The notes below the pieces were generated by a model, which was not told where the DNA came from, did not search any database, and worked only from the letters and a program-made list of their open reading frames with translations. From Escherichia coli (lineage in GTDB: Bacteria > Pseudomonadota > Gammaproteobacteria > Enterobacterales > Enterobacteriaceae): a DNA stretch of 64,000 nucleotides. How positions within the stretch are numbered: the stretch's first letter is position 1; each line of letters starts with the position of its first letter. The DNA lies in the NCBI RefSeq assembly GCF_044324875.1, contig NZ_CP172185.1; one strand, given 5' to 3'. Positions 1 through 64,000 of this stretch are shown here, piece after piece. The position numbers and the translations under genes are program-made.

Positions 1-666
1 ACCTGAGTTATCTCTGGTCTTTAAGCGCATCGTGTTATCGCGTTGATGTGTTCACCTGACGGATTTTCCAGTCCGTCAGGGCGGAACGTCCGTCTTTTAT
101 CCGGAGGTTCCGATGTTTATTCCACTTCTGTTTCGCGCAGAGATGCGCCTGACACCTTTCTTTCAGCGACTCAGACAACGTCTGTGTTATCCGGTGAGTC
201 GTGTTCATACACAACATCCCTGGTCTTCTCCACAGTTGCGGCACCTTTACTGCACGCCGTGGTTTGTTAACGCCACCGGCAATCTGGCAGTCCGTGCCTG
301 CATTGTTTCCATTGACGGTTCTTTGCGACACTGCTTTGAGTTCCGTGAAGGCTCTCACAGCCGTGAATACCGTTTCTGGTTTGAGGCGCTTCCTTTGTCG
401 GTACTGCGTTTTAACGCTTTTACCGGTCGAATATCCGATCGCCGTACACTCTCTGCTGCCTCCCGTATGGCCGCGCAGCTTACTTCCTTTCGCTATCGCT
501 TCGGTTTGCGCTGAAGCTGTTTGAGGTCGTTATGACCGTCATTTTCTCTACGAGCAGCGTTGTCTGATCGCGCCATTCAGAACGCGATGACAAAGCTGAT
601 TTTTCCTTAACCCGTCCGGGAGCGCTTCCGTTCGGGGAACGGTCTCTCTGTTTCTGGAGATTGTTT

Positions 667-1053
667 ATGGGACTCGATATTTTTTTCCTTGGGCGTGATC
701 GTGTTTGTGTTACCGACGCAGTGGTATCGGTACCGGAAACGCGGGAAGTGGGGTACTTTCGCAAGGTTAACCCACTGATTGCCTGGTTTGAGAAGCATTG
801 TGGACCGCTTGAAAATGCCGTGGAGCGTCCGGTTTCCAGAACGAAACTGGAGGCACTACTGAGCGATCTTGAATGCCTTACGCCGGAGAACTGCCGGGAA
901 TTCTTCCCCACAACAGAAGGATTCTTTTTTGGCTCTCAGGAGTATGACCAGTATTACTGGAAGGATGTTGAGGACGTGAAGTCGTGGGTCAGACGCACGC
1001 TTGATTCGTTTGATTTTGAACGAAAAATACTGTTGCTCTGGGCATGGTGGTAA
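667..1053 (+). CDS. hypothetical protein (island cargo, ~128 aa)
   Basis: ORF track 661..1053 (alternative start at 661, ATG at 667); no recognisable motif; lies upstream of ardA. Confidence 0.3.
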   Translation: MGLDIFFLGRDRVCVTDAVVSVPETREVGYFRKVNPLIAWFEKHCGPLENAVERPVSRTKLEALLSDLECLTPENCREFFPTTEGFFFGSQEYDQYYWKDVEDVKSWVRRTLDSFDFERKILLLWAWW

Positions 1054-1471
1054 CTATTTCTCAGTCCTTATTTTTAACCATGTGATTATTCGCAGAGGCC
1101 CGACAGCTCTGGCCTGCTTTTATTCCGGAGAATGAGATTATGCAAATAAGTGCAGAAACTCGCGCTGTTTTACGTCACTACAGACAGATCATTAACGCCA
1201 GACGGCGTGAAGATGGCATGAAAGCTCTCAGCACGCCGCAAATCGTTGATGAGATCTGTGAGTTTATGCTCAGCCAGCCAGCAGTGTATCTGGGGGGGCA
1301 GTTCATCATGCAGAAGGCCAGAACAAGATAGCTGTCTTTGTTCATGGCTTTTCAACAGACCGTTATGCTTTCGCCACCACATGGTAAGGCGGGTCTGATT
1401 TTACTGTTAACCGTACGGTTCACTCTCATACCGTACGGTGGGAGTGAACCCTTTTCATTAAGGACACTCTC

Positions 1472-1682
1472 ATGAAAACGAAAACTTCTGCACCTGCTGT
1501 ATATGTTGGTACCTGGGCTAAATACAACAATGGCAGCATAGAAGGATGCTGGTTTAATGATTTAACCGTTTTTGAAACTGAAAGCGATTTTTTATCTGCG
1601 GCCCGTAAGTTTCATCAGGATGAAAAAGATCCTGAATTTATGTACCAGGATTATGAAAACTTTCCTTCGGGAATGGCTTCAG
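1472..1682 (+). pseudogene. ardA: antirestriction protein ArdA, N-terminal fragment interrupted by an IS
   Basis: Translation ...PAVYVGTWAKYNNGSIEGCWFNDL...DPEFMYQDYENFPSGMAS matches the ArdA N-terminus as I remember it; reading frame runs 6 codons into the IS end and stops. Confidence 0.6.
1676..1682. repeat. candidate target-site duplication GCTTCAG (left copy)
   Basis: Identical 7-mer immediately flanks both ends of the IS21-family element (second copy 4322..4328). Confidence 0.45.
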
Positions 1683-1884
1683 TGCAAAATGGCATCTGAA
1701 TCGATCGCAGTTTGGCATTCGAATCGATCATGATTTGGCATCCATCTCCGATCACAGTTTGGCATCACAATCGATCACGATTTGGCATGCTTCCGATCAT
1801 TGATTGGCATCCTGCCAGTCACTCCGGGAATTAACTCTTTTCACCACAGTCTCCATTGCCGTGTTTAAACCAGTGGAGACGTCA

Positions 1885-3450
1885 ATGTCCAGAAAGAGAA
1901 AATCCAGGAGCACTATGGAAACCTGTTTTAAGATCCTTCAGCTCAAGTTCGACAAGAAGCTGACTAACCGTTGTATCGGACTGACGTTACACATCAGCGC
2001 CTCAACCGTTTTTGAGGTTCTTGCCCGCTTCAAAGCCTCTTCTCTGTCATGGCCATTACCTGCTGATATATCCCATGACACGCTGGAGAAACTCATTTTT
2101 CCGCCCAAAGACACCTTTGCATCAGAGCTTGTAATGCCTGACATGTTGTACTTCGATACGGAAATGAGAAAACCAGGTGTGACGCGGCAACTGTTGTGGA
2201 TGGAATACAAGGCACAGGCGGGTAACAAAGCGATGGGATACTCGCACTTCTGCCGTTGCTACCGGGAGTGGAAAAAAACGCGACGTCTCTCCATGCGCCA
2301 GGAGCATCGTGCCGGCGAAAAGCTTTTTATCGACTTCTGTGGTCCTACGGTTCCTGTTATTAATCCGGACACCGGTGAGATACGCCGCGTGGCAATCTTC
2401 GTGGCCGTAATGGGGGCGTCCAACTATACCTACGTTGAAGCGTGCGAAGGTCAGGACATGATGTCATGGTTAAATGCCCACAGCCGTTGCCTGACCTTCC
2501 TGGGCGGCGTACCGAAGCTGCTCATCCCCGATAACCTCAGAAGCGCAGTGAAAAAGGCCGATCGATATGAGCCTGTCATCAACGACAGTTATCAGGCACT
2601 GGCTGAGCACTATGGCACGGTTATCATCCCGGCCCGACCACGCAAACCTAAAGATAAACCAAAAGCAGAAAACGGCGTCCTCATCGTTGAACGATGGCTT
2701 CTTGCCCGCATCCGTAATGAAACCTTCCACACGCTCAGGGCGCTGAATGCGCGCCTTAGGGAGTTACTGACAGACATGAATAACCGGCCAATGAAGGGGT
2801 ACGGCAATCAAACCCGTGCAGAACGCTTCCGCATACTGGATGCGCCAGCACTCTCTCCGCTGCCTCTGGCACCTTATGAATACACGGAATACAAAGCTGT
2901 GAAGGTTGGCCCTGACTACCACGTTGAATATGCCCGTCACTGGTACTCCGTTCCACACGAACTGGTCGGTCAGCGTCTGTCACTGAAGGCGGGGCAGTCG
3001 GTGGTACAGCTCTGGCACAAGGGGCAGTGTGTGGCGCAACATCCGCGCAGCACACATGAATATAAACACACAACCAATCCGCTTCACATGCCAGAGCGCC
3101 ACCGGCAGCACGGGACATGGACACCGGAACGCCTGATCGAGCAGGGAAAACGTACGGGCCCGTCCACAGGCCGGGTGGTTGAATCCATGCTGAAGGCAAA
3201 ACCCCATCCGGAACTGGCTTATCGTGCAGTTCTGGGGCTGCTGGCACTTCAGAAAAAATACGGCCCGGAACGGCTGGAAAAGGCCTGTTACGTTGCCCTG
3301 CACTATAACGCCCCTGACAGACGCTTTATCGACAATCTGCTGCGTCACCATCGGGAGAACCTGGAGCTTCCATTATCCCGCCAGGGCGAACAACATCCGG
3401 CATATGCTTCAGAGCATGAAAACCTGCGTGGTCCGGGCTACTACCACTGA
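1885..3450 (+). CDS. istA: IS21-family transposase IstA
   Basis: ORF track 1804..3450; N-terminal HTH-like region then integrase-fold region; start at ATG 1885 or 1915 is uncertain. Confidence 0.8.
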   Translation: MSRKRKSRSTMETCFKILQLKFDKKLTNRCIGLTLHISASTVFEVLARFKASSLSWPLPADISHDTLEKLIFPPKDTFASELVMPDMLYFDTEMRKPGVTRQLLWMEYKAQAGNKAMGYSHFCRCYREWKKTRRLSMRQEHRAGEKLFIDFCGPTVPVINPDTGEIRRVAIFVAVMGASNYTYVEACEGQDMMSWLNAHSRCLTFLGGVPKLLIPDNLRSAVKKADRYEPVINDSYQALAEHYGTVIIPARPRKPKDKPKAENGVLIVERWLLARIRNETFHTLRALNARLRELLTDMNNRPMKGYGNQTRAERFRILDAPALSPLPLAPYEYTEYKAVKVGPDYHVEYARHWYSVPHELVGQRLSLKAGQSVVQLWHKGQCVAQHPRSTHEYKHTTNPLHMPERHRQHGTWTPERLIEQGKRTGPSTGRVVESMLKAKPHPELAYRAVLGLLALQKKYGPERLEKACYVALHYNAPDRRFIDNLLRHHRENLELPLSRQGEQHPAYASEHENLRGPGYYH

Positions 3451-3466
3451 CAGAAGGAACAACAGT

Positions 3467-4222
3467 ATGAGTGATAACCTGTTAAACAAACTGACCCAAC
3501 TGAAACTCCCGGCGATGGCCGGGAGCCTGATACGGCAGCGGGAAACGCCTCAGACCTACGACGAACTGTCGTTCGAGGAAAGGCTGACGCTGCTGGTTGA
3601 TGACGAGCTTCTGAGCAGGGAAAACAGCCGTGTGGCACGGTTGAGAAAAAATGCCGGCCTGAAATACCAGGCAACACCGGAAGGGCTGCGCTATCCGGCC
3701 TCAAGAGGTCTGCGGGCTGAACAGATGAGAGAACTGCTGAACGGCCACTACATAACCCACAGGAAAAACCTGCTGATAACCGGTCCGACAGGATGTGGCA
3801 AGAGCTGGATAGCCAATGCGCTGGGCGAACAGGCATGTCGACAGAAACACAGCGTCCGGTACTGTAGAACCGGGCGATTACTGGAACAACTGGCTCAGGG
3901 ACGTGTTGATGGCAGCTGGCTGAAATATCTGAAACAGTTGCAAAAAATACAGGTTCTAATCCTGGACGATCTGGGGCTGGAACAGTTAAGTAACGCCCAG
4001 TGTAATGACCTTCTGGAGCTCATAGAGGATCGTTACGGACAAAGCAGCACGATAGTGGTAAGCCAGTTCCCGGTAGATAAATGGCATGGTCTGATGGAGA
4101 ACCCAACAACAGCAGATGCCATCCTGGACAGACTGGTACATAACTCACACCGAGTGGTCCTTCAGGGAGAGTCACTGAGGAAAAATCCCCCGGTAGTGGA
4201 AAGCAGCGAAAAAACGCGTTAA
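3467..4222 (+). CDS. istB: IS21-family helper ATPase IstB
   Basis: Walker A GPTGCGKS and Walker B LILDD motifs; ATG 3467 lies 17 nt after the istA stop; ORF track 3224..4222 is an N-terminally over-extended version. Confidence 0.85.
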   Translation: MSDNLLNKLTQLKLPAMAGSLIRQRETPQTYDELSFEERLTLLVDDELLSRENSRVARLRKNAGLKYQATPEGLRYPASRGLRAEQMRELLNGHYITHRKNLLITGPTGCGKSWIANALGEQACRQKHSVRYCRTGRLLEQLAQGRVDGSWLKYLKQLQKIQVLILDDLGLEQLSNAQCNDLLELIEDRYGQSSTIVVSQFPVDKWHGLMENPTTADAILDRLVHNSHRVVLQGESLRKNPPVVESSEKTR

Positions 4223-4300
4223 AAAGCGGTAGAAAAAGTTAAGTTCCCGGTTGATCGAATGGATGCGAATCGCTGATCGGACTTCGATGCCAATCCGTGA

Positions 4301-4627
4301 TCGAATAGAGCGGAATACGCAGCTTCAGAATATGGTTTCAACTGGGCTTATGTTGAAGGTTATCGTCTTGCCCGTGAAGAAGGCTGTGAAGATGCATGGT
4401 ATGCATGGGTTTCTAATACCGGTGATACCTGTTTCGAACAGTTCAGGGAGGCGTGGCTTGGTGGTCCTTATGACAGTGAACTCGAGTTCGCCGCGCAGTA
4501 CGTGGATGAATGCGGTTTTCTGTCAGAGGTACCTGATACTGTTGCACGCTATTTTGATTATGAGGCTTTTGCGCGCGATTTGTTCATGGAACTGGATTTT
4601 GTCGACGGACACGTTTTCCATCGGTAA
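4301..4627 (+). pseudogene. ardA: ArdA C-terminal fragment (no start codon)
   Basis: Frame without ATG translates ...EYGFNWAYVEGYRLAREEGCEDAWYAWVSNTGD...VARYFDYEAFARDLFMELDFVDGHVFHR*, matching the ArdA C-terminal region as I remember it; joins the 1472..1682 fragment across the IS. Confidence 0.55.
4322..4328. repeat. candidate target-site duplication GCTTCAG (right copy)
   Basis: Same 7-mer as 1676..1682. Confidence 0.45.
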
Positions 4628-4730
4628 CTCACAGCCATGAGGGCGCATATAAGCCGTGTACTGGCGGATGTGATTTCAGCATACATTCTGCTGGTTTTTT
4701 TACCGTTGTTGACAATTTTAATCATCGCGG

Positions 4731-5183
4731 ATGAACAACCTGAACTCTGTTGTTCACCGCCCGGAGGCATCGTTCCTTCGGACGGTGTGCTCTTTCATCA
4801 GAAAGAATCAGACAGGGGGTTTTATGTATTCGCGTTTTATTACTGGTTACTGGCATCTTCAGACGCAGTCCGCTTTGCTGGCACATCTCTGTCAGCTTGA
4901 AGGTGAACTGACGATACTTCGCGCCTGGCAACGTCTCGGAATTACCCCGGTGCCGGAGGATGAAGATGAGCCTTCACCACTTTACTCAATTTTGTGGGAT
5001 GTTGGTGAGGCTCTGGGCTGGTTGCTGTATGACCTGGAGATGGAAAATGTTCCTGCACCGGGAACGATTTTCCACGAGGTATTCGACAGGGTTATATCTC
5101 TGGGGTATGAGACTGAGCCCGGTATCTGGGCTGAAAGTATCAGTACCGGAAAGCGCTACGCTGCAATGCCTGACGAATTTTAA
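4731..5183 (+). CDS. hypothetical protein
   Basis: ORF track; start ambiguous (an internal Met MYSRF... is possible); followed by a hairpin. Confidence 0.3.
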   Translation: MNNLNSVVHRPEASFLRTVCSFIRKNQTGGFMYSRFITGYWHLQTQSALLAHLCQLEGELTILRAWQRLGITPVPEDEDEPSPLYSILWDVGEALGWLLYDLEMENVPAPGTIFHEVFDRVISLGYETEPGIWAESISTGKRYAAMPDEF

Positions 5184-5196
5184 TGTTTTCCACATT

Positions 5197-5220
5197 CCCA
5201 CAGGGACTCATCCCTGTGGG
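5197..5220 (+). other. GC-rich palindrome CCCACAGGGA-N4-TCCCTGTGGG, followed by GGGACGGGTCCC and a T-run
   Basis: Perfect 10-bp inverted repeat read from sequence; possible terminator or RNA element between small ORFs. Confidence 0.5.
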
Positions 5221-5250
5221 ACGGGTCCCGGCTTTTTCAGGAGAAATTTC

Positions 5251-5589
5251 ATGAGACCCGATTTGAATACTTTACCCGGAGATTCCGGCTGCAGCGTCTG
5301 GTTCTATGACGGAATGTCTCAACCGCGTCTGCTGGCGGGCAGTATTGCCGGGTTACTGACGGATGTTACGATCACATCGAATTACCGTGGTGACGTCACA
5401 TCTGAAATTCATGACGTGGTGCAGGAGTGGCTTGCGACCGGCAGGGGTAACCTGGCGGATTTAAAGGAAGAACTCTGGTACTACAACCTCTACATAAATC
5501 CGTCGGCAGACGAACTTATGAATGCCAACAGGCGGTATGGCCTCGGACATACCACCAGGCTGAAAGGCTTTATCAATAACGCGGCGTGA
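5251..5589 (+). CDS. hypothetical protein (~112 aa)
   Basis: ATG 5251 preceded by AGGAG; internal start of ORF track 4960..5589. Confidence 0.35.
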   Translation: MRPDLNTLPGDSGCSVWFYDGMSQPRLLAGSIAGLLTDVTITSNYRGDVTSEIHDVVQEWLATGRGNLADLKEELWYYNLYINPSADELMNANRRYGLGHTTRLKGFINNAA

Positions 5590-5600
5590 CACACCGCCAT

Positions 5601-5626
5601 CCCGTGAGGGCTCAGCTCCTCACGGG
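5601..5626 (+). other. palindrome CCCGTGAGG-N8-CCTCACGGG
   Basis: 9-bp inverted repeat upstream of the RBS of the 5665 ORF; the same motif recurs at 6148..6173. Confidence 0.5.
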
Positions 5627-5664
5627 GCTGTTCCCTCGGTGATTTTCATACAGAGAGGAGCAGA

Positions 5665-6102
5665 ATGATGAACGTTAAGTCTGTGACTGAGGTTGACGAC
5701 GCTGTGGTTGCCCGTGTCAGTGAAGTTCTGGAATTCGCATTTCCGGGGCAGAAATTTGAAGTGCTGAAGGTATGCGATTCCGGCGTTTACAACATGATTA
5801 ATGTGTACTGGCTGGACGGCCCGACACAGGCTGAAGTGCGGTTTATCACCCGTGCGTTTGAAGGCAAAAACGGGCTGAGGTTTGTGCACGAATCCCGCGA
5901 ATTCAGTAATGAATTTGTGCAGGAGTGCATTGACCGGCTTCGCCAGAAGTACGGGCATCGCAACGTTCCGCCAGAGGTGACCGTGGAGCGTTACTGGAAA
6001 AACGATCTGTGGAAGATTAAAACAGATCGTTTCCCGGGCACTATTGAGGTTGCCATCAACGAAATGGGGATGGAAACCAGTAAATACCGGAAGGTTGTAT
6101 AA
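5665..6102 (+). CDS. hypothetical protein (145 aa)
   Basis: ORF track; GAGGAG RBS upstream. Confidence 0.4.
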   Translation: MMNVKSVTEVDDAVVARVSEVLEFAFPGQKFEVLKVCDSGVYNMINVYWLDGPTQAEVRFITRAFEGKNGLRFVHESREFSNEFVQECIDRLRQKYGHRNVPPEVTVERYWKNDLWKIKTDRFPGTIEVAINEMGMETSKYRKVV

Positions 6103-6123
6103 CCGGCTGGACTTTTGACGATG

Positions 6124-6147
6124 GCGGAATGTGACAATTCCGCTTTT
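6124..6147 (+). terminator. candidate intrinsic terminator (GCGGAAT-N6-ATTCCGC + TTTTCC)
   Basis: Stem-loop followed by T-run 20 nt after the stop of the 5665..6102 ORF. Confidence 0.4.
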
Positions 6148-6182
6148 CCCGTGAGGGCATTGTTCCTCACGGGACAATGCCC
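6148..6182 (+). other. two overlapping alternative palindromes (CCCGTGAGG/CCTCACGGG and GGGCATTGT/ACAATGCCC)
   Basis: Read from sequence; the two stems are partly mutually exclusive; sits just upstream of the RBS of the 6210 ORF. Confidence 0.45.
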
Positions 6183-6209
6183 TCTTCATTTACCAGAGGA
6201 GCATTGATT

Positions 6210-7187
6210 ATGGCTGAATGGTGCAGAAATCGTTTTGAAATCACCGGTAAGTCAGTCTGTCTTGACGTACTGATTCAGTGGATTGAAGGGAATGATGCCC
6301 CCCGGTACCGTCATGCGATCCAGCAGAGCATACTGCTGTTTCTTGCAGGCTGTGCGGGGATACTGAAACCGGTAAGAACGGTGTCATATCCGCCTTATCC
6401 CGGGCTGGTCAGTCACGGTGCCGGCTCAACAACTGTAGCCAGTCAGGCGTTTGAACAATGGCTGGGATTACTGACCAGGGATGCCTTCCTTGATCACGAG
6501 ACGGTGAAGACAATAGATCGTCTTTATCATCAGACAGGGACAGGCGCTATCCGGTGGAGTAATCTGCCTGATACGGCGAAGGAGATAATCGGTGGTGTGC
6601 TTGCACAACAATATGCTGACTGGTTTGGCGTGGCGGATGTGTATGAACGCCCTGATAACGCCTTTCTCTGGGAGTCGTTGTTAACATTTGCGGAGTATTC
6701 GCAACCCTGTGATATGCTGCAGGTGATGCCAACACGACTGGCCACGGAGCTGAACGGAAGTGGTGGTTTGCTGAAAGGCACCGGAACGACCCGCAGTTTT
6801 TACTGCCGCCAGTTTGGTATGGAGTACCCACTGGGGCAGAATGTCCGGTGGAAACGAACCGGGCTGAGTACGTTGATACTGGAGTTTGATACCATCTGGT
6901 GTCCGCCTTCAGGTGTACTGGTGGGGGAGATTTCGGCAGTGTTTGACTGTGAGGTCCGTCACTGGTACAGCGAGCCGAAGAACGGAATCAGAGGCTATGA
7001 CTGTTATGATGGTGGTGAACATACGGACAGCAATATGGAAGCCGAATGGCCACACTCTGACGATGAGGGGGAGGTCGCGGAGCATGAGCAGCCACAACTC
7101 TGTCTGATCAGGGACACGCAGCCAGGTGAACGCGTCATGGCATTAGCATCAGTCGAGTCCCCGGGGCCAGTAGTAAAAATAGTGTAA
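6210..7187 (+). CDS. hypothetical protein (~325 aa)
   Basis: ORF track 6177..7187; ATG 6210 (MAEWCRNRF...) preceded by GAGGAG; acidic C-terminal tail. Confidence 0.45.
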   Translation: MAEWCRNRFEITGKSVCLDVLIQWIEGNDAPRYRHAIQQSILLFLAGCAGILKPVRTVSYPPYPGLVSHGAGSTTVASQAFEQWLGLLTRDAFLDHETVKTIDRLYHQTGTGAIRWSNLPDTAKEIIGGVLAQQYADWFGVADVYERPDNAFLWESLLTFAEYSQPCDMLQVMPTRLATELNGSGGLLKGTGTTRSFYCRQFGMEYPLGQNVRWKRTGLSTLILEFDTIWCPPSGVLVGEISAVFDCEVRHWYSEPKNGIRGYDCYDGGEHTDSNMEAEWPHSDDEGEVAEHEQPQLCLIRDTQPGERVMALASVESPGPVVKIV

Positions 7188-7196
7188 TGAAACAAT

Positions 7197-7221
7197 GCGC
7201 CACATTTTGTGGCGCTTTTTT
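7197..7221 (+). terminator. intrinsic terminator (GCGCCAC-TTTT-GTGGCGC + TTTTTT)
   Basis: Perfect 7-bp stem followed by T6, 10 nt after the stop of the 6210..7187 ORF. Confidence 0.6.
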
Positions 7222-7268
7222 AATAAATCAGTGATGGCAGAGTTGTTATTGTAAATAACTCTCCGTGT

Positions 7269-10184
7269 TTACTGAGTCAGTTTTTTTATCAGGTCGTGAA
7301 TTTTATCACCTGAAAACTGGGTCATGAAAGTTATCTTTATGGATTTACTGATTTGTTCGAAGAGTTTCTGTGCATGTTTTATTTTATCGCGTTCTTCATG
7401 TCTGAGTTCACGTTTGCCATCAACATTTTTGGTTTCAATAATAAGGTTCAGATAATCACCCTTTGACGTGTTTACAACATAAGCGAAGTCAGGGGAGTAA
7501 GTGTATCCTCCCGCTACAGGAATTTTTATTGAATTTTTGGGGATCTTTGTGAAGACAATGACTGACCTGACCTCACCCTCTGTCATATTGAGTTTTTCAA
7601 GTTCTGAATCATAAAATACTTCTTCAAAAAGATAAGAGTCCAGTGGAGGGCTTGTATTATCCTGTAAAACGCCAAGATCACTTGACAATACATCAGCAAG
7701 ATAACCGCCGTCTGCATTGGTGAATTTCGTGGGATGGACAGTTCCTGATATTACATTATACCCAAGGCTGAATTTACTGAACGAGTTATTAAGCAAATAC
7801 TTGCTGAAACCAGATTTAATTTTTCTGATTGTCTGAATGTTAAGGTATTCAGTTATATTTATGATGTCTTTTATATCACAAAAAACCTTATGCATGGTGT
7901 CATGTTTGACAAAAATAGTCTGTGATAATTTATCAAGGAATTCACGATAGCTCATTGTGTTTATTTTGTGAAAATTATCCTCATCAACACTGAGAATGCT
8001 TTTCGACATTGCCGTATCATTATGGATATAAATTCTTTCAATACGAGTATGAGCACCGGATTTGGTAAATCTGTCTGCTTCTTCCAGCATAAACGCTCTG
8101 AAAAGGGATAAAAACTCACGTTCACTTTTTATTTTATACTCAATCACGACCTTTTGATTGATCAAGTCCCATAGTTCTTTCAGCTCACTGAACTTACCAA
8201 CACGCATTTTAGTGCGTCTTTTTCCATCAGAGGCTTTTTTTATTTTGCCTGGTTTCACTCCTGCAGGAAATGCTGCCGGATATCTGGCTTTTAAGCGGCT
8301 ATAGGCATCTGAATCTTTGAAGTTATCATTATCATCAATGATCTCATCATCAAAAATTTCATTCAAGAGTGTTCTGGAGGAAAGCTCCGGATATTGAGAC
8401 AGGATTTTATCCTTAAGTTCCTGAGTAAACTTACCTGGAACAGTCTCTTTGAAAGAACTATCGTTGATCTCTTTGACAAGAGAATCGACAAAATCTTTTT
8501 CTGTAAAATCAACATAATAGTTGAGGGTAAAATTGCGGTCTTTCACACGACACATGTATTCATTCACCGGAAGACGTAAACCACGCCCTACTTCCTGAAG
8601 TTTAGATGTGGTGCTACCGCTCGAACGGAGCTTACAAATCTGAAAGACATTTGGGTTATCCCATCCCTCACGCAACGTCCATTTAGAGAAAATGAAACGG
8701 CGAGGATTTTCTAAAGACAATAGAAGCTCTTTATCATGAAGGATTTCGTTGATTTCCTGCTCAATTTTATCATCTTTATCACTATTATCTTTTGAAAAAT
8801 AACCACCATGAACAGAAGATATATCCTTAACAGTTTTTTCAAGGTAGTTTCTGTAAAACTCATCTTTTTCTGTTTTTAACAGTTCATTTGCTTCTGCCAA
8901 AACGTATTCTTCGAACTTAGTTTTCAGGCTTCCTGCAATATCATTACCATCACGATAGCCTTCAATGTCATCAATGAAGAAAAGAGTAAGAGGTTTTATG
9001 CGTGGCCTTTGTGTCAGATACTCTTTTTCTAACTTAAAGTGTTCTTTGACAGCTTTACGTATCATGTTATCAGCAAGTGTCTGATCGTAAGAATAGGGGT
9101 TTATCGAACTACCAATTTTTAGCTCAATACCATTACTCAACACTGCTGTATTCTTATTTAAAGCATCAAGAGTTAAATCATGGATCGCACTATGCGTCTT
9201 AGATAGTGATTCACCTTTGGCTAACTTAAAAATTTTTTTATTATTATTTTCGTTCAGTTCAAATGTAGCTTCTTTTCCGTCAGATTTGACCAACTTGAGG
9301 TTGGCATTACCATCACCAACTATATCCTCAATGTATGCATCAATACCTTTAACAAGATCTTCATTGAAGGCATCTACGGCTGTAAGACGATAAACTAAGT
9401 TCTTATATCCTTCACTAAAGGTTGCACCATAGCGGATGATATATTGGGCATTAAATTTTTGAATATGTTCCCATGTCTTTTTACCAGTAGGAAATTTATG
9501 AGGCTCATCAATGATAATGAATGGTTTTATCGCACTAAGTGCAGAAAATGGGGTATCAAACTGATTATTAAGCAAGCCAACATCATAAGTGTCAGTTAAA
9601 GACTTAGAGTTAATCATCCCTGAATTGATCACAAGAATGTGTATATATTTCTTATTGAAATTACTTGCTTCAACAAAATCATGGATAGCTTGAGGCATAT
9701 ACGATTTTGTATTTTTACCCGAACGTTTCTGACTTTCAACAACGTAAGTCTTTAGTTCACGCTCGTAATCATCTCGAAAGTGTTCTTTTATAGCATCGCT
9801 TTTTAAAAAGTTAACGGTTCCGGCTTTGATCGATAGGGTAGGAACAATGATGATAAACTTGTTAATACCAAATGATTTGTTCAGGTCAAAAATTGTTTTG
9901 GTGTAAGTATAAGTTTTACCTGTACCTGTCTCCATAGAAACATCAATTACGTTGCTTTTAGCATCGTAATTATCTTTTGAGTGCTCAATACCATTGAACT
10001 CCTGAACATTTTTTATGTTGTTGTAGTATTGTTGTTCAGATAGATTCAGTTCTGGATTAGCTAACAGGCGAATTGCAACATGATCCGTCTGATGAGGTAT
10101 GGCGGATACAAAGACATTCATTACCGAATCAACGCCAGCCTTTTGATGAGGTAAATTTTTTTCGAATGTGAACCCTTTAGACAT
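7269..10184 (-). CDS. res: Type III restriction endonuclease Res subunit (helicase-nuclease)
   Basis: 971 aa; Walker A METGTGKTYT, DExH-like IIIDEPHKF, C-terminal PD-(x)n-ExK-like SPDFAYVV...IIETK; directly downstream of mod with a 2-nt gap; AT-rich. Confidence 0.85.
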   Translation of the reverse strand: MSKGFTFEKNLPHQKAGVDSVMNVFVSAIPHQTDHVAIRLLANPELNLSEQQYYNNIKNVQEFNGIEHSKDNYDAKSNVIDVSMETGTGKTYTYTKTIFDLNKSFGINKFIIIVPTLSIKAGTVNFLKSDAIKEHFRDDYERELKTYVVESQKRSGKNTKSYMPQAIHDFVEASNFNKKYIHILVINSGMINSKSLTDTYDVGLLNNQFDTPFSALSAIKPFIIIDEPHKFPTGKKTWEHIQKFNAQYIIRYGATFSEGYKNLVYRLTAVDAFNEDLVKGIDAYIEDIVGDGNANLKLVKSDGKEATFELNENNNKKIFKLAKGESLSKTHSAIHDLTLDALNKNTAVLSNGIELKIGSSINPYSYDQTLADNMIRKAVKEHFKLEKEYLTQRPRIKPLTLFFIDDIEGYRDGNDIAGSLKTKFEEYVLAEANELLKTEKDEFYRNYLEKTVKDISSVHGGYFSKDNSDKDDKIEQEINEILHDKELLLSLENPRRFIFSKWTLREGWDNPNVFQICKLRSSGSTTSKLQEVGRGLRLPVNEYMCRVKDRNFTLNYYVDFTEKDFVDSLVKEINDSSFKETVPGKFTQELKDKILSQYPELSSRTLLNEIFDDEIIDDNDNFKDSDAYSRLKARYPAAFPAGVKPGKIKKASDGKRRTKMRVGKFSELKELWDLINQKVVIEYKIKSEREFLSLFRAFMLEEADRFTKSGAHTRIERIYIHNDTAMSKSILSVDEDNFHKINTMSYREFLDKLSQTIFVKHDTMHKVFCDIKDIINITEYLNIQTIRKIKSGFSKYLLNNSFSKFSLGYNVISGTVHPTKFTNADGGYLADVLSSDLGVLQDNTSPPLDSYLFEEVFYDSELEKLNMTEGEVRSVIVFTKIPKNSIKIPVAGGYTYSPDFAYVVNTSKGDYLNLIIETKNVDGKRELRHEERDKIKHAQKLFEQISKSIKITFMTQFSGDKIHDLIKKLTQ

Positions 10185-10186
10185 GA

Positions 10187-12223
10187 TTAGTTTCTTACCA
10201 CCAAATCTAAATCAATAGATTTTTTATTAGCATAACTTTTTAGTGCTTCATTGAGTTCCATCTGTTTCGCACTTTCGAAGTTGCTGCCATAAAATACAAC
10301 TTTGTTAGGGGCAAAGTCTTTGTCTGCATCCAGCTTTTGAAGTAAAGCTTTCAAAGCCTCACTTGTGAAATTAGGCGCAATTAGATATAGCCGACCATCG
10401 CACAAGTGTGCTTTGTAGCCATTAAGGTCAATATCTTCAATTGGTGTTGTTAGCAAGCTGCCATCATACACGCACCATGTCGTCAATAGAGTGTCATACT
10501 GCTCTGGTGTCAATACAGCATCGTCAAAGAAACTAAGATTAGAAAGCGTAAGTTCAGACTCATCTTTCACTCGAAAATTATGAACTGTTTCAAATATTTT
10601 AAATCCCAAATCTCCATTATAATTAGGATTATCTTTTTTCAGCTTTTTTCCTGCCTTAATAATTCTGTCTTTTGTTATATTGAAGATGGATTTATACCCT
10701 TCTTTATAGGCTTGTTTCTTTTTATCTGTTTCTTCATCTAATTGAACACAGATGAAGTTTCTTTTCCTGCCGTCTTCAATATTTAACTCCAGAATACCAT
10801 GAGCTGTAGTTCCAGAGCCAGCAAAAAAGTCAAGATAAATGTCTTTATCTTCGGTTTTTACTGAACCAAATAGTGTTTTTATTAAACTTGTTGGCTTCGG
10901 GTAGGAGAAATATCCTTTCCCACCAAAAAGATTTTCAACCTCAACACCACCATCACTTTTAGTTGAAATAATTGATCTTAGTAAAAACTCTTCAACTTCA
11001 TCTAAAAATTTAACCGAACTGGGTTGGGTGTTTTCTGTACTGGCAAACCAAATTCCACCACAAATAACGCTACCATCATGTAGTTTTTTGATATCTGCAT
11101 ACTTTCCATCTATTCTTTTTGCAATATGATTAAAAGTGCCTTCTTTCCAACGCCAGCCTCTGTCTGGGATTTTGACAGGGTTATTAGTCAAAGGGTGCAA
11201 TACTTCATACGTGGGTCCAAATGAATCTGCATTAGGCCAGCTCATATTAATTTTACCCCATGGCCTATAATCTTCGTTCAAACAGTTGTAAAGAGTAATT
11301 CCACGATCATATCCGTTGGAGCTGTAGAATTTTTTGAGTTGCTGCTCTGCTTTATCTAATGGCACCTTCTCCTTTTTTAACTTTTCAATAAACTGATATA
11401 CATCATCAATACCATCTTTCCGCATTAAAAATTCTTTACTTATTTCGTTATTCTTCGCATAAGCAAGGATGTACTCATGGATATTACCAATACCCTTATC
11501 ATTTTTAGGGATACGTTTATTCCATACAATATTTTCTATGAAATTTGCTTCGCCAAAAATTTCATCACAAATAGTTTTAAGTTGATTTAATTCATTTTCG
11601 TCAATCGAAATAAATATCACACCATCTTCACGTAGAAGCTCACGAGCAATATATAAACGAGGATAAATGAACGTTAACCATGCGCTATGGCTGCTTGAAC
11701 CATTCGTGGTAAATTCAAGTATACGTTTAGCCTCATCAAGATCGATACCTGCCAGATCAGAAAGCTGTTCAGGTGTAAACTTGCGATCATCGTTATAGGC
11801 GAATCCATCCTTACCTGTATTGTATGGTGGATCAATGTAAATCATCTTCACCTTTTCAGAGTAAGCATTAACCATATGCTTCAATACTTCGAGGTTATCC
11901 CCTTTGATTAACAGATTCTGACTGTTTTTGTTCTCTTCACGTTGGTTATGGTCTTTATCTTCGGAGAGTAATGTCTTCGGCGGCAAGTTAGCTAACAGAC
12001 GGGCATAGGATTTACCAAGCCAGTTCAGGCTGTATGATTCTTTGGAGAGTTCAACATCCGATGATTTGACGATTTCAAGCAATTTTTCCTGAATGAACGC
12101 TCCATTTTTATCAAAACACTGTGGAAAGTTAGCCTTTAAAATCGCAAGCTGTTTACTGTTTGTGGTTTCAGTTTCAGAGAAAAGAGTTTCTTTTTTCAGT
12201 TGAAATTGGGGTTGTGTATTCAT
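10187..12223 (-). CDS. mod: Type III DNA methyltransferase Mod (N6-adenine)
   Basis: 678 aa; motif IV IYIDPPYNTG before motif I LDFFAGSGTT (beta-class order typical of Type III Mod); strong GGAGG RBS; ATG 12223 overlaps the stop of the upstream leader ORF. Confidence 0.9.
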   Translation of the reverse strand: MNTQPQFQLKKETLFSETETTNSKQLAILKANFPQCFDKNGAFIQEKLLEIVKSSDVELSKESYSLNWLGKSYARLLANLPPKTLLSEDKDHNQREENKNSQNLLIKGDNLEVLKHMVNAYSEKVKMIYIDPPYNTGKDGFAYNDDRKFTPEQLSDLAGIDLDEAKRILEFTTNGSSSHSAWLTFIYPRLYIARELLREDGVIFISIDENELNQLKTICDEIFGEANFIENIVWNKRIPKNDKGIGNIHEYILAYAKNNEISKEFLMRKDGIDDVYQFIEKLKKEKVPLDKAEQQLKKFYSSNGYDRGITLYNCLNEDYRPWGKINMSWPNADSFGPTYEVLHPLTNNPVKIPDRGWRWKEGTFNHIAKRIDGKYADIKKLHDGSVICGGIWFASTENTQPSSVKFLDEVEEFLLRSIISTKSDGGVEVENLFGGKGYFSYPKPTSLIKTLFGSVKTEDKDIYLDFFAGSGTTAHGILELNIEDGRKRNFICVQLDEETDKKKQAYKEGYKSIFNITKDRIIKAGKKLKKDNPNYNGDLGFKIFETVHNFRVKDESELTLSNLSFFDDAVLTPEQYDTLLTTWCVYDGSLLTTPIEDIDLNGYKAHLCDGRLYLIAPNFTSEALKALLQKLDADKDFAPNKVVFYGSNFESAKQMELNEALKSYANKKSIDLDLVVRN

Positions 12224-12432
12224 AACGCACCTCCAGAATGCACGGAGGTACTTGACGCGGAATTTTTATACAGGCATATTGTTGCGTTGCGTTGCGTTGC
12301 GTTGCGTTGCGTTGCGTTGCGTTTCGTTGCGTTGCGTTGCGTTGCGTTGCGTTGCGTTGCGTTGCGTTGCGTTGCGTTGCGTTGCGTTGCGTTGCGTTGC
12401 GTTGCGTTGCGTTGCGTTGCGTTGCGTTTCAT
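12220..12432 (-). CDS. repeat-containing leader ORF, 70 codons, MK(RNATQ)n..., translationally coupled to mod
   Basis: ATG at 12432 with GAGG 7 nt upstream; the whole pentanucleotide tract is inside the ORF; TGA stop overlaps mod ATG (ATGA). Confidence 0.4.
   Translation of the reverse strand: MKRNATQRNATQRNATQRNATQRNATQRNATQRNATKRNATQRNATQRNATICLYKNSASSTSVHSGGAL
12281..12430. repeat. pentanucleotide tandem repeat (GTTGC)n, 30 units, 28 perfect
   Basis: Read directly: 8 perfect units, GTTTC variant at 12321..12325, 20 perfect units 12326..12425, GTTTC variant 12426..12430. Confidence 0.95.
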
Positions 12433-12465
12433 TAAATAGCCTCGAGTTTCGTTTTACAGGTTTTT

Positions 12466-12494
12466 ATTCTAACCTGAATTGTTGATTTTCTGAA
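12466..12494 (-). promoter_or_regulatory. candidate sigma70 promoter for the leader-mod-res transcript (-35 TTCAGA, 17-nt spacer, -10 TAGAAT)
   Basis: Hexamers read on the minus strand upstream of the leader RBS; no experimental support. Confidence 0.25.
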
Positions 12495-12505
12495 TAAGTC
12501 TGACG

Positions 12506-12680
12506 TCAGTTGTTACGGGAAGGTATCAGAGTGGCTAGATGCACTGTGGCACGTCTCATGGCGGTTATGGGGCTTGCCGGCGTTCTCCGGGGGGTAAAGC
12601 TCCGTGCTACTGTCACCTGGAACGCCGTTGCCGCAGGCGACCGCGTAAACCGTCTGTACCGCCCGGGCCCAATATTAAGA
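12506..12680 (+). pseudogene. IS3-family transposase (OrfB-like) internal fragment, degenerate
   Basis: Translation LLREGIRVARCTVARLMAVMGLAGVLRG...AVAAGDRVNR resembles the middle of IS3-family OrfB; no start; homology ends abruptly. Confidence 0.5.
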
Positions 12681-12709
12681 ACTAACGTCATACCAGGGAC
12701 GTTGTCTGA

Positions 12710-13723
12710 ATGGATGAGAAGCTAAAACATGCGGATTTATCGTCTTTGCCAGAGCAGGTGAGGGTTGCCGCTAGGGAGCTTGTTGACCTGAAGTTTCGTA
12801 TCGATATGGCAGCAAGAGGCGGTACGTCAGGGATACCACTTGACCTGCATGGGAGGATGACAGGAGGAGAATGGGGGCCGCATTGCGGGCTGGAATTTTT
12901 CTGCAGCATCATTCCTTTTTTCCCGCGAGATTTTGAAACCTGTTCAGTAACTGAAATGTTGGTTCCTACCTTACATACCTTCGGCTGCAACTGGCGTTGG
13001 TGGCCCGATCGTTATTGTAGCGACAAAGATGAACACTATATACGGCGTCACATTTTTTCTGATTACGGGCTGAAAAGTACGAGCTATACCTTCATTCCTC
13101 AGTTGGGATTGTTCTGCCCGAGTGAAGGTAAAAATCGTGTTAACTTCTGCCGCCATCACGGTATCGAATATATCCCCGCACAGGTTTATTCCCATGATTA
13201 CCCAGAAGCAAATCGAATCTCTGTGTACGTTCAGGATACTGCCGGAGGGCTGGATGTGTGGGCCGTTCTTGATAATCGCTATGTTCAGAAGGTTACTCAC
13301 TATGCCTTTGCGCTCCCACTTTTGTGCGCTTATGGGGTAGAGTTCCCAGGTAAGTGGCCAGCAGGATGGCCATCGATATCGGACCTCCTGGCTAATCAAC
13401 TGTGTTGCACTGATGACACAACCTTTCATAAACCCGTGATCGATATGCAAGCTGTCAGGGATACGCTGGATCGTGATGAGAACAGCAGAGAGGATGGGGA
13501 GATGTATGTCAAAACCAATGTGGTTGAGCTGCCGCTGGCCGGGCTGGTTCGCTTCATTCTGATCGCAATGTTACTGAGTTTAGGTGCGTTGTTCATCCAC
13601 GAGGTACTGGATGAGGGAAGCCTGTCCAGGATTGCACTGGGAATAAGCACTTTCACGGCTGGCGTGGTTGCTTCGTTTTTTATCCCAGCGTTCCGTATCA
13701 AGAAAAAATATCTTCGCAAATAG
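12710..13723 (+). CDS. hypothetical protein with two C-terminal transmembrane helices (337 aa)
   Basis: ORF track; Cys/Trp-rich soluble part, then hydrophobic helices and a KKK tail; no recognised domain. Confidence 0.35.
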   Translation: MDEKLKHADLSSLPEQVRVAARELVDLKFRIDMAARGGTSGIPLDLHGRMTGGEWGPHCGLEFFCSIIPFFPRDFETCSVTEMLVPTLHTFGCNWRWWPDRYCSDKDEHYIRRHIFSDYGLKSTSYTFIPQLGLFCPSEGKNRVNFCRHHGIEYIPAQVYSHDYPEANRISVYVQDTAGGLDVWAVLDNRYVQKVTHYAFALPLLCAYGVEFPGKWPAGWPSISDLLANQLCCTDDTTFHKPVIDMQAVRDTLDRDENSREDGEMYVKTNVVELPLAGLVRFILIAMLLSLGALFIHEVLDEGSLSRIALGISTFTAGVVASFFIPAFRIKKKYLRK

Positions 13724-13725
13724 TT

Positions 13726-13993
13726 GTGGCATTTCTTGAACACTTTTTCGAGACAGGTTCAACCGCAGGCATTCAGGCCAAACATGCGGTTAAACTACGT
13801 ATTCAATTAACTGCCCTAAATATGGCTAAGCGCCCGGACGATATGTCTGTCTGCACCTAGGTGGAAATTACACCCTCTAAAGGGAGCTGATCTTAGAGGT
13901 CATTGGGAAATATCAGTAAACTCTAACTGGCGAATTACCTTTCGATTTGAAGGCGAAGACGCAATTCTGGTTGACTATCAGGATTATCATTGA
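13726..13993 (+). pseudogene. higB: HigB/RelE-family toxin remnant (frameshifted, no start)
   Basis: Two frames together give ...FFETGSTAGIQAKHAVKLRIQLTALN... / ...WKLHPLKGADLRGHWEISVNSNWRITFRFEGEDAILVDYQDYH*, the characteristic HigB C-terminus as I remember it. Confidence 0.5.
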
Positions 13994-13998
13994 GGGAT

Positions 13999-14001
13999 AA
14001 C
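13999..14001. repeat. 3-bp target-site duplication AAC (left)
   Basis: AAC flanks both ends of the IS629-like element (right copy 14747..14749). Confidence 0.45.
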
Positions 14002-14746
14002 TGAACCGCCCCGGGAATCCTGGAGACTAAACTCCCTGATAAAGAGGTAAACAGAATGACTAAAAATACTCGTTTTTCCCCCGAAGTCCGTCAGAGGGCG
14101 ATTCGTATGGTTCTGGAAAGTCAGGGCGAATATGACTCACAGTGGGCGGCAATTTGTTCCATTGCCCCAAAGATTGGCTGTACACCGGAGACTCTGCGTG
14201 TCTGGGTACGCCAGCATGAGCGGGATACCGGAGGCGGTGATGGCGGGCTCACCACCGCTGAACGTCAGCGTCTGAAAGAGCTGGAACGTGAAAATCGTGA
14301 ACTGCGCCGCATCGTCTATGGAAACGACATTCGTGCTGGATGCTCTGGAGCAGGCGTTATGGGCCCGTCGACCGTCCGGCACAGTCCATCACAGTGATAA
14401 AGGTTCTCAGTATGTATCGCTGGCCTACACACAGCGGCTTAAGGAAGCCGGATTACTGGCATCAACAGGAAGTACTGGTGACTCGTATGACAACGCGATG
14501 GCGGAGAGCATCAATGGCCTTTACAAAGCGGAGGTAATACACCGTAAGAGCTGGAAAAACCGGACAGAAGTGGAGCTGGCCACACTCACGTGGGTGGACT
14601 GGTATAACAATCGACGATTGCTGGAAAGGCTGGGCCATATCCCACCGGCAGAAGCAGAAAAAGCTTATTATGCTTCCATCGGAAACGATGATCTGGCAGC
14701 CTGAGTTCACAGATAAAACACTCTCCAGGAAACCCGGGGCGGTTCA
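14002..14746 (+). mobile_element. IS629-like (IS3 family) element with ~565-bp internal deletion
   Basis: Terminal inverted repeats TGAACCGCCCCGGG(A/T)TTCCTGGAGA at both ends; OrfA N-terminus [15 protein letters not shown]...RENRELRR is fused directly to OrfB C-terminal part ...[11 protein letters not shown]...DDLAA; 745 bp against ~1.3 kb expected (from memory). Confidence 0.7.
14056..14704 (+). pseudogene. truncated and fused IS3-family orfA/orfB
   Basis: ORF track 14056..14397 (OrfA 1-87 plus out-of-frame tail) and 14288..14704 (OrfB C-terminal ~130 aa). Confidence 0.6.
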
Positions 14747-14749
14747 AAC
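14747..14749. repeat. 3-bp target-site duplication AAC (right)
   Basis: See 13999..14001. Confidence 0.45.
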
Positions 14750-14767
14750 TATGAGTCGTATTCATAA

Positions 14768-14959
14768 TCCCGCCACTCAGGCGCGGTTCTTCGTGAAGAT
14801 CTGGGAGATATGTCAGTCACAGACGCTGCCACCGCATTGGGCATTACTCGCACGGCGCTTTCCCGGATTCTGAACGAAAAAGCGGGTATTTCTGCGGATA
14901 TGGCGCTCCGTCTGGAATCAGCACTCGGAACCAGCGCCGAAATGTGGACAGGTATGTAA
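14768..14959 (+). pseudogene. higA: HigA-like HTH antitoxin remnant (frameshifted, truncated)
   Basis: Translation HSGAVLREDLGDMSVTDAATALGITRTALSRILNEKAGISADMALRLESALGTSAEMW, an XRE-type HTH; normal start displaced by the IS insertion; C-terminal continuation is in another frame. Confidence 0.45.
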
Positions 14960-15163
14960 TCACAGTATGAGCTTTGGGTTGCTTCGCAAACTGCTCGCCC
15001 AAACATTCGCCCATTATTTCACCATGCCTGACATGCATTCCCCAACATTGGACGGGGAGCCGTCATGGAGGGGGCTACGCAGGAACCGCCGAAAGCACGC
15101 TGTTTTATATTTGTTTTATTGAATATAAGAGGAGGCCATAAAACGGCCCCCTTGTTTTTATCA

Positions 15164-15489
15164 GAAAGAGTAACGGAAGCTGGCGTTCACCGCGTTATCC
15201 ACGTTGTACTTACCAAATGCCGATTTCTCAAACTCCAGACCAAAGCGGAGATTATCGCGAATTTCTGCATTCAGACCAACATTCATGAGCATACGTCCGT
15301 CTTTCTCGCCTTTGATGCGTTTTTCACCAGAGGCATCGCGCGGAACGGTTTCACTGTTTGCCAGAATGTCAAACTGGTAACCGAGGCCGGCACGGGCAGT
15401 GACTTTCCAGTCCTTACCAGAGAAGGTTTTACCGACATCGATACCGGTACGGCCAATCAGCGGGTTGAAGTCCTTTCTGGTGTGAGAAC
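15164..15489 (-). pseudogene. autotransporter beta-domain C-terminal fragment (Ag43/AIDA-I-like), 5'-truncated
   Basis: Minus-strand translation ...GLGYQFDILANSETV...MLMNVGLNAEIRDNLRFGLEFEKSAFGKYNVDNAVNASFRYSF* with terminal aromatic; in-frame stop immediately upstream, no start. Confidence 0.45.
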
Positions 15490-15640
15490 CTTAAGGAAAT
15501 CGTCCGCAGCCCCATTACCGTCTTATATCACTGGCGCTGACATGTATTATCCGGGGAGTTAAGTCTGTCGATGTCCGACAGACTTTTGATAATGGAAACA
15601 ACATGCAGCGATAATGTGCATGCTGTTTTGCAGGTGGAAC

Positions 15641-25797: not shown

Positions 25798-26259
25798 TCA
25801 CGGGAGTAGCGTCTGCCTGTTGCCGTTGTATTCCAGAATCACACTGTCCGGTGTGATTTGTTCCACCATGAACAGTGTACCGGGTAATGCCTGTCCGGCC
25901 CTGACATCAGTTTCAGTTCCTCCGGGGAGTATGACGCGTGCTGAAAGCTGTGGCTGAATACCAAAGATTTCTTTCAGACGGGGGGATGAAAATGCCTGTG
26001 AACCGGAGGAGGTGCCAGCCGCATTTTCCGGCTGATGTCCCGTGACAGAACCGGAAACCGGGGAGATACCCTGTTCCAGTGTCCGCAATTCATGACGAAT
26101 TTTTTCTCTTGCCAGCATCGCTTCATACAGGGCGGTTTCTTCCTGAATCTGCTCAATCTGCAGTTGTTTGTTCTGTGACGCGTCATTTTCGTTGCCGGCC
26201 ACTGCCATTGCCGGTAACAGCAGGGCTGCAATCAGCAGCGCTTTTGTTTTATCGTGCAT
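25798..26259 (-). CDS. pilP: PilP
   Basis: ATG 26259 (MHDKTKALLIAALLLPAMAVAG, signal peptide); position in operon. Confidence 0.6.
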   Translation of the reverse strand: MHDKTKALLIAALLLPAMAVAGNENDASQNKQLQIEQIQEETALYEAMLAREKIRHELRTLEQGISPVSGSVTGHQPENAAGTSSGSQAFSSPRLKEIFGIQPQLSARVILPGGTETDVRAGQALPGTLFMVEQITPDSVILEYNGNRQTLLP

Positions 26260-27535
26260 AATATTTACCTGTGAACTGATAACGGAAACGACCATTTTCC
26301 AGTTGTCTTGTGACAGAGAGAAAACGGACAGATGGCTCGCTGAAGCGCTCTGCCAGCTGGTTAGCCGGGAGTAGCGTCTGTATCTGCAGGTCATACTCTT
26401 TCCACGGTGGCTGGATGATGTTTCCGTTTTCATCAGTGAAGCTGTTATTGACTTCCTGCCAGTCAATCTGCAGTTGAACTGACTGTGCGAGCGTGGTCAG
26501 TCGTTCCTGCAGGTCTCGGGTTTCCGGAAGGGAATCAACCGGGACAGGATTATCCGGGAGCCGGAATGTGACCGGCAGTGCAACGCCGCCAGAGTTCCCT
26601 TCAGGCATAACAATAAACGGCCGGGTGTCTGTGAGTTCAGTGATGCGCCGGATGAAGGCTGTCACTGTCGTGCCTGCTGTATTGGTGTATGAAGAACGCA
26701 GATTACCGCTGTTACCGTCAGAAGAACATTCAGCCAGGGTATAACGCCATCCGGCAGCAGACAGTGGCGTCTGGTTCCATGTTGTGCTGCATTGCCGGAT
26801 AAATTCTCCGCTCTCAGGCTGCCTCGTCCATGGTGGCGTTATACGTGCTTCAGCTGCTTTCCGGGCGCTTTCTTCCCGTTCCGCTTTTTCCGCCTGCCAG
26901 ATTTCATAACGTTGCCAGCCGTACCACGATGCGCCAAGCAGCGTGATGATGAGTAAGGCTGTCATTAACTGTGGGCCTCTGGACACGGGGAGCAGACGCG
27001 CTTCTGCCGGATGCTTTCTGGTGCTGATCAGGTTTGACAGCGGTAGCGGGATACACCGACTGTCTGGTGAAAAACCGTCAGGTTCGTAGCGTACCCAGCC
27101 GTTTTCCGGTTCCGCATTGAGCATCAGGAACGTGTTGCGGGCTTCCGTGATTTCAGTCGGGGTACCGGTAACGTCGTTAACCAGAATGCCATTAATCACC
27201 GATACAAACGCACAGGTGAGTTCAGCGTCGTCGTTCTCGATGATGAAAATGGCATACCCACCTGATTTGAGTAGCGGGCGTATTAACATTGCCAGTGACA
27301 GGCACTGGCGAATGTTACGGGGGATATCTGCATCCTGACGACTGAGCAGGGCAATCATCATTTCATCACCGTTTTCACCGTCGTGGTTGTGGCAGGAAAG
27401 ATACAGTTCTGCGCCCTGTGACCGGGCAAACCGCCGGGCATTCCGGTAACCGGGAGGTATGCTCTTCCAGTCAAGGCCCGCAAGGAATGCCTGTTTACCC
27501 GATATCAGTGAAACCGGACGAATTTTTTTCTGCAT
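26249..27535 (-). CDS. pilO: PilO
   Basis: ATG 27535 (MQKKIRP); single transmembrane segment mid-protein; position in operon. Confidence 0.6.
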   Translation of the reverse strand: MQKKIRPVSLISGKQAFLAGLDWKSIPPGYRNARRFARSQGAELYLSCHNHDGENGDEMMIALLSRQDADIPRNIRQCLSLAMLIRPLLKSGGYAIFIIENDDAELTCAFVSVINGILVNDVTGTPTEITEARNTFLMLNAEPENGWVRYEPDGFSPDSRCIPLPLSNLISTRKHPAEARLLPVSRGPQLMTALLIITLLGASWYGWQRYEIWQAEKAEREESARKAAEARITPPWTRQPESGEFIRQCSTTWNQTPLSAAGWRYTLAECSSDGNSGNLRSSYTNTAGTTVTAFIRRITELTDTRPFIVMPEGNSGGVALPVTFRLPDNPVPVDSLPETRDLQERLTTLAQSVQLQIDWQEVNNSFTDENGNIIQPPWKEYDLQIQTLLPANQLAERFSEPSVRFLSVTRQLENGRFRYQFTGKYYAR

Positions 27536-27558
27536 TGACCCGTTCAAGGGAACCTCCG

Positions 27559-29184
27559 TCAGATTACGTGCGGTGTGATCAGCACAACCAGAATGGTGTC
27601 ATCGTCACCGCTGTCAGTGCCGCCACCCAGCCCGAAGAATGCCGGGCTGCCGACGCCCTGGCGCACGGATTTGCTGCCGGACTGCCGGAATCCGCTGAGA
27701 ATGACGGTCTGACCTGATTTCAGGTCGATGGTCTGGTTGATGGTTTTCAGGTCCACCGTGGGTACCTGTGCCCGGCTGCCGCCGCTCTCGAACACCTCAA
27801 AGGTGGGTTTGTCGGAGAGGTTCATGCTGAAGAGCAGCTGCAGGCTGCGCGCATCCGGCTGAATGAACGGCAGCAGGGTCATGTTGAAGCCGGTGGTGAT
27901 GGTGGCGGCGTTCAGGGAGGTGCTGGTCCCGACGTTGGCCGTGGTGTCGGTGGTGACACCTTCGATATAGCCCTGCTGGCTGGCCACCTGCATGGGCACC
28001 GGCGTCATGTTTTTGGTGACGGCGGAGTTCTGTGTGACCACGCTGACGGTGCCCTGACTGGAGAGCGCCTTCAGGAAGGCCTTCGAGCCGGTGAGCTTAC
28101 CGTCCACAATGGAGACGCCACTGGTGATGATGTCATCGGCGGCACTGCTGAATGCCCCTCCCAGCGTGAGGCCGAGACGTCCGTCGCTGAAGACGGCATT
28201 CCAGTCAATGCCGGCCTGGTCACGGCGGGTTTTTCTGACGCTGAGGACTTCCACGTTCAGCACCACCTGACGTCGCATCTCGCGGTTACGTGCCTCCACA
28301 AAACGGCTGACGGTGTCGAGGACCCGAGGGGTGTCGGTGACGGTGAGAAAGCCGGTGGCAAGCACCATCCGGCCGGTCCCGGGGGTCAGCATGGCACCGA
28401 CGGCATTTTTCAGGTCCTCATAGAGGGTGGACTTCATGTCGACCGTGGTGGTCTGGGTGTTGCTGGCCTCCCCGCTGAGGGTGCCGGCGTTACTGCCGGT
28501 ACTGCTGCCGGATGAGGAGGAGGCGGTGCCACTGACGACTCTGGCATTGTAGGCGACCTGGCTGTCCATGTAGGTGACCGGGAAGGTGCGTGTCTCCAGC
28601 CAGTAAAAGGTGATGGCGCGCCGGTCACTGTCGTAACGGTACGAGATACCGAGCCGGGAGGCGACGGTATCCAGCAGCTGCCGCAGCCCGGTGGCGCTGA
28701 GTTCCGGCAGGACGGCACCGCCGCCCGGGGGGATGACCTGTGCGCCACTGCCGACGGCGGCCAGCGGCACCATGCCGTTCGGGTCAGGTGCGGGGATTGC
28801 GCCTGTCAGCTGCTGTGTGGGGCCGGTGGTGGCCAGCGCCTGCCAGACGTCGGCGGTGATGGTCACGGGGATACCGCAGCTTCCGGTGATGCGCTGGGCT
28901 ATCTGCCGCAGGCTGATATCCCGGCGGGTGTTGATGATGATGGGGCAGCCCGGCAGGCTCTGGTGTGCGGGGCTGACGCTGACAGGAGAGGGGTTGATCC
29001 ACTGTCGCGTGGTCTCCGTGACCACCGGCCGGGATTTACGGAGTTCGCCCGCGTGCCGGCGCGCTTTCTCCAGTGTGGCGGTGGCGTCTTTTTCCGTGTT
29101 GCTGATACGTTCGGCCGTACCGCAGCCTGACAGCAGCAGGGCGACGGCAGTCAGTGGCAGGAGCATGTGTTGTCTTTTTTTCAT
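27559..29184 (-). CDS. pilN: PilN, secretin-family outer-membrane lipoprotein
   Basis: ATG 29184 (MKKRQHMLLPLTAVALLLSGC lipobox); Ser/Thr/Gly-rich beta-domain; GC-rich. Confidence 0.8.
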   Translation of the reverse strand: MKKRQHMLLPLTAVALLLSGCGTAERISNTEKDATATLEKARRHAGELRKSRPVVTETTRQWINPSPVSVSPAHQSLPGCPIIINTRRDISLRQIAQRITGSCGIPVTITADVWQALATTGPTQQLTGAIPAPDPNGMVPLAAVGSGAQVIPPGGGAVLPELSATGLRQLLDTVASRLGISYRYDSDRRAITFYWLETRTFPVTYMDSQVAYNARVVSGTASSSSGSSTGSNAGTLSGEASNTQTTTVDMKSTLYEDLKNAVGAMLTPGTGRMVLATGFLTVTDTPRVLDTVSRFVEARNREMRRQVVLNVEVLSVRKTRRDQAGIDWNAVFSDGRLGLTLGGAFSSAADDIITSGVSIVDGKLTGSKAFLKALSSQGTVSVVTQNSAVTKNMTPVPMQVASQQGYIEGVTTDTTANVGTSTSLNAATITTGFNMTLLPFIQPDARSLQLLFSMNLSDKPTFEVFESGGSRAQVPTVDLKTINQTIDLKSGQTVILSGFRQSGSKSVRQGVGSPAFFGLGGGTDSGDDDTILVVLITPHVI

Positions 29185-29373
29185 GCAGAAATCCTTGTGT
29201 GAAACGTGAAAACAGTGAGCAGAGCAGGGAGGGCAGAAGCGCTTCGGGACTGAAGTCTGCGCGTGATGGCGATATATCCGCGGGACATGACCGCGGCCGG
29301 ATATGCAGACTTCAGTCCACAGGCTCCTCACACTGTGCGGGACAGCGAAGGTTAACGGTGCAGTGATGTCCCG

Positions 29374-29811
29374 CTAGTTGAAATAAACAAATGCGCTGTC
29401 AGGAATGACGGACGGCACGCTGATACCGGTGTCCTGACCTGTGGTGTTCAGCAGTCGCCGCCCCTTCACCCGGCCTGCCAGCGCGGTTTTGTGGGTGATG
29501 TCTGCCAGCGCACCTGCAAGCCCAGGGCGGTCATCCTGCCAGACAAAGACCCGCTGTCCGGCGATGATATGGCGGGTACCGTATACCGGGCGGAAACCCG
29601 TGGCGGTGACGGGGAGCGTGCCACCCCCCGTGCGCTCAGCCGGATGGGTGTACAGCCGGTCGTTAATGCCGTTCATGAGGCGGACCATCTCCCACGCACG
29701 TTCACGCATCTCCGCCTGCTCGCTGTACACGGTGACCCGGTGGGTACTGCTGTTGTGAAACCAGGTCAGCGCCACGGTCAGGGCCATGACCAGGGAGAGC
29801 GACCAGCCCAT
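29374..29811 (-). CDS. pilM: PilM
   Basis: ATG 29811 (MGWSLSLVMAL) directly after the pilL stop; position in operon. Confidence 0.55.
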   Translation of the reverse strand: MGWSLSLVMALTVALTWFHNSSTHRVTVYSEQAEMRERAWEMVRLMNGINDRLYTHPAERTGGGTLPVTATGFRPVYGTRHIIAGQRVFVWQDDRPGLAGALADITHKTALAGRVKGRRLLNTTGQDTGISVPSVIPDSAFVYFN

Positions 29812-29813
29812 GG

Positions 29814-30539
29814 TCAGTCTCCCGGTCTGTCGCTGACGTGCACCACACACTGCGTGCTGTTGATGGCTGCATACAGCGGCGTCTGTGCGTCCTGATAGAG
29901 ACGGAAGAGTTCACTGAGCGCGTGGCGGAACTCGCCGGTGAAATGCAGCGGCGCATCGATGCTGTAATTGAGTCTGGGGTTCTGCCAGGCCAGCTGCCAG
30001 GTGCCACCGGCCTGACAGGGAACGGCGGCCACCCACTGCTCAAGACCGGCACGCAGCAGGGTTCCGCGGGCAAGAGTCCAGGTGGTCCGTGCATGCGCCG
30101 GTTGCGGCATGTTTGCTGATTTTTCCGCGGTTTTTTCCTGCAGACTGGTGGTGCCCGGGGTGGCCTGAGACGGACTGAACAGGGTGTTCCGCTCAATACG
30201 TACATGCTTCTTCTCCGTGTCGGTGATGGCGCGGAGCTGATATTTTTTCAGCATGCGTTCCGTAACGTAATTCCACTGGTCATTTCCCTTCCATGACACC
30301 GTGCGGGGCGGCCTGACATCCGGTGCAATGTCAAATGTCCATCCCGGCGGTATCAGTTGCTGCATGGCTTTTTTCAGTGATAACCCTTTACCGTCCCGGG
30401 GAATAAATTTCAGTGCTCCCGGAGCGCTGCTGACCGTGGACGATGAGGGTGCACTGACCTGAGAAGGTGACGGTGCAGCAAAAAGTGGAACAGAAAATGC
30501 CAGCAGCGGCACAATAAGAAGTGGTTTCAGTGGTGTCAT
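29814..30539 (-). CDS. pilL: PilL, lipoprotein, first gene of the pil operon
   Basis: Signal peptide MTPLKPLLIVPLLAFSVPLFA; position at the head of the pil cluster. Confidence 0.6.
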   Translation of the reverse strand: MTPLKPLLIVPLLAFSVPLFAAPSPSQVSAPSSSTVSSAPGALKFIPRDGKGLSLKKAMQQLIPPGWTFDIAPDVRPPRTVSWKGNDQWNYVTERMLKKYQLRAITDTEKKHVRIERNTLFSPSQATPGTTSLQEKTAEKSANMPQPAHARTTWTLARGTLLRAGLEQWVAAVPCQAGGTWQLAWQNPRLNYSIDAPLHFTGEFRHALSELFRLYQDAQTPLYAAINSTQCVVHVSDRPGD

Positions 30540-30591
30540 ATTATGGTCCTGTATCGCACATTTTTTGTGTTTCCTGAGCCTGTATCCGGTT

Positions 30592-30810
30592 TTATTCCGG
30601 CTGAACTCTGCTGCATGAGAATGCGGTGACGTTCACTTTCACACTGAACGATTTACCGGCCTCTTTTTCTTTTAAAAACAGCCTGACGCATTCAGGCTCA
30701 GTCATCGGTGTGTTCTGAAAACGCACCCAGGATACCGGTGCACCACCAGGCTTCAGGATGGTGGCTTCAATCCGGTATTTATGCGGTGTGGTGTCTGTTG
30801 TTGCTGTCAT
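30592..30810 (-). CDS. small hypothetical protein (72 aa) upstream of pilL
   Basis: ORF track only. Confidence 0.3.
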   Translation of the reverse strand: MTATTDTTPHKYRIEATILKPGGAPVSWVRFQNTPMTEPECVRLFLKEKEAGKSFSVKVNVTAFSCSRVQPE

Positions 30811-31336
30811 TCATGGCTCCTGTTGCCGGTTTCCGGTCCCGGAAAAACAGGCGACATCAGCAACAAGGGGAAAAACGCGATGTCGCCTGAAAGGTACTGG
30901 TGCAGCGGTGCGTTGTACGGACGCAGGTCCGCACAACCGGAAATACACGGGATGATTCGGTCAGTGTATTTTCGTGTTGTGCGCCTGTACTGATACGGCA
31001 GGGTGTGATGAGTGTTACCTGTGGCTGCAGGCGCGGCACGTCACTCATAACGTAGCATTCTGTTTCCTCCTCAGCCCGGCTTCAGGGCGTTGCCGCAATA
31101 CCCGATTGTTAAAGAGCCTTACCGGCATGGTGTCCGGTGTCACCGCGCGGATAACGATACGGCGGTGTCTGAAGGGATGATGCTGCGGCGCTCTGCACAT
31201 GGCGACGATTAATTCTTTTTGTGTTTCTGAAAATTTATTGCCGGGAAATTTCTGGTGTGACAGGGTGAATTAATTCTGGTCAGCGACGCTCCTGAGAAGG
31301 CAGAGTGCGCTGACATTTCGTGAACGGAGGAATGCC

Positions 31337-32845
31337 ATGTCCCTGAATCCCACCGATGAACAGTCAGCCATCATTCACTGGCAGGGGGAAAAACTGGTGG
31401 TGAATGCCTTTGCCGGTACAGGCAAAACCAGCACACTGGTGCAGTTCGCCGCAGCCTGCCCTGAGAGCCGGATGCTGTATCTGGCCTATAACCGCGCGAT
31501 TCGTGATGAGGCGGAGCGCCGGTTTCCCTTTAATGTGGAGTGCAAAACCTCCCATCAGCTGGCGTATTCGCGGTTCGGAAAGCATTTCCGGCATCGTCTG
31601 GTGCCGGGGCTGTCAGTGACGGATGTAGCGAGAAAACTGAACACCCGCTACTGGACGCTTGCCCGTGTTGCCATGACCGCGCTGAATCAGTTCATCTGTT
31701 CGGCGGACGTGGCGCCCGGAATGCAGCATATGCCGCCTCCCGACGAGATGAAGGGCATGTCGCCACAGGATGCGCTGCGTGCCGTGCAGATCCTCTGGCA
31801 TGAAATGAGCAATCCGGATGGCAATTTTCCGGTCACTCACGACACCTATCTGAAGCTCTATCAGCTTTCCTCACCGGATCTGTCACGCAGGTGGGATACG
31901 ATCCTTTTTGATGAGGCCCAGGATGCGAATCCGGTGACGTCCGCACTGGTGCTGGGGCAGCGGTGCAGGGTGGTACTGGTTGGCGACCGTTACCAGCAGA
32001 TTTATCGTTTTCGTGGTGCCAGCAATGCACTGTCGCATCCGGCACTGAACGGGGCGGACCGTCTCTGGCTGACGCAAAGTTTTCGTTTTGGTCCTGCCGT
32101 GGCCGGGGTGGCCAGCCAGTTACTGAAGCGTGCCGGCGAGAGCCGTGAGGTGACCGGCAGGGGCGGGGATGATGAAGTGCTGACGGCAGGTGAAATGCGT
32201 GCGCGCGTGAAGGCAGGGAAGATGACCGGTCACAGGGCGATACTGAGCCGGACGGTGGCCGGTGTGATTGGCACCGCACTGATGGCGGCAATGCGTGGCA
32301 GGAAGGTTTACTGGGTGGGGGGCATTGAAGGCTACAGAACGGAGGCACTGGAAGATCTTTACTGGTTTCAGATGGATATGCCGGAGCGGATGCACAGTGA
32401 CAGACTGCGGAAGGACTACCGGGGTTTTGACGAGTACCGTCATATTGCGAAGGTGACGAAGGATGTGGAAATGAATCAGTCCATTCGTCTGCTGGAGCTG
32501 TGCTTTCCGCTGCCGAAGAAACTCGAACTTCTCAGAAAGCACACCGTCACGAATGAACAGGAGGCGGATATCACGGTCTCAACGGCACACCGCAGTAAGG
32601 GACTGGAGTGGTCACTGGTGGTACTCGATGATGATTTTCAGGATATCACCGACCCGCTGATAAGCGAGCAGGAGCGGCGGGATGAAACCAATCTGCTCTA
32701 TGTGGCGGTCACCCGGGCGCGCAGAACGCTGGTTCTCAATGAACTCATGCAGCAGCTGACGGAAGCTGCCGGCGATGGTGGTGCACCCGGAAACGCGCCG
32801 GTGCAGGGGAAGGAAGACGATGGTGTGGAGGGAGAGGATGTTTAA
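31337..32845 (+). CDS. UvrD/PcrA-like superfamily 1 helicase (502 aa)
   Basis: Walker A AFAGTGKTS, Walker B/DEAQD, motif VI-like VAVTRARR; RBS GGAGG upstream. Confidence 0.75.
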   Translation: MSLNPTDEQSAIIHWQGEKLVVNAFAGTGKTSTLVQFAAACPESRMLYLAYNRAIRDEAERRFPFNVECKTSHQLAYSRFGKHFRHRLVPGLSVTDVARKLNTRYWTLARVAMTALNQFICSADVAPGMQHMPPPDEMKGMSPQDALRAVQILWHEMSNPDGNFPVTHDTYLKLYQLSSPDLSRRWDTILFDEAQDANPVTSALVLGQRCRVVLVGDRYQQIYRFRGASNALSHPALNGADRLWLTQSFRFGPAVAGVASQLLKRAGESREVTGRGGDDEVLTAGEMRARVKAGKMTGHRAILSRTVAGVIGTALMAAMRGRKVYWVGGIEGYRTEALEDLYWFQMDMPERMHSDRLRKDYRGFDEYRHIAKVTKDVEMNQSIRLLELCFPLPKKLELLRKHTVTNEQEADITVSTAHRSKGLEWSLVVLDDDFQDITDPLISEQERRDETNLLYVAVTRARRTLVLNELMQQLTEAAGDGGAPGNAPVQGKEDDGVEGEDV

Positions 32846-34367
32846 GCGGTTCAGACGTATGCTGCCCGGCACAAAGGGCACGGAGCCTGGCGTGGTCGCG
32901 CCGGTGATACCGGCAGGGTTTTATGCGCCGCTCACGGCAGAGGCACTGTTATCACCAGAGCACAGGGAGCTGAGGCTCAGGCAGGTCTGGGATAACAATC
33001 CGATGCCCCGTGATGTATACGACAGGATGTGCCTTGAACCACTCAGCCGGCTGCTGCTGAACACCCAGAACGTCCCGGCAACACGGGAAGGACGGTGGTC
33101 CCGTGCCGGTGGATTTGGTGATCTGACGGTACTGTACACCACGTATGCCGTTCGTCTGGCAAGAGGGTACATGTTTCCACCGGATGCGACCCCGGAAGAC
33201 CAGGCGGCTCAGGCCGCAGTCTGGCATGCGGTGATTTTCTGGTCAGCGCTGTTTTACCACCTGCCCCTGCTGGCGCACCTTGAGGGGGAACTGCTGAGTG
33301 GGCGGGGCTGGCAGCCAGGAATTTCTGTGCCTGACGAACCTTTCCGTTTCCGGTTCAGGAAGACGGCGCCGCAGGGTACGGAAGCGCAACAACTTGCGGC
33401 CCTGACTGCCGGCACGCTGTTACCGGACGGCGCAACGGCCTGGCTTGTGACGGCGCCGGGCGCACTGCAGAATCTGGCCGGGGCGCTCTGGCATCAGCAT
33501 CCCGGGATGGCGCTGATTCGTGATGTGCTGCAGGAAGCGGCAAGGCAGACAGAGAGTCCGCTGAATACCTGCGCTGTCACTGCGCCGGTTACTGCGGAGG
33601 CTTCAGCAGACATCCGTCCTGCTGACCCGGTGGTGACCGGCAGCACGGACAGTGTGGTGGCAGTCACTGAGGTGCAGCCGGCAGAGGAGGTGAAGACTGA
33701 GAGCGTGCAGACAGAGACTGAAGGTGGTGGTGAGTCCGCCGGGGCGTCAGAGGTGCCGTCCGCACAGCAGGAACTGACGGTTCAGACAGCGCCAGTGGTG
33801 ACGGCAGATGATGAAGCGGTCAGTGCTGCTCCTGCGGATCAGGACACAGCAATGCTGCTGAGTCTTTTTTCAGCAGATGAGTCCGAAACTGCTGAACCTG
33901 AAAACAGTATTAAATCGTCAGCCGATCGGGACGGCCAAAGTGACGTACCGGCAGTACAGGGAGAACAAACCAGCGTTATTTATCCGGAGGGCGAAGCAGA
34001 TACGGAAGAGGTGGATTTTATTACTTGGCTGAAATCGGGGTTGTCATCGGGGATGATTGAAATAAATACACCTTCCGCGAGAGTGCATTGTATTGCGGGG
34101 TATGTTTTTTTGTGTGTCCCGGATATTTTTTATCTGTATCAGAAAATGACGGGAAGCCGTCGTGACCGCAGGAGTGTTCAGGCGTTGTTTGAACGTTCCC
34201 GTATTCACAAAATCCGGGAAGGTGAGCGTTTTTTCAGCCTGCATCTGTATAGTGTACCTGACAGAACAGGGAGTTATAAAGCTGTAAGCGGATATCTGGT
34301 TAAAAGCCGTTATCTGTGTGGTTATAACGCAGTGCCCGGGGACAGTGAATACATTGCTTTTCCATAA
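32838..34367 (+). CDS. hypothetical protein with central acidic low-complexity region (~510 aa)
   Basis: ATG 32838 overlaps the helicase stop (ATGTTTAA); acidic Glu/Asp/Thr/Ala-rich linker roughly 33580..33990; structured C-terminal domain. Confidence 0.5.
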   Translation: MFKRFRRMLPGTKGTEPGVVAPVIPAGFYAPLTAEALLSPEHRELRLRQVWDNNPMPRDVYDRMCLEPLSRLLLNTQNVPATREGRWSRAGGFGDLTVLYTTYAVRLARGYMFPPDATPEDQAAQAAVWHAVIFWSALFYHLPLLAHLEGELLSGRGWQPGISVPDEPFRFRFRKTAPQGTEAQQLAALTAGTLLPDGATAWLVTAPGALQNLAGALWHQHPGMALIRDVLQEAARQTESPLNTCAVTAPVTAEASADIRPADPVVTGSTDSVVAVTEVQPAEEVKTESVQTETEGGGESAGASEVPSAQQELTVQTAPVVTADDEAVSAAPADQDTAMLLSLFSADESETAEPENSIKSSADRDGQSDVPAVQGEQTSVIYPEGEADTEEVDFITWLKSGLSSGMIEINTPSARVHCIAGYVFLCVPDIFYLYQKMTGSRRDRRSVQALFERSRIHKIREGERFFSLHLYSVPDRTGSYKAVSGYLVKSRYLCGYNAVPGDSEYIAFP

Positions 34368-34397
34368 CAGCACCGGGTCATTCATCCGTTCAGGGAG

Positions 34398-35510
34398 ATG
34401 TATTCCCCTATGAAGAAAGATGTCGAAAAAATAACGTGGGAGGAATTACTCTTTGAGTACTTCCTTGAGAAAAATCTTAAACCTGATACTGAACACAGCT
34501 ACCGCAAAGTTGTCCGTCTGTTTGATAAGTTCCTGGGCGGTGATTCCTGGCCCGGCGATGTCACACCGAGAGACATTCAGCGATGGCGACGTCATATGCT
34601 TAAAGATCAGGGGCGTTCAGTAAACACCTGGAATAACAGAGTGTCACATCTCCGACCGCTCCTGGCGCTTGGGATCAAGAAAAAGTGGTTACCACAGACG
34701 GAAAATCCGCTTGATGGCACTTCAGTGCCCGGGGCATCAAAACAGAAAAAAACGCTCACTGATAAAGAGATGGTCAGGATTTACCGTACAGTTCAGGCTT
34801 TTGCTGAAGCTGAGGCCAATAAGATGGTGATCTGTGACAGGCGGCGCAATGCGATGTACCCTGCATGGTACTGGCTGATCGTGCTGGATACGCTGCGCTT
34901 CACGGGGATGCGTTTTAACCAGCTGAAACATATCAGGCTGAAGGATATTCATGAGGATGAGGCGGTGATTACCCTTCAGCTGGAAGGGAGTAAAACCCGA
35001 CGTGAATGGCGTGTGCCGATTGTGGAATCGTTACGACTTTCACTGAAACATCTTATTGAGTGCGCCCGTGTCAATGGTGCGTCGGATAATGACTATCTCT
35101 TTGATGTCTGCCTGTACAGCGAGCATTACAGTCCCGGGAAATACCAGTACTGTGCCAAAAGAGCGCATCAGTCGGTCAAATCTTTTTTCCGCAGACTGAG
35201 CCGTGAATGTGGTTTTTTTGTCTCGTCACACAGATTCAGACACACACTGGCAACAAAGCTGATGGCGGCACCGGAGCGTAATCTGCACATGGTCAAATCC
35301 ATTCTGGGGCACAGGAGTGTTGCCACCACCATGGAGTATATTGATTTTTCGGTGGAAGTTGCTGCTGAGGCACTGGAGGCTGAACTCGGTTTATCCACGG
35401 ATGAGGCGACAAAAAGACGGATTAAAGAGGCGAAAAAACGCCGTGAGGCCAGTACCGGGAAAAAGGAAAAACAGGAAAGTTCTGGAGGGGAACTTTCTGA
35501 CAAGGAATAA
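34398..35510 (+). CDS. int: tyrosine recombinase / integrase
   Basis: R...HxxR...Y catalytic pattern (HRFRHTLAT, LGHRSVATTMEYI); ~200 bp from the tRNA 3' end; start at 34398 or 34410. Confidence 0.85.
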   Translation: MYSPMKKDVEKITWEELLFEYFLEKNLKPDTEHSYRKVVRLFDKFLGGDSWPGDVTPRDIQRWRRHMLKDQGRSVNTWNNRVSHLRPLLALGIKKKWLPQTENPLDGTSVPGASKQKKTLTDKEMVRIYRTVQAFAEAEANKMVICDRRRNAMYPAWYWLIVLDTLRFTGMRFNQLKHIRLKDIHEDEAVITLQLEGSKTRREWRVPIVESLRLSLKHLIECARVNGASDNDYLFDVCLYSEHYSPGKYQYCAKRAHQSVKSFFRRLSRECGFFVSSHRFRHTLATKLMAAPERNLHMVKSILGHRSVATTMEYIDFSVEVAAEALEAELGLSTDEATKRRIKEAKKRREASTGKKEKQESSGGELSDKE

Positions 35511-35714
35511 ACATGCTTGACATCGGACCAGAATGGTGTAAGCATTTTTGCGTATGCGAGAGCGTGACACCTGTTACCAGCAGGTGCCACGCTTGAGGAT
35601 ACGATACTGAAACCACAGTGTAACCAGACTTACACGGAGATTTCGTTATGACCGGATCCTGTATTAGACGCCCGTTAAGGATCTCATCCCTTAACCAGCG
35701 TACTTTGATGCGTT

Positions 35715-35790
35715 TGGTGCCCGGAGGCGGAATCGAACCACCGACACGGGGATTTTCAATCCCCTGCTCTACCGACTGAGCTATCCGGGC
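35715..35790 (-). tRNA. pheV: tRNA-Phe (GAA), pheV-type, with variant T-stem
   Basis: 76-nt cloverleaf GCCCGGATAGCTCAGTCGGTAGAGCAGGGGATTGAAAATCCCCGTGTCGGTGGTTCGATTCCGCCTCCGGGCACCA; anticodon GAA; located beside yqgA. Confidence 0.9.
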
Positions 35791-35895
35791 AACGGGGCGC
35801 ATTAAACCTGATTCGCCTCGTCTCGTCAATCAAATTTCTTCAATTTACTGCAGACTGCACAATCTATCATCACTTTGCCGCTAATGCACGCATTG

Positions 35896-36603
35896 TCAGG
35901 CAAACCAGGCGGTCCAGGCGGCGGAAAGCGGCATTGCCAGAAGGAGTGCTGGAAGCATGTTGACCACCGGGAACATTTTAATGCCACAGATGCGTAATCC
36001 GGTTGCCAGCAGCAATAAACCGCCTACGGCGCTGAAGTCTGCCATCATCGACGGTGTGGTCAGCGGTAATATCAGCGCGGCAGCCCACGCCAGCGTTAAC
36101 TGGATGATCAGTAATGGGATACTAATTACCGACACCGCAATACCCAACGAGCAGGCGAAGATCATCGCCGTAAAGAAATCGAGAAATGACTTGGCGATTA
36201 AAATACTCGGATCGCCGGTCATCCCTTCGTTCATCGCCCCGAAGATCCCGGTGCCGCTGGCGCAAAACAGGACAATAATCGCGACATAATTCTGAATAAA
36301 AGATTCATGCGCTGGCTTCTTACGTGAGTGGCGAAACAGATTTTGTGCTTTGGTGACCGCGGTATTGACGCCTTTTTCCAGCAGACAAATTTCGCCGATT
36401 AATGCACCGAGTAAGGTTGCTAACACCATCGCCGGAAGGTTGGCGCATTTCACCACCAGTAAAATACCAATCCCCAGCGATGCCAGACCAAAAATTGATG
36501 TCATGGAGACGCGGATACGTTCCGGTAAGCGTTGGCTAAGGAGTGCACCGAGAACGCCACCCAGTAATACTGCACTTGCGTTGATAAAAGGACCGATGAC
36601 CAC
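35896..36603 (-). CDS. yqgA: YqgA, DUF554 membrane protein
   Basis: ORF track 35896..36624; GTG at 36603 gives the 235-aa product I remember; ATG at 36624 is an alternative. Confidence 0.8.
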   Translation of the reverse strand: MVIGPFINASAVLLGGVLGALLSQRLPERIRVSMTSIFGLASLGIGILLVVKCANLPAMVLATLLGALIGEICLLEKGVNTAVTKAQNLFRHSRKKPAHESFIQNYVAIIVLFCASGTGIFGAMNEGMTGDPSILIAKSFLDFFTAMIFACSLGIAVSVISIPLLIIQLTLAWAAALILPLTTPSMMADFSAVGGLLLLATGLRICGIKMFPVVNMLPALLLAMPLSAAWTAWFA

Positions 36604-36995
36604 AAGAGTTCCTGTTAGCTGCATTGTCTGATTTTCTTATTATGAACGTTTGGCTCCTTCGATGGCTTGTTTGTTCGCAAAGTCCTGGCTTGCACGCTCT
36701 GCTGAAAGGTGCCATGATTGCGCGAATTTTCTCCTCTCTGTACGGAGTTTGCCCGATGCACGCCATCTCCTTACATTCTCTCGCTTATCGCCGTTTCGCG
36801 CGAAACTCCTCGCCTTTTCTGCTCATGCGGTGAAGTTAACGCACGCTCACTGCAGGACAACAGTAAAATCAGAGCGTTTCTGCTTTTACTGATGTCTGGC
36901 GGTCGGAGCTGGTGACCAGTTTGACCCATATCTCGTGGGGCAGGGTTTTTCACCTTGTCCGGTATTCTTACTTCCCCGAAACGGGTTTTGCGCTT

Positions 36996-39131
36996 ATGAA
37001 ATCAATGAATATTGCCGCCAGTAGTGAACTGGTATCCCGACTTTCTACTCATCGCCGCGTGGTGGCGTTGAGAGATACTGATTTTACGGACGTCGCGGCA
37101 GTCGTCATTACCGCTGCGGATAGCCGCAGTGGCATTCTTGCGTTGCTTAAGCGCACCGGTTTTCATCTACCGGTGTTTTTGTATTCCGAACATGTTGTTG
37201 AATTACCTGCGGGCGTTACGGCGGTAATCAACGGCAACGAGCAGCAGTGGCTGGAGCTGGAATCCGCAGCCTGTCAGTATGAAGAGAATTTGCTGCCACC
37301 GTTTTATGACACGCTGACGCAGTACGTTGAGATGGGCAACAGCACTTTTGCTTGCCCTGGACATCAACATGGTGCGTTCTTTAAAAAGCATCCTGCCGGA
37401 CGCCATTTTTACGATTTCTTTGGTGAGAACATCTTTCGCGCCGATATGTGTAACGCTGACGTAAAATTGGGCGATCTGCTTATTCATGAAGGATCGGCGA
37501 AAGATGCGCAGAAATTCGCAGCCAAAGTCTTTCATGCCGATAAAACCTATTTTGTCCTGAACGGCACATCGGCAGCGAATAAAGTGGTGACGAATGCGCT
37601 GTTAACGCGTGGCGATCTGGTGCTCTTCGACCGTAACAACCATAAGTCGAATCATCACGGTGCGCTGATTCAGGCGGGGGCGACGCCGGTTTATCTGGAA
37701 GCTTCACGTAACCCGTTTGGTTTCATTGGCGGTATTGATGCGCACTGTTTTAATGAAGAGTATCTGCGCCAGCAAATTCGCGACGTTGCGCCAGAAAAAG
37801 CTGAGTTGCCGCGCCCGTTTCGCCTGGCGATTATTCAGCTGGGAACCTATGACGGCACTGTCTATAACGCCCGCCAGGTGATCGATACCGTTGGGCATCT
37901 GTGTGATTACATTCTGTTTGATTCCGCGTGGGTCGGTTACGAACAATTTATACCGATGATGGCGGATAGCTCGCCGCTGCTGTTAGAACTTAACGAAAAC
38001 GATCCGGGGATTTTTGTGACCCAGTCGGTGCACAAACAGCAGGCGGGATTCTCACAGACGTCGCAGATCCATAAAAAAGATAACCATATCCGCGGACAGG
38101 CGCGTTTTTGCCCGCATAAGCGGTTGAATAATGCCTTTATGCTCCATGCTTCTACCAGCCCGTTCTATCCGCTGTTTGCTGCACTGGACGTTAACGCCAA
38201 AATTCATGAAGGGGAGAGTGGGCGTCGGCTGTGGGCGGAGTGCGTTGAGATAGGGATTGAAGCGCGCAAGGCTATTCTTGCGCACTGTAAGCTGTTCCGC
38301 CCGTTTATCCCGCCCGTTGTTGATGGCAAATTGTGGCAGGATTATCCGACGTCAGTGTTAGCCAGCGACCGCCGTTTTTTCAGTTTTGAGCCGGGGGCGA
38401 AGTGGCACGGCTTTGAAGGATATGCCGCGGATCAGTATTTTGTTGATCCGTGCAAGCTGTTACTCACTACACCAGGTATTAATGCCGAAACTGGCGAATA
38501 TAGCGACTTTGGCGTTCCGGCGACGATTCTGGCGCACTATCTGCGTGAGAACGGCATTGTGCCGGAGAAGTGCGATCTCAATTCCATTCTGTTCTTATTA
38601 ACGCCGGCGGAAAGCCACGAGAAGCTGGCACAACTGGTGGCGATGCTGGCGCAATTTGAACAGCATATTGAGGATGACTCACCGCTGGCTGAGGTGTTGC
38701 CGAGCGTTTATAACAAATATCCGGTGCGCTATCGCGACTACACCCTGCGCCAGTTGTGTCAGGAGATGCACGATCTGTATGTCAGTTTCGACGTCAAAGA
38801 CCTACAAAAAGCGATGTTCCGCCAGCAGAGTTTCCCGTCAGTGGTGATGAACCCCCAGGATGCGCATAGCGCTTATATTCGCGGTGAAGTGGAGTTGGTG
38901 CGGATTCGTGATGCCGAAGGGCGAATTGCGGCAGAAGGGGCGTTGCCTTATCCACCAGGCGTGCTTTGCGTGGTACCCGGAGAAGTCTGGGGTGGGGCGG
39001 TTCAACGTTATTTCCTTGCGCTGGAAGAAGGGGTGAATTTGTTGCCGGGATTTTCGCCGGAGCTGCAAGGTGTCTATAGCGAAACCGATGCAGATGGCAT
39101 GAAACGATTGTACGGTTATGTGTTGAAGTAA
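36996..39131 (+). CDS. speC: ornithine decarboxylase (constitutive)
   Basis: 711-aa product starting MKSMNIAASSELVSRL; near-identical to E. coli SpeC as I remember it. Confidence 0.92.
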   Translation: MKSMNIAASSELVSRLSTHRRVVALRDTDFTDVAAVVITAADSRSGILALLKRTGFHLPVFLYSEHVVELPAGVTAVINGNEQQWLELESAACQYEENLLPPFYDTLTQYVEMGNSTFACPGHQHGAFFKKHPAGRHFYDFFGENIFRADMCNADVKLGDLLIHEGSAKDAQKFAAKVFHADKTYFVLNGTSAANKVVTNALLTRGDLVLFDRNNHKSNHHGALIQAGATPVYLEASRNPFGFIGGIDAHCFNEEYLRQQIRDVAPEKAELPRPFRLAIIQLGTYDGTVYNARQVIDTVGHLCDYILFDSAWVGYEQFIPMMADSSPLLLELNENDPGIFVTQSVHKQQAGFSQTSQIHKKDNHIRGQARFCPHKRLNNAFMLHASTSPFYPLFAALDVNAKIHEGESGRRLWAECVEIGIEARKAILAHCKLFRPFIPPVVDGKLWQDYPTSVLASDRRFFSFEPGAKWHGFEGYAADQYFVDPCKLLLTTPGINAETGEYSDFGVPATILAHYLRENGIVPEKCDLNSILFLLTPAESHEKLAQLVAMLAQFEQHIEDDSPLAEVLPSVYNKYPVRYRDYTLRQLCQEMHDLYVSFDVKDLQKAMFRQQSFPSVVMNPQDAHSAYIRGEVELVRIRDAEGRIAAEGALPYPPGVLCVVPGEVWGGAVQRYFLALEEGVNLLPGFSPELQGVYSETDADGMKRLYGYVLK

Positions 39132-39134
39132 GAA

Positions 39135-39166
39135 AAAAACGGGTCACCTTCTGGCGACCCGTTTTT
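39135..39166. terminator. bidirectional intrinsic terminator between convergent speC and nupG
   Basis: AAAAACGGGTC-N10-GACCCGTTTTT hairpin flanked by A-run and T-run. Confidence 0.6.
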
Positions 39167-39176
39167 CTTTGCGTAA

Positions 39177-40433
39177 TTAGTGGCTCATCGTCTGTGTGCC
39201 TGTCGGGACACGAACGTGTTTATATTTGAACATCGCCATGAACGCGAAGGCCAGAACCACGGAGTAACCAGCGAAAATCAACCATACGGTCTGCCAGTCG
39301 GTAATGCCGTTTTGGGTGTACATCTCAACAACTTTACCGCTCACGATGCCGCCAAGGATACAGCCGAAGCCGTTAGTCATCATCAGGAACATCCCCTGCG
39401 CACTGGCGCGAATTGCCGGGCTAACTTCTTTTTCGACAAACACCGAACCAGAGATGTTGAAGAAGTCGAATGCGCAACCGTAAACGATCATCGACAGTAC
39501 CAGCAGCACGGTACCGAACGGAGTCGGGTCGCCGTAAGCAAACAGCGCAAAACGCAGGATCCACGCCACAATACTGATCATCATTACGTTCTTAATACCG
39601 TAGCGGCTTAAGAAGAACGGGATAGTCAGAATGAACAGGGTTTCAGAGATCTGCGAAATCGACATGATGATTGACGCATGCTGCACAATAAAGCTGCTGG
39701 CAAACATCGGATCTTTGTCGAAGCTGTGCAGGAAGGTATTACCGAACATGTTGGTAATCTGCAGTTCCGCGCCCAGCAGCATTGAGAAGATGAAGAAGAT
39801 TGCCATACGCTTGTTTTTAAACAGCGCGAATGCATCGAGGCCCAGCAGGGTTGTCCAGCTCTGATTCGCTTGCTGTTTAGCAACCGGAATATGCGGCAGA
39901 GTCAAGGTAAACAGAACCAGAATGGCGGAAAGTGCTGCGCCAATATACAGCTGCATGTGGCTTAATTCGAAGCCAGACAGGCTCACCACCCACATTGCCA
40001 TGATAAAGCCGATGGTGCCCCAGATACGGATTGGCGGGAAGTCAGTAACGATATCCATCCCGGCATTTTGCAGGCGATAGTAAGAGATGGTGTTGATTAA
40101 CCCAAGCGTTGGCATATAAGCAAACGAGTTAATCAATATCACAAGGAACATCGCCTCCGGCGTCGTGACCTGTGCCGCCATGAACAGCGTGATAGCGCCA
40201 ATGGTGTGGCAAATGGCATATACCCATTTCGCACTTAACCATTTGTCGGCCACAATCCCCAGCAGCGCAGGCATAAAGACCGCGGCGATACCCAGTGAAC
40301 TATAAACTGCGCCAATAGAAGCACCGTCAAACTTCAGGGTAACAAACATATAGGAGCCGAGGGTCGTCAGCCAACTTCCCCACAGACAGAACTGCAGAAA
40401 AGAGAGGATTTTCAGCTGCAGCTTAAGATTCAT
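39177..40433 (-). CDS. nupG: nucleoside:H+ symporter
   Basis: 418-aa product starting MNLKLQLKILSF. Confidence 0.92.
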   Translation of the reverse strand: MNLKLQLKILSFLQFCLWGSWLTTLGSYMFVTLKFDGASIGAVYSSLGIAAVFMPALLGIVADKWLSAKWVYAICHTIGAITLFMAAQVTTPEAMFLVILINSFAYMPTLGLINTISYYRLQNAGMDIVTDFPPIRIWGTIGFIMAMWVVSLSGFELSHMQLYIGAALSAILVLFTLTLPHIPVAKQQANQSWTTLLGLDAFALFKNKRMAIFFIFSMLLGAELQITNMFGNTFLHSFDKDPMFASSFIVQHASIIMSISQISETLFILTIPFFLSRYGIKNVMMISIVAWILRFALFAYGDPTPFGTVLLVLSMIVYGCAFDFFNISGSVFVEKEVSPAIRASAQGMFLMMTNGFGCILGGIVSGKVVEMYTQNGITDWQTVWLIFAGYSVVLAFAFMAMFKYKHVRVPTGTQTMSH

Positions 40434-40634
40434 GTTAATTTCCTCACATCGTGATGCGGATGAGTGTTTGAAAAAGCACATTTGACCGTGCGAGATGATG
40501 GGATTCTATCAACTTCGCGGACTGTTTTTTTGTTACCTGCGGCAAATAATTGCAAACATTCCCAATTTGCAAAACGAAATTGTGATGCGGATAACATTTT
40601 TGCCCCTGAGCATCGTCAGGGGCGGTTAGTGGAA

Positions 40635-41741
<1,107 letters not shown>

Positions 41742-41778
41742 TTATGCAAGTTGCCGGAGGCGTGCTCCGGCACTGTTT

Positions 41779-42057
<279 letters not shown>

Positions 42058-42081
42058 TCATCCTCTTTATCGACTCACGCG

Positions 42082-43134
42082 CTAAACCGGCGCGCCAGTG
42101 CGTAACTGCTGTAACAAACGCTCCACGGGAGCCGCCAGGCCAACTGACGGCGGTTGCGCTAAGTTATACCAGAGCGCATTGCCTTCATCCATGCAGCCGG
42201 TGAATGACGACACGGGAAGCCACATAGGCACAATATCTAAGTGGAAATGGCTGAAGGTATGCCGAAACGCAGTCAGCTGCGTCAGGTTATCGGCAGAAAT
42301 CTGTCGTTGCGCCAGCCACTGCCGCAAACTTTCTTCATCGGCAAACTGCGGGAAACAGTATAAACCGCCCCACAATCCGCTCGGCGGACGCTGCGCCAGC
42401 AATACTTCATCTTCGTGCTGTAACAGCAAAAAGTAGCCGGTGCGCTCTGGCAGCGTCTGTTTCGGTTTTTTGCCCGGATAAAGCGACCAGCTATTGTTGG
42501 CGGCGGCAATACATCCGTTTTGTAGCGGACAGAGCGAACATTTCGGCTTAGAGCGCGTACAAATCATCGCGCCCAAATCCATCATCGCCTGATTAAACCG
42601 TTCCACGCCAACCGCGGGCGTCACCTGCTCGCTCAAACTCCATAGTTTATTCTCGACCTCTTTTTTCCCAGGCCAGCCGCTTACAGCATAGCAGCGCGCC
42701 AGCACCCGTTTGACGTTACCGTCGAGAATCGGAAAGTGCTTACCCAGAGAAAGCGAGAGAATCGCGCCGGCGGTGGAACGCCCGACGCCCGGTAACGCCG
42801 CGACTTCTTCAAAGGTTTCCGGGAATTTACCGCTGTGTAAGGTGGCCACTTGCTGTGCCGCTTTATGCAGATTGCGCGCGCGGGCGTAATAGCCAAGCCC
42901 GGTCCACAAGTGGAGAACTTCATCCAGCGGTGCATTGGCGAGATCGGTCACCGTCGGGAAGCGCGCCATAAAGCGTTCAAAATAGGGGATAACGGTCGCA
43001 ACCTGAGTTTGTTGCAACATCACTTCTGAGAGCCATACTTTGTAGGGCGTCTTGTCAATTTGCCAGGGCAGAGTTTTTCGCCCGTATTTACCGTACCAGT
43101 CCAGAACCTGGGCTGAAAATTGCGACGCTTGCAT
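42082..43134 (-). CDS. mutY: adenine DNA glycosylase
   Basis: 350-aa product from [17 protein letters not shown] track start 43164 is over-extended. Confidence 0.92.
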
Positions 43135-43294
43135 GGTCACCGAATTCACTGTTGTTGGGGGCAAGATTGCAGCACAGCGACGGCAGGGTGTAAACCGGAA
43201 CTTTCCGCAGCCACGGCCTTATCATGCTTGCATCCGGCAACTAACTTTGGATAATGCCCGTTTTCAGAACACTTTCACAAGCGACTAAATCTTT

Positions 43295-44014
43295 ATGAAA
43301 AACGACGTCATCTCACCGGAATTTGATGAAAACGGCCGCCCACTGCGCCGTATCCGTAGTTTTGTGCGCCGCCAGGGGCGACTGACCAAAGGCCAGGAAC
43401 ATGCGCTGGAAAACTACTGGCCGGTGATGGGCGTTGAGTTCAGCGAAGATATGCTGGATTTCCCTGCGCTTTTTGGCCGTGAAGCGCCGGTGACGCTTGA
43501 GATTGGTTTCGGCATGGGGGCGTCGCTGGTGGCAATGGCTAAAGATCGCCCCGAGCAGGACTTCCTCGGCATTGAAGTGCATTCACCGGGCGTTGGTGCG
43601 TGCCTGGCTTCTGCGCATGAAGAGGGCTTAAGCAACCTGCGCGTGATGTGTCACGATGCGGTTGAAGTGCTGCATAAAATGATTCCTGACAATTCATTGC
43701 GCATGGTGCAGCTCTTTTTCCCTGACCCGTGGCACAAAGCGCGCCATAATAAACGCCGTATCGTTCAGGTGCCGTTTGCCGAACTGGTAAAAAGCAAACT
43801 GCAACTGGGGGGCGTATTCCATATGGCGACCGACTGGGAACCTTATGCGGAACATATGCTTGAAGTGATGTCTTCTATTGACGGGTATAAAAACCTGTCA
43901 GAGAGCAATGATTACGTACCGCGTCCGGCATCACGTCCGGTGACGAAATTTGAACAACGTGGTCATCGTCTTGGTCACGGAGTATGGGACTTAATGTTCG
44001 AGAGGGTGAAATAA
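43295..44014 (+). CDS. trmB: tRNA (guanine46-N7)-methyltransferase
   Basis: 239 aa. Confidence 0.92.
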
Positions 44015-44340
44015 TGGCAAAGAACCGTAGCCGTCGTCTGCGTAAAAAAATGCACATCGACGAATTCCAGGAATTAGGATTTTCGGTGGCATGGCGATTC
44101 CCGGAAGGTACATCGGAAGAACAGATTGATAAAACCGTTGATGACTTTATTAACGAGGTTATCGAACCGAACAAACTGGCCTTTGACGGCAGCGGTTATC
44201 TGGCCTGGGAAGGTCTAATCTGCATGCAGGAAATCGGCAAATGCACCGAAGAACATCAGGCGATTGTGCGTAAGTGGCTGGAAGAGCGCAAACTGGGCGA
44301 GGTACGCACCAGCGAACTTTTCGACGTTTGGTGGGACTAA
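44014..44340 (+). CDS. yggL: YggL (DUF469)
   Basis: 108 aa from [14 protein letters not shown]; start overlaps the trmB stop. Confidence 0.88.
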   Translation: MAKNRSRRLRKKMHIDEFQELGFSVAWRFPEGTSEEQIDKTVDDFINEVIEPNKLAFDGSGYLAWEGLICMQEIGKCTEEHQAIVRKWLEERKLGEVRTSELFDVWWD

Positions 44341-44375
44341 GAAAGCATACGGGCGATGACAAATGCAAAACTGTC

Positions 44376-44452
<77 letters not shown>

Positions 44453-44523
44453 TGGATGACATGTACTTTGTTATCAATCTGGGGCCAGCAAATGCTGGCC
44501 TGATTTGTTCTTGAGGGAAGACT

Positions 44524-45243
44524 ATGATGCGCAAAATGCTGCTGGCGGCAGCACTTTCAGTGACGGCGATGACCGCTCACGCCGACTACCAGTGCAGCGT
44601 CACGCCGCGTGACGATGTGATTGTCAGCCCGCAAACCGTGCAGGTGAAGGGCGAAAACGGCAATCTGGTGATCACGCCAGACGGCAACGTGATGTATAAC
44701 GGTAAGCAATATTCCCTGAATGCCGCCCAGCGCGAGCAGGCGAAGGATTATCAGGCTGAACTGCGTAGCACGCTGCCGTGGATTGATGAAGGTGCGAAAA
44801 GCCGCGTCGAGAAAGCCCGTATTGCGCTGGATAAAATTATCGTTCAGGAGATGGGCGAAAGCAGCAAAATGCGCAGCCGTCTGACCAAACTTGATGCGCA
44901 GCTGAAAGAGCAGATGAACCGCATTATCGAAACGCGCAGCGATGGCCTGACGTTTCACTATAAAGCCATTGATCAGGTTCGCGCCGAAGGCCAGCAATTA
45001 GTGAATCAGGCAATGGGCGGAATTTTACAGGACAGCATTAATGAAATGGGCGCGAAAGCGGTGCTGAAAAGCGGCGGTAACCCATTACAGAATGTGCTGG
45101 GAAGCCTGGGCGGTCTGCAATCCTCAATCCAAACCGAATGGAAAAAGCAGGAAAAAGATTTCCAACAGTTTGGCAAAGATGTTTGTAGCCGCGTTGTGAC
45201 TCTGGAAGATAGCCGCAAAGCCCTGGTCGGGAATTTAAAATAA
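44524..45243 (+). CDS. yggN: YggN (DUF2884), periplasmic
   Basis: 239 aa with signal peptide. Confidence 0.88.
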   Translation: MMRKMLLAAALSVTAMTAHADYQCSVTPRDDVIVSPQTVQVKGENGNLVITPDGNVMYNGKQYSLNAAQREQAKDYQAELRSTLPWIDEGAKSRVEKARIALDKIIVQEMGESSKMRSRLTKLDAQLKEQMNRIIETRSDGLTFHYKAIDQVRAEGQQLVNQAMGGILQDSINEMGAKAVLKSGGNPLQNVLGSLGGLQSSIQTEWKKQEKDFQQFGKDVCSRVVTLEDSRKALVGNLK

Positions 45244-45258
45244 TCCTCTATTTTAAGA

Positions 45259-45288
45259 CGGCATAATACTTTTTTATGCCGTTTAATT
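45259..45288 (+). terminator. candidate intrinsic terminator after yggN
   Basis: CGGCATAA-N7-TTATGCCG followed by a T-rich run. Confidence 0.45.
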
Positions 45289-45418
45289 CTTCGTTTTGTT
45301 ACCTGCCTCTAACTTTGTAGATCTCCAAAATATATTCACGTTGTAAATTGTTTAACGTCAAATTTCCCATACAAAGCTAAGGGATAATGCGTAGCGTTCA
45401 CGTAACTGGAGGAATGAA

Positions 45419-46465
45419 ATGGAGTTTTTCAAAAAGACGGCACTTGCCGCACTGGTTATGGGTTTTAGTGGTGCAGCATTGGCATTACCCAATATCACCA
45501 TTTTAGCAACCGGCGGGACCATTGCCGGTGGTGGTGACTCCGCAACCAAATCTAACTACACAGCGGGTAAAGTTGGCGTAGAAAATCTGGTTAATGCGGT
45601 GCCGCAACTGAAGGACATTGCGAACGTTAAAGGCGAGCAGGTAGTGAATATCGGCTCCCAGGACATGAACGATAATGTCTGGCTGACACTGGCGAAAAAA
45701 ATTAACACCGACTGCGATAAAACCGACGGCTTCGTCATTACCCACGGTACCGACACGATGGAAGAAACCGCTTACTTCCTCGACCTGACGGTGAAATGCG
45801 ACAAACCGGTGGTGATGGTCGGCGCAATGCGCCCGTCCACGTCCATGAGCGCAGACGGTCCATTCAACCTGTATAACGCGGTAGTGACCGCAGCTGATAA
45901 AGCCTCCGCTAATCGTGGCGTGCTGGTGGTAATGAACGACACCGTACTGGACGGTCGCGATGTCACCAAAACCAATACCACCGACGTAGCGACCTTCAAG
46001 TCTGTTAACTACGGTCCTCTGGGATACATTCACAACGGTAAGATTGACTACCAACGTACCCCGGCACGTAAGCACACCAGCGATACGCCGTTCGATATCT
46101 CTAAGCTGAATGAGCTGCCGAAAGTCGGCATCGTTTATAACTACGCTAACGCATCCGATCTTCCGGCTAAAGCACTGGTAGATGCGGGCTATGATGGCAT
46201 CGTTAGCGCTGGTGTGGGTAATGGTAACCTGTATAAATCCGTGTTCGACACCCTTGCAACCGCCGCGAAAAACGGCACTGCAGTAGTGCGTTCTTCCCGC
46301 GTACCGACGGGCGCTACCACTCAGGATGCCGAAGTGGATGATGCGAAATACGGCTTCGTCGCCTCTGGCACGCTGAACCCGCAAAAAGCGCGCGTCCTGC
46401 TGCAGCTGGCTCTGACGCAAACCAAAGATCCGCAGCAGATCCAGCAGATCTTCAATCAGTACTAA
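45419..46465 (+). CDS. ansB: L-asparaginase 2 (periplasmic)
   Basis: 348 aa; TGGTIAG motif. Confidence 0.93.
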   Translation: MEFFKKTALAALVMGFSGAALALPNITILATGGTIAGGGDSATKSNYTAGKVGVENLVNAVPQLKDIANVKGEQVVNIGSQDMNDNVWLTLAKKINTDCDKTDGFVITHGTDTMEETAYFLDLTVKCDKPVVMVGAMRPSTSMSADGPFNLYNAVVTAADKASANRGVLVVMNDTVLDGRDVTKTNTTDVATFKSVNYGPLGYIHNGKIDYQRTPARKHTSDTPFDISKLNELPKVGIVYNYANASDLPAKALVDAGYDGIVSAGVGNGNLYKSVFDTLATAAKNGTAVVRSSRVPTGATTQDAEVDDAKYGFVASGTLNPQKARVLLQLALTQTKDPQQIQQIFNQY

Positions 46466-46472
46466 TCACCTC

Positions 46473-46498
46473 GCCCCGGTAACGTGCCGGGGCTTTTT
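46473..46498 (+). terminator. intrinsic terminator after ansB
   Basis: GCCCCGG-N7-CCGGGGC followed by TTTTT. Confidence 0.65.
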
Positions 46499-46581
46499 CA
46501 CTTCAGACTTACGTCCATTGCCAATTTTCATCACCCTAATGATAATCACCAGAATAAATTATTCCGCGCGAGGGTTTTCGG

Positions 46582-47589
46582 GTGAAAAAGCAATGGATTG
46601 TTGGCACGGCGCTGATTATGTTGATGACTGGTAATGTCTGGGCAGATGGCGAACCGCCAACTGAAAATATCTTAAAAGATCAATTCAAAAAGCAGTATCA
46701 CGGCATTCTCAAGCTTGATGCTATCAGCTTAAAAAATCTTGATGCTAAGGGTAATCAGGCCACCTGGTCAGCGGAAGGCGATGTCTCTTCCAGTGACGAT
46801 CTCTATACCTGGGTCGGTCAGTTGGCAGATTACGAACTGCTCGAACAGACCTGGACGAAAGATAAACCGGTAAAATTCTCGGCGATGTTAACCAGTAAAG
46901 GAACGCCCGCGTCTGGCTGGTCGGTGAACTTTTACTCTTTTCAGGCGGCAGCCAGCGATCGTGGGCGGGTGGTCGACGATATCAAAACGAATAATAAATA
47001 TCTGATCGTGAATAGCGAAGATTTCAATTATCGCTTTAGTCAGCTTGAGTCTGCGTTGAATAACCAGAAGAACTCGATTCCTGCGCTGGAAAAGGAAGTG
47101 AAAGCGCTTGATAAGCAAATGGTGGCGGCGCAGAAAGCAGCGGATGCATATTGGGGAAAAGATGCAAACGGTAAGCAAATGACCCGCGAAGACGCCTTTA
47201 AAAAAATTCACCAACAGCGTGATGAGTTTAATAAACAGAACGATAGCGAGGCGTTCGCGGTTAAATATGACAAAGAGGTTTATCAACCGGCGATTGCGGC
47301 ATGTCATAAACAGAGTGCAGAGTGTTATGAAGTGCCGATTCAGCAGAAGCGAGATTTCGATATCAACGAACAACGGCGACAGACTTTTCTGCAATCACAA
47401 AAACTTAGCCGTAAATTGCAGGATGACTGGATAACGCTCGAAAAAGGGCAATATCCGTTAACGATGAAAGTTTCAGAAATAAACAGTAAAAAAGTCGCTA
47501 TTTTGATGAAAATTGATGATATCAACCAGGCTAATGAACGCTGGAAAAAAGATACCGAACAACTGCGGCGCAATGGAGTGATTAAGTAA
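46582..47589 (+). CDS. yggM: YggM (DUF1202), periplasmic
   Basis: 335 aa; GTG start; signal peptide. Confidence 0.85.
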   Translation: MKKQWIVGTALIMLMTGNVWADGEPPTENILKDQFKKQYHGILKLDAISLKNLDAKGNQATWSAEGDVSSSDDLYTWVGQLADYELLEQTWTKDKPVKFSAMLTSKGTPASGWSVNFYSFQAAASDRGRVVDDIKTNNKYLIVNSEDFNYRFSQLESALNNQKNSIPALEKEVKALDKQMVAAQKAADAYWGKDANGKQMTREDAFKKIHQQRDEFNKQNDSEAFAVKYDKEVYQPAIAACHKQSAECYEVPIQQKRDFDINEQRRQTFLQSQKLSRKLQDDWITLEKGQYPLTMKVSEINSKKVAILMKIDDINQANERWKKDTEQLRRNGVIK

Positions 47590-47644
47590 CTCATGTTAAG
47601 TACCTTTGCCGGATAATATAAAAAGTTATCCGGCAAATTATTTT

Positions 47645-64000: not shown

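Follow-up and report, generated by a model that had tools for sequence, protein, structure and literature searches.

The window analysed here, 64,000 nucleotides of Escherichia coli contig NZ_CP172185.1, holds a row of small genes beside the anti-restriction gene ardA, and GC-rich palindromes recur between them. This raises the question of what the genes belong to and what the palindromes do. A first-pass annotation had listed six ORFs without assignable motif around ardA, punctuated by palindromes, and had proposed an anti-defence module.

Results

An SPI-7/YAPI-type integrative conjugative element (ICE) inserted at tRNA-Phe, with MPF_G transfer genes and a MOBH TraI, carries this region as its anti-restriction/establishment gene array. 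Gene identities around the array were taken from the RefSeq annotation of a 99.9%-identical E. coli ICE. In that locus TIGR03756/7 ICE proteins and TraG-N lie left of the array, and a type III restriction-modification (R-M) system, a type IVb pilus operon, a uvrD-like gene, traI, int and tRNA-Phe follow it. The gene order in the window is ORF113, orfA, orfB, ardA, orfC, orfD, orfE (LPD29) and orfF (DUF1281/Api92), all co-directional (Table 1). The array begins with ORF113, further left than the position 661 previously assigned, and ends at the clean terminator already noticed after orfF. This terminator sits between the convergent orfF (+) and type III res (-); its T6 run is on the + strand, and the - strand tail is less T-rich. 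IS fragments were observed near the array end.

Table 1. Features of the array region and predicted helices of the leaders (window positions)
Feature	Position	Strand	Description
ORF113 leader	55-112	+	Helix A 55-80, CCTGACGGA/TCCGTCAGG; pivot strand b' 83-94; T-run 95-100; helix C 82-112 masks Shine-Dalgarno (SD) GGAGG
ORF113	113-514	+	133 aa; first array gene in the window; RefSeq hypothetical protein
orfA leader	611-666	+	Helix A 611-636; helix C 637-666, GAACGGUCUCU paired with GGAGAUUGUUU, reaching AUG
orfA	667-1053	+	128 aa, acidic; ATG start 667 preferred over 661
orfB leader	1092-1137	+	Terminator-like hairpin 1092-1117, then UUUUAUU; small hairpin reaches SD
orfB	1140-1331	+	63 aa, basic, pI 10; RefSeq CDS match
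ardA leader	1410-1471	+	Helix A 1410-1439, ACCGUACGGU twice; helix B 1417-1450, then CUUUUCA; helix C 1440-1471 masks AAGGA up to the base preceding AUG
ardA 5' fragment	1472-1682	+	Codons 1 to about 70
Target duplication	1676-1682 and 4315-4321		GCTTCAG, 7 bp; flanks the IS21-family element
IS21-family insertion sequence, ISSso4-like	1683-4314	+	2632 bp; multiple terminal repeats
istA	1885-3450		Inside the IS21-family element
istB	3467-4222		Inside the IS21-family element
ardA 3' fragment	4322-4627	+	Rejoined protein matches Pfam ArdA, E 1.8e-24
orfC leader	4761-4823	+	Overlapping hairpins 4761-4793, CCGGAGG/CCUUCGG and GCAUCGUUC/GGACGGUGU, then CUUUCAU
orfC	4824-5183	+	119 aa, pI 4.3, net charge -13; ATG start
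orfD leader	5186-5250	+	Variant topology: UUUUCC 5186-5191 pairs with SD GGAGAA 5240-5245, enclosing palindrome A 5196-5221 (CCCACAGGGA/TCCCTGTGGG at 5197-5220); small hairpin 5217-5230 (5222-5230 in the fold), then GCUUUUU
orfD	5251-5589	+	112 aa; phrog_10958; 51 distant relatives
orfE leader	5600-5664	+	Helix A 5600-5627; helix B 5606-5637; helix C 5628-5663 masks GAGAGGAG
orfE	5665-6102	+	145 aa; LPD29 domain (PF18847, E 7.9e-6, partial match); RefSeq annotation agrees
orfF leader	6123-6209	+	Hairpin H0 6123-6144, then UUUU; helix A 6147-6174; helix B 6153-6184, 14 bp, loop UCAC; helix C 6175-6206 masks AGAGGAG
orfF	6210-7187	+	325 aa; DUF1281 and DUF1281_C, E 1e-64
Hairpin terminator	7197-7215	.	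GCGCCACA-TTT-TGTGGCGC, then T6; z = -5
tRNA-Phe	35718-35790

The six ORFs first listed were all on the + strand and matched RefSeq CDSs of the 99.9%-identical ICE. The coordinates of orfB, orfD, orfE and orfF agreed with those given before, and the starts of orfA and orfC were moved downstream. The earlier orfC start at 4731 was rejected, as the ORF from this position runs through the leader. The statement that the ORFs lack a motif was wrong for orfE and orfF (Table 1); family searches assigned no family to orfB. OrfF is a homologue of Api92 from the Yersinia pseudotuberculosis island YAPI (PDB 2IJR, E 2e-106, residues 3-276). Pfam and NCBIfam searches with ORF113 gave no match. OrfA belongs to phrog_7971, a large, uncharacterised family of 891 sequence clusters with homologues upstream of ArdC in related ICEs, while the orfC family is narrow (17 clusters) and includes a homologue with 61% identity in an ArdB-containing array. 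Structure prediction gave confident AlphaFold models for orfA (pLDDT 91) and orfD (pLDDT 83) and no informative solved relative for either: in the PDB a YfbM-like hit for orfA was weak (E 0.07), and orfD had no match.

An IS21-family element splits ardA, the gene around which the module had been centred, after about codon 70; the window copy is a pseudogene. The other array CDSs are uninterrupted ORFs. The N6-methylase-like ORF that lies downstream of DUF1281 homologues in relatives is replaced here by the type III R-M system. The broken ardA and the replacement of the methylase-like gene suggest that the array of this genome may be in decay.

The synteny comparison covered DUF1281 homologues of further E. 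coli ICE variants and of 33 loci from other genera. The DUF1281 gene was always located 3' of ArdA, ArdB/KlcA or ArdC in E. coli, Salmonella SGI-4, Edwardsiella, Erwinia, Pantoea and Xenorhabdus, and no loss of synteny with the anti-restriction genes was seen. It was directly 3' of ArdC in L002, SGI-4 (L003), L009 and strain G8 (L041), and directly 3' of ArdB/KlcA in Xenorhabdus (L013) and E. coli (L038). In strain G8 the orfC-orfD-LPD29-DUF1281 block lies 3' of ArdC instead of ArdA. Arrays of relatives also carry homologues of orfA and orfC. In the 33 loci from other genera tblastn gave no match for orfB, orfD or LPD29, and for orfC a single match, in L007, that was weak (25% identity over 83 aa). 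With this one exception, the evidence for synteny of orfB, orfC, orfD and LPD29 comes from E. coli ICE variants only. As judged from synteny, the row of small genes beside ardA forms a genuine and conserved establishment module on a mobile element. From the neighbourhood we infer that the proteins would act early after entering a new host, against restriction or other defences. The anti-defence proposal was borne out in part, as a conjugative-element accessory module around anti-restriction genes; PADLOC, NCBIfam and PDB sequence searches yielded no anti-defence mechanism for any array ORF.

The palindromes reported before the last three ORFs were present (5197-5220, 5601-5626 and 6148-6173), each with an AGGAG-type ribosome-binding site 3' of it. 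The palindrome CCCGTGAGG-N8-CCTCACGGG accounts for the latter two (2 matches vs 0.03 expected by chance). The design is not confined to these genes, since it also precedes ardA, orfA and ORF113. Rather than punctuating the array, the palindromes were shown by sequence, folding and comparison to be one arm, helix A, of a conserved three-helix mRNA leader before nearly every array gene. Helix B consists of segment b, an upstream copy-cat of the ribosome-binding region, and the pivot strand b'; it is GC-rich, is followed by a U-run and has the look of an intrinsic terminator. In helix C, b' is paired instead with the real Shine-Dalgarno and start region. As helix A overlaps b, it excludes B. The leader looks able to stop transcription and also to hide each gene's ribosome-binding site. 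It matched no Rfam model, and the design was not found in the literature searched.

The leader regions of the window folded 3-5 sd better than shuffles, and the minimum-free-energy fold of the ORF113 leader was A + C (-35.1 kcal/mol). The leaders of orfB and orfC fitted the three-helix design poorly, and masking of the Shine-Dalgarno sequence was not clear for orfC; strain G8 has almost the same orfC leader. In the window, ardA, orfE and orfF have eroded T-runs after B; a T run of 5-8 follows B in most leaders of DUF1281 homologues.

Helix B was returned independently by RNAalifold from 33 DUF1281 leaders. Its cells paired in 96.4%, compared with 84.6% in shuffles (reached by 0/500), both sides had changed in 6 of 10 pairs, and slid controls gave 50-60% pairing. 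From 17 leaders of the methylase-like gene, RNAalifold returned A (core) plus C. Both sides had changed in 7 of 12 pairs of helix C, and the whole A+C structure paired in 93.8% (87.4% in shuffles, none of 500 being as good). A test without conditioning on C gave only a moderately positive result (40% for cognate vs 17% for non-cognate). A strict scan for all three helices (A, B followed by its T-run, and C adjoining the start codon) over 412 kb in 33 loci gave 63 matches on the + (sense) strand and a single one on the - strand; dinucleotide shuffles gave about 2. The minimum-free-energy fold of the nascent RNA contained B in 49 of these 63 leaders, and the full-length fold contained C in 53. 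All sizeable intergenic spaces of the L038 array folded as A + C. Helix B has many G-U pairs, which would be A-C mismatches on the opposite strand and so point to sense-strand specificity. In the leader orthologous to that of ardA (L031:997), A is kept, and changes in b and b' go along with changes in the start region. Between two E. coli variants leader identity was 91-94%, with 85.6% for the whole block, and H0 carried a compensatory change of A:T to G:C. Helix A showed little covariation within orthologous sets. Within Xenorhabdus alone, A and C were conserved and not covarying (207/500 shuffles equal), and several A pairs break. From the scarce covariation and the broken pairs, A is possibly constrained at the DNA level.

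In relatives a sigma-70-like promoter, then the STAXI RNA motif and then the array follow one another, the first two being placed just before the window begins. The sequence immediately 5' of STAXI holds promoter-like sites, and the STAXI matches score 83-110 bits. No excess complementarity of STAXI or EFASI to a or b' was detected, and no antiterminator protein, including the CAT type, was found.

Discussion

As a whole, the observations are best explained by an ICE establishment array with three-helix leaders that silence at transcription and translation, an explanation to which we give somewhat better than even chances. Two-level silencing is the likely role of the leader. With polymerase at the U-run, B would be slightly favoured and transcription would stop. 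Where A holds, transcription would continue, and b' would close on the Shine-Dalgarno sequence and leave the message untranslated. Since B would stop transcription and b' would hide the Shine-Dalgarno sequence, genes of the resident element would be held off at two levels. Translation would take place only when B forms without terminating or when a factor holds b'. Our leading guess for the release trigger is a polymerase that becomes terminator-resistant at the transcript start, which contains STAXI. The proposed logic has two OFF states and needs such a trigger, and this counts against it.

Ordinary intrinsic terminators or mRNA-stabilising stem-loops between separately transcribed small genes would have a similar appearance, with the alternative pairings as a side effect of GC-rich stems near GGAG-type ribosome-binding sites. 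B with its T-run fits the terminator consensus, terminator-like sites are in excess in the window region (25 vs 7.3 expected) and in L001 (19 vs 5.6), and H0 hairpins lie directly after stop codons. However, B ends only 15-30 nt from the start codon and no promoter-like site was seen between it and the Shine-Dalgarno sequence, so the downstream genes would have to be transcribed through B. Pairing of b' with the start region also exceeds the GGAG core by 8-13 bp and covaries, and the complete set A+B+C is about 30 times as frequent as in shuffles. We consider ordinary terminators unlikely. The palindromes might also be DNA operators for an element-encoded repressor, with transient derepression after transfer (zygotic induction); Reg576 operators upstream of ardC and other genes of plasmid p576 are a precedent (PMC6294495). 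The recurrence before each establishment gene, the conservation rather than covariation of helix A, and the CCCGTGAGG/CCTCACGGG arms, identical in two leaders with different loops and kept across genera, would suit operators. Nevertheless, operators are decidedly improbable: the arms vary among leaders of one element (CCTGACGGA, ACCGTACGGT, CCCACAGGGA, CCCGTGAGG), so that they share no common operator, no promoter overlaps the palindromes, and DNA binding does not explain the G-U pairs and the strand-specific covariation in B and C.

Action of the structures in single-stranded DNA, while transfer is under way or shortly after it, is very doubtful, whether in priming, as single-strand promoters (Frpo/ssi of F, ColIb-P9) or in protection of the transferred strand. 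The conjugative-element context beside anti-restriction genes would favour such action, Weinberg et al. raised such a role for the neighbouring STAXI motif (PMC2864571), and leading regions use single-strand promoters (PMC11541004). The hairpins, however, are 26-32 nt long and have no -35/-10 elements, the G-U pairs fit the mRNA-sense strand only, and the transferred strand, if it is the template as in known leading-region genes, has A-C mismatches; complementarity to the Shine-Dalgarno sequence and start codon suggests translation. Least probable of all is a decaying remnant without current function, in which close kinship of the ICE variants conserved the palindromes. Disruption of ardA by an IS, replacement of the array end by type III R-M with IS fragments nearby, and the eroded T-runs agree with decay, but the design is kept, with compensatory changes, in genera between which the DUF1281 proteins share only 45-62% identity, and the other array CDSs are uninterrupted.

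Comparison with known systems

The proposed silencing leaders can be compared with terminator/antiterminator attenuators and riboswitch platforms (trp-type; BglG/SacY RAT-terminator overlap), in which a 5' hairpin overlaps and excludes the terminator, and with dual-acting expression platforms, in which the terminator's 3' strand has a second use as an anti-Shine-Dalgarno sequence. Helix A likewise overlaps and excludes the terminator-like B, whose 3' strand could serve as anti-Shine-Dalgarno. Unlike attenuators, the leaders have neither a conserved leader peptide nor an aptamer-sized domain, and their antiterminated state would itself be translationally masked. In IS10 transposase mRNA and hok mRNA an upstream segment pairs with the ribosome-binding site, leaving read-through transcripts untranslated, and the upstream leader segment would behave similarly here. 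IS10 has its own promoter inside the structure, which yields a shorter translatable mRNA, whereas no internal promoter was seen in these leaders.

In the Api92 (PDB 2IJR)/SPI-7/SGI-4 backbone, Salmonella SGI-4 carries the same gene with the same leader; the 2IJR structure has no assigned function, and the downstream methylase-like partner is missing in this window. STAXI (Rfam RF01728) takes its name from the Ssbp, topoisomerase, antirestriction and XerDC-integrase genes with which it is associated (Weinberg et al. 2010, PMC2864571). In relatives it occupies the same neighbourhood, between the promoter-like site and the first leader of the array, and EFASI (RF02957) lies upstream of a gene with an integrase domain. 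Each element has one or two copies of STAXI, a tandem pseudoknot, whereas the leaders are shorter, of different design and placed before each gene. Plasmid leading regions hold anti-defence islands with Frpo single-strand promoters, and MOBH is among the enriched elements (Samuel et al. 2024, PMC11541004). The array resembles them in its co-directional small, mostly uncharacterised genes around anti-restriction and methylase-like genes on a conjugative element, but its repeated element is a short mRNA leader and not a promoter, and the window showed no long hairpin of the Frpo kind carrying promoter boxes. In Bacillus plasmid p576, Reg576, a ribbon-helix-helix repressor, binds a DNA heptamer operator inside promoters, a cis element thought to allow transient expression of establishment genes after transfer (PMC6294495). 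A conserved cis element before each of several establishment/anti-restriction genes is common to p576 and the array; unlike those of p576, the leaders described here have no promoters, and their conserved features are RNA helices.

Genes of the array and the insertion in ardA

The array contains, in this order, ORF113, orfA, orfB, ardA, orfC, orfD, orfE and orfF. The first-pass annotation had described six ORFs on the + strand around ardA, and all six were present and corresponded one-to-one to RefSeq CDSs of a chromosomal E. coli island (L001), which is 99.9% identical outside one insertion. Four of the proposed starts stood, but the ORF placed at 661 was better read from the ATG at 667, and the one placed at 4731 from the ATG at 4824, the longer frame crossing a structured leader. 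A further gene, ORF113 (133 aa), lies to the left of the region first described; its relatives in Edwardsiella and Mixta share the motif WF.N..G...(V/F)RA, as recognized by eye. The clean hairpin terminator claimed for the right end was found at 7197-7215.

The ardA gene at the centre of the cluster is not intact. Its reading frame is split at 1682/4322 by an IS21-family element that had been overlooked, and a 7-bp target duplication (GCTTCAG) flanks this element at 1676-1682 and 4315-4321. Copies with 99.9% identity are common on plasmids of E. coli and E. fergusonii, and the insertion at this site in ardA was absent from all of 5,426 complete E. coli genomes. The rejoined protein (169 aa, sequence taken from the intact relative L001) matched PF07275 over positions 1-147 of 155 with an E value of 1.8e-24 and was highly acidic (pI 4.2, net charge -21). 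In this genome ardA is a pseudogene.

The other ORFs had been considered to lack assignable motifs. This held for orfA, orfB, orfC and orfD, which gave no match in Pfam, NCBIfam, PADLOC or the PDB sequences, but not for the last two genes. The orfE product matched the LPD29 profile PF18847 partially (model positions 7-57 of 93, E 7.9e-6), and in RefSeq the identical protein carries the name LPD29 domain-containing protein. LPD29 belongs to a group of forty polyvalent-protein-associated domains without a known function, solo copies of which were suggested to aid early invasion (Iyer et al. 2017, PMC5512222). The orfF product contained DUF1281 (PF06924, E 1e-64) and DUF1281_C (PF18406, E 5.5e-13) in this order and aligned over residues 3-276 with Api92 of the Yersinia island YAPI (PDB 2IJR, E 2e-106), a solved structure without an assigned function. 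A literature search found no paper describing a function for DUF1281.

The orfA product belongs to a large uncharacterized family of 891 clusters. Its AlphaFold model was confident (pLDDT 91), and the fold search yielded only a weak match to YfbM (1RYL, E 0.07) and a non-significant one to the DNA mimic DMP12 (E 1.1). All AFDB neighbours were uncharacterized except two labelled DUF4253 and one with a solute-binding-protein label. The small orfC product, which is very acidic (pI 4.3), has homologues in only 17 clusters. For orfD (model pLDDT 83) the fold search gave no PDB match and no solved relative. The orfD sequence also matched 5-8 repeated stretches in giant proteins of 1000-2200 aa (P0163, P0166, P0177, P0180 and similar ones), one of which, when scanned, had only a T9SS C-terminal sorting domain. 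These matches may reflect repeat composition or a shared small domain and are probably uninformative.

Position of the array in the ICE

According to the annotation of the collinear relative and the tRNA gene in the window, the element is an ICE of the SPI-7/YAPI family (MPF_G, MOBH). The relative's annotation includes TIGR0375x ICE transfer proteins, TraI (MOBH) and a tyrosine integrase beside a tRNA gene, as in elements of the SPI-7/YAPI/ICEclc type. The MPF_G transfer genes are followed by an integrase-domain gene, a zinc-finger gene, the array, a type III restriction-modification system, TraF/TraE, a shufflon recombinase and the type IVb pilus operon. The right part comprises a uvrD-like gene, traI, int and tRNA-Phe, and then the core chromosome (yqgA, speC and further genes). 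The features are listed in the table.

Features of the array, its leaders and the surrounding ICE
Feature	Sequence	Coordinates	Strand	Remarks
STAXI, first copy	L001	8546-8718
EFASI	L001	9243-9365		upstream of integrase-domain gene
Sigma-70-like promoter site	L001	11298-11327		abuts STAXI
STAXI, second copy	L001	11341-11512		ends ~90 nt left of window position 1 (= L001 11602)
ORF113	window	55-514		including its own three-helix leader
ORF113 leader	window	55-112		three-helix layout
orfA leader	window	611-666		three-helix layout
ardA leader	window	1410-1471		three-helix layout
IS21-family element (ISSso4-like)	window	1683-4314		2632 bp; istA 1885-3450, istB 3467-4222; multiple terminal repeats
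orfE leader	window	5600-5664		three-helix layout
orfF leader	window	6147-6209		three-helix layout
orfF helix B	window	6153-6184		GAGGGCAUUGUUCC-UCAC-GGGACAAUGCCCUC
Type III restriction-modification pair	window	7269-12223	-	res 7269-10184, mod 10187-12223; convergent with array
TraF/TraE to tRNA-Phe	window	15641-35790		remainder of ICE; includes shufflon-type recombinase
PilV-containing type IVb pilus operon	window	within 15641-35790	-
uvrD-like gene	window	31337-32845
traI (MOBH)	window	32775-34367		window ORF
int	window	34398-35510		window ORF
tRNA-Phe	window	35718-35790		marks ICE end

The type III system occupies the slot in which relatives have an N6-methylase-like gene and cargo such as CBASS. 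Between its mod gene and the ORF at 12710-13723 lies a GTTGC pentanucleotide repeat of 29.6 copies (12281-12428). Its length differs by about 68 bp from that in the near-identical relative, a sign of slippage and perhaps of phase variation.

The array reads in the direction of uvrD, traI and int. If transfer began near traI and proceeded leftwards, an array readable from the transferred strand would fit. ICEclc has two oriTs, both acted on by TraI; the literature search yielded no oriT position for this ICE family. A long hairpin with -35/-10 boxes (Frpo/ssi-like) was not noticed in 1-7300. A leading-region island in the sense of Samuel et al. 2024 (PMC11541004) belongs to the first ~30 ORFs that enter the recipient from oriT, and the same study found anti-defence genes enriched for MOBH elements.

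Synteny with anti-restriction genes

A scan for DUF1281 relatives with one genome per species yielded 33 loci, in Leclercia, Pantoea, Erwinia, Edwardsiella, Rosenbergiella, Mixta and Xenorhabdus. In annotated relatives, namely a Citrobacter element, Salmonella SGI-4 and E. coli strain G8, the DUF1281 gene lies directly 3' of an ArdC-like gene, and in G8 the complete block of orfC, orfD, LPD29 and DUF1281 comes after ArdC. Another E. coli ICE variant (L038) has an ArdB/KlcA gene immediately before DUF1281. In the Xenorhabdus array, DUF1281 is immediately preceded by a CbtA-like toxin gene (L013 7602-7910), and two ArdB/KlcA genes lie further upstream. Homologues of orfA were present upstream of ArdC in several loci, and an orfC homologue within an ArdB-containing array. 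After DUF1281, relatives have a 228-aa N6-methylase-like ORF, then cargo, and then uvrD-traI-int. In L038 this cargo, at 10172-12378, consists of CBASS genes (SMODS/DncV-like and a ThiF-domain gene). Together with the CbtA-like gene in Xenorhabdus, it places defence cargo beside the presumed anti-defence array. The block from the 3' part of ardA to DUF1281 was present with at least 80% coverage in 43 of the 5,426 complete E. coli genomes, many of them from poultry.

The anti-defence module proposed in the first-pass annotation is therefore supported in part: synteny with anti-restriction genes is conserved, as DUF1281 follows ArdC or ArdB/KlcA in relatives, but searches of Pfam, NCBIfam, PADLOC and the PDB assigned no mechanism to any of the small ORFs. 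Anti-defence genes are clustered with genes of the methylase and toxin-antitoxin type: ArdA in the window, and ArdC, ArdB/KlcA, N6-methylase-like and CbtA-like genes in relatives. The array is therefore, by neighbourhood rather than by function, a putative mosaic establishment module with interchangeable anti-restriction genes. The original observation was confirmed with corrections; the gene cluster by itself is ordinary, with known ICE content and a dead ardA in this genome.

A three-helix leader in front of the array genes

The three palindromes reported earlier were found at their positions. The pattern CCCGTGAGG-N8-CCTCACGGG occurred twice in 64 kb, as compared to 0.03 occurrences expected. 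When the intergenic regions were folded, two adjacent hairpins were obtained. The first (helix A) is the palindrome, and in the second (helix C) a strand b' pairs with the Shine-Dalgarno sequence and spacer. The same strand can instead pair with a complementary segment, b, which occupies the 3' part and loop of A; the result is a 12-14-bp hairpin B. Since b' pairs with both, b resembles the ribosome-binding region. Helices A and B are mutually exclusive, and so are B and C.

This layout was present, with differing sequences, in the leaders of ORF113, orfA, ardA, orfE and orfF. The orfD leader varies the design, with UUUUCC at 5186-5191 masking the Shine-Dalgarno sequence so that the palindrome is enclosed; the orfB and orfC leaders fitted the design poorly. 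Helix B looks like an intrinsic terminator: it is GC-rich, lies in the 5' leader and in most homologues runs directly into T5-T8. The window copies have weaker T-runs. A common operator or a mobile REP-like repeat was also considered for the palindromes and was rejected, as CCCGTGAGG is confined to leaders and, in other genera, to those before DUF1281.

Comparative support for the leader

Alignments of plasmid-borne and chromosomal DUF1281 genes with the window begin exactly at the leader. Upstream of DUF1281 in all loci the architecture was kept while the sequences changed together, the Shine-Dalgarno region changing to match. Helix A occurred as CCCGUGAGG/CCUCACGGG, as CCCCUGAGG/CCUCAGGG and, in Xenorhabdus, as CCCAUCGGGG/CCCUGAUGGG. 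Helix B occurred as GGGCAUUGU/ACAAUGCCC, GGACACCGC/GCUGUGUCC and GGGAACYG/CGGUUCCUC, followed in most homologues by 5-8 T. RNAalifold applied to the 33-sequence alignment of DUF1281 leaders returned B. In this helix 96.4% of cells paired versus 84.6% in shuffles (0 of 500 reached the value), slid controls gave 50-60%, and six of ten pairs changed on both sides. The many G-U pairs in B assign the structure to the mRNA-sense strand.

The leaders of the methylase-like gene served as an independent orthologous set (n=17). For these, RNAalifold returned the core of A together with C; seven of twelve pairs in C were compensatory, and the whole A+C structure was 93.8% paired versus 87.4% in shuffles (0 of 500). 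Without conditioning on C, a test for this helix gave only a moderate signal (40% versus 17%). Within Xenorhabdus alone, A and C were conserved and no significant covariation was detected. Between two E. coli variants the block was 85.6% identical and the leaders 91-94%, and H0, an extra hairpin 5' of A, had a compensatory change. Every intergenic space of at least 80 nt within the L038 array folded as A and C.

The 33 loci were scanned with a generic pattern that combined B, a T-run, an overlapping helix A and a b' complementary to a segment beside a start codon. The scan detected 63 cases on the sense strand and one on the antisense strand, with about two per pass in dinucleotide shuffles. 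As in an antiterminator, helix A overlapped the 5' strand and apex of B in these 63 leaders, versus 1-2 expected. Rfam gave no match in 1-7300 even at E <= 1, and in relatives only STAXI, EFASI, RNA-OUT and tRNA; the literature search found no paper on these leaders. The leaders are thus absent from Rfam and the papers searched, while the gene cluster is already known. Judged from comparative sequence data, the leader family is a new variant of predicted terminator/anti-Shine-Dalgarno control, and in ICEs of the Enterobacterales it recurs ahead of almost all genes in the anti-restriction arrays.

Energetics and candidate triggers

For RNA that ends with the U-run, the lowest-energy fold contained B in 49 of the 63 leaders and was usually only a few kcal/mol better than A. 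The full-length leader folded as A and C in 53 of 63. Promoter scans of the window and relatives revealed no promoter-like site between B and the Shine-Dalgarno sequence, and the downstream gene must therefore be transcribed through B. The leader could then act as a double lock. If B formed, transcription would stop; if A persisted, b' would mask the ribosome-binding site. Translation would presumably require either that B forms and transcription nevertheless continues, or that another factor occupies b'.

Several triggers for opening this lock were considered. A 28-codon ORF (6121-6207) spans the entire orfF leader and ends 2 nt short of the AUG of orfF, without an obvious Shine-Dalgarno sequence. 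It is probably due to chance, and a conserved leader peptide was dropped as the trigger, as homologues have nothing equivalent. Coupling to ribosomes from the upstream gene was dropped as well: 11-78 nt, and often H0 as well, separate the upstream stop codons from A, too far for a terminating ribosome to open it. Antitermination of the BglG/SacY type at an RAT sequence would call for a CAT-domain antiterminator, and none was detected among the array proteins in Pfam and NCBIfam scans. Pairing in trans of STAXI or EFASI with an arm of helix A (a) or with b' gave duplex energies no better than those of shuffles (z -1.6 to +1.4).

STAXI at the start of the array

Upstream of the arrays lies a conserved structured element of roughly 200 nt which contains the Rfam motif STAXI. 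This motif, to which no function has been assigned, takes its name from an association with Ssbp, topoisomerase, antirestriction and XerDC-integrase genes (PMC2864571). No STAXI (RF01728) above the Rfam gathering score was present inside the window. In every relative checked, the integrase-domain gene that precedes the array is flanked by STAXI and EFASI, and in E. coli and Edwardsiella a sigma-70-like promoter directly adjoins STAXI on the 5' side. In the Xenorhabdus copies a TTGACC box is visible by eye, which the consensus scan did not report. With a promoter, STAXI and then repeated leader-gene units, the array looks like one operon.

By analogy, STAXI and the gene-by-gene leaders might form one regulatory system, with STAXI acting as a processive antitermination RNA of the put/EAR type; this idea is speculative, and we regard it as unlikely. 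STAXI at the 5' end of the transcript would make RNA polymerase resist the helix B terminator in every leader. B would then form without stopping transcription and hold the anti-Shine-Dalgarno strand, and translation would be on. Polymerase that had not started at the STAXI promoter would be terminated or would produce a masked, untranslatable message. [quoted passage not shown]

Comparison with known establishment systems

Confirmation of the leaders would add a new cis-regulatory RNA family and make the function of STAXI directly testable. The orfA family (about 900 clusters), orfC, orfD, LPD29 and DUF1281 would become co-regulated candidates for anti-defence screening. Anti-restriction and establishment genes decide the survival of a conjugative element on entering a new host. 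The control of such genes is understood for only a few plasmids, which use single-strand promoters (F, ColIb) or a repressor (p576). The ICE family studied here, including Salmonella SGI-4 and the Yersinia YAPI relatives, appears to use a different solution, a compact RNA device downstream of STAXI and before almost every array gene, which would couple a terminator to masking of the ribosome-binding site.

Follow-up and report, generated by a model that had tools for sequence, protein, structure and literature searches.

ICEEc2-type elements reportedly use pheU or pheV and transfer by conjugation, and the transfer of ICEEc2 is said to require three mobility genes and a type IV pilus. Both pheV and pheU have been reported as insertion sites for elements of this type (PMC11537424, PMC13127887), and the ICEEc2 work (Roche et al. 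2010, J Bacteriol 192:5026) is cited in PMC11537424, PMC4458695, PMC6761156 and PMC13127887.

In this work, we analyzed a window of 64,000 nucleotides of the Escherichia coli contig NZ_CP172185.1, whose positions 1-35714 we read, with a probability of roughly 0.85, as the right-hand 35.7 kb of an ICE of the ICEEc2 / SPI-7 / PAPI-1 (pKLC102-PAGI-2) family, inserted in the 3' end of pheV. ICEEc2 (avian E. coli BEN374, pKLC102/PAGI-2 family) resembles it as an E. coli element downstream of a tRNA-Phe gene in poultry-associated hosts, with a helicase / TraI / Xer-like integrase trio beside the tRNA and a type IV pilus on which transfer depends; this likeness is by description, not by sequence, and ICEEc2 was described at pheU, whereas the window element lies at pheV. 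SPI-7 of S. Typhi, ICESb1/2, CTnscr94 and YAPI share the tRNA-Phe target, the pilL-pilV + rci cluster and the 'SPI-7-type' DnaB and STY4528- and STY4534-family replication proteins (both DnaB and these proteins by the left-arm annotation of the nearest relative), but the distal pilus genes of the window are near-identical to their counterparts on E. coli IncI-complex plasmids. The cargo is presumably also unlike that of the SPI-7 group, with neither Vi capsule nor SopE phage. We know of no shufflon or rci, nor of IncI-type traE-traF, in the Pseudomonas elements PAPI-1, pKLC102 and PFGI-1. These share with the window element the PFGI-1-class relaxase (TIGR03760), an integrase of the IntKX type, a subgroup typical of PAPI-1, ICESb2 and ICEEc2 (PMC8138268), the GC-rich TIGR037xx conjugation gene set, found in the left arm of its relatives, and the use of a type IVb pilus for transfer (PMC6761156), but they integrate in tRNA-Lys (PMC6761156) instead of tRNA-Phe. 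The pheV element, with its patchwork build, belongs to an already known kind of element, and its features are as follows.

1-1682, plus strand: accessory region; two hypothetical genes at 113-514 and 667-1053, then antirestriction gene ardA, which starts at 1473 and has its 5' part here
1683-4321, plus strand: IS21-family insertion sequence splitting ardA; istA 1804-3450, istB ending at 4222
4322-7200, plus strand: ardA remainder, two hypothetical genes, LPD29-domain gene (5665-6102) and DUF1281 gene (about 6210-7187); GC 51%
7269-12223, minus strand: restriction-modification (R-M) cargo of type III, annotated in relatives; res 7269-10184, mod 10187-12223; GC 36%, GC3 0.31-0.32
12281-12428, minus strand: 29 units of a CAACG (mod strand) pentanucleotide repeat, 58-205 nt upstream of the mod start codon
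12430-15640, no strand: decayed cargo slot; IS3 fragments and frameshifted relE/higA (annotation in GF43 and TUM1886)
12710-13723, in the decayed slot: hypothetical gene of 337 codons
15094-15475, in the decayed slot: remnant of an autotransporter gene of the sigA type, its last ~380 bp
15641-25481, minus strand: IncI-complex plasmid-derived block, from traF to the 3' four fifths of pilQ
15641-16843, minus strand: traF
16945-17766, minus strand: traE-like gene
17979-19103, minus strand: shufflon recombinase gene rci
19164-20448, minus strand: shufflon with four 19-bp sfx-like sites
Between the shufflon and 25481, minus strand: pilV, pilU, pilT, pilS, pilR and the 3' four fifths of pilQ
25482-27550, minus strand: element-type pilus operon part; pilQ 5' end, pilP 25798-26259, pilO 26249-27544
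27551-30539, minus strand: very GC-rich pilus genes; pilN 27559-29193, pilM 29374-29850, pilL 29814-30539; GC 0.58-0.64, GC3 up to 0.81
30601-30819, minus strand: small DUF1187 gene in the divergent pilL/helicase intergenic region (annotation in GF43)
30848-31051: short inverted repeats between pilL and the helicase gene
31337-34367, plus strand: DNA-processing module; UvrD-like helicase 31337-32845, MOBH relaxase TraI 32838-34367
33898-35666, plus strand: exchangeable integration cassette; traI 3' end and Xer-like tyrosine integrase 34398-35510; GC 49%
35715-35790, minus strand: pheV tRNA-Phe (ARAGORN), 3' end towards the island, forming attR
35715-35764: att repeat of 50 nt within pheV

Integration site, extent and mobility genes

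Elements in six complete E. coli genomes, mostly from poultry, are 99.3-99.9% identical to this region, the best chromosomal match in the genome collection being 99.3%; the GF43 element is 99.3-99.9% identical over window positions 1-38479, bar one IS and a shufflon rearrangement. The right flank of pheV carries yqgA and speC. The 3' half of the tRNA has an element-borne T-stem (GG..CC instead of CT..AG), which is also found at attR in GF43, S19-651 and GPEC102, making four elements with the present one; at attL, GF43 and GPEC102 have the native half. Since attL and attR of the relatives differ at 4 T-stem positions, an exact search for a copy of attR is a weak test for attL, and both variants were searched. 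The three queries used were the tRNA 3' segment of 50 nt, a 20-mer from the 3' end of this segment and the invariant core of 22 nt; with 3 mismatches allowed each, they matched the window at 35715-35764 only. The 50-mer in its native pheV form gave zero matches in the window, and the island has no other long direct repeats that would bracket some part of it. The preliminary description had found no attL within 1..35000, and this holds with either of the two tRNA sequence variants.

Its further claim, that the island is larger than 35.7 kb and runs past the window start, is also supported: in each of the six nearest genomes, attL and the point matching position 1 are 45-52 kb apart (45.1 kb in GF43 and E19035, 46.4 kb in Br_112, 47.0 kb in CP033635, and 51.7-51.8 kb in CM2 and TUM1886). 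Judged from these distances, the island almost certainly extends past position 1, and an unseen left arm of ~45-52 kb is predicted, for a total of roughly 80-87 kb; the four elements measured span 78.2 kb (GF43), ~78 kb (E19035), 81.2 kb (Br_112) and 84.8 kb (TUM1886). This completeness is read from the relatives, and the present genome could carry a truncation or rearrangement left of position 1.

The left arm of GF43 encodes ParA, DnaB-PI, ParB, topoisomerase III, Ssb, TraD, TIGR037xx ICE genes, a conjugative ATPase and TraG, and the left end is identical in kind across 6/6 nearest genomes, with ParA-DnaB adjoining attL. Conjugation and replication genes had been expected outside the window; this is correct for the type IV secretion, coupling-protein and partition/replication modules, seen in the left arm of the relatives, but the relaxase TraI, the helicase, the integrase, the mating pilus genes pilL-pilV as a complete set and two IncI tra genes, as orphans, lie inside. 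The DNA-processing module displays UvrD-helicase/UvrD_C and TraI_2 + TraI_2_C domains (Pfam), and TraI scores 193.1 bits with NCBIfam TIGR03760 ('ICE relaxase, PFGI-1 class'), whose cut-off is 161.4. Identity to the GPEC102 element is 99.8% as far as 33897; past this point, that element carries another traI end and an integrase 46.5% identical to that of the window, and the match resumes at 35667.

Composition and homology of the blocks

Within positions 1-35000, GC content per 1 kb ranged from 0.343 to 0.652 (SD 0.072), against 0.392-0.550 (SD 0.037) where the window is chromosomal, and optimal partition gave these segments:

1-7200: GC 0.511
7201-12200: GC 0.358, with the type III R-M genes
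12201-27600: GC 0.503
27601-33850: GC 0.600
33851-46500: GC 0.509

The split log-likelihood ratios at the two R-M boundaries were 142 and 89, compared with a maximum of 7.2 in 20 simulations of a homogeneous Bernoulli sequence of equal length. GC3 was 0.32 for res, 0.31 for mod, 0.81 for pilN (0.795 for the longer ORF) and 0.755 for pilM, with 0.40-0.64 for 15 chromosomal ORFs in the window. Uniform composition was not seen, and the mosaic of compositional blocks first proposed is confirmed, including its AT-rich R-M block. The GC-rich block had been assigned to pilL-pilN, and these genes are indeed GC-rich, but the block is wider, running through DUF1187, the helicase and about two thirds of traI. 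Nor is all of it foreign in composition: the helicase-traI part is not exotic, and matches the element's own secretion-gene backbone as seen in GF43 (GC 0.58-0.60, GC3 0.66-0.67). Both edges of the block are homology breakpoints, at ~27550 against the S19-651 element and at 33897 against that of GPEC102, the latter near the GC boundary at 33850; this supports separate histories of the blocks. Assembly from different sources stands as proposed, although GC does not reveal the largest foreign block in the window, at 15641-25481.

IncI-type plasmids match exactly this block by the thousands, and it derives from IncI-complex plasmids. Identity to the IncK2/Z plasmid pTB-nb2 (NZ_CP033633.1) is 99.2-99.4% at 16900-17899 and 96.8-99.8% per 500-bp window at 22400-25399, dropping sharply at 25481, and the shufflon segments are inverted relative to relatives. 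R64-type plasmids and pTB-nb2 share the gene order traF-traE-rci-shufflon-pilV...pilQ (93-98% overall, sub-blocks up to 99.8%); however, plasmid traF runs on into traH-traJ-icmT (MPF_I secretion system) and the plasmid pilus into plasmid-type pilP-pilL, whereas here the block joins element-type pilQ-pilO in frame, with traE/traF left as orphans beside cargo debris. Beyond this junction, PilP and PilO have 98% amino acid identity to the S19-651 element against 60-61% to the plasmid. At ~27550, identity to S19-651 drops from 97% to ~50% while GC rises; PilN, PilM and PilL are 71, 43 and 46% identical to those of S19-651, where the GC of the genes is 53, 44 and 48%. Searched against 5.8 billion proteins, the PilN allele had no relative between 99% and 68% identity, and no donor of the pilN-pilL allele was found.

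The R-M genes are a rare cargo, at least 80% of query 7000-12700 being held by 24 of 5426 E. coli genomes. The res-mod pair is like that of EcoPI/EcoP15I-type systems, with Res ~90% identical in protein to enzymes that bear the annotation 'EcoPI subunit R' and are encoded on plasmids of 40-43 kb from Klebsiella, Citrobacter, Salmonella and Serratia. The CAACG unit number varies among near-identical elements (25, 29, 30, 47, ~34 and ~7), and the tract lies inside a 70-codon upstream ORF (ATG at 12432), which ends in a stop overlapping the ATG of mod (ATGA). Changes in the length of the tract never break the mod frame itself. A variable-length simple-sequence repeat is likewise associated with the phase-variable type III mod of STEC, but there it is a CAGCGAC heptanucleotide within the mod frame (Atack et al. 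2018, PMC5909438), instead of a pentanucleotide upstream in a short ORF. In S19-651 and FDAARGOS_1300, the decayed slot is occupied by an intact sigA or another autotransporter.

At the left, positions 1-1682 are 99.0-99.6% identical to GF43, TUM1886 and E19035, in all three of which ArdA is annotated intact, and 4322-7200 is 85% identical to the S19-651 element. The IS21-family element carries rve + Mu-transpos_C_2 and IstB_IS21 domains (Pfam) and multiple terminal repeats at 1690-1811, and its junctions read as a 7-bp target duplication (GCTTCAG). Its left junction in ardA is spanned by 0/5426 complete genomes, and the insertion appears to be strain-specific.

Other readings of the region

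That the region is a degenerate immobile remnant, a fixed genomic island deprived of its left arm and secretion system and ending near the window start, is improbable. The left arm does lie beyond the sequence seen, the cargo slot is packed with pseudogenes and IS debris, ardA is disrupted, and rci, res or mod is frameshifted in some relatives; nevertheless, the relaxase, helicase, integrase and pilus ORFs of the window are all intact and as long as expected, attR is perfect, the full left arm is kept in the six closest relatives, and the window start sits mid-block, colinear with them. Two or more independent elements in tandem within 1-35714, such as an integrated IncI plasmid fragment and a small pheV island, are scarcely credible, even with two tyrosine recombinases (rci and int) in the window and tandem arrays known at pheV, where a P4-type-integrase island lies beyond attL in GF43 and GPEC102. 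Here rci is a shufflon invertase beside its inverted sfx-type sites, with segments inverted between strains; no att-like direct repeat subdivides the region; and the plasmid block stops inside pilQ, in frame with element-type pilQ-pilO, a signature of homologous recombination and not of site-specific insertion.

Block composition could instead reflect gene-specific constraint (R-M genes and pilins commonly AT-rich, secretins GC-rich) within one co-evolved element. In its favour, R-M genes of type III are known to be AT-rich in general, and pilS and pilT are alike at 43% GC in the window element, the S19-651 element and the plasmid. This explanation is very unlikely, since the genes of the sister element S19-651 differ strongly in GC (pilN 0.53 against 0.64 here, pilM 0.44 against 0.63), GC boundaries fall on sharp identity breakpoints, the R-M genes are missing in most sister elements, and neighbouring blocks are 99.8% and ~60-73% identical to one plasmid, pTB-nb2.

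Proposed working and assembly of the element

Reading the region as part of one ICE, and going by its family, the Xer-like integrase beside the tRNA would recombine the 50-bp tRNA-like site of the circular element with pheV, the element supplying a new tRNA 3' half and the native one being displaced to form attL at the far end. After excision, by analogy to ICEEc2 and PAPI-1, the DNA would be processed by the TraI relaxase and its helicase, and mating pairs would be held by the pilL-pilV thin pilus, whose tip adhesin PilV may be varied by the rci shufflon; DNA export would rely on the type IV secretion system presumably encoded left of the window.

The patchy composition would follow from assembly out of modules with separate histories. 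These probably comprise a GC-rich conjugation backbone (helicase-traI in the window, secretion genes outside); a pilN-pilM-pilL allele, even GC-richer than the backbone and probably from a different donor; a ~50% GC block from traF to part of pilQ, captured from IncI-complex plasmids and still exchanging sequence with them; the AT-rich type III R-M cargo in a decaying slot; an exchangeable integrase cassette; and the strain-specific IS21-family insertion in ardA. Taken together, positions 1-35714 are a true patchwork of DNA from differing sources, as is usual in such elements.

The pheV element and its probable extent

ARAGORN detects a single tRNA in the window, a tRNA-Phe(GAA) gene (35715-35790, minus strand), which corresponds to pheV because the genes on its right are yqgA, speC, nupG, mltC and so on. 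This right flank (35600-60000) was matched over at least 80% of its length in 5382 of 5426 complete Escherichia coli genomes. The DNA left of the tRNA is found over the greater part of its length in only a few dozen genomes, many of them from strains of chicken or turkey origin; 24200-35714 is held at at least 80% by 36 genomes, and 1-25000 by 6. In 1-kb windows, GC content varies from 0.343 to 0.652 (SD 0.072) over 1-35000, and from 0.392 to 0.550 (SD 0.037) in the chromosomal part. Recursive binary segmentation halted after the restriction-modification (R-M) block, single splits being blind to a "bump", and the segments were consequently obtained by optimal partition under a stringent penalty.

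GC segments of the optimal partition (coordinates, GC content)
1-7200, 0.511
7201-12200, 0.358
12201-27600, 0.503
27601-33850, 0.600
33851-46500, 0.509

The maximum split log-likelihood ratio is 142 and 89 at the edges of the AT-rich block, versus about 7 in homogeneous random sequence, and GC3 is 0.31-0.32 in res and mod, 0.76-0.81 in pilM and pilN, and 0.40-0.64 in 15 chromosomal ORFs. Segments and GC3 values bear out the three compositional classes put forward in the preliminary description, and uniform composition was not seen. The GC-rich class, which had been confined to pilL-pilN, is indeed GC-rich but was drawn too small: its segment continues past pilL through a DUF1187 gene and the helicase gene into traI, about two thirds of which it covers.

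The genes adjoining the tRNA encode mobility functions, as follows.

Mobility genes at the right end of the element
31337-32845, UvrD-like helicase (Pfam/NCBIfam)
32838-34367, TraI, a MOBH relaxase of the PFGI-1 class (TIGR03760, 193.1 bits versus a cut-off of 161.4; Pfam TraI_2 and TraI_2_C)
34398-35510, tyrosine integrase, probably Xer-like, int (Pfam/NCBIfam)

The integrase gene ends 204 bp from the tRNA; insertion at a tRNA 3' end, tRNA-Phe in Enterobacterales, with the integrase gene alongside is the pattern of the ICEEc2/SPI-7/PAPI-1 family of integrative conjugative elements. Its best NCBIfam and Pfam matches are of the XerA/XerC/XerD type, with Phage_integrase and SAM-like domains, all under the equivalog cut-offs, and no arm-type domain was found with the Pfam and NCBIfam profiles, among which there is no IntKX-specific one. 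Further, the window carries a type IVb pilus cluster, pilL-pilV, with 11 intact genes (20096-30539) colinear with annotated relatives, together with the rci shufflon recombinase and IncI-type traE and traF; the inverted repeats between pilL and the helicase gene are short. Transfer of ICEEc2 reportedly requires three mobility genes and the type IV pilus of the element. The architecture of the window element is shared with the pKLC102/PAGI-2 family, which includes PAPI-1 and SPI-7. ICEEc2 (Roche et al. [quoted passage not shown]

By comparison with the closest relatives, the remaining part of the element very probably lies beyond the window start. Over positions 1-38479 the window shares 99.0-99.9% identity with the GF43 strain chromosome (NZ_CP172127.1); the two exceptions are an insertion of 2.64 kb (1683-4321) and the shufflon, which is rearranged. 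Directly upstream of the equivalent of window position 1, GF43 carries TraG, a conjugative ATPase, the "integrating conjugative element" genes TIGR03745-03759, and TraD; its left arm also includes Ssb, topoisomerase III and replication proteins of the STY4528 and STY4534 families, as well as the maintenance genes for ParB, a "SPI-7-type island" DnaB, and ParA. The ParA-DnaB left end was found in all six nearest genomes.

Distance from window position 1 to attL, the att site at the left end, and element size in the six nearest genomes
GF43, 45.1 kb, element 78.2 kb
E19035, 45.1 kb, element about 78 kb
Br_112, 46.4 kb, element 81.2 kb
CP033635, 47.0 kb
CM2, 51.7 kb
TUM1886, 51.8 kb, element 84.8 kb

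Thus, the statement that the island exceeds 35.7 kb is strongly supported by the relatives. The accompanying suggestion that the conjugation genes lie outside the window would hold for the MPF_G-type secretion genes and the maintenance genes, found left of position 1 in GF43, but not for relaxase, helicase, integrase and pilus, which are inside. Taken together, positions 1-35714 probably make up the right arm of an element at pheV that would span about 80-87 kb and is itself probably transmissible. The helicase gene and most of traI (31337-33897) have a GC of 0.57-0.58 and a GC3 of 0.57-0.66, close to the GF43 conjugation backbone (0.58-0.60 and 0.66-0.67), so that by these values this part of the GC-rich stretch is native to the element rather than exotic.

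In GF43 (locus L002, 1-18300) and in GPEC102, which carries a sister element (locus L007, 1-2900), a second island with a P4-type integrase lies directly beyond attL, and the element therefore stands in tandem with a resident pheV island in both strains. The second island of GF43 carries an autotransporter, a TonB-dependent receptor and IS66/IS1 debris. The far flank of GF43 is ugpB, which is not known as the neighbour of pheV in K-12, and this suggests a rearrangement. Within the right flank of the window, a TRAP-transporter operon of three genes (GC 39-47%, about 3 kb, 47645-50480, or roughly 47.6-50.7 kb) lies between yggM and hemW; as it is absent from the equivalent position in GF43, it constitutes a small variable islet.

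Integration cassette and hybrid tRNA

The integration end of the element is itself exchangeable. The GPEC102 element is 99.8% identical up to 33897; from there its traI ends differently and its integrase shares only 46.5% identity, the homology returning 48 bp before the tRNA; the exchanged cassette therefore spans 33898-35666, and its junction coincides with the GC boundary at 33850. Judged by their match limits, MS15052 and SF-088 are like GPEC102. The idea that the alternative integrase directs its elements to another tRNA was rejected, as GPEC102 also occupies pheV; both cassettes use this target and leave the same hybrid tRNA.

The preliminary description had reported no copy of the tRNA 3' segment (attL) inside the island portion of the window, and our searches agree: the segment occurs only once, at attR, the tRNA-Phe 3' segment at the right end, and no second copy was found when a 50-mer, a 20-mer and the 22-nt invariant core were each searched with a tolerance of 3 mismatches. 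Since attL and attR differ at four positions, a search for exact copies is underpowered; the native pheV variant of the 50-mer was also searched, with no extra copy in the window, and no other direct repeats bracketing part of the region were found. In GF43, attL is TGGTGCCCGGACTCGGAATCGAACCAAGGACACGGGGATTTTCAATCCCC, a 50-nt copy of the tRNA-Phe 3' end located 78.2 kb from attR, between ParA and the P4-type integrase of the second, resident island, and attL was also located in GPEC102.

Positions of the 50-nt att segment
35715-35764, attR in the window
18284-18333, attL in L002 (GF43)
2928-2977, attL in L007 (GPEC102)

The T-stem is GGTGG/CCGCC in the attR tRNA versus CTTGG/CCGAG in the attL copies of GF43 and GPEC102, the latter being the native E. 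coli pheV stem. These are two compensating pairs of changes, and because they compensate pairwise the helix is kept. Each of the four occupied pheV genes that were compared, from the window, GF43, S19-651 and GPEC102, has the variant stem at attR. In the simplest reading, the circular element would bring the 50-bp 3' half of tRNA-Phe from a former host, the crossover would fall in, or 5' of, the 22 nt that are identical, and the 3' end of the resident tRNA would be swapped for the copy of the element, with the native end shifted to attL. A "tRNA-Ser" annotated by PGAP at attL in many relatives was discarded as a tRNA, since ARAGORN reports nothing at that point and the annotated stretch is the 3' half of native pheV. 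The element's final 120 bp before the tRNA (35593-35712) are 83-86% identical to chromosomal sequence of element-free genomes such as E24377A.

Modular origin of the pilus region

Breakpoints against sister elements and plasmids provide stronger evidence than composition for assembly from different sources, which the preliminary description had deduced from base composition.

Blocks of the pilus region
15641-25481, IncI-complex plasmid-like block
17979-19103, rci, adjoining the shufflon
19164-20448, shufflon, bordering rci and the pilV 3' end and containing four 19-bp GTGCCAATCCGGTNTGTGG-type sites
25482-27550, element-type pilus genes (pilQ 5' end, pilP, pilO)
27551-30539, GC-rich pilN, pilM and pilL

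The first block is matched, with this exact extent, by thousands of IncI-complex plasmids. Against the IncK2/Z plasmid pTB-nb2, 500-bp windows are 99.2-99.4% identical over traE (16900-17899) and 96.8-99.8% over pilT to pilQ (22400-25399), and identity collapses at 25481, within pilQ. Composition alone misses this block because its GC is ordinary and E. coli-like. On the plasmid, traF is followed by traH, traI, traJ and icmT; in the element, traE and traF are orphans against debris; transfer would therefore have run from plasmid to element. PilU is 97% identical to S19-651 (a strain with a more distant sister element) and 78% to the plasmid, and TraE shows the reverse, 99.6% to the plasmid and 81% to S19-651; these differing best partners point to repeated homologous exchange, part of it recent. 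Both orientations occur among the GTGCCAATCCGGTNTGTGG-type sites at 19166, 19674, 19701 and 20429, as with the sfx repeats of an IncI-type (R64 type) shufflon, and the orientation of the segments differs from GF43, TUM1886, E19035, STEC2018-553 and FDAARGOS_1300, from which it follows that the shufflon is active now or was recently.

Beyond the pilQ breakpoint, PilP and PilO match S19-651 at 98% identity and the plasmid at about 60%. Nucleotide identity to S19-651 then falls from 97% to 78% and on to about 50%, at the very point at which GC rises from 0.54 to 0.63-0.68. PilN, PilM and PilL share 71, 43 and 46% identity with the S19-651 proteins, whose genes have a GC of 53, 44 and 48%, and the alleles on the plasmid stand just as far off. 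This PilN makes up a separate 90% cluster of 292 sequences, with the next relatives at 68% among 5.8 billion proteins, so that in these comparisons the allele is isolated (99%, then 68%); no donor of the GC-rich block emerged from a PilN scan of 100,044 species genomes, in which the single hit was a distant metagenome-assembled genome (67% identity, 43% GC). At 0.81, the GC3 of pilN lies above the values of all secretion genes in the GF43 element (maximum 0.72).

These breakpoints bear on other accounts of the region. If the compositional blocks reflected gene-specific constraints only, the same genes should not occur as sister alleles of such different GC, with breakpoints coinciding with the compositional boundaries, and that account is contradicted. 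An array of tandem elements inside the window is likewise contradicted, since internal att repeats are absent and the splice within pilQ is in frame, joining plasmid-like and element-type sequence in one gene. That the window contains a truncated remnant is unlikely, given its intact mobility genes and the completeness of every close relative; the preferred reading remains that of a probably transmissible element, here with its right arm.

Restriction-modification cargo and implications

The left part of the window contains accessory genes and cargo.

Features of the accessory and cargo region
1-7200, accessory genes, GC 51%: two hypothetical genes, ardA, LPD29- and DUF1281-domain genes
1683-4321, IS21-family insertion in ardA, with a rve/Mu-transposase-C protein (istA) and IstB ATPase (istB)
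7269-12223, type III res-mod, GC 36%
12220-12432, minus strand, upstream ORF of 70 codons enclosing the CAACG tract, with a GAGG of its own resembling a Shine-Dalgarno sequence and a stop codon that overlaps the mod ATG
12281-12428, CAACG tract of 29 units, 58-205 nt upstream of the mod start codon
12430-15640, decayed cargo slot: IS3 fragments, broken relE/higA, last ~380 bp of a sigA-type autotransporter gene

The accessory segment is 85-88% identical to S19-651. The IS21-family element, which interrupts the antirestriction gene ardA, is flanked by a 7-bp duplication (GCTTCAG), has terminal repeats at 1690-1811, and was found at this site in none of the 5426 complete E. coli genomes. At the place equivalent to the decayed slot, the sigA-type autotransporter gene is intact in S19-651 and FDAARGOS_1300.

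The query 7000-12700 was matched at at least 80% in 24 of 5426 genomes, the R-M genes being missing from sister elements (genome matches H10-H15), and Res has about 90% protein identity with enzymes that Klebsiella, Citrobacter, Salmonella, Serratia and Enterobacter carry on plasmids of 40-43 kb; by this distribution, res-mod is an independently mobile cargo. In one of these sister elements lacking the R-M genes, that of EC17CM2 (NZ_CP190349.1, match H11), an MCR-1 phosphoethanolamine transferase is annotated within the matched stretch, so colistin resistance can ride on such elements. The central part of mod (10578-11517) is unalignable to the FDAARGOS_1300 allele (locus L011), with flanks 91-93% identical, which suggests that the target-recognition domain has been exchanged and that methylation specificity differs.

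The CAACG tract numbers 29, 30, 25 and 47 units in elements about 99.8% identical, about 34 in the sister lineage, and about 7 where IS1 intervenes, a length variation resembling that of a hypermutable contingency locus. When modelled, the unit number modulo 3 makes the upstream ORF stop over the mod ATG, stop 42 nt upstream, or read through 50 nt into mod; at no repeat number is an in-frame fusion with mod predicted, and the mod frame is never disrupted. In the phase-variable type III mod of STEC, a CAGCGAC tract lies inside the gene (PMC5909438), whereas here the tract is upstream of the mod ATG, and its length does not frameshift the mod ORF as in a phasevarion; by analogy, it would only work like one. 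It is possible, although we regard it as doubtful, that the tract is a contingency switch of a new type, in which slippage would cycle the upstream ORF through its three outcomes and tune mod translation, hence restriction and methylation. If so, a phase-variable defence or epigenetic system would be present on an E. coli conjugative element and would travel with it.

Elements of this kind are already known, as are their target, modular mosaicism and pilus, and the current understanding of them is unchanged; what is new here is the ardA::IS21 insertion and the particular combination of modules, with the recent exchange with IncI-complex plasmids and the tract upstream of mod as modestly interesting leads. 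For annotation, a vague "mosaic island" becomes a defined object with mapped module boundaries, and recognising such an element is epidemiologically relevant because Hfr-like mobilisation has been reported (PMC13127887). The stretches of 96.8-99.8% identity common to IncK/IncI plasmids show that the chromosomal element and co-resident plasmids swap pilus and adhesin genes, which could change the range of mating partners.

Follow-up and report, generated by a model that had tools for sequence, protein, structure and literature searches.

An IS21-family element, probably ISSso4, interrupts ardA on a conjugative island in the Escherichia coli chromosome

On a conjugative island in the chromosome of Escherichia coli, an insertion sequence of the IS21 family, probably ISSso4, disrupts the antirestriction gene ardA. 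The window analysed is a stretch of 64,000 nucleotides from contig NZ_CP172185.1 (RefSeq assembly GCF_044324875.1), and positions are counted from its first letter. The complete element, ISSso4 or a near-identical isoform, lies on the forward strand at 1683..4321. This is an ordinary gene disruption by a common E. coli jumping gene. The element and its ends, the target-site duplication, the empty site, the identities of both genes and the rarity of the occupied site were each established. The best explanation, in which we have high confidence, is one simple transposition of ISSso4 into ardA of a conjugative element integrated at pheV. We suggest that the locus be annotated as an ardA::ISSso4 pseudogene with the IS boundaries given here and the 7-bp duplication; its importance beyond annotation is small.

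The inserted element

The element is 2639 bp long and has TG...CA ends, its first bases being TGCAAAATGG and its last bases GAATACGCA. It carries two intact, consecutive genes on the same strand, with the istB start 17 nt past the istA stop. The DDE transposase gene istA (1885..3450, forward strand) matches NCBIfam NF033546 with 284.6 bits (cut-off 160) and the Pfam families rve and Mu-transpos_C_2. Translation from the ATG at 1885 gives a protein of 521 aa; in the PGAP annotation of identical RefSeq copies the start is the ATG at 1915 and the product has 511 aa. The AAA+ helper ATPase gene istB (3467..4222, forward strand) encodes 251 aa and matches NCBIfam NF038214 with 257.8 bits (cut-off 200) and Pfam IstB_IS21 (E=1.2e-60). 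Both scores lie above the curated NCBIfam equivalog cut-offs for the IS21 family.

Target-site duplications of the IS21 family are 4–8 bp in length. The terminal inverted repeats of these elements are built from several direct repeats at intervals of about 23 bp, with 5'-TG...CA-3' ends (PMC10122671). Here the left terminal region (1683..1811, forward strand) consists of a terminal unit and an array in which the 18-bp motif CGATCAnnnTTTGGCATC occurs five times at a spacing of 22–24 bp; these sites are presumed to be bound by IstA. The right terminal region (4262..4321, reverse strand) consists of two inverted 18-bp copies (4262–4279 and 4286–4303) and a terminal unit ending ...ACGCA. The gene pair, the repeat arrays at TG...CA ends and the short duplication place the element in the IS21 family, as did the first-pass annotation, which had described a 2.6-kb istA-istB element with such ends and terminal repeats.

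The prototypes IS21 and IS5376, known from biochemical and structural work, resemble the element in their two ORFs, one for a DDE transposase and one for an AAA+ helper, their TG...CA ends, their repeats of about 23 bp and their short duplication. The present element is longer (2.64 kb), has five left-end repeats plus the terminal unit where IS21 and IS5376 have L1-L2(-L3), and duplicates 4–7 bp among ten copies compared with 5 bp for IS5376 in vitro (PMC10122671).

Full-length copies with 100% identity are found in many E. coli genomes at different sites, in up to 23 places per genome, which indirectly suggests that the element may be active in transposition. Nine other copies have identical ends and length and are flanked by duplications of 4, 5, 5, 6, 6, 6, 7, 7 and 7 bp, in agreement with the ends and duplication first proposed for the copy in ardA. 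The bases TTCAG stand at the left junction in three of ten sites, a sample too small for a claim of target preference.

ISSso4 was first named in Shigella sonnei. The present element shares its 2639-bp length, ends, istA-istB layout and multi-repeat ends, and its IstB is identical to WP_001282653.1. The element of the E. coli plasmid pCT, which is listed as ISSso4 (PMC6361801), is 99.7% identical over 2639 bp; seven bases differ, and there is no structural difference. PGAP gives the identical IstB the name 'ISSso4 family helper ATPase IstB' and calls IstA only 'IS21 family transposase'. The published pCT annotation and the PGAP name of IstB thus point to ISSso4 as the name of the element.

The interrupted gene and its product

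Removal of 1683..4328 in silico, or equivalently of 1676..4321, restores the ardA ORF; the flanks then join as PSGMASEYGFNW in a single frame of 169 codons. The first-pass annotation had recognised the continuous frame and proposed to excise 1683..4321, an interval that has to be corrected since it leaves both GCTTCAG copies in place and shifts the frame by +7.

The restored protein aligns with ArdA over essentially its whole length: with Pfam ArdA (PF07275) at residues 10–162 (E=2.7e-26), with PDB 2w82, the solved structure of Tn916 ArdA, at residues 9–163 (E=1.8e-8), and with ArdA of the IncI-gamma/K1 plasmid pCT over its full length at 61% identity. It is highly acidic, with a pI of 4.21 and 33 D/E against 12 K/R, and its C-terminal motif VPDTVARYFDYEAFARDLF aligns with that of pCT. 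Full-length homology, the acidic composition of a DNA mimic and the conserved C-terminal antirestriction motif at the dimer interface place the restored protein in the ArdA family. With ArdA of IncI/K plasmids (ColIb-P9/R64/pCT type) the restored 169-aa protein shares the VPxTVAxYFDYEAxARDLF motif (pCT), and it is homologous to the Orf18 ArdA of Tn916 over its full length. Unlike the plasmid and Tn916 genes, the gene studied here is on a chromosomal integrative and conjugative element (ICE) and is interrupted past codon 70.

The 5' fragment (1472..1682, forward strand) comprises codons 1–70 and the first base of codon 71, and tblastn gives 100% identity to restored ArdA 1–70; the N-terminus had been placed at these same positions before. 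Its ORF runs into the IS and stops at 1697–1699, giving 75 aa (ArdA 1–70 followed by VQNGI). The 3' fragment (4329..4627, forward strand) runs from the second base of codon 71 through codon 169 to the stop. It bears the conserved C-terminal motif, now separated from the start codon, and its first in-frame start, GTG 4502, allows a remnant of at most 41 aa. This fragment had been thought to begin at 4301; it begins at 4329 (4322 with the repeat copy), and 4301–4321 is the right end of the IS.

A stem-loop of 13 pairs followed by CTTTTC (1417..1450, forward strand), found in a scan for terminator-like structures, precedes the ardA start codon by 21 nt, and the intergenic region 1332–1475 folds with z = -4.2 against shuffles. 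The stem-loop is either the upstream gene's terminator or a hairpin with a regulatory role. A terminator-like hairpin followed by TTTTTTT lies 49 nt past the ardA stop (4676..4694, forward strand; consensus scan only), pointing to ardA as a transcription unit by itself. The small ORFs neighbouring ardA have no NCBIfam or PADLOC family match, and tblastn with ArdA and with ArdB/KlcA of pCT found no further antirestriction genes in the window besides the two ardA halves.

In Orf18, domain 1 comprises residues 3–61 and the dimer-forming domain 3 residues 104–165 (PMC2731889). S70 of restored ArdA aligns with T61 of Orf18. The insertion past codon 70 of 169 would thus lie approximately at the boundary of ArdA domains 1 and 2, a placement drawn from a low-identity alignment to 2w82 with moderate posterior probabilities around the junction. 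From what is known of the IS21 family, IstA bound to the multi-repeat ends would join the 3'-CA ends of the element to the target at positions staggered by 7 bp, and repair after this staggered joining would produce the GCTTCAG duplication. The interrupted gene now gives at most the 75-aa protein, domain 1 with VQNGI, which lacks domain 2 and the C-terminal domain of dimerisation and of the 'antirestriction motif'; the 3' part is left without a usable start codon.

Full ArdA function, the DNA-mimic activity against Type I restriction, has therefore likely been lost. The loss is less than sure because the 75-aa remnant corresponds to ArdA domain 1. According to a preprint (10.1101/2025.03.20.644391), naturally occurring sArdN proteins, 87 aa long and confined to the N-terminal part, inhibit both restriction and modification by EcoKI, so the remnant might keep some activity. 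On this alternative antirestriction was kept, the 75-aa product acting as a monomeric, sArdN-like Type I inhibitor and the gene being converted, not lost. We consider this improbable. The break at about the domain 1/2 boundary, the retained native start codon and upstream region, the still acidic fragment (pI 4.5) and the activity of the 87-aa N-terminal-type small ArdA against EcoKI (10.1101/2025.03.20.644391) speak for it. Against these, the fragment is shorter than the sArdN tested and distantly related to it, its last five residues are foreign, and it has neither the C-terminal motif nor the dimer interface behind the mimicry of about 42 bp of DNA by ArdA. The allele is also rare, which gives no hint of selection in its favour, and the support comes from a single preprint. 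That a cut almost exactly at the domain 1/2 boundary has left a still-expressed remnant which may act as such a monomeric inhibitor is, taken as a whole, slightly more doubtful still. If the remnant were active, it would be a snapshot of the recently proposed small ArdA families arising from full-length genes; activity of an ArdA domain-1 fragment is the point of wider reach, and it touches on how small ArdA proteins are proposed to have arisen. If instead ArdA activity is gone, establishment of the ICE in recipients with Type I systems should be poorer. Such poorer entry is probable, and has a minor bearing on how this island of avian and extra-intestinal E. coli spreads.

The empty site and the rarity of the occupied site

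The copies of GCTTCAG lie directly beside the element, at 1676–1682, where the alignments to the empty site overlap by 7 bp, and at 4322–4328, where the copy is seen both in the sequence and in the same alignment. Identity stops at seven bases and the eighth differs; seven flanking bases would match by chance with p = 4^-7 = 6e-5. By blastn, window positions 1–1682 correspond to 19020–20701 in the intact locus carried by E. coli CM2, and 4322–7253 to 20695–23626. The two alignments overlap by exactly 7 bp, which are therefore the bases of the empty site that were duplicated. The duplication, a candidate in the first-pass annotation, is thereby proven against CM2.

The restored locus of 1401 bp has full-length matches in 35 complete genomes, two of them at 100%. 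These two are intact loci of complete E. coli genomes that are annotated 'antirestriction protein ArdA', and since the restored locus is identical to them, the empty site exists. The restored join agrees base for base with intact 510-bp ardA genes of other E. coli, and the exact intact 169-aa protein is found on 803 contigs.

The occupied site is present in 0 of 5426 complete E. coli genomes, queried with the IS and 400-bp flanks, and the exact left junction has no match in a contig scan of GTDB representative genomes (one genome per species). The ardA/IS junction could serve as a lineage marker, as it is absent from the 5426 genomes. The insertion is seen in two sequencing runs, and the exact 75-aa product occurs in two Logan assemblies. 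A Logan contig (SRR31072984) equals window positions 1–1710 with 0 mismatches and reaches 28 nt into the IS; this independent contig reproduces the left junction exactly, so the insertion is no assembly artefact. It is lineage-specific and recent; its recency shows in the perfect duplication, in the 100% identity of the IS to other copies and in that of the flanks to intact alleles.

Some genomes carry several copies of ISSso4 (up to 23 places), so rearrangement or mis-assembly is possible in general, and recombination between IS copies or an assembly error might have put the ArdA pieces beside the IS. For this locus the idea is effectively refuted. Recombination between different copies would give non-matching flanks, but the 7-bp duplication is perfect and in the empty site the two flanks adjoin, at 100% identity; the window holds a single IS copy, and the independent short-read assembly has the same left junction. 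Equally, small ArdA genes of the N type and of the C type occur apart from each other in other taxa (10.1101/2025.03.20.644391), yet the reading of the two pieces as independent sArdN and sArdC genes that flank the IS and were never one gene is refuted by the 3' piece, which has no start codon until its last 41 codons, and by the join, which is the intact ardA gene of other E. coli with its widely found protein.

The ArdA protein cluster contains many 'partial' N-terminal fragments of 41–110 aa from draft assemblies. A recurrent IS hot spot in ardA was considered as their source and is unsupported; the fragments end in native sequence, without IS-derived residues. Several truncation points directly precede allelic differences (S42/A42, Q49/K49, N75/Y75), and the ardA locus is present twice in some genomes. 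Breaks in the assembly graph between two alleles fit the partial fragments better than an IS hot spot.

The host element and its Type III system

Protein signatures point to a host element of the pKLC102/PAGI-2 (PFGI-1/ICEEc2-type) group of ICEs at pheV. The window contains the tRNA-Phe gene pheV (35715–35790), a tyrosine integrase (34398–35510) and a PFGI-1-class (MobH-type) relaxase (TIGR03760, 193 bits, cut-off 161.4). The collinear intact locus of CM2 is annotated with TIGR03756/03757 ICE proteins, pilV and a prepilin peptidase. For ICEs of this kind, pheV is a recognised hotspot (PMC11537424). ICEEc2-like ICEs at pheV or pheU share integration at tRNA-Phe beside speC-nupG-mutY, the PFGI-1-class relaxase and the tyrosine integrase and, in the intact relative, the type IV pilus with its pilV shufflon and the TIGR03756/03757 proteins. 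[quoted passage not shown]

This system (7269..12223, reverse strand) lies outside the insertion event and consists of res (7269–10184) and mod (10187–12223). ArdA inhibits Type I systems and showed no effect in tests on Type III EcoPI or BREX (PMC10149784). The first-pass annotation had set the loss of ardA against the retention of the Type III system; the contrast has no functional meaning because ArdA does not inhibit Type III systems (PMC10149784). The system itself is intact: PADLOC gives REase_III with 1600 bits and MTase_III with 771 bits, both over the full profile length, and the lengths of res and mod are those annotated in E. coli CM2.

The interrupted ardA gene and its empty site

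A 2639-bp block at positions 1683-4321, beginning TGCAAAATGG and ending GAATACGCA, splits the ardA gene. The 5' open reading frame (ORF) starts at 1472, encodes MKTKTSAPAVYVGTW...ENFPSGMAS and lies in ardA sequence to base 1682, past which it enters unrelated sequence and stops at 1697-1699. The heptamer GCTTCAG abuts the block on the left (1676-1682) and on the right (4322-4328). Identity between the copies stops at seven bases, the eighth differs, and the chance of seven matching flanking bases is p = 6e-5. Once 1683..4328 is removed, the flanks form a 169-codon ORF (510 nt) that reads ...PSGMASEYGFNW... The flanks therefore do join into one frame as the first-pass annotation proposed, but its excision of 1683..4321 keeps both heptamers and shifts the frame. 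The C-terminal piece that it placed at 4301..4627 is present but starts at 4329, with 4322-4328 being the right repeat and 4301-4321 still belonging to the insertion sequence (IS).

The empty site is a stronger test than the chance figure. The restored locus, a 1401-bp query comprising 700 bp on either side and one heptamer, has a full-length match in 35 complete E. coli genomes and is 100% identical in two of these, strains CM2 and Br_112_kylling. The ORF at the empty site is called 'antirestriction protein ArdA' among all the matches listed. In a blastn comparison with the collinear CM2 locus (L001), window positions 1-1682 correspond to L001 19020-20701 and 4322-7253 to L001 20695-23626. 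These segments overlap on L001, so a stretch of exactly seven bases from the uninterrupted gene occurs twice in the window, bearing out the 7-bp target duplication suggested earlier.

The inserted element and its authenticity

The block carries istA (1885/1915..3450) and istB (3467..4222) on the same strand. IstA contains rve and Mu-transposase C-terminal Pfam domains and, with 284.6 bits, passes the cut-off of 160 for the NCBIfam IS21 transposase equivalog. IstB has the IstB_IS21 domain and reaches 257.8 bits on the IS21 helper ATPase equivalog, for which the cut-off is 200. By these profiles both proteins fit the IS21 family, to which the element had been assigned on first reading. The left end has a terminal unit followed by five 18-bp units CGATCAnnnTTTGGCATC (1702-1811) spaced at 22-24 bp; the right end has two inverted copies of the 18-bp unit (4262-4303) and its own terminal unit. 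IS21 family members share this multi-repeat terminal architecture with a spacing of about 23 bp, and two such ends are synapsed by IstA tetramers (PMC10122671).

An identical IstB is named 'IS21-like element ISSso4 family helper ATPase' in RefSeq. Plasmid pCT, whose insertion sequences include ISSso4 in a published comparison (PMC6361801), has a copy 99.7% identical to the window element across all 2639 bp, the sole IS21-type element within the half of pCT examined. We therefore call the element ISSso4, a name that comes through the RefSeq label and the pCT copy rather than an ISfinder reference.

Of 5426 complete E. coli genomes, 1778 contain the block by megablast, 225 of them at full length; it occurs on chromosomes as well as plasmids, with many copies at 100% identity. 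With the block and 400-bp flanks as query, matches end within a few bases of 1683 and 4321. Eight copies compared together with their flanks all equal the window copy in first and last bases and in length; with the pCT copy, nine other insertions agree with the ends as initially placed. Duplications of 5, 6, 5, 7, 4, 7, 7 and 6 bp flank the eight, and one of 6 bp flanks the pCT copy. Duplication length over the ten insertions, the window's included, is thus 4, 5, 5, 6, 6, 6, 7, 7, 7 and 7 bp. TTCAG occurs at the left junction in three of ten targets (GCTTCAG, GTTTCAG, TTCAGG), a sample too small for a claim of preference.

From knowledge of the family, IstA would assemble on the terminal repeats while IstB marks the target. 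IstA would then join the 3'-CA ends to the two strands of the target with a 7-bp offset, and repair of the gaps would leave the 7-bp duplication.

The occupied site is found in none of the 5426 complete E. coli genomes, and the junction was not found among GTDB species representatives. The exact 75-aa chimeric product also appears in public sequencing data, in two Logan assemblies; a contig of SRR31072984 equals window 1-1710 with zero mismatches, ending 28 nt inside the IS. Given these independent records, the junction cannot be put down to faulty assembly of the source genome. The duplication is perfect, the IS is 100% identical to other copies, and the flanks are 100% identical to intact alleles, all of which indicates a recent, lineage-specific insertion. 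This is an ordinary event, with a known IS, a known gene and a known kind of integrative and conjugative element (ICE).

N-terminal ArdA fragments labelled 'partial', 41-110 aa long, are numerous at contig ends in draft E. coli assemblies. Allelic differences at residues 42, 49 and 75 directly follow the ends of several, and IS-derived residues are absent from all. They are most likely assembly breaks between two diverged copies of the locus within a genome, rather than recurrent IS hits; truncations at 45, 57, 58, 67, 89 and 110 aa fall outside this explanation.

The ArdA protein and its remnant

The restored protein, which the first-pass annotation took to be ArdA, has a Pfam ArdA (PF07275) match spanning residues 10-162 (E=2.7e-26) and one to the crystallised Tn916 Orf18 ArdA (2w82) spanning residues 9-163 (E=1.8e-8). 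It is 61% identical over its full length to the ArdA of pCT, an IncI-gamma/K1 plasmid, including the conserved C-terminal motif. It is strongly acidic (pI 4.2), and the exact 169-aa sequence is recorded on 803 contigs.

In the Orf18 crystal structure domain 1 comprises residues 3-61, domain 2 62-103 and domain 3 104-165 (PMC2731889). The break after S70 aligns with T61 of Orf18, the end of domain 1, so by this alignment the present 75-aa product is essentially ArdA domain 1 plus VQNGI. The conserved 'antirestriction motif' has been placed at the interface of the dimer's two subunits (preprint 10.1101/2025.03.20.644391). In the 3' part the first in-frame start is a GTG 41 codons before the end. 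The full-length dimeric DNA mimic would be lost through the insertion, and no second ArdA or ArdB/KlcA homologue was found within the window. The ICE is now likely to lack protection from Type I restriction on entering a new host. Naturally occurring 'sArdN' proteins, 87 aa long and of the N-terminal type, are reported to relieve restriction by EcoKI and to block its modification (2025 preprint 10.1101/2025.03.20.644391), which makes residual activity of the domain-1 remnant conceivable, though we consider it improbable. The loss had also been set against the retention of a Type III system, which has both res and mod intact (7269-12223, minus strand). This contrast has no functional content, since Type III EcoPI was unaffected by ArdA, ArdB and Ocr in direct tests (PMC10149784).

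The host element and neighbouring sequence

Positions 36000-46000 (speC-nupG-mltC-mutY) match 5401 genomes, identifying the window as E. coli. The tRNA-Phe gene pheV occupies 35715-35790. On its left come genes for a tyrosine integrase (34398-35510) and for an ICE relaxase of the PFGI-1 class (32775-34367), which scores 193 bits where the cut-off is 161.4. TraF and a set of type IV pilus genes that includes a pilV shufflon are on this side too. The collinear CM2 locus encodes TIGR03756/03757 ICE proteins and a conjugative ATPase further upstream. From this gene content the host element is classed as a pKLC102/PAGI-2-type ICE; ICEs of this kind, such as ICEEc2, use pheV (PMC11537424).

Together with neighbouring LPD29 and DUF1281, the ardA segment is similar to IncI-type plasmid leading regions, and pCT likewise has DUF1281 and ArdA genes. 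Small ORFs on the ardA strand lie upstream (113-1331; 133, 128 and 63 aa) and downstream (4824-7187; 119 aa, 112 aa, LPD29 of 145 aa and DUF1281 of 325 aa), none with an NCBIfam or PADLOC match. Because they lie next to ardA, and DUF1281 also occurs in the pCT leading region, they are candidate anti-defence or establishment genes.

As single-stranded DNA, the 140 nt upstream of ardA (1332-1471, especially 1410-1450) show an unusual degree of structure (DNA fold z = -4.2). The palindrome ACCGTACGGT occurs twice (1410-1419 and 1430-1439) and the copies can pair together. An alternative 9-bp stem GGTTCACTC/GAGTGAACC (1417-1450) overlaps the palindromes and is followed by CTTTTC, 21 nt ahead of the ardA start codon. 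Possible roles for the region are those of a terminator, a regulatory switch or an element resembling the single-strand promoters that serve early leading-region genes.

Downstream of the Type III mod gene is a decayed patch (12224-15600), annotated in CM2 as an IS3 transposase fragment, frameshifted RelE/ParE toxin, integrase-core and HigA antitoxin genes, and an autotransporter remnant. An intact 337-aa ORF within it (12710-13723) is without NCBIfam or PADLOC match.

A 1284-bp segment (19165-20448) is inverted relative to the CM2 ICE (L001 36881-38164), which is collinear elsewhere, with overlaps of about 20 bp at both ends. It takes in the 3' end of pilV, beside a tyrosine recombinase gene (17979-19361); it looks like a shufflon in another orientation, which would give a different PilV C-terminus. 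CM2 also carries an IS1414 copy, of the IS256 family, separating DUF1281 from Type III res (L001 23627-24941); it is absent at window 7253/7246. Counting IS1414 in CM2 and ISSso4 in the window, at least two independent IS events set the two ICE copies apart.

Follow-up and report, generated by a model that had tools for sequence, protein, structure and literature searches.

The spacer ahead of the DUF1281 gene in the window (the whole stretch of E. coli DNA that we analyzed, 64 kb) encodes an mRNA leader with three helices, P1, P2 and P3, of which P2 excludes the other two. All three helices covary, a conserved U-tract lies directly 3′ of P2, the leader ends at the start codon, and further copies, each ending at a start codon, recur in consecutive intergenic regions. 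The leader appears to be an undescribed cis-regulatory RNA, notable for its modular repeats before successive genes of an ICE establishment operon. We lean toward the view that it is a self-contained, modular and bistable cis-acting mRNA leader of ~60-90 nt, predicted to adopt two exclusive folds and placed between the cistrons of an ICE establishment/anti-restriction operon. Since the leader is predicted to fold either so as to hide the RBS or into a terminator-like hairpin, it probably gates the expression of the operon genes of the mobile element.

The genes found behind these leaders, which encode ArdA and ArdC (anti-restriction), an LPD29-domain protein, DUF1281 and an orphan methylase, are of the kind required by a conjugative element on arrival in a new host, and a conserved structured leader before each of them would constitute a new layer of control over element establishment. 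The Salmonella island SGI-4, with its copper and silver resistance, is one carrier. The leader would also give a functional neighbor to the STAXI and EFASI RNA motifs of the same operons, long unexplained. Its design is compact and modular, in that a single segment is both the arm of a terminator-like hairpin and an anti-Shine-Dalgarno (anti-SD) sequence, and an RBS decoy is locked in a hairpin.

Three helices between the LPD29 and DUF1281 genes

The 107-nt spacer that separates the LPD29-domain gene (5665-6102) from the DUF1281 gene (6210-7187), both on the plus strand, holds a hairpin interval; the RefSeq annotation of these genes was taken from the identical locus in E. coli TUM1886. A first-pass annotation of this DNA had described three inverted repeats in the spacer, and a check of the sequence found all of them in place (Table 1). 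The second and third repeats are interleaved in the order X-Y-X′-Y′ and thus cannot coexist. The earlier description of overlapping, partly exclusive stems was therefore borne out, and both alternatives are under selection, as P2 and P1+P3 each covary (see below). The stems had been placed about 25 nt before the start codon, in agreement with the 27 nt that lie between position 6182 and the ATG at 6210. Folding the RNA from 6100 to 6215, which had been proposed as a check together with an energy comparison of the alternatives (Table 1), gave -47.5 kcal/mol, versus -29.4 ± 3.2 kcal/mol for 200 dinucleotide shuffles (z = -5.6, with 0 of the 200 as good), so that the region is more structured than chance.

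Table 1. Helices, repeats, signals and leader copies of the window, with X/X′ arms of related leaders for comparison
Feature	Position	Strand	Details
P0	6123-6130 / 6137-6144	+	GGCGGAAU/AUUCCGCU, 8 bp, loop GUGACA, then UUUU; present in the MFE fold
First inverted repeat	6124-6130 / 6137-6143	+	GCGGAAT / ATTCCGC, then TTTT 6144-6147
Second inverted repeat	6148-6156 / 6165-6173	+	CCCGTGAGG / CCTCACGGG (X/X′ arms of the window)
Third inverted repeat	6155-6163 / 6174-6182	+	GGGCATTGT / ACAATGCCC
P1	6147-6157 / 6164-6174	+	UCCCGUGAGGG / UCCUCACGGGA, 11 bp, loop CAUUGU, -19.5 kcal/mol
P2	6153-6166 / 6171-6184	+	GAGGGCAUUGUUCC / GGGACAAUGCCCUC, 14 bp, loop UCAC, -26.0 kcal/mol
U-rich tract directly 3′ of P2	6185-6192	+	UUCAUUUA, 5/8 U; passes the terminator scan
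P3	6175-6185 / 6195-6206 (6195-6199 + 6201-6206)	+	CAAUGCCCUCU / AGAGG-A-GCAUUG, -13.8 kcal/mol
Shine-Dalgarno and start codon of the DUF1281 gene (6210-7187)	6195-6201; 6210-6212	+	AGAGGAG, 8 nt before the ATG
Leader copy before the DUF1281 gene	6136-6212	+	R1 58.2 bits, E = 1.2e-17; R2 54.9 bits
Leader copy before the LPD29-domain gene (start 5665 or 5668)	5589-5670	+	R1 47 bits, E = 9e-14; R2 44.7 bits
Leader copy before hypothetical gene 5251-5589	5185-5253	+	R1 24.2 bits, E = 8e-6; R2 35.6 bits, E = 2e-10
Degenerate, doubtful copy before hypothetical gene 4824-5183	4745-4826	+	R1 12.9 bits, E = 0.07; R2 12.4 bits, E = 0.09
Probable copy before hypothetical gene 667-1053	599-669	+	R2 19.1 bits, E = 3e-4; no R1 match
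X/X′ arms, related DUF1281 leader			CCCATCGGGG / CCCTGATGG
X/X′ arms, related DUF1281 leader			CCCCTGAGGG / CCTCAGGG
X/X′ arms, related DUF1281 leader			CCCAACGGGGG / CCCCCGCTGGG

P1 overlaps both arms of P2, and there is no linker between the two helices, which makes a pseudoknot holding both sterically impossible; P1 and P2 are thus alternatives. P3 is formed by the 3′ arm of P2, which contains the anti-SD, and the Shine-Dalgarno (SD) sequence, CCCUCU at 6180-6185 being paired with AGAGG at 6195-6199 in the MFE fold. Since P2 contains the anti-SD, it excludes P3 as well as P1. The 5′ arm and loop of P1 harbor a look-alike of the RBS region throughout the family; in the window this mimic is GAGGGCAUUG (6153-6162), which resembles the true RBS region GAGGAGCAUUG (6196-6206). 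The anti-SD can therefore pair with either the mimic or the real SD. We propose that P1 locks the SD mimic and would serve as an antiterminator.

The first-pass annotation had taken the first hairpin (6123-6144) for the terminator-like element. This hairpin lies outside the conserved core and was not flagged in our terminator scan, in which the top terminator-like match of the region is P2 (6153-6184), the second of the exclusive stems. The extension of P2 to 14 bp had been missed, as had P3 and the recurrence of the element before the preceding genes. The U-tract of the window copy, UUCAUUUA, is a degenerate version of the UUUUUUUU found in most relatives. Separate terminators mark the true end of the operon (7197-7215 in the window, 9990-10009 in the related locus L080), and a scan that included 6100-6210 found no promoter-like site in or near the element.

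Recurrence and covariation of the leader

Inspection of the neighboring spacers revealed the same motif before the two preceding genes. We searched for further copies with two covariance models, R1, which was built from DUF1281 leaders with the P1+P3 structure, and R2, a broader model; the E-values of both are rough owing to a shortened calibration. The window contains three to five copies, of which three are solid, that at 599-669 is supported and that at 4745-4826 is weak, all on the plus strand and each ending at a start codon (Table 1). The element, which the first-pass annotation had linked to the 6210 ORF, is hence not specific to that ORF and recurs before other genes. The copy at 5589-5670, which lay outside the R1 seed alignment, has the X arm CCCGUGAGG as before DUF1281, a P2 of GAGGGCUCAGC/GCUGUUCCCUC and the SD GAGAGGAG. 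In the copy at 5185-5253, P1 spans 5196-5206/5211-5221, P2 is GGGAC/GUCCC followed by GGCUUUUU, and the SD is AGGAG; its P3 is weak, with an SD unpaired probability of 0.57. The copy at 599-669 lies upstream of an IS-disrupted ardA and corresponds to the L001 gene at 5713-6099. Elsewhere in the 64 kb the models matched only a reverse-strand echo of P1 and 23034-23103, a weak AT-rich match that lacks P1 and that we judged false.

Across 76 related loci (469 kb), R1 gave 233 matches at E ≤ 0.01, ~225 of them on the gene strand. About 150 R1 matches in related ICE loci lie ahead of other genes than DUF1281, among them ArdC-like genes, one methylase-like gene of 228 aa and several that encode small unknown proteins; naming of the neighboring small proteins by NCBIfam gave almost no result. 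These extra copies have little sequence in common with the window copy and keep all three helices. In SGI-4 (record pSGI4), five copies lie inside the 4.7-10 kb operon, where the P2 hairpins are the top terminator-like matches, and the 18 kb of silver/copper resistance cargo contains no copy.

The 76 loci encode DUF1281 homologues and were sampled at one genome per species, from genera that include Leclercia, Pantoea, Erwinia, Edwardsiella, Mixta, Cedecea, Yersinia, Xenorhabdus, Serratia, Hafnia, Photorhabdus, Providencia, Proteus and Morganella. The order X-Y-X′-Y′, followed by the T-run, the SD and the ATG, is common to all of them, with widely divergent sequences (for examples of X/X′ arms, see Table 1). 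In the family consensus, the 5′ half consists of a weak YCA, P1 (CC-NNN-GGGGA, a loop and UCCCC-NNN-GG) and a short linker, and the 3′ half of the pyrimidine-rich anti-SD, the U-tract, a variable loop, GAGGA, ~8 nt and the ATG; conservation of unpaired positions is limited to the weak YCA before P1. P2 is a GC-rich hairpin of 9-15 bp with the U-tract directly 3′. A 40-nt core of the leader is found in 150 of 5,426 complete E. coli genomes, and plasmids of Pantoea, Erwinia, Salmonella and Klebsiella carry it at 88-97% identity. Across genera the core shows 88-100% identity, versus ~50% for the DUF1281 protein. To judge from these sequence comparisons, the leader core travels with the DUF1281 gene.

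A covariation analysis at homologous loci, which had also been suggested in the first-pass annotation, showed that the pairing of all three helices is conserved: compensatory changes preserve P1, P2 and P3 across 69 distinct DUF1281 leaders, which come from at least 15 genera of Enterobacterales. On A3, a structure-blind MAFFT alignment of these 69 leaders, the RNAalifold consensus structure is P2, and 90.5% of the P2 cells are paired, versus 53-61% with slid partners; the P2 covariation score is 0.474 (0.14-0.19 slid), and 8 of the 10 pairs show changes on both sides. On A6, which was fitted to P1+P3 and holds 147 distinct copies, P2 scores 0.399 (0.08-0.17 slid) and P1+P3 scores 0.378 (0.10-0.14 slid), with both-side changes in 15 of the 18 P1+P3 pairs. 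Within the family, both-side changes affect 9 of the 11 P1 pairs, a count that is imperfect because P1 is off by one column in ~40 Xenorhabdus rows of the MAFFT (A3, A4) and covariance-model (A5, A6) alignments.

As sequence-based alignment mis-registers P1, we added alignment-free tests that compare cognate arms with non-cognate arms from divergent copies. The cognate arms pair more strongly for P1 (-17.1 versus -8.8 kcal/mol), P2 (-14.2 versus -7.2 kcal/mol) and P3 (-11.8 versus -7.1 kcal/mol). Likewise, Y and Y′ are more complementary than shuffles, of which at most 5% did as well, in 68 of the 69 DUF1281 leaders and in 67 of the 78 that precede other genes (135 of 147 in total). The P1 loop and the post-P1 linker covary with each other (AU:35/CG:21, CG:28/UG:15/UA:14 and similar); having no role in P1 or in SD pairing, they indicate that the covariation of P2 is not a by-product of those helices.

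We considered whether the element might act as DNA, as a single-stranded structure for conjugative transfer or recombination (an attC-like cassette site, or a site for priming or a promoter of the ssi/Frpo kind) whose recurrence would reflect cassette shuffling. Its presence in consecutive intergenic regions is attC-like, the genes at this locus are anti-restriction genes of a conjugative element, and in distant E. coli relatives homology begins exactly at 6147, the first base of P1, despite a different upstream gene (ArdC). The pairing, however, is strand-asymmetric: on the coding strand, P2 has many more G-U than A-C cells (102 versus 13, and 287 versus 60), which indicates that the structure is read on that strand and points to RNA. 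Moreover, each copy runs to a start codon and engages the SD in pairing, attC core sites are absent, and the stems, the longest of 14 bp, are too short for a promoter hairpin and come with no promoter-like site. We therefore regard a DNA-level role as very improbable.

Two predicted states and the search for a trigger

Our best reading is that the leader would alternate between two states, one in which P1 acts as an antiterminator and P3 masks the RBS, and one in which the terminator-like hairpin P2 holds the anti-SD. From this arrangement we infer a folding order, termination, translational masking and the existence of a trigger, which might be a protein, an RNA or a kinetic signal. As transcription proceeds, P1 would fold first and, by occupying the 5′ arm of P2, would block the terminator-like P2 and its U-tract, so that the polymerase would read through; the anti-SD would next pair with the SD in P3, yielding a read-through transcript with a masked RBS. 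If P1 were prevented or opened, P2 would form. During synthesis this would lead to predicted termination at the U-tract; after synthesis, P2 would sequester the anti-SD and leave the SD exposed, in line with the in silico prediction that this alternative fold takes up the anti-SD and releases the SD. As modeled, both states look “off.”

Mean energies over the family are -17.7 kcal/mol for P1, -20.7 kcal/mol for P2 and -11.9 kcal/mol for P3. Over the full leader, P1+P3 is favored over P2 in 134 of the 147 copies, with a mean margin of 7.2 kcal/mol; the two states lie within 3 kcal/mol of each other in 28 copies, and the MFE fold pairs the SD core in 126. In transcripts that stop short of the SD, P2 has a lower energy than P1 in 108 of the 147 copies. 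The refolding barrier from P1 to P2 through nested structures is ~21 kcal/mol (findpath), because the two helices cross, and this value is an upper bound, because pseudoknotted intermediates are ignored. With P1+P3 on average ~7 kcal/mol more stable and a barrier this high, P2 might rarely form.

The stability of P1+P3, the high barrier and a negative search for a trigger (see below) are in keeping with static punctuation, in which P1 and P3 (or P2) would be intercistronic hairpins or leaky terminators that fix polarity, translation level and the stability of mRNA segments, with no regulated switch. The second fold would then be a by-product of SD-like and anti-SD-like composition, and the G-run and C-run portions of all helices do resemble SD and anti-SD sequences. 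A by-product of composition would not, however, keep its register, and both the covariation of the P1 loop and post-P1 linker and the complementarity of Y and Y′ argue against this account, which we consider rather unlikely. Were it correct, the leader would still be a clean case of strong covariation in a short intercistronic element, absent from earlier motif screens of this neighborhood.

At least five U residues fall within the 8 nt after P2 in 119 of 147 copies, and U frequency is 0.71-0.89 in five U-tract columns, versus 0.36-0.54 for the A residues with which the tract could pair in P3. This better conservation favors a terminator-type or protein-binding role over mere P3 pairing. In some copies the U-run pairs with an A-run beside the SD, and in many it lies in the P3 loop; it could instead be a ribosome-standby or protein-binding site.

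We searched the leader for features through which a two-state switch might be set. No conserved leader ORF was found in the leaders of the family, the 28-codon frame at 6121-6207 of the window not being kept in relatives. The family also showed no ligand-like pocket, and a 27-sequence Xenorhabdus alignment extended 150 nt upstream showed no helix competing with P1. A further candidate was the ribosome itself: one terminating on the upstream gene would melt P1, P2 would form and the next SD would be freed, such that translation of each gene would depend on that of the gene before it. In favor of this relay, all copies are intercistronic and end at a start codon, the topology is like that of four-segment translational attenuators, and P1 is preceded in some copies by a stop codon 5-12 nt away. 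Against this, the upstream stop codon is at least 13 nt from P1 in 62 of 62 DUF1281 leaders (median 29 nt), none having it within 12 nt, and lies within 12 nt in only 5 of 56 other copies (median 34 nt); as the stop is mostly far from P1, a terminating ribosome would not reach the helix. In addition, the first copy of each operon follows the STAXI RNA with no cistron nearby, and in SGI-4 the gene before the first copy ends 286 nt upstream. We therefore rejected ribosome-footprint coupling as a general mechanism, these distances being too long, and such a relay seems quite improbable.

A more specific version of the preferred bistable leader invokes a single factor, encoded by the element or the host, that would bind P1 or the C-rich anti-SD-like arms at every copy and thereby set read-through or translation operon-wide, by antitermination or activation. 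The copies offer common recognizable features (CC..GGGGA..UCCCC..GG, the pyrimidine-rich anti-SD and the U-tract), and the candidates would be an RNA-binding protein or the SD-like loops of STAXI. In four related loci the first leader copy is immediately preceded by STAXI (RF01728), with its conserved CUGAGAGGA loops, and in one locus EFASI (RF02957) is close by. Yet P1 sequences differ greatly among copies, the window has leaders and no STAXI match (Rfam, whole window), and STAXI-leader duplex energies are no better than those of shuffled STAXI (z from +1.0 to -2.8). Base pairing between STAXI and the leader was rejected on these controls, and we hold control by one such factor to be unlikely.

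More speculatively, a single input may gate both read-through and translation of the whole operon, gene by gene, through a relay of RBS mimic, anti-RBS and RBS fused to a conditional terminator. The leader would then represent an undescribed class of modular riboregulator, placed before each establishment or anti-defense gene of an enterobacterial ICE family, under a signal that might come with entry into a new host or be linked to the STAXI RNA that heads the operon. We offer this extended scheme tentatively, as a possibility that may well not hold.

Known RNA elements and the upstream hairpin

The leader has no family match in Rfam 15 beyond chance level (4000-8000 at E ≤ 1, the whole window at the gathering score and 4700-6230 at E ≤ 10), the families without a match including STAXI RF01728, radC RF01754 and EFASI RF02957. 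Rfam searches of related loci likewise yielded no family for the leader, STAXI and EFASI being neighbors distinct from it. Neither did we find a description of it in the literature on DUF1281, STAXI, leading-region/Frpo elements and conserved RNA structure of ICEs.

The leader has the GC-rich hairpin directly followed by a U-tract of an intrinsic (Rho-independent) terminator. It differs from such terminators in lying inside an operon with no promoter downstream, in that P1 would pre-empt P2, and in that the 3′ arm of P2 is also the partner of the next gene's SD. Trp-type attenuators and “ON” riboswitches such as pbuE, in which a 5′ helix blocks terminator invasion, are terminator/antiterminator platforms. 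The leader resembles these platforms in that an upstream helix shares sequence with the 5′ arm of the GC-rich hairpin; P1 and P2 are exclusive, and both covary and are conserved. In contrast to these platforms, no aptamer, leader peptide or known protein site was found in the leader, the 3′ arm of its terminator-like hairpin doubles as an anti-SD, and the unit is repeated per gene, not placed once in a 5′ UTR. The leader likewise shows the traits of SD-sequestering RNAs, as its SD is paired with an upstream anti-SD in the stable fold and P3 covaries. The first-pass annotation had called the arrangement attenuator-like rather than a simple terminator. In anatomy this is fair, because one alternative, P2 with its U-tract, resembles an intrinsic terminator and the other would mask the RBS; as to function, our search of the leader found no fold-choosing sensing event, with no leader peptide, ligand pocket or ribosome overlap.

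Among translational attenuators, those of ermC and cat have an off state of two hairpins, the second of which holds the SD, and an alternative helix between them that frees the SD, much as predicted here. In ermC this helix is 2:3, and its trigger is the stalling of a ribosome on the leader peptide in segment 1. By contrast, the alternative in our leader joins the 5′ arm of hairpin 2 to the loop and 5′ arm of hairpin 1, with segment 2 looped out, there is no conserved leader ORF, and upstream stops keep their distance from P1 in DUF1281 leaders. Lambda cIII mRNA and the MS2 maturation gene are cases in which alternative structures or delayed folding control translation. As in these, two leader conformers would decide SD accessibility and folding kinetics may matter; they differ from the leader in being single loci, with neither a terminator-like conformer nor modular repetition. 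A fourU-type RNA thermometer is a hairpin of marginal stability in which a U-run is paired with the SD and which opens at 37-42 °C.

The STAXI RNA motif (Rfam RF01728) has been described and differs from the leader in structure (PMC2864571). Both occur in enterobacterial ICE regions with anti-restriction, integrase and DNA-handling genes, and both have repeated units, interleaved pairing and an SD-like sequence. However, STAXI is a single tandem array of UUCG-capped units, an array that does not end at start codons, the leaders have no STAXI match even at E ≤ 10, and the leader model has no match to STAXI. A comparison with attC sites has been drawn for the recurrence of the DUF1874 motif (PMC5737381); recurrence in consecutive intergenic regions is the only trait that our leader has in common with attC sites. 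The Frpo/ssi single-strand promoter is a long hairpin with -35 and -10 hexamers in its stem, which the leader lacks, its longest stem being 14 bp.

Upstream of the core lies P0, the hairpin that contains the first inverted repeat (Table 1). Its energy is -11.7 kcal/mol (z = -1.9), and the terminator scan did not flag it. P0 is absent from E. coli relatives in which ArdC is the upstream gene, and an upstream hairpin of -8 kcal/mol or better is present in only 57 of 144 copies. P0 is thus an optional accessory that travels with the upstream LPD29 gene, outside the conserved core, and is not the terminator. One compensatory change in P0, from A-U to G-C, was seen in strain SCU-106.

Apparent exchange of gene-plus-leader units

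Divergent E. coli loci that have ArdC, not LPD29, as the upstream gene can be aligned to the window exactly from position 6147, and this homology breakpoint is the first base of P1, a helix of the leader (the two-state cis-acting mRNA element that precedes successive genes of the operon). A gene and its leader thus far seem to move together as one exchangeable module. The leader copies at 5601 and 6148 have an identical arm, CCCGTGAGG, and recombination between modules could be helped by this common sequence. Among the related loci, the 2.6-kb contig L065 (JAEZKH010000258.1), whose label assigns it to an Actinomycetes metagenome bin, carries a leader and a DUF1281 start nearly identical to those of E. 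coli RM11911; the contig is probably enterobacterial and mis-binned.

Probable operon end and flanking features

A perfect 8-bp hairpin (GCGCCACATTTTGTGGCGC, 7197-7215) with T-runs on both strands separates the DUF1281 gene from a type III restriction endonuclease gene in convergent orientation; this hairpin is likely a bidirectional terminator and the true end of the operon. Compared with E. coli TUM1886, the window contains a 2,639-bp insertion (1683-4321) that breaks the anti-restriction gene ardA, the C-terminal remnant of which ends at about 4626. The 7-bp overlap at the junction is probably a target duplication, and from our own reading of their sequence we take the inserted ORFs to be istA/istB, IS21-family-like. 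The only gathering-level Rfam match in the window is a tRNA gene on the minus strand (35718-35790), and the island may have integrated there. The broader leader model also gives a weak match at 23034-23103 (14.8 bits, E = 0.012), which falls in a stretch of 27% GC and wholly lacks P1; it is most likely a false positive that owes its score to a U-run and an ATG.

Reading frames at the leaders

A 28-codon frame (ATG at 6121, TGA at 6205-6207) covers the entire leader and stops 2 nt 5′ of the DUF1281 ATG. Because this frame has no obvious SD and its ATG is not kept in relatives, it is probably fortuitous. The LPD29 gene starts with tandem ATG codons (ATGATG, 5665 and 5668), the start-codon columns of the covariance model falling on the second while RefSeq annotates the first. 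In the Salmonella island SGI-4 (L080), the first leader copy is followed by an open frame some 112 codons long (4802-5140), absent from the PLSDB gene table, which instead lists a short minus-strand "hypothetical protein"; this leader copy may mark a missed gene.

RNA motifs beside the operon

STAXI RNA is found directly 5′ of the operon's first leader copy in four related loci (L080, L073, L022 and L047), and EFASI near the leader operon in SGI-4; the window itself has no STAXI match. Since a promoter-like site (TTGAAA-18-TATTAT, L080 4482-4511) just precedes one STAXI, the operon transcript may begin with this RNA as its 5′ leader.

Coordinates of the RNA motif sites and of the convergent gene
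Feature	Locus	Position	Strand	Remark
STAXI (RF01728) / EFASI (RF02957)	L080	2051-2221, 4525-4675, 2697-2845		listed jointly
STAXI (RF01728)	L073	640-804		
STAXI (RF01728)	L022	668-824		
STAXI (RF01728)	L047	1207-1364		
Type III restriction endonuclease gene	window	7269-10184	minus	convergent with DUF1281 gene

Follow-up and report, generated by a model that had tools for sequence, protein, structure and literature searches.

A putative repeat-controlled leader upstream of an EcoP1I/EcoP15I-family Type III restriction-modification system on a tRNA-Phe island of Escherichia coli

A 64,000-nucleotide stretch of Escherichia coli DNA (contig NZ_CP172185.1; hereafter the window) carries the Type III restriction-modification genes mod and res behind a long pentanucleotide repeat. 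The reading that we favor, with a probability of about 0.6, is that of an acquired EcoP1I/EcoP15I-family system located on a tRNA-Phe island, in which a repeat switch acting through the translation of a short leader controls mod. From the arrangement of the leader we infer that the repeat tract governs mod expression, and that it does so via leader translation.

The mod-res pair and its genomic setting

Type III enzymes of the EcoP1I/EcoP15I family consist of a Mod subunit, which methylates a short asymmetric site on one strand, and a Res subunit, which must be complexed with Mod to be active and cleaves unmethylated DNA carrying inversely oriented sites. The cleavage is ATP-dependent and occurs 25–27 bp from inversely oriented unmethylated sites. 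In the window, res (7269–10184, minus strand), coding for a restriction subunit of 971 aa, and mod (10187–12223, minus strand), coding for an N6-adenine methyltransferase of 678 aa with beta-class motif order, are both intact ORFs. Res scored 1073.8 bits against NCBIfam NF012027 (cut-off 564) and 1600 bits against PADLOC REase_III, and gave a full-length phmmer match of 1907 bits and ~90% identity to EcoP15I Res (4ZCF_C). The protein contains the SF2 helicase motifs GTGKT (aa 87; 9912–9926) and DEPH (aa 226; 9498–9509) and a C-terminal PD-(D/E)xK nuclease motif, PD...ETK (aa 898–919; 7428–7493). Mod was matched by PADLOC MTase_III (E = 2.9e-232) and by EcoP15I Mod 4ZCF_A (E = 9.5e-242), with DPPY (aa 131; 11822–11833) preceding FAGSG (aa 467; 10811–10825). 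The profile searches and the comparison with the EcoP15I structure thus agree with an earlier note on this DNA, which had recognized a tightly linked Type III pair with full motif sets. Judged by its sequence, the cassette is an intact Type III restriction-modification system of the EcoP1I/EcoP15I family.

EcoP15I (plasmid p15B; PDB 4ZCF) and EcoP1I (phage P1) have in common with the cassette the mod-then-res order, the catalytic motifs, the AT-rich composition and the TAA-tc-ATG junction with its 2-nt gap (10182–10189, minus strand), which is the same in phage P1; the 2-bp gap of EcoP1 mod-res has been described previously (PMC3874151). The identity of the present Mod to EcoP1I is 80% in the N-terminal and 70% in the C-terminal block, and the identity to EcoP15I exceeds both values. 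The present Mod differs from these relatives in having eight extra N-terminal residues, and the 5′ end of the P1/LF82-type mod gene (…ggtttaaaATGGATATG…) has been exchanged for the repeat-leader module. Furthermore, the present system is chromosomal and island-borne, whereas EcoP1I and EcoP15I reside on a phage or plasmid. Comparison with EcoP15I and EcoP1I places Mod with these enzymes at both ends and sets the center apart. This center is the target-recognition domain (TRD; ~aa 256–455; 10859–11458, minus strand), the variable block that sets specificity, which is only 21% identical to that of EcoP1I and aligns poorly to EcoP15I. Because the TRD is unrelated to either, the recognition site of Mod is presumably neither AGACC nor CAGCAG. 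The TRD is 99.5% identical to the allele of E. coli LF82 but only 21–23% identical to those of two other E. coli alleles located behind the same repeat leader. Leader-bearing E. coli alleles therefore include at least two unrelated TRDs, as in classical phase-variable mod genes. Frameshifts were seen in the res gene of one relative and in the mod gene of another.

The G+C content of the cassette is 0.358 vs. 0.515 across the remaining window, and its GC3 is 0.31–0.32. It is the lowest-G+C stretch of 4955 bp in the 64 kb, the next non-overlapping one being at 0.444. The earlier note had contrasted this composition with flanking pil genes; the AT-richness is evident, but the pil genes are not the immediate flanks and begin ~8 kb rightward of the cassette. 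The immediate neighbor is a DUF1281 gene (6177–7187) convergent with res, and a GC-rich hairpin, GCGCCACAAAATGTGGCGC (7197–7215), with a T-run on the plus strand is a likely terminator between the two genes. On the other side, an IS3-family transposase remnant (12510–12725, plus strand) adjoins the putative leader promoter and forms the right edge of the AT-rich insert; the G+C returns to ~0.53 at this remnant, and a partial IS3 transposase is annotated at the element in all matching genomes. A search of Rfam with positions 7000–12800 revealed no known RNA family.

The cassette lies within a tRNA-Phe island that also carries an integrase, TraI, a type IV pilus and a shufflon. The window has the island at pheV, and the avian-pathogenic (APEC) strain E19035 has one at pheU that is 99.9% identical. 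E. coli LF82 possesses a 93.5% identical mod-res pair in a tRNA-Leu islet, without the leader, and relatives occur on P1/P7 phages and about 110 plasmids, in all of which the leader is absent. The composition, the position in a tRNA-Phe island and the occurrence of this system elsewhere, both at other loci and on P1-type phages and plasmids, mark the pair as foreign cargo, as the earlier note had supposed. That the cassette was acquired horizontally, carried by an integrative, conjugative-type island at tRNA-Phe, is the best explanation of this sequence evidence.

The repeat tract, the leader and the predicted switch

Upstream of mod lies a (GCAAC) tract of 30 units (12281–12430, minus strand), counting a first GAAAC that overlaps the leader ATG. 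Tandem Repeats Finder (TRF) reported 29.6 copies of GCAAC at 12281–12428 with 98% match, which bears out the repeat leader mentioned in the earlier note. One interrupted unit (GAAAC) divides the tract into perfect runs of 20 and 8, and the tract ends 57 nt before the mod ATG. Tracts of 48, 31, 14, 34, 26, 26, 20, 8, 35, 38, 38, and 21 units were counted in twelve complete E. coli genomes, while the flanks are 96–99.9% identical across the compared genomes. The set comprises E19035, GF43, Br_112_kylling, CM2, ECCNB12-2, TUM1886, 2015C-3121, 2013C-3033, SCU-171, FDAARGOS_1300, strain 48, and STEC2018-553. This variation is between strains and was read from assemblies. All three frame states are present among the sequenced isolates; a repeat number of 2 modulo 3 was found in 8 of the 12 genomes, which are not independent, so that the distribution of states is uninformative. 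The shortest tract, with 8 units, belongs to an allele in which IS1 severs mod from the leader, and the intact alleles all keep 14–48 nearly perfect units. An idea based on helical phase was also considered, as the unit number is even in 10 of the 12 tracts; the tract lengths cover all phases at 10.5 bp per turn, and the excess of even numbers is therefore ascribed to chance. A metagenome scan with the hairpin sequence yielded a single contig, whose tract had collapsed to 4 units and gives no information on variation.

The tract is contained in a predicted leader ORF of 70 codons, MK(RNATQ)n...GGAL (12220–12432, minus strand), whose TGA stop overlaps the start of mod (ATGA, 12223–12220). A Shine-Dalgarno-like GAGG (12440–12443, minus strand) is located 7 nt before the leader ATG (12432–12430), and GAGG is also present in the diverged allele of E. 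coli strain 48, 5 nt before the leader ATG. A sigma-70-like promoter, TTCAGA-17-TAGAAT (12466–12494, minus strand), lies upstream of the leader and agrees with 9 of 12 consensus positions; it is a pattern match only, and the number of promoter-like matches in the region is not above the shuffled expectation. Between the tract and mod, a hairpin, GTACCTCC-GTGCATTCT-GGAGGTGC (12227–12251, minus strand), holds the mod Shine-Dalgarno GGAGG (12230–12234) in its 3′ arm, opposite an anti-SD arm at 12244–12251. The hairpin dominates the minimum free energy (MFE) and centroid folds and has an energy of -13.9 kcal/mol when folded alone. This energy is not exceptional, the z-score of the region being -1.2 to -1.4 and 21–28 of 200 shuffled sequences folding as well. 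A terminator scan did not call the hairpin, the stem of which is followed by GUUAUGAAU, with no T-run. A protein search with the leader peptide gave two matches, both in E. coli.

The three reading frames of the leader end at different distances from the hairpin. All 11 E. coli alleles of this type share a TAA stop in the mod frame (12266–12268, minus strand) that ends 42 nt ahead of the mod ATG; its counterpart in strain 48 is a TGA in that frame, ending 48 nt ahead of the mod ATG. Relative to the mod ATG, the leader stops are thus located at -42 (or -48 in strain 48), +4 and +50; the first lies before the hairpin, the second just after it (12220–12222), and the third 50 nt into mod. The stop at -42 is reached when the repeat number modulo 3 equals 2, and in the window the leader terminates on the start codon of mod. 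The two diverged E. coli alleles retain GAGG and ATG, the three stop positions and a hairpin masking the Shine-Dalgarno, so that these elements are kept between alleles only ~84% identical in the region. An in-frame fusion of leader and Mod was considered and rejected: stops are present in every frame between the tract and the Mod body, and no repeat number gives a fusion. The earlier note had overlooked that no tract length puts the repeat in frame with Mod.

On the favored reading, the 5′ end of a P1-type mod gene would have been swapped for a switch module made up of a promoter, a leader ORF with its own Shine-Dalgarno and ATG running through (GCAAC)n, and a hairpin that masks the ribosome-binding site (RBS). 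The gain or loss of one repeat would shift the frame of the leader. With a repeat number of 2 modulo 3, the leader ribosome is predicted to halt at the stop that ends 42 nt ahead of the mod start codon, with 14 nt left to the hairpin. The hairpin would stay intact and keep the mod RBS masked, leaving Mod OFF or low; restriction would then be off too, since Res would be without its Mod partner. In the other two frames, the leader ribosome would melt the hairpin. Termination on the mod start codon, the state of the window, is predicted to turn Mod ON, and the effect of the stop 50 nt inside mod is uncertain. The lack of a T-run, the sequestration of the Shine-Dalgarno and the ATGA overlap point to translational coupling rather than attenuation as the predicted mode of control. 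The strong GGAGG of mod itself could permit independent translation if the hairpin breathes.

GCAAC modules and known repeat switches

Modules of the same non-fusable layout (SD-ATG, 1–3 codons, (GCAAC)n, 40–70 nt, SD-ATG) also precede methyltransferase genes in Bibersteinia, Rodentibacter and Spirabiliibacterium. In Gallibacterium and Avibacterium the layout is found before a gene of 760 aa, the product of which had no Pfam or PADLOC hit and is methyltransferase-like solely by its NPPY and xAGTGN motifs. All nine modules have an ATG 4–9 nt before the tract and AGGA or GAGG 5–9 nt upstream. In each of the non-E. coli modules, one frame terminates between -1 and +13 relative to the downstream start codon. 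In the same sequences, 41–48% of ordinary ORF starts also have one frame stopping at the start codon, and this feature is therefore given no weight. Hairpins that mask the Shine-Dalgarno were found in E. coli strain 48 (-12.7), Spirabiliibacterium (-17.4) and Gallibacterium (-8.6). Five Pasteurellaceae modules contain a promoter-like TTGACA-16/18-NANAAT with 10 of 12 consensus positions, the -10 box of which ends on the leader ATG, so that transcripts would start inside the tract and omit the leader start codon. Two further Pasteurellaceae relatives, from Avibacterium paragallinarum and Gallibacterium anatis, have no repeat leader. A different arrangement is seen in Acinetobacter calcoaceticus, whose mod gene contains (GCAAC)18 in frame. 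A CACAG repeat in a P. haemolytica mod gene was reportedly described by Ryan and Lo in 1999.

The closest known case is modO (McaC031IP) of Moraxella catarrhalis, a Type III mod gene with (CAACG)n upstream of its ORF (PMC6241649, PMC7302503). The repeat unit is identical to that of the present tract, CAACG being GCAAC read from the next base, and in both genes the tract precedes the annotated mod ORF instead of lying within it. Repeat copies vary between strains in both (12–33 in modO and 8–48 in the E. coli locus), and a conserved 5′ region precedes several TRD alleles in modO and at least two unrelated TRDs in E. coli. The modO gene is experimentally phase-variable, and relative mRNA levels of 1.0, 20.7, and 1.75 have been reported at 9, 10, and 11 repeats (PMC7302503), a change of ~20-fold, in a host of a different family from that of the E. 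coli island locus. The forward primer for modO, TGGCTTGACATCCAAATTTAAGG, bears the TTGACA...AAGG signature of the Pasteurellaceae modules, which the E. coli leader lacks. The comparison with modO covers the published description and this primer. The modO primers matched none of the loci compared, and no Moraxella was present among the best 120 relatives of the Bibersteinia Mod. The earlier note had called the system probably switchable; the tract length, which differs in nearly every strain, and the modO precedent (PMC7302503) support this as far as sequence allows.

A second parallel is the pil1 locus of S. gallolyticus, in which GCAGA repeats are located in a leader peptide and the position of the stop relative to a hairpin sets expression (PMC3894217). 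Both pil1 and the present leader, the translation of which is predicted, have a pentanucleotide repeat inside a short leader ORF. The early stop is located 39 bp before the hairpin in pil1 and 14 nt before the stem in the E. coli leader, and the remaining frames of both terminate inside or past the hairpin, so that a ribosome can melt the stem. The hairpin of pil1 acts as an intrinsic terminator of transcription ahead of the pilus operon, whereas the E. coli hairpin sequesters the Shine-Dalgarno of a methyltransferase gene. In E. coli, M.Eco131I of the Shiga toxin-producing strain DG131/3 has been reported as the first phase-variable methyltransferase found in the species (PMC5909438). This gene, too, is a Type III mod whose 5′ end carries a long simple repeat that varies between strains, but its heptanucleotide CAGCGAC repeat is inside the annotated ORF and the gene belongs to a different mod lineage. 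The survey that accompanied this report (PMC5909438) screened for repeats inside annotated mod ORFs, and a leader-type tract would escape it.

Taken together, these modules would be consistent with a portable, hitherto unrecognized GCAAC switch cassette placed on several unrelated methyltransferase families in Pasteurellaceae, probably in Moraxella (modO) and on the E. coli conjugative island, and acting through frame-dependent leader translation. We put this wider reading forward tentatively, at somewhat less than even odds. The parts of such a cassette would be an SD-ATG, a few codons, (GCAAC)n, a spacer with frame-specific stops, and a masked SD followed by ATG, and its action would consist of termination-reinitiation and unmasking of the RBS rather than a frameshift in the regulated protein.

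Alternative explanations and significance

The strongest competitor, which we consider unlikely, is that the tract switches mod at the level of transcription or mRNA and not by leader translation, either through effects of the length of a 5′ UTR tract on initiation, elongation or stability, or through interference by an antisense promoter bordering the tract on its 3′ side. The authors of the modO studies have hypothesized transcriptional control, having measured mRNA and not protein (PMC6241649, PMC7302503), and in the five Pasteurellaceae modules whose -10 box falls on the leader ATG, transcription could initiate within the tract. A promoter-like TTGACG-17-CATATT is found on the opposite strand at 12252–12280; it is conserved in E. 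coli strain 48, and the antisense site recurs as TTGACG/TTGATA-16-TAGACT in Avibacterium and Gallibacterium. An antisense promoter would account for a conserved GTCAAG motif, which the hairpin does not. However, an SD-ATG is kept before the tract in all nine modules, and a pure UTR model needs none, and the sole good promoter match in E. coli lies upstream of the leader ATG. The modO ratio of 1 : 20 : 1.75 fits a period of three, which monotonic effects of length or helical phase do not predict; a one-in-three mRNA pattern is what a frame-dependent leader would predict. A difference in mRNA is also expected under leader-dependent translation, through polarity.

We regard it as improbable that the repeat is a neutral or vestigial microsatellite, with constitutive expression of mod driven by the gene's own GGAGG and ATG, and no phenotype arising from tract length. 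The canonical Shine-Dalgarno and start do belong to mod itself, and nothing is missing from the N-terminus of Mod, since the alignment with EcoP15I and EcoP1I begins at the annotated ATG. Every frame state occurs among isolates, and the allele separated by IS1 still retains 8 units. Against this, every intact allele has kept a long and nearly perfect tract and the shortest is in the IS1-disrupted allele, the leader start, stops and hairpin are conserved across the diverged alleles, and the module recurs before unrelated methyltransferase genes in other bacterial families. The same repeat in the same position also has a measured 20-fold effect in modO (PMC7302503). A classical phasevarion, in which the repeat would be inside the mod coding sequence and ON would correspond to an in-frame leader-Mod fusion, has a counterpart in the in-frame tract of Acinetobacter calcoaceticus but is ruled out here by the sequence, with the mod-frame stop at -42 in 11 of 11 alleles or at -48 in strain 48 and the remaining frames ending at +4 and +50.

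By itself, the cassette adds one more mobile-island defense system of the EcoP1/P15 type. More unusual is the length-variable GCAAC repeat in an upstream short ORF, which, from its arrangement, is a probable on-off switch of the system. Few long simple-repeat switches occur in E. coli, and in the literature searched a single phase-variable methyltransferase, of a different design, has been reported in this species. If leader-dependent switching is true, the present locus would be the second case in E. coli, located on a conjugative island of avian-pathogenic and Shiga-toxin strains, and such lineages would be able to toggle at random their restriction barrier together with their genome-wide methylation pattern. 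The layout suggests a concrete mechanism, leader translation over a masked RBS, for repeats that lie upstream of methyltransferase genes. Should the wider reading of a portable cassette also be true, the 1 : 20 : 1.75 expression pattern of modO would be explained, and surveys restricted to repeats within ORFs would undercount phase-variable methyltransferases.

A Type III mod-res pair on a tRNA-Phe island

The cassette lies on the minus strand and consists of res (7269-10184) and mod (10187-12223), the called ORFs agreeing exactly with those placed by an earlier note made from the sequence alone. The two genes are separated by TAA-tc-ATG, which confirms the tight linkage described there; a 2-bp gap from mod to res is a trait of the EcoP1/EcoP15 family (PMC3874151), and the junction of phage P1 is letter-for-letter identical to that of the window. 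The AT-richness that had been noticed is also borne out, with 35.8% G+C in the cassette (GC3 0.31-0.32) vs 51.5% in the remainder of the window, and the cassette is the lowest-G+C 5-kb stretch of the 64 kb. Both motif sets named in the note are present: in Mod, DPPY (aa 131) precedes FAGSG (aa 467), and Res contains GTGKT (aa 87), DEPH (aa 226) and PD-x17-ETK (aa 898-919). Profile searches, proposed in the note as a check, assign both proteins to Type III systems, Res with 1073.8 bits against a curated NCBIfam cut-off of 564 for Type III endonucleases and Mod as a PADLOC Type III methyltransferase (E = 2.9e-232); the automatic RefSeq annotation already has the cassette as Type III. The cassette is a further member of the EcoP1/EcoP15 family, and both the observation and the interpretation of the note hold.

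The alignment of window Res with EcoP15I Res (PDB 4ZCF) covers both proteins over their whole length, at roughly 90% identity. The match of Mod to EcoP15I Mod is near-perfect over the first ~250 and last ~210 residues and poor between, and three consecutive blocks of EcoP1I Mod are 80%, 21% and 70% identical to it, the mosaic known from the family, in which a variable target-recognition domain (TRD) is set between conserved arms. The TRD of Escherichia coli LF82 Mod is 99.5% identical to that of the window; a literature search found no methylome report for LF82. Two alleles that share the same leader, the short ORF with a (GCAAC)n tract upstream of mod, carry an unrelated TRD (21-23% identity).

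The window is E. coli DNA, and the island with the cassette is bounded by tRNA-Phe (35715-35790), beyond which (35715-35838 and further) yqgA-speC-nupG marks the pheV site. Its cargo includes an integrase, TraI, a UvrD-like helicase, TraF, ardA and a type IVb pilus operon with a PilV shufflon. An island 99.9% identical is found at pheU, beside dsbD and dicD, in APEC E19035, so independent integration has occurred at both tRNA-Phe genes. LF82, NRG857c and others have a mod-res pair of 93.5% identity on a small islet at tRNA-Leu, and more distant relatives are carried by P1/P7-type phages and about 110 plasmids. The description of the cassette as foreign cargo is well supported by the two tRNA-Phe sites, the LF82 islet and these phage and plasmid relatives. 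The pil genes, taken in the note as flanks, do belong to the island but are not immediate neighbours; a DUF1281 gene and an IS3 remnant adjoin the cassette, and the pil genes start about 8 kb further right. Judged by its gene remnants, the region right of the cassette appears to be a decayed island patch, with IS3-family transposase remnants (12510-12725 and 14056-14710) and with relE/parE and higA genes that a comparison with E19035 shows to be degraded. Relative to E19035, an IS21-family element (1683-4321; IstA 1804-3450, IstB 3224-4222, terminal 23/47-bp repeats 1690-1811) has been inserted and interrupts ardA, an antirestriction gene; the C-terminal part of the gene continues at about 4322-4627. 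A 749-bp segment adjacent to pilV (19700-20448) is inverted with respect to E19035 at 99.9% identity, as would be expected of an active shufflon; a gene for a site-specific integrase is close by.

The leader and its variable repeat tract

The repeat leader announced in the note was found as a pentanucleotide array of 29.6 copies (12281-12428), a tract of 30 units with one interrupted unit and perfect runs of 20 and 8. On the mod strand, a promoter-like TTCAGA-17-TAGAAT (pattern match) precedes GAGG, 7 nt, ATG AAAC and (GCAAC)n, followed by AATATGCCTGTATAAAAATTCCGCGTCAA. The ATG at 12432 begins a 70-codon ORF, MK(RNATQ)n..., with a TGA stop that overlaps the start codon of mod. Before mod lies a predicted hairpin, GTACCTCC GTGCATTCT GGAGGTGC, followed by the mod start GTT ATG A. 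Its 3' arm holds the mod Shine-Dalgarno sequence (SD), GGAGG, and it dominates the predicted fold with -13.9 kcal/mol alone; for the wider region, the fold energy is not significantly lower than that of shuffled sequence (z = -1.2 to -1.4). Counted from the first base of the mod ATG, the leader stop ends at -42, +4 or +50, depending on the frame. The TAA in the mod frame, ending 42 nt before that ATG, makes a leader-Mod fusion impossible at any repeat number, and the classical in-frame model is thus excluded by sequence.

In the P1 and LF82 alleles the 5' end of mod is of another kind, with neither repeat nor hairpin, and homology to them begins 25 nt inside mod; the leader is therefore a module substituted for the ancestral 5' end. 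It is present in only 12 of 5426 complete E. coli genomes, with tracts of 48, 31, 14, 34, 26, 26, 20, 8, 35, 38, 38 and 21 units. The flanks remain 96-99.9% identical while the unit number varies, and all three frame states are represented; since the frame state varies, PGAP annotates the leader as a differing 'hypothetical protein' by genome. The tract is very probably hypermutable. The diverged allele of strain 48, only about 84% identical in the leader region, retains GAGG and ATG, stops at -48, +4 and +50, and a predicted SD-masking hairpin of -12.7 kcal/mol. Unit numbers are even in 10 of the 12 window-type tracts (the window and 11 genomes, strain 48 excluded), an excess that is probably due to chance, given that every helical phase is represented among the lengths and that several of the genomes are related. 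In STEC2018-553 (locus L009, about 5700-6560), an IS1 nine codons into mod, with target duplication CCCAATTCC, severs mod from its leader, and the tract of this allele, at 8 units, is the shortest of all. Frameshifts occur in res of TUM1886 and in mod of FDAARGOS_1300.

Possible modes of control

That the tract controls mod is considered likely (probability about 0.7); that it does so through translation of the leader specifically is a tentative reading, put at slightly under even odds. A worked-out mechanism of this type exists in pil1 of Streptococcus gallolyticus, in which GCAGA repeats of a leader peptide determine the stopping point of the ribosome with respect to a hairpin: in one frame it lies 39 bp upstream of the hairpin (low expression), in the remaining frames within or beyond it (high expression) (PMC3894217). 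In the window, a repeat number of 2 modulo 3 would halt the terminating ribosome 14 nt short of the stem, so that the SD would remain paired and Mod would be poorly made. With 0 modulo 3, the state of the window, the ribosome would melt the stem and terminate on ATGA, which would favour re-initiation at mod (ON). With 1 modulo 3 it would pass the mod start and stop 50 nt inside mod, with an uncertain outcome.

The closest precedent is the Type III gene modO of Moraxella catarrhalis, with six TRD alleles and 12-33 repeats between strains of (CAACG)n upstream of the ORF, the same repeat unit as GCAAC (PMC6241649). Relative modO mRNA at 9, 10 and 11 repeats was 1.00, 20.66 and 1.75, and the authors suggest transcriptional control, the mechanism not being established (PMC7302503). 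A transcriptional or UTR mechanism is possible in the window as well. A conserved antisense promoter-like TTGACG-17-CATATT (12252-12280, plus strand) points into the tract and would account for a GTCAAG motif, to which its -35 box corresponds in reverse. This motif recurs ahead of the masked SD in the E. coli, Spirabiliibacterium, Gallibacterium, Avibacterium and Necropsobacter modules, where it is conserved, and is left unexplained by the hairpin model. Under translational control, a modO-like mRNA effect would be explained by polarity, to which an untranslated mod would be susceptible. A merely vestigial repeat is unlikely in view of the modO data and the conservation of the module across loci.

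Related modules and the place of the switch

A scan for (GCAAC)5 in one genome per species gave at least 120 loci; among the matches listed, a Type III mod adjoins the tract in at least three. The Type III mod of Acinetobacter calcoaceticus is of the classical in-frame type, and those of Bibersteinia trehalosi and Rodentibacter caecimuris are of the leader type. A leader of this layout also stands before the gene of a Type II-like methyltransferase of Spirabiliibacterium falconis (PADLOC E = 8e-85) and, in Gallibacterium anatis (L098/L099) and Avibacterium gallinarum (L121/L122), before that of a 760-aa protein with NPPY and xAGTGN motifs that had no match in Pfam or PADLOC. In both of the latter genomes the assembly breaks inside the tract. 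In each leader-type locus outside E. coli, one frame stops at -1 to +13 of the downstream ATG, and the stops of the other two lie 21-63 nt ahead of it. A stop at -1 to +13 is not very unusual: when ordinary ORF starts of these sequences were taken for comparison, 41-48% had some frame ending there. Folding predicts a hairpin over the SD in Spirabiliibacterium (-17.4) and Gallibacterium (-8.6) and none in Avibacterium. The Pasteurellaceae modules have a strong match to TTGACA-16/18-NANAAT with the -10 box ending on the leader ATG, whereas the E. coli leader lacks such geometry; transcription could begin within the tract in these modules. The modO forward primer TGGCTTGACATCCAAATTTAAGG has their TTGACA...AAGG signature. 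In Clostridia bacterium PG1894_132 (L079), ATG-GAC-AAC-(GCAAC)14, a hairpin with T-run and AAGGAGG precede a gene for a 964-aa secreted protein, which from its layout looks like a pil1-style leader-peptide attenuator with a GCAAC repeat unit.

A survey of Type III mod genes in 2018 listed one phase-variable methyltransferase in E. coli, a STEC gene with a CAGCGAC repeat inside the ORF that was called the first in the species (PMC5909438). The proposed switch of this locus belongs to the little-studied kind with the repeat upstream of mod, of which modO is an example. According to the part of Redaschi and Bickle relayed in PMC3874151, Res of the EcoP1/EcoP15 family depends on Mod for stability and activity; switching Mod OFF should therefore turn restriction OFF too, which would make the switch safe for the cell.

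Follow-up and report, generated by a model that had tools for sequence, protein, structure and literature searches.

Host-adapted pathogens are known to use phase-variable Type III methylases as epigenetic switches. In the classical phasevarion mod genes, e.g. modA of H. influenzae and Neisseria, modP/modQ of A. pleuropneumoniae, modS, and modM, a simple-sequence repeat lies at the 5' end of mod and its unit number varies between strains. The tract is placed inside the mod ORF just after the ATG, and the ON state is an in-frame fusion. Phase-variable Type III mod genes have conserved ends around a variable central recognition domain (PMC1557822, PMC10123105). The first phase-variable methyltransferase reported in pathogenic E. 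coli is the STEC enzyme M.Eco131I with CAGCGAC[n], in which the repeat is a heptamer within the annotated ORF (Atack et al., 2018, PMC5909438). That survey covered repeats inside annotated mod genes and would therefore miss a tract located in a leader. In EcoP1, mod and res are separated by a 2-bp gap and res is made by reinitiation (PMC3874151). EcoP15I and EcoP1I are the closest protein relatives of the system described here, which has the same order of mod then res and the same gap; no repeat tract has been described for either of them.

Repeats in an upstream ORF and translational coupling are each known from other settings. In H. influenzae lex2A/lex2B, where published lists name lex2A among the repeat-bearing genes, a tetranucleotide tract lies in a small upstream ORF and the downstream gene encodes a transferase; an upstream-ORF repeat would likewise govern the next gene at the present locus, whereas the genes and the organism differ. 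For MS2 coat-replicase, the MS2 lysis gene restart, and ermC, translation of an upstream ORF opens structure over the downstream Shine-Dalgarno (SD) sequence, and in coupled systems termination beside a start permits reinitiation. Upstream translation of the MS2 or ermC type is constant or modulated by ribosome stalling, whereas at the present locus the repeat number would set it in a heritable way. A CACAG tract and the PhaBI Type III system of Pasteurella haemolytica were reportedly described by Ryan and Lo in 1999. Like the present locus, this system combines a pentanucleotide tract with a Type III mod; it belongs to the Pasteurellaceae, and its mod gene contains the repeats according to a review (PMC3874151).

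The locus lies on the minus strand of the window, i.e. the whole 64-kb stretch of E. coli DNA that was analysed. Like M.Eco131I, it is found in E. coli with a long repeat of strain-variable length at the 5' end of a methyltransferase, and like the classical mod genes it has conserved ends flanking a variable central recognition domain. It differs from the classical genes in that no frame can fuse tract and Mod, a TAA or TGA being present in the in-phase frame. In addition, mod has its own SD and ATG, the tract occupies an ORF of its own whose end coincides with the mod start, and Res is intact. The sequence-only reading had been unable to match this layout to a described system, and a literature search likewise found no description of the tract or of the leader-coupled arrangement. 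In CAGCGAC loci from prophage contigs, which are candidates for M.Eco131I, the tract is joined in-frame to an hsdM-like methylase that shows no similarity to the Mod of the window; a search with the CAGCGAC-encoded peptide gave no matches, probably owing to low-complexity filtering.

Layout of the leader, mod and res

The features of the locus are as follows.
7269..10184, minus strand: res, Type III restriction endonuclease, 971 aa, intact (NCBIfam NF012027, PADLOC)
10187..12223, minus strand: mod, Type III N6-adenine methyltransferase of the EcoP15I family, 678 aa (PDB 4zcf_A, PADLOC)
12174..12176, minus strand: TGA ending the read-past leader frame with n+1 units, 47 nt inside mod
12220..12432, minus strand: leader ORF of 70 codons, MKR(NATQR)n...SGGAL, whose TGA overlaps the mod ATG
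12227..12251, minus strand: predicted RNA hairpin GUACCUCCG / UGGAGGUGC, 9 bp with a 7-nt loop, which pairs the mod GGAGG (12234..12230)
12266..12268, minus strand: TAA, upstream of the hairpin, at which the leader ends in the frame in phase with mod (n-1 or n+2 units)
12281..12430, minus strand: pentanucleotide tract of 30 units, with all three frames open through it
12440..12443, minus strand: leader SD GAGG, 7 nt before the leader ATG, read from the sequence
12466..12494, minus strand: predicted promoter-like site TTCAGA, 17 nt, TAGAAT, from a consensus scan; upstream of the leader

Mod matches PDB 4zcf_A over query residues 9-678 (E = 9.5e-242) and PADLOC MTase_III with 771 bits. Res scores 1074 bits against NF012027 (cut-off 564) and 1600 bits against PADLOC REase_III, and its ATG follows the mod TAA after 2 nt. 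Judged by homology, this is a complete EcoP15I-family Type III restriction-modification system, with a full-length Mod homologue and Res directly downstream.

Read on the minus strand, the tract comprises GAAAC, (GCAAC)20, GAAAC, and (GCAAC)8, giving 30 units at 12430..12281 with a perfect run of 20 units at 12425..12326. Tandem Repeats Finder places it at 12281..12428 (period 5, 29.6 copies, 98% matches), and it is the sole microsatellite of the window. A perfect-period tract of 150 nt is far beyond chance expectation. The 23-nt repeats at 1690-1811 were examined as well and are unrelated, being the terminal repeats of an IS21-family element. The leader ORF begins 2 nt ahead of the tract, and its TGA (12222..12220) shares bases with the mod ATG (12223..12221) to form ATGA. 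The mod GGAGG falls within this ORF, which is annotated as a RefSeq “hypothetical protein” in several genomes. Its GAGG is conserved in all alleles and takes the form GAGG-N5-ATG in the diverged E. coli allele L095. Both promoter-like hexamers are conserved in every window-type allele and align with TTAACA/TAAAAT in L095, such that hexamers, GAGG, and ATG are all kept even in the diverged allele. We also rejected the idea that the tract serves to space promoter elements: the scan detected a single promoter, which lies upstream of the leader, and the -10-like element that follows the tract has no counterpart in L095.

A gain or loss of one 5-nt unit shifts the frame of the leader ORF. In a frame simulation, n units place the leader stop on ATGA. 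With n-1 or n+2 units the stop is the TAA at 12268..12266, which precedes the mod A by 45 nt, and with n+1 units it is the TGA at 12176..12174, 47 nt beyond the mod A (about 16 codons). The sequence-only reading had proposed a 70-codon leader ORF that contains the tract and is ATGA-coupled to a Type III mod, with coupled, early-TAA, and read-past frames; its coordinates for this arrangement all hold, the simulation agrees with the three frames, and all three occur in nature. The early TAA had been placed about 25 nt after the tract and in fact begins 13 nt after it; reading past the mod start is confirmed, for a length slightly below the 17 or so codons originally given. In-frame fusion of the tract to Mod is blocked by the TAA (-45) in all window-type alleles. 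The in-phase frame of L095 is closed by another codon, a TGA at -50, and its read-past stop lies at the equivalent position, +48; the coupled, in-phase stop, and read-past geometry is thus retained with a different stop codon. The read-past stop of E. coli sits within conserved mod coding sequence.

A new element is the predicted 9-bp hairpin in which the mod GGAGG would be buried. The predicted stability is -14.9 kcal/mol (z = -2.35), and, as a prediction only, 8 of the 9 SD-zone bases are paired and the stability exceeds that of 93% of controls. No other stable element appears in the centroid fold of the leader mRNA as a whole, and apart from the hairpin this mRNA is far less structured than shuffles (z = +5.6). 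Natural variants within the hairpin change G.U to G-C or U-A, i.e. they strengthen pairs, and an SD-pairing hairpin is predicted in both diverged E. coli alleles. Equal stability was found in 7% of 155 start regions of repeat-less Mod relatives. These 11 stable control regions were considered as a repeat-less form of the same design and rejected, as they make up one EcoP15I-like cluster that has a GC-rich upstream stretch and a mis-picked start. The repeat-less relatives LF82 (L012) and L022 have no tract, their mod starts 8 codons later, and their junctions have neither the leader ORF nor, as judged by eye, the SD hairpin; inspection of the LF82-type junction by eye likewise revealed no such inverted repeat.

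Variation among genomes and related modules

A comparison of isolates had been suggested in the sequence-only reading, and it revealed that the unit number varies widely between near-identical flanks. Twelve complete E. coli genomes, window included, carry 8, 14, 20, 26, 26, 30, 31, 34, 35, 38, 38, and 48 units, and the flanks are near-identical in the 11 other genomes. The 13th complete genome contains the diverged allele L095 with 21 units, and a clonal set of assemblies has 15 units. Identical Mod protein accessions occur with differing tracts (48 vs 31 units; 14 vs 34 vs 26 units). Tract length among isolates spans 40-240 bp, with perfect runs as long as 47 units. Comparison of these assemblies shows that the (GCAAC)n tract evidently changes length rapidly, and by the same genomic evidence the locus appears to be a contingency locus, i.e. 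a long uninterrupted tract whose unit number varies between close strains with conserved flanks. Over the 13 complete genomes the leader frame is coupled in 2, early-stop in 8, and read-past in 3, a distribution that is confounded by relatedness and does not tell which state is ON. Carriers include poultry-associated strains (an APEC isolate among them), chicken meat isolates, and Shiga-toxin-producing strains, and mod is inactivated in some of them by IS1 (L008) or a frameshift (L009). In a metagenome scan the hairpin was recovered from one contig only, which carries the same allele with 4 units; this contig may be a collapsed assembly and was excluded from the counts. There was no copy of the junction in the plasmid collection and no copy of the GCAAC tract end in the viral contigs.

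The leader is also found with other mod alleles. L010 and L011 share the leader with the window and are 100% identical to it over the first 150 Mod alignment columns, whereas the centre is only 22-56% identical and the recognition domain differs. The recognition domain thus varies behind a conserved 5' repeat region, as is typical of phasevarions. LF82 has the recognition domain of the window without the leader. The best explanation of these alignments is that the leader behaves as a portable 5' cassette, joinable to different mod alleles.

The layout was seen again in four further modules: the diverged allele L095, Pelistega with (ACGC)7, Bisgaardia with (ACAAGCCT)n, and the prophage contig L140 with (CACAA)16. 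All five modules have a start codon just ahead of the tract, a single frame that runs to the mod start and ends on or beside it, and a block in the frame in phase with mod. The stop overlaps the start as ATGA in the window, all its alleles, Pelistega, and Bisgaardia; in L140 it is a TAG 6 nt into the start region. The in-phase frame of Pelistega and Bisgaardia stops at -38 or -39. A read-past frame is found only in the E. coli modules. Both non-coupled frames end upstream of the mod start in Pelistega, Bisgaardia, and L140, and the conserved logic, as read from these alignments, is therefore one coupled frame vs two uncoupled frames. The third, occluding level of the sequence-only reading thus gains no support from these modules. 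In shuffled spacers the geometry arises with a chance of about 0.3 at each short-spacer locus and of 0.06 at L140; the joint chance is 4e-4 with all five independent and about 1.5e-3 with the two E. coli alleles counted once, a modest statistic because ATGA starts are common. SD-paired start regions at -11 to -15 kcal/mol are predicted in 4 of the 5 modules, and the median of the 155 repeat-less controls is -3.3. The Pelistega module has weak structure (-4.3 kcal/mol), a poor leader SD, and a mod that is frameshifted in that assembly, and the leader SD of L140 is distant from its ATG.

Proposed switch and competing explanations

The locus is probably a phase-variation switch of an EcoP15I-family Type III system, operating via frame-dependent translational coupling through the leader ORF. 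Coupling would matter because the predicted hairpin sequesters the mod SD. When n mod 3 = 0, leader ribosomes would cross both hairpin arms, melt the hairpin, and terminate on AUGA; Mod would be produced by termination-reinitiation and Res would follow via the 2-nt mod-res junction, giving the ON state. When n mod 3 = 2, the leader would end at the TAA 45 nt upstream, about 17 nt short of the hairpin, which would stay shut, and Mod and Res would be poorly made (OFF). When n mod 3 = 1, the hairpin would be melted, yet ribosomes, in another frame, would run 47 nt beyond the mod start; our guess for this state is reduced or intermediate expression. Since no frame adds the tract to Mod, the enzyme would be identical in every state. 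Given the strong mod SD, some initiation independent of the leader is likely. Directly after the tract lies TGTATAAAA, an extended -10-like element that is absent from L095 and could be an independent promoter.

Alternatively, the length of the tract might matter and not its frame. It would then serve as a 5'-UTR or promoter-distal spacer of variable size through which transcription, mRNA processing, or mRNA stability is graded, and the leader ORF would be incidental. The tract is suitably positioned between the predicted promoter and mod, its 40-240 bp span is wide, and in H. influenzae hmw1A an upstream heptamer tract exerts length-dependent control through the 5'-UTR repeat (PMC12721329). 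However, the prediction gives no structure for the tract RNA and no complementary partner in its vicinity, and a start codon before the tract, one frame ending at the mod start, and a blocked in-phase frame in all five modules would be needless for a pure spacer, which makes this account unlikely. We give equally little credence to a decayed or neutral microsatellite. In that case a classical in-ORF mod repeat would have been separated from mod by a stop and a new internal start, and Mod would be made constitutively, either using its own GGAGG or from a promoter immediately behind the tract. The in-phase frame is indeed the commonest among the complete genomes, the mod SD is strong, TGTATAAAA follows the tract, and mod is inactivated in some carriers. 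Without selection, on the other hand, long tracts at contingency loci are expected to shorten and gain interruptions, whereas tracts at this locus remain long and uninterrupted, with as many as 47 perfect units. The predicted SD-sequestering hairpin is retained in both diverged E. coli alleles, the stop/start geometry is retained across three bacterial families with unrelated repeat units, and the -10-like element is missing from L095.

It is very improbable that the repeat-encoded peptide (NATQR)n is the functional product, e.g. a regulator or antigen. The leader is an open, translatable ORF with an SD, and the tract encodes the same cyclic peptide in all three frames, both of which speak for such a product. 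Yet the leader peptide had no match in a protein family search and only two relatives among 5.8 billion proteins (a number insufficient for a frame survey across populations), the repeat peptides are entirely different between modules (NATQR, THAR, TSLQAYKP, HNTTQ), and conservation between the two E. coli alleles does not extend to the unique C-terminal part.

Implications for Type III systems

A repeat tract in a leader ORF, with switching by frame-dependent translational coupling, would in our assessment be new for Type III systems, and we hold the coupling model itself with some confidence. More tentatively, and with rather more doubt, the five modules may represent an unrecognised and widespread class of switch. 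It would consist of a promoter, SD, ATG, frame-neutral repeat, SD-sequestering hairpin, and AUGA, and could make any downstream Type III mod-res pair phase-variable by termination-reinitiation while leaving the enzyme unaltered. The repeat unit would have diversified across Enterobacteriaceae, Alcaligenaceae, Pasteurellaceae, and prophages, with three heritable levels in E. coli, and the class would have been missed by surveys inside annotated mod ORFs.

If the coupling model is true, this would be the second case of a phase-variable methylase in E. coli, and the single reported case has a different layout. With an intact Res, the switch would in addition turn a barrier to phage and DNA uptake on and off within a clonal population. 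Catalogues built from repeats inside annotated genes would then undercount phase-variable restriction and methylation systems, and since E. coli is a genetically tractable host, the mechanism is open to direct testing.

Leader, tract and predicted hairpin upstream of mod

On the minus strand, mod is directly preceded by a 70-codon leader ORF, whose pentanucleotide tract is the only microsatellite in the 64-kb window (period 5, 29.6 copies and 98% matches in Tandem Repeats Finder). The leader stop TGA consists of the last two bases of the mod ATG (12223) and the following A.

12494..12466, minus: promoter-like TTCAGA-17-TAGAAT, predicted by sequence scan
12432, minus: leader ATG, preceded by its Shine-Dalgarno (SD) GAGG and 7 nt, read from sequence
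12430..12281, minus: tract of 30 units, GAAAC, (GCAAC)20, GAAAC, (GCAAC)8
From the tract end to the mod ATG at 12223, minus: spacer of 57 nt

The minus strand of 12220..12494 matches its description in the sequence-only reading, and the three frame outcomes claimed there were reproduced by simulating changes in unit number (n). The leader stop falls on ATGA at the mod start in the coupled frame (n mod 3 = 0), on TAA at 12268..12266, 45 nt upstream of the mod start, in the early-stop frame (n mod 3 = 2), and on TGA at 12176..12174, 47 nt inside mod, in the read-past frame (n mod 3 = 1). The distance from the tract end to the first base of this TAA is 13 nt, instead of the ~25 nt stated earlier.

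A feature missed by that reading is a predicted 9-bp hairpin (GUACCUCCG / UGGAGGUGC, 12251..12227; -14.9 kcal/mol, z = -2.35), whose 3' arm contains the mod GGAGG (12234..12230). For the leader mRNA as a whole, the prediction shows far less structure than in shuffled sequences (z = +5.6), and this hairpin is the sole stable element of its centroid fold. Natural variants differ at few stem positions, where they replace G.U with G-C or U-A. The equivalent start region in 155 repeat-less loci of Mod relatives has a median of -3.3 kcal/mol; 7% are as stable, all in one related cluster with a mis-picked start.

Tract length among isolates

Variation in repeat number between isolates, which had been proposed as a check on the switch, was found, with 8-48 units between near-identical flanks. 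Among 5,426 complete genomes, 11 other E. coli genomes carry the same locus, with 48, 31, 14, 34, 26, 26, 20, 8, 35, 38 and 38 units (30 in the window), and 15 units occur in a set of eight draft assemblies. Strains with 48 and 31 units encode an identical Mod protein (WP_086624633.1), as do strains with 14, 34 and 26 units (WP_021577922.1). All three frames are found among isolates: coupled with 30 and 48 units (plus 15 in the draft set), read-past with 31 and 34, and early-stop with 8, 14, 20, 26, 26, 35, 38 and 38. The tract is thus hypervariable between isolates. Draft assemblies often break exactly at the tract, as expected of a long repeat.

Two other E. coli carriers keep the tract beside an inactivated mod: L008 (~1890-2667; IS1 insertion after about codon 7, 8 units) and L009 (1940-3762; frameshift, 35 units). 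An E. coli hypothetical protein of 76 aa (P0122) has an apparent 1-nt indel in the A-run just 3' of the tract (TATAAAAATT), which shifts the coupled leader frame to read-past; slippage might also occur, more slowly, at this A-run. In an assembly that bears the label Salmonella enterica, a 783-nt contig (L204, 1-60) begins at the second base past the tract and matches the spacer and mod start of E. coli exactly; the locus may have spread across genera, or the assembly may be mislabelled or contaminated.

The locus, its cassette and other modules

Residues 9-678 of Mod (678 aa) align with the structure of EcoP15I Mod (E = 9.5e-242), and Mod scores 771 bits against the PADLOC Type III methyltransferase model. 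Res (971 aa) scores 1074 bits against a curated cut-off of 564 (NCBIfam Type III endonuclease). Between the mod TAA and the res ATG lie 2 nt, as reported for EcoP1, for which reinitiation is the presumed mode of res translation (PMC3874151). The locus belongs to an island that also contains a tyrosine recombinase, remnants of insertion sequences and decayed toxin-antitoxin genes, and the closest complete genomes cover just 83-87% of the window's first 20 kb. One or more islands associated with tRNA-Phe seem to make up the region.

1690-1811: tandem 23/47-nt repeats TGGCAT...CGATCA, each with GATC, directly upstream of an IS21-family transposase ORF (1804-3450); most likely multiple terminal repeats, as is usual for IS21 elements
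12506-12691: IS3-family transposase remnant adjoining the leader promoter region
12710-13723, plus: 337-aa ORF beside the IS3 remnant, without a family match
17979-19361: tyrosine recombinase ORF
35715-35790, minus: tRNA-Phe gene, ~23 kb from the mod locus

In two carriers, L010 and L011, the leader and first 150 Mod alignment columns are those of the window, and the central recognition domain is different (22-56% identity). In L010, whose more distal upstream sequence is different, the last ~145 nt 5' of the leader, part of the IS3 remnant among them, are still carried along with the cassette. The diverged E. coli allele L095 places the window's recognition domain behind a diverged leader and N-terminus. 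LF82 has this domain without the repeat, and no hairpin is visible by eye; its mod start lies 8 codons further downstream and follows a 120-aa ORF of unrelated sequence. The N-terminus MNTQPQFQ is found only with the leader carried by the window. The 120-aa ORF is conserved before repeat-less mods with the window's recognition domain (L012, LF82, 2620-2982; L018, Pantoea, ~2222-2505), ends 12 nt upstream of mod and has a weak ParC-like match (E = 0.003).

In L095 (strain 48), the upstream sequence is different, the 5' leader is 12 nt longer and the spacer is largely different; the -35/-10-like hexamers, GAGG-N5-ATG, (GCAAC)21, hairpin and ATGA are kept. Its frames stop on ATGA, at an in-phase TGA at -50, or read past to +48. 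A Mod N-terminus scan with one genome per species returned 80 loci, two of which have a repeat upstream of mod: Pelistega indica, (ACGC)7, and Bisgaardia hudsonensis, (ACAAGCCT)n. Both have a start codon directly 5' of the tract (AAGGA-N7-ATG in Bisgaardia), one frame ending on ATGA at the mod start and two stopping 33-50 nt upstream. A hairpin sequestering SD and AUG is predicted in Bisgaardia (-14 kcal/mol, z = -2.5), and only weak structure at the Pelistega mod start. The prophage contig L140, from a viral-contig scan, has ATG-(CACAA)16; two frames stop just past the tract, the third stays open for 41 more codons until a TAG that lies 6 nt inside the mod start region, and GGUGGUG there is likewise predicted to be paired. 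In this assembly the Pelistega mod (L060, 2461-2510) carries a 1-nt insertion ~40 nt after the ORF start, which makes it a pseudogene unless the extra base is a sequencing error; its leader is in the coupled frame.

Tract-Mod fusion is impossible in all five modules. On spacer shuffling, the geometry arises with P ~0.3 per short-spacer locus and 0.06 for L140, jointly 4e-4 with all five treated as independent, or ~1.5e-3 with the two E. coli alleles counted once; since ATGA starts are common, the result is suggestive rather than overwhelming. Taken together, the geometry, the start codon just 5' of every tract and the hairpins predicted in four of the five modules lead to the judgement that the layout is under selection.

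Proposed switch and its rivals

With n mod 3 = 0, leader ribosomes would unwind the hairpin and terminate on AUGA, so that mod, and after it res, could be translated by reinitiation. With n mod 3 = 2, ribosomes stopping at the TAA would be ~17 nt short of the hairpin base, too far, given their footprint, to open the hairpin, which would stay closed. With n mod 3 = 1, the hairpin would be opened and the mod start crossed out of frame, and Mod output could be low, intermediate or high; this third state lies outside the conserved design, since other taxa have two early-stop frames. The tract might instead act through its length in the 5'-UTR, as at hmw1A (PMC12721329), be a decayed in-ORF repeat before a constitutively expressed mod, or encode a functional repeat peptide. 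Each of these fits the conserved start, stop and hairpin geometry less well than a frame-dependent leader does.

In published phase-variable mod genes, the ORF itself contains the tract, directly behind the ATG (PMC10123105, PMC1557822). The sole reported E. coli case, STEC M.Eco131I, has CAGCGAC[n] in an annotated ORF and came from a survey of repeats within mod genes (PMC5909438). In the CAGCGAC loci recovered here, which share their repeat unit with M.Eco131I, the tract is joined in-frame to an hsdM-like methylase that has no relation to the window's Mod. In enterobacterial prophage contigs (L101-L119), ATGCTGCCAGAC-(CAGCGAC)n runs in-frame into a 707-aa hsdM-like N6-methylase (e.g. L106, 7693-9816), and n ranges from 8 to 55 or more; in L101, small interruptions separate runs of 55, 25 and 20 units. 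The Bisgaardia leader (L202, 1236-1250) and the CAGCGAC methylase (L106, ~7693) both open with AAGGA-N7-ATGCTGCC right before differing tracts, which may be a shared start module or coincidence.

No description of the tract in any rotation, or of translational coupling combined with phase variation, was found in the literature searched. The tract in the leader is almost certainly a contingency locus, and the leader-coupled layout is a new arrangement relative to the published phase-variable mod genes.

Follow-up and report, generated by a model that had tools for sequence, protein, structure and literature searches.

The HigBA module of plasmid Rts1 (Proteus vulgaris) is the closest described relative of the toxin-antitoxin genes considered here. 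Its HigB is a ribosome-dependent mRNA endonuclease and its HigA an HTH antitoxin (PDB 4MCT/4MCX, 4PX8). Intact relatives on Escherichia coli plasmids encode 93 amino acids for each protein, in two 282-nt ORFs with an upstream region of their own. The locus described below lies in a 64-kb stretch of E. coli DNA (the window, meaning the whole stretch that was analysed). As in Rts1 and other hig systems, the toxin gene comes first and the antitoxin gene second, and the toxin keeps the C-terminal DYH when its frame is repaired. The locus differs from Rts1 in that both genes are dead and an insertion sequence (IS) lies between them. With the IS removed, it is 88-94% identical in nucleotide sequence to three intact plasmid pairs over 13735..15031, and its spacer between toxin stop and antitoxin start has the same layout as theirs.

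The inserted element can be compared with the IS629/IS1203/IS3411 group of the IS3 family, whose members are 1310 bp long. It shares with them the TG...CA ends, the 25-nt terminal repeats and a 3-bp duplication, but the window copy is a non-autonomous form of 745 bp. Subtypes of IS629 are 4-5% apart, and their target duplications measure 3-4 bp (PMC3271280).

A further parallel is provided by MITE-like elements, for example MITEAba12 (PMC6382973). Like these, the 745-bp element keeps both terminal repeats, has lost its functional transposase and is found with duplications of its own at unrelated loci. Unlike typical MITEs, it is much larger, still encodes a truncated OrfA and is present in only one or two copies per genome. 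It also differs from MITE bursts, since most of its occurrences reflect inheritance of one plasmid-borne copy. A search of the accessible literature for a deletion derivative or MITE of IS629/IS1203 returned nothing relevant.

A HigBA relic and the age of its lesions

The coordinates of the features are collected in Table 1. A first-pass annotation, made from the sequence alone, had described a degraded higBA-like locus, frameshifted or truncated in both genes, in which the toxin C-terminus and the antitoxin HTH could still be recognised. This description holds. Alignment of the reconstructed proteins with family profiles, which the same annotation had proposed, gave clear assignments for both. 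The frame-repaired toxin, whose C-terminus (...NWRITFRFEGEDAILVDYQDYH) terminates at TGA 13991-13993, matches PF05015 (HigB-like toxin; E 1.8e-15, model positions 7-91 of 91) and can be aligned over its full length with HigB of Proteus vulgaris (4MCT chain B; E 1.4e-23). The repaired antitoxin, a HigA-type HTH protein (Xre/Cro-like), scores 90.2 bits against TIGR02607, for which the curated cut-off is 47.7, and matches HTH_3 (E 1.1e-9) as well as solved HigA chains. When the IS is removed, 10 nt separate the higB stop from the higA ATG, compared with 9 nt in the intact plasmid alleles; the spacer has an extra T at 13998 relative to those pairs.

Table 1. Features of the locus in window coordinates, followed by intact plasmid relatives and by copies of the 745-bp element elsewhere
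Feature	Position or accession	Strand	Basis or remark
Older IS629-group relic, ~162 nt of the orfB N-terminal part, no ends	12496..12657	+	PGAP 12504-12659
higB pseudogene, HigB-type RelE-superfamily toxin	13708..13993	+	stop TGA 13991-13993
Tandem TGTC duplication (+4 nt), frameshifts higB	13844..13851	+	common to IS-free STEC allele L004
Target-site duplication AAC, left copy	13999..14001	.	
745-bp non-autonomous IS629-group (IS3-family) derivative	14002..14746	+	ends, duplication, alignment to L002
Truncated orfA, 113 codons: OrfA residues 1-85 plus 28 out-of-frame codons	14056..14397	+	NF033516 model positions 1-73
orfB remnant, C-terminal 130 codons, different frame from orfA	14312..14704	+	NF033516 positions 254-369 of 369, 136 bits
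Target-site duplication AAC, right copy	14747..14749	.	
higA pseudogene	14751..15031	+	original stop 15029-15031
Intact plasmid higBA example, WP_059331045.1/WP_059331041.1	NZ_OZ546942.1		
Intact plasmid higBA example, WP_024166187.1/WP_001081196.1	pCFSAN004181P		
Copy of the 745-bp element between nikB remnant and ISEc43 remnant	ColV/IncF plasmids		flanks TAC / TAT (imperfect)
Copy of the 745-bp element between nanE-like and lysozyme-inhibitor genes	IMT5155 and DE17 chromosomes		flanks CTC / CTC
Copy of the 745-bp element inside malS	strain 1517k chromosome		flanks TAC / TAC
Copy of the 745-bp element on 5.7-kb Mob plasmid	pEC332_05		flanks GTT / GTA (imperfect)

Both genes carry several lesions. 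When aligned with the three intact plasmid alleles, higB is homologous only from about 13735 onwards. In place of the promoter and the first ~9 codons, the island copy has the 3' end of an unrelated 337-aa ORF (12710..13723), for which searches of NCBIfam and PADLOC gave no match, and all sequence upstream of ~13735 is unrelated to plasmid higBA. Further downstream, the TGTC duplication shifts the toxin into a frame that stops at TAG 13858-13860. In higA, loss of one nucleotide (G) after 14773 causes a -1 frameshift at codon 9, and CAA>TAA at 14957-14959 creates a stop at Q70. The missing G sits in a short run, after CCCGC. The locus had at first been taken to end at 14960, but this position marks just the premature TAA; higA continues to its original stop.

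A working HigBA module has two intact, expressible frames. Neither is present here, since higB is 5'-truncated, promoterless and shifted by +4, and higA has the -1 deletion and the Q70 stop. Judged from its sequence, the locus is thus the relic of a genuine HigBA type II module and not a working member, and it is presumably not expressed. A candidate for residual activity is a 49-codon ORF (14810..14959) that covers the HigA HTH and may still have a function.

The whole 1451-bp segment occurs at 99.7-100% identity in six complete E. coli chromosomes, five of which come from chicken or chicken meat. In all six near-identical loci, RefSeq/PGAP annotates these same pseudogenes, with higB labelled 'RelE/ParE family toxin, frameshifted' and higA 'HigA family addiction module antitoxin, frameshifted; internal stop', in agreement with the lesions placed against the intact alleles. 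Two STEC chromosomes, 2015C-3121 (L004 in Table 1) and STEC2018-553 (CP075665), have an empty site, where an uninterrupted 703-bp piece matches at 99.1% identity. The lesions were read by alignment in L004, and CP075665 was compared through the 99.1% identity match. The IS-free allele L004 already has the 5' break, the TGTC duplication, the -1 deletion in higA and the TAA, which makes these lesions older than the IS insertion. The lineage of the window has later acquired G>A at 13859 and GG>TC at 13922-13923, both missense changes at conserved positions of higB (G>R and GNW>SNW, respectively), as well as T>G at 14798.

It could be argued that errors of sequencing or assembly produced the frameshifts and the stop and that higBA is intact apart from the IS, given the general error rate of long reads and the position of one lesion, the -1 G after CCCGC, in a short run. 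However, the same four lesions recur across eight independent complete genomes from varied laboratories, hosts and countries (CP075665 through its 99.1% match). Moreover, typical homopolymer errors would not take the form of a 4-nt duplication, a substitution that creates TAA or a rearrangement at the 5' end. Sequencing error, which the first-pass annotation had named as a reason to doubt the frameshifts, is scarcely credible as their source. The comparison instead indicates that the higBA lesions are real, that they predate the IS and that the IS did not inactivate the module. This order also fits the expected effect of the insertion, because, with an active toxin, an element that cut higA off from the operon promoter would do harm.

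The locus lies ~21 kb inside an island integrated at tRNA-Phe (window 35715-35790). Its neighbourhood is a mosaic of a type III restriction-modification pair, the older IS relic, the 337-aa ORF and the higBA relic, accompanied by a truncated gene for an autotransporter beta-barrel, traF, an integrase and a shufflon-containing type IVb pilus cluster. The suggestion that this part of the island records repeated insertion and decay is a fair description.

The inserted IS629-type element

The element was inserted in the 10-nt spacer between higB and higA. Its inverted repeats, IRL (14002-14026) and IRR (14722-14746), are 25 nt long and match at 23 of 25 positions (92%). The termini are of the TG...CA type, with TGAACCGCCCCGGG... 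beginning at 14002 and ...CCCGGGGCGGTTCA ending at 14746. A search for the repeat that allowed three mismatches found just these two sites in the 64-kb window, while 100 shuffles gave an expectation of 0. The AAC duplication borders the element on both sides. An IS629-like member of the IS3 family, with intact repeats and an AAC duplication, placed exactly between the two genes, was what the first-pass annotation had reported, and all of this is seen in the sequence.

Alignment with L002, a full-length 1310-bp element on plasmid NZ_CP029742, gave 100% identity over all 745 retained bases, interrupted by one 565-bp gap. The ends therefore belong to an element of the IS629 group, and the concern that they might match no member of the IS3 family has been dispelled. 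The deletion junction is at 14309|14310, has a 2-bp CA microhomology and provides a sequence diagnostic of the 745-bp element, GAACTGCGCCG|CATCGTCTATGG. The missing part, nt 309-873, comprises 23 codons at the end of orfA, both the frameshift window and the pseudoknot, and the N-terminal ~60% of orfB with the first catalytic Asp. Of the DDE triad, the orfB remnant retains the second Asp and the Glu. A fusion of OrfA, from about residue 87, to the OrfB C-terminus had been proposed; instead, OrfA keeps its residues 1-85 and then continues out of frame across the junction to a stop at 14397, so that no fusion is formed.

The full-length parent is annotated by PGAP with a 'programmed frameshift' and an AL1L pseudoknot. 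An Rfam scan of 11500-16000 at E<=0.1 found no match, which is consistent with the loss of the frameshift pseudoknot. With the frameshift window and the first Asp gone, the 745-bp element is unable to encode the OrfAB transposase and is hence non-autonomous. In the near-identical loci, PGAP labels it 'integrase core domain-containing protein, frameshifted'.

Stx-phage elements deposited as IS629 share 95.4-95.8% identity with the parent. Given that subtypes are themselves 4-5% apart, 'IS629-like' is a correct name; PGAP names close relatives as 'IS629 family' or 'IS1203 family'. An internally deleted IS629 is known from O55:H7 CB9615, but its published deletion is 86 bp and it is hence a different element.

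A second, diverged IS3-family fragment had also been noted nearby, at 12506..12680. The fragment is present, but its boundaries are those given in Table 1. The PGAP label is 'IS3 family transposase, missing N- and C-terminus'. Its identity is 85% to the parent of the 745-bp element and up to 91.4% to other copies of the IS629 group. By coincidence, it corresponds to part of the segment that the 745-bp element has lost; the 85% identity shows that it is not the excised 565-bp piece. All eight genomes with this island segment have the relic, even the two that lack the 745-bp element, and it therefore represents an independent and older event. Two separate events of the IS629 group have thus occurred within 2 kb.

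The same deleted element at other loci

Copies with the same deletion were sought with a 50-nt probe centred on the junction, neither half of which seeds alone under megablast. In E. coli, the probe retrieved 113 records, of which 102 are plasmids, from 107 genomes; in PLSDB, it retrieved 68 plasmids, all predicted to be conjugative and four of them from Klebsiella. Plasmids of the ColV type make up approximately 100 of the 113 records. Five loci were inspected among the 113 junction-bearing records, and the same deleted element is found in other contexts, in two of them with a perfect flanking duplication of its own (Table 1).

For the copy in malS, joining the flanks with a single TAC restores an intact malS, which is found at 100% identity and in one piece in many genomes. 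The reconstructed empty site indicates that the 745-bp element was inserted there as such. The copy on pEC332_05 spans the position at which the circular record had been opened, and its left repeat has one mismatch there. Its flanks are not a perfect duplication (GTT versus GTA), and it was dropped as evidence of transposition.

The copies on the ColV plasmid, in IMT5155 and in malS share seven substitutions relative to the window copy and form a second subtype (subtype B). Three of these substitutions, located to the left of the junction, are present in no full-length copy among 5,426 genomes, in which the best full-length match was 98.6%. Their absence from full-length copies implies that this lineage has spread as a deleted unit.

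Full-length occupants of the same sites were also sought. At the higBA site, none was found in the eight genomes with the locus, six of which have the deleted form and two the empty site. At the ColV site, the query was a chimera that joined 300 nt from the deleted interior to the right arm and to 400 nt of flanking sequence. No full-length element contiguous with the ColV flank was found with it: 45 records reached >=80% coverage, all as two-piece matches with inconsistent spans, and were rejected as chance adjacency of IS3 and IS66 elements.

Further IS629-type matches are present in all six host chromosomes, at two to six places per record. One host strain has a full-length copy on both its chromosome and a plasmid (H117, H118). 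In strain TUM1886, the chromosomal and the plasmid copy of the deleted element occur together.

Origin of the deletion and fate of the module

The first-pass annotation had stated that the IS has itself lost about 565 bp. The loss is borne out by the gap against L002; the implied decay at this site is unlikely, because the junction is also found at at least four other loci. These loci are unrelated, and two of them have perfect duplications, so the deletion is most likely older than the insertion in the higBA spacer, and the element had most likely been deleted before it arrived. The most economical account would be one deletion event, followed by mobilisation in trans by full-length copies of the IS629 group. 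A point against it is that both plasmid contexts inspected, ColV and pEC332_05, are without perfect duplications.

Alternatively, a full-length 1310-bp element could have inserted between higB and higA and lost 565 bp there, with the deleted form spreading from this place. One locus must after all be the birthplace of the deletion, and the window copy has features expected of an early one: its retained bases match a full-length element at 100%, and it belongs to an ancestral-looking subtype without derived substitutions. Nevertheless, none of the eight genomes with the locus has a full-length occupant, and with the junction at at least four other loci and about 100 of 113 records being of the ColV type, the higBA site is one candidate origin among at least five, in addition to unsampled ones. 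An origin in situ is accordingly unlikely. Another possibility is that the identical deletion arose separately at each locus, either at a hotspot or through gene conversion by a deleted copy. IS629 copies are numerous and recombine, TUM1886 has both chromosomal and plasmid copies, and there is the CA microhomology at the junction. However, a microhomology of two bases is too short to bring about the same 565-bp deletion repeatedly, a full-length occupant was found at no locus, and three loci share all seven subtype-B substitutions, three of which are in no full-length copy. Separate origins are thus very improbable.

We consider it probable, with good confidence, that the locus is a dead HigBA relic in which an already-deleted, trans-mobilised derivative of IS629 later arrived. 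In this scenario, with the order of the individual point lesions as we infer it, the module would have lost its promoter and the first ~9 codons of higB at a rearrangement junction with the 337-aa ORF. It would also have gained the +4 TGTC duplication, the -1 deletion at codon 9 of higA and the Q70 stop, with the older IS629-group fragment already near. In one sublineage, mostly poultry-associated, the 745-bp derivative would then have transposed into the spacer and duplicated AAC. For this move, and for any later one, the element would have depended entirely on full-length copies within the same cell that provide transposase in trans. Because the toxin was already dead, the insertion would have been tolerated, and it has no evident functional consequence.

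More tentatively, and with not quite even chances, the deleted form may constitute a distinct and still mobile 'mini-IS629' lineage, derived from a single 565-bp deletion, that has persisted, split into at least two subtypes and transposed to at least five loci. It would depend on the transposase of full-length IS629-group copies, and would express a truncated OrfA that could possibly modulate the transposition of IS629. The truncated OrfA in question consists of an HTH without a complete leucine zipper. Among the loci concerned would be malS, a core gene, as well as ColV virulence plasmids, a small Mob plasmid and plasmids that are now found in Klebsiella.

The components of the locus are all of known kinds, and RefSeq already lists the near-identical loci (99.7-100%) as pseudogenes. 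The sole mildly new point, as far as sequence comparison goes, is that the 745-bp element appears to be a recurring and, by prediction, mobilisable defective derivative of IS629 with a diagnostic junction, rather than a one-off local deletion; phenomena of this type are well known. Its annotation is inconsistent, with the names 'transposase', 'integrase core domain-containing protein' and 'DDE-type integrase' all in use. The presence or absence of the element at each site could serve as a lineage marker for avian-pathogenic E. coli and ColV plasmids. For the biology of the organism, the locus matters little, but it illustrates how a toxin-antitoxin module decays in a genomic island: once the promoter and the toxin have been lost, an IS may land safely between toxin and antitoxin.

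Copies of the 745-bp element beyond the island

The 745-bp element, an internally deleted, non-autonomous derivative of the IS629 group, is also found on plasmids and within a core chromosomal gene. Subtype B, whose copies share seven substitutions as against the window type (subtype A), occupies a single fixed site in about 100 ColV/IncF-type plasmids (PLSDB matches together with pMTY1886_IncF and locus L012), flanked by a nikB remnant on one side and an ISEc43 remnant on the other. These plasmids include NC_007675 and four from Klebsiella pneumoniae. Strain TUM1886 carries both subtypes, A on its chromosome and B on its plasmid. In E. coli 1517k, the element splits malS, which encodes the periplasmic alpha-amylase, with a TAC duplication; this disruption appears to be a strain-specific knockout.

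The identical element is labelled inconsistently across RefSeq genomes, as a comparison of PGAP annotations at five loci (L001, L003, L008, L009 and L016) made clear. It is given either as a single frameshifted 'integrase core domain-containing protein', or as a 'transposase' CDS (WP_001442106.1 or WP_024130047.1) accompanied by a partial 'DDE-type integrase/transposase/recombinase' pseudogene.

Features of the window and of two comparison loci
Feature	Position	Strand	Remarks
Type III mod ORF	window 10187..12223	minus	
70-codon ORF	window 12432..12220	minus	begins MKRNATQRNATQ...; spans repeat tract
Intact 337-aa ORF	window 12710-13723	plus	WP_000343645.1 / WP_000343644.1
Autotransporter beta-barrel gene fragment	window ~15161-15475	minus	PGAP: pseudogene without N-terminus
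tRNA-Phe	window 35715-35790	minus	marks island boundary
745-bp element, subtype B	L008 2218-2962		pMTY1886_IncF
745-bp element in malS	L010 2218-2962		E. coli 1517k chromosome

Neighbours of the higBA relic and cargo of the island

The start of higB has been replaced and overlapped by the 3' end of the 337-aa ORF, which is kept in every inspected genome with the island. Its product has a C-terminal hydrophobic stretch, and searches of NCBIfam and PADLOC returned no match. The higA relic is directly adjoined by a further decayed gene, the autotransporter beta-barrel fragment, with final residues ...NASFRYSF.

By its gene content in the matching genome, the island, which takes up the window as far as tRNA-Phe, resembles an integrative conjugative element: it encodes an integrase, TraI, TraF and a UvrD-like helicase, along with a type IVb pilus cluster that contains a PilV shufflon. 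An STEC relative has its traF interrupted by IS1.

A repeat tract upstream of the type III methyltransferase gene

Immediately upstream of the type III methyltransferase gene (mod) lies a pentanucleotide repeat, GTTGC (AACGC-type on the minus strand), present in 29.6 copies at 12281-12428. The stop of the 70-codon ORF and the mod start codon overlap (ATGA). Between the start of mod and the IS relic, an older IS629-group orfB fragment, there are 281 nt in the window, as against 371, 261 and 231 nt in three further genomes, so the pentanucleotide copy number is hypervariable. The type III mod looks like a candidate phase-variable gene.
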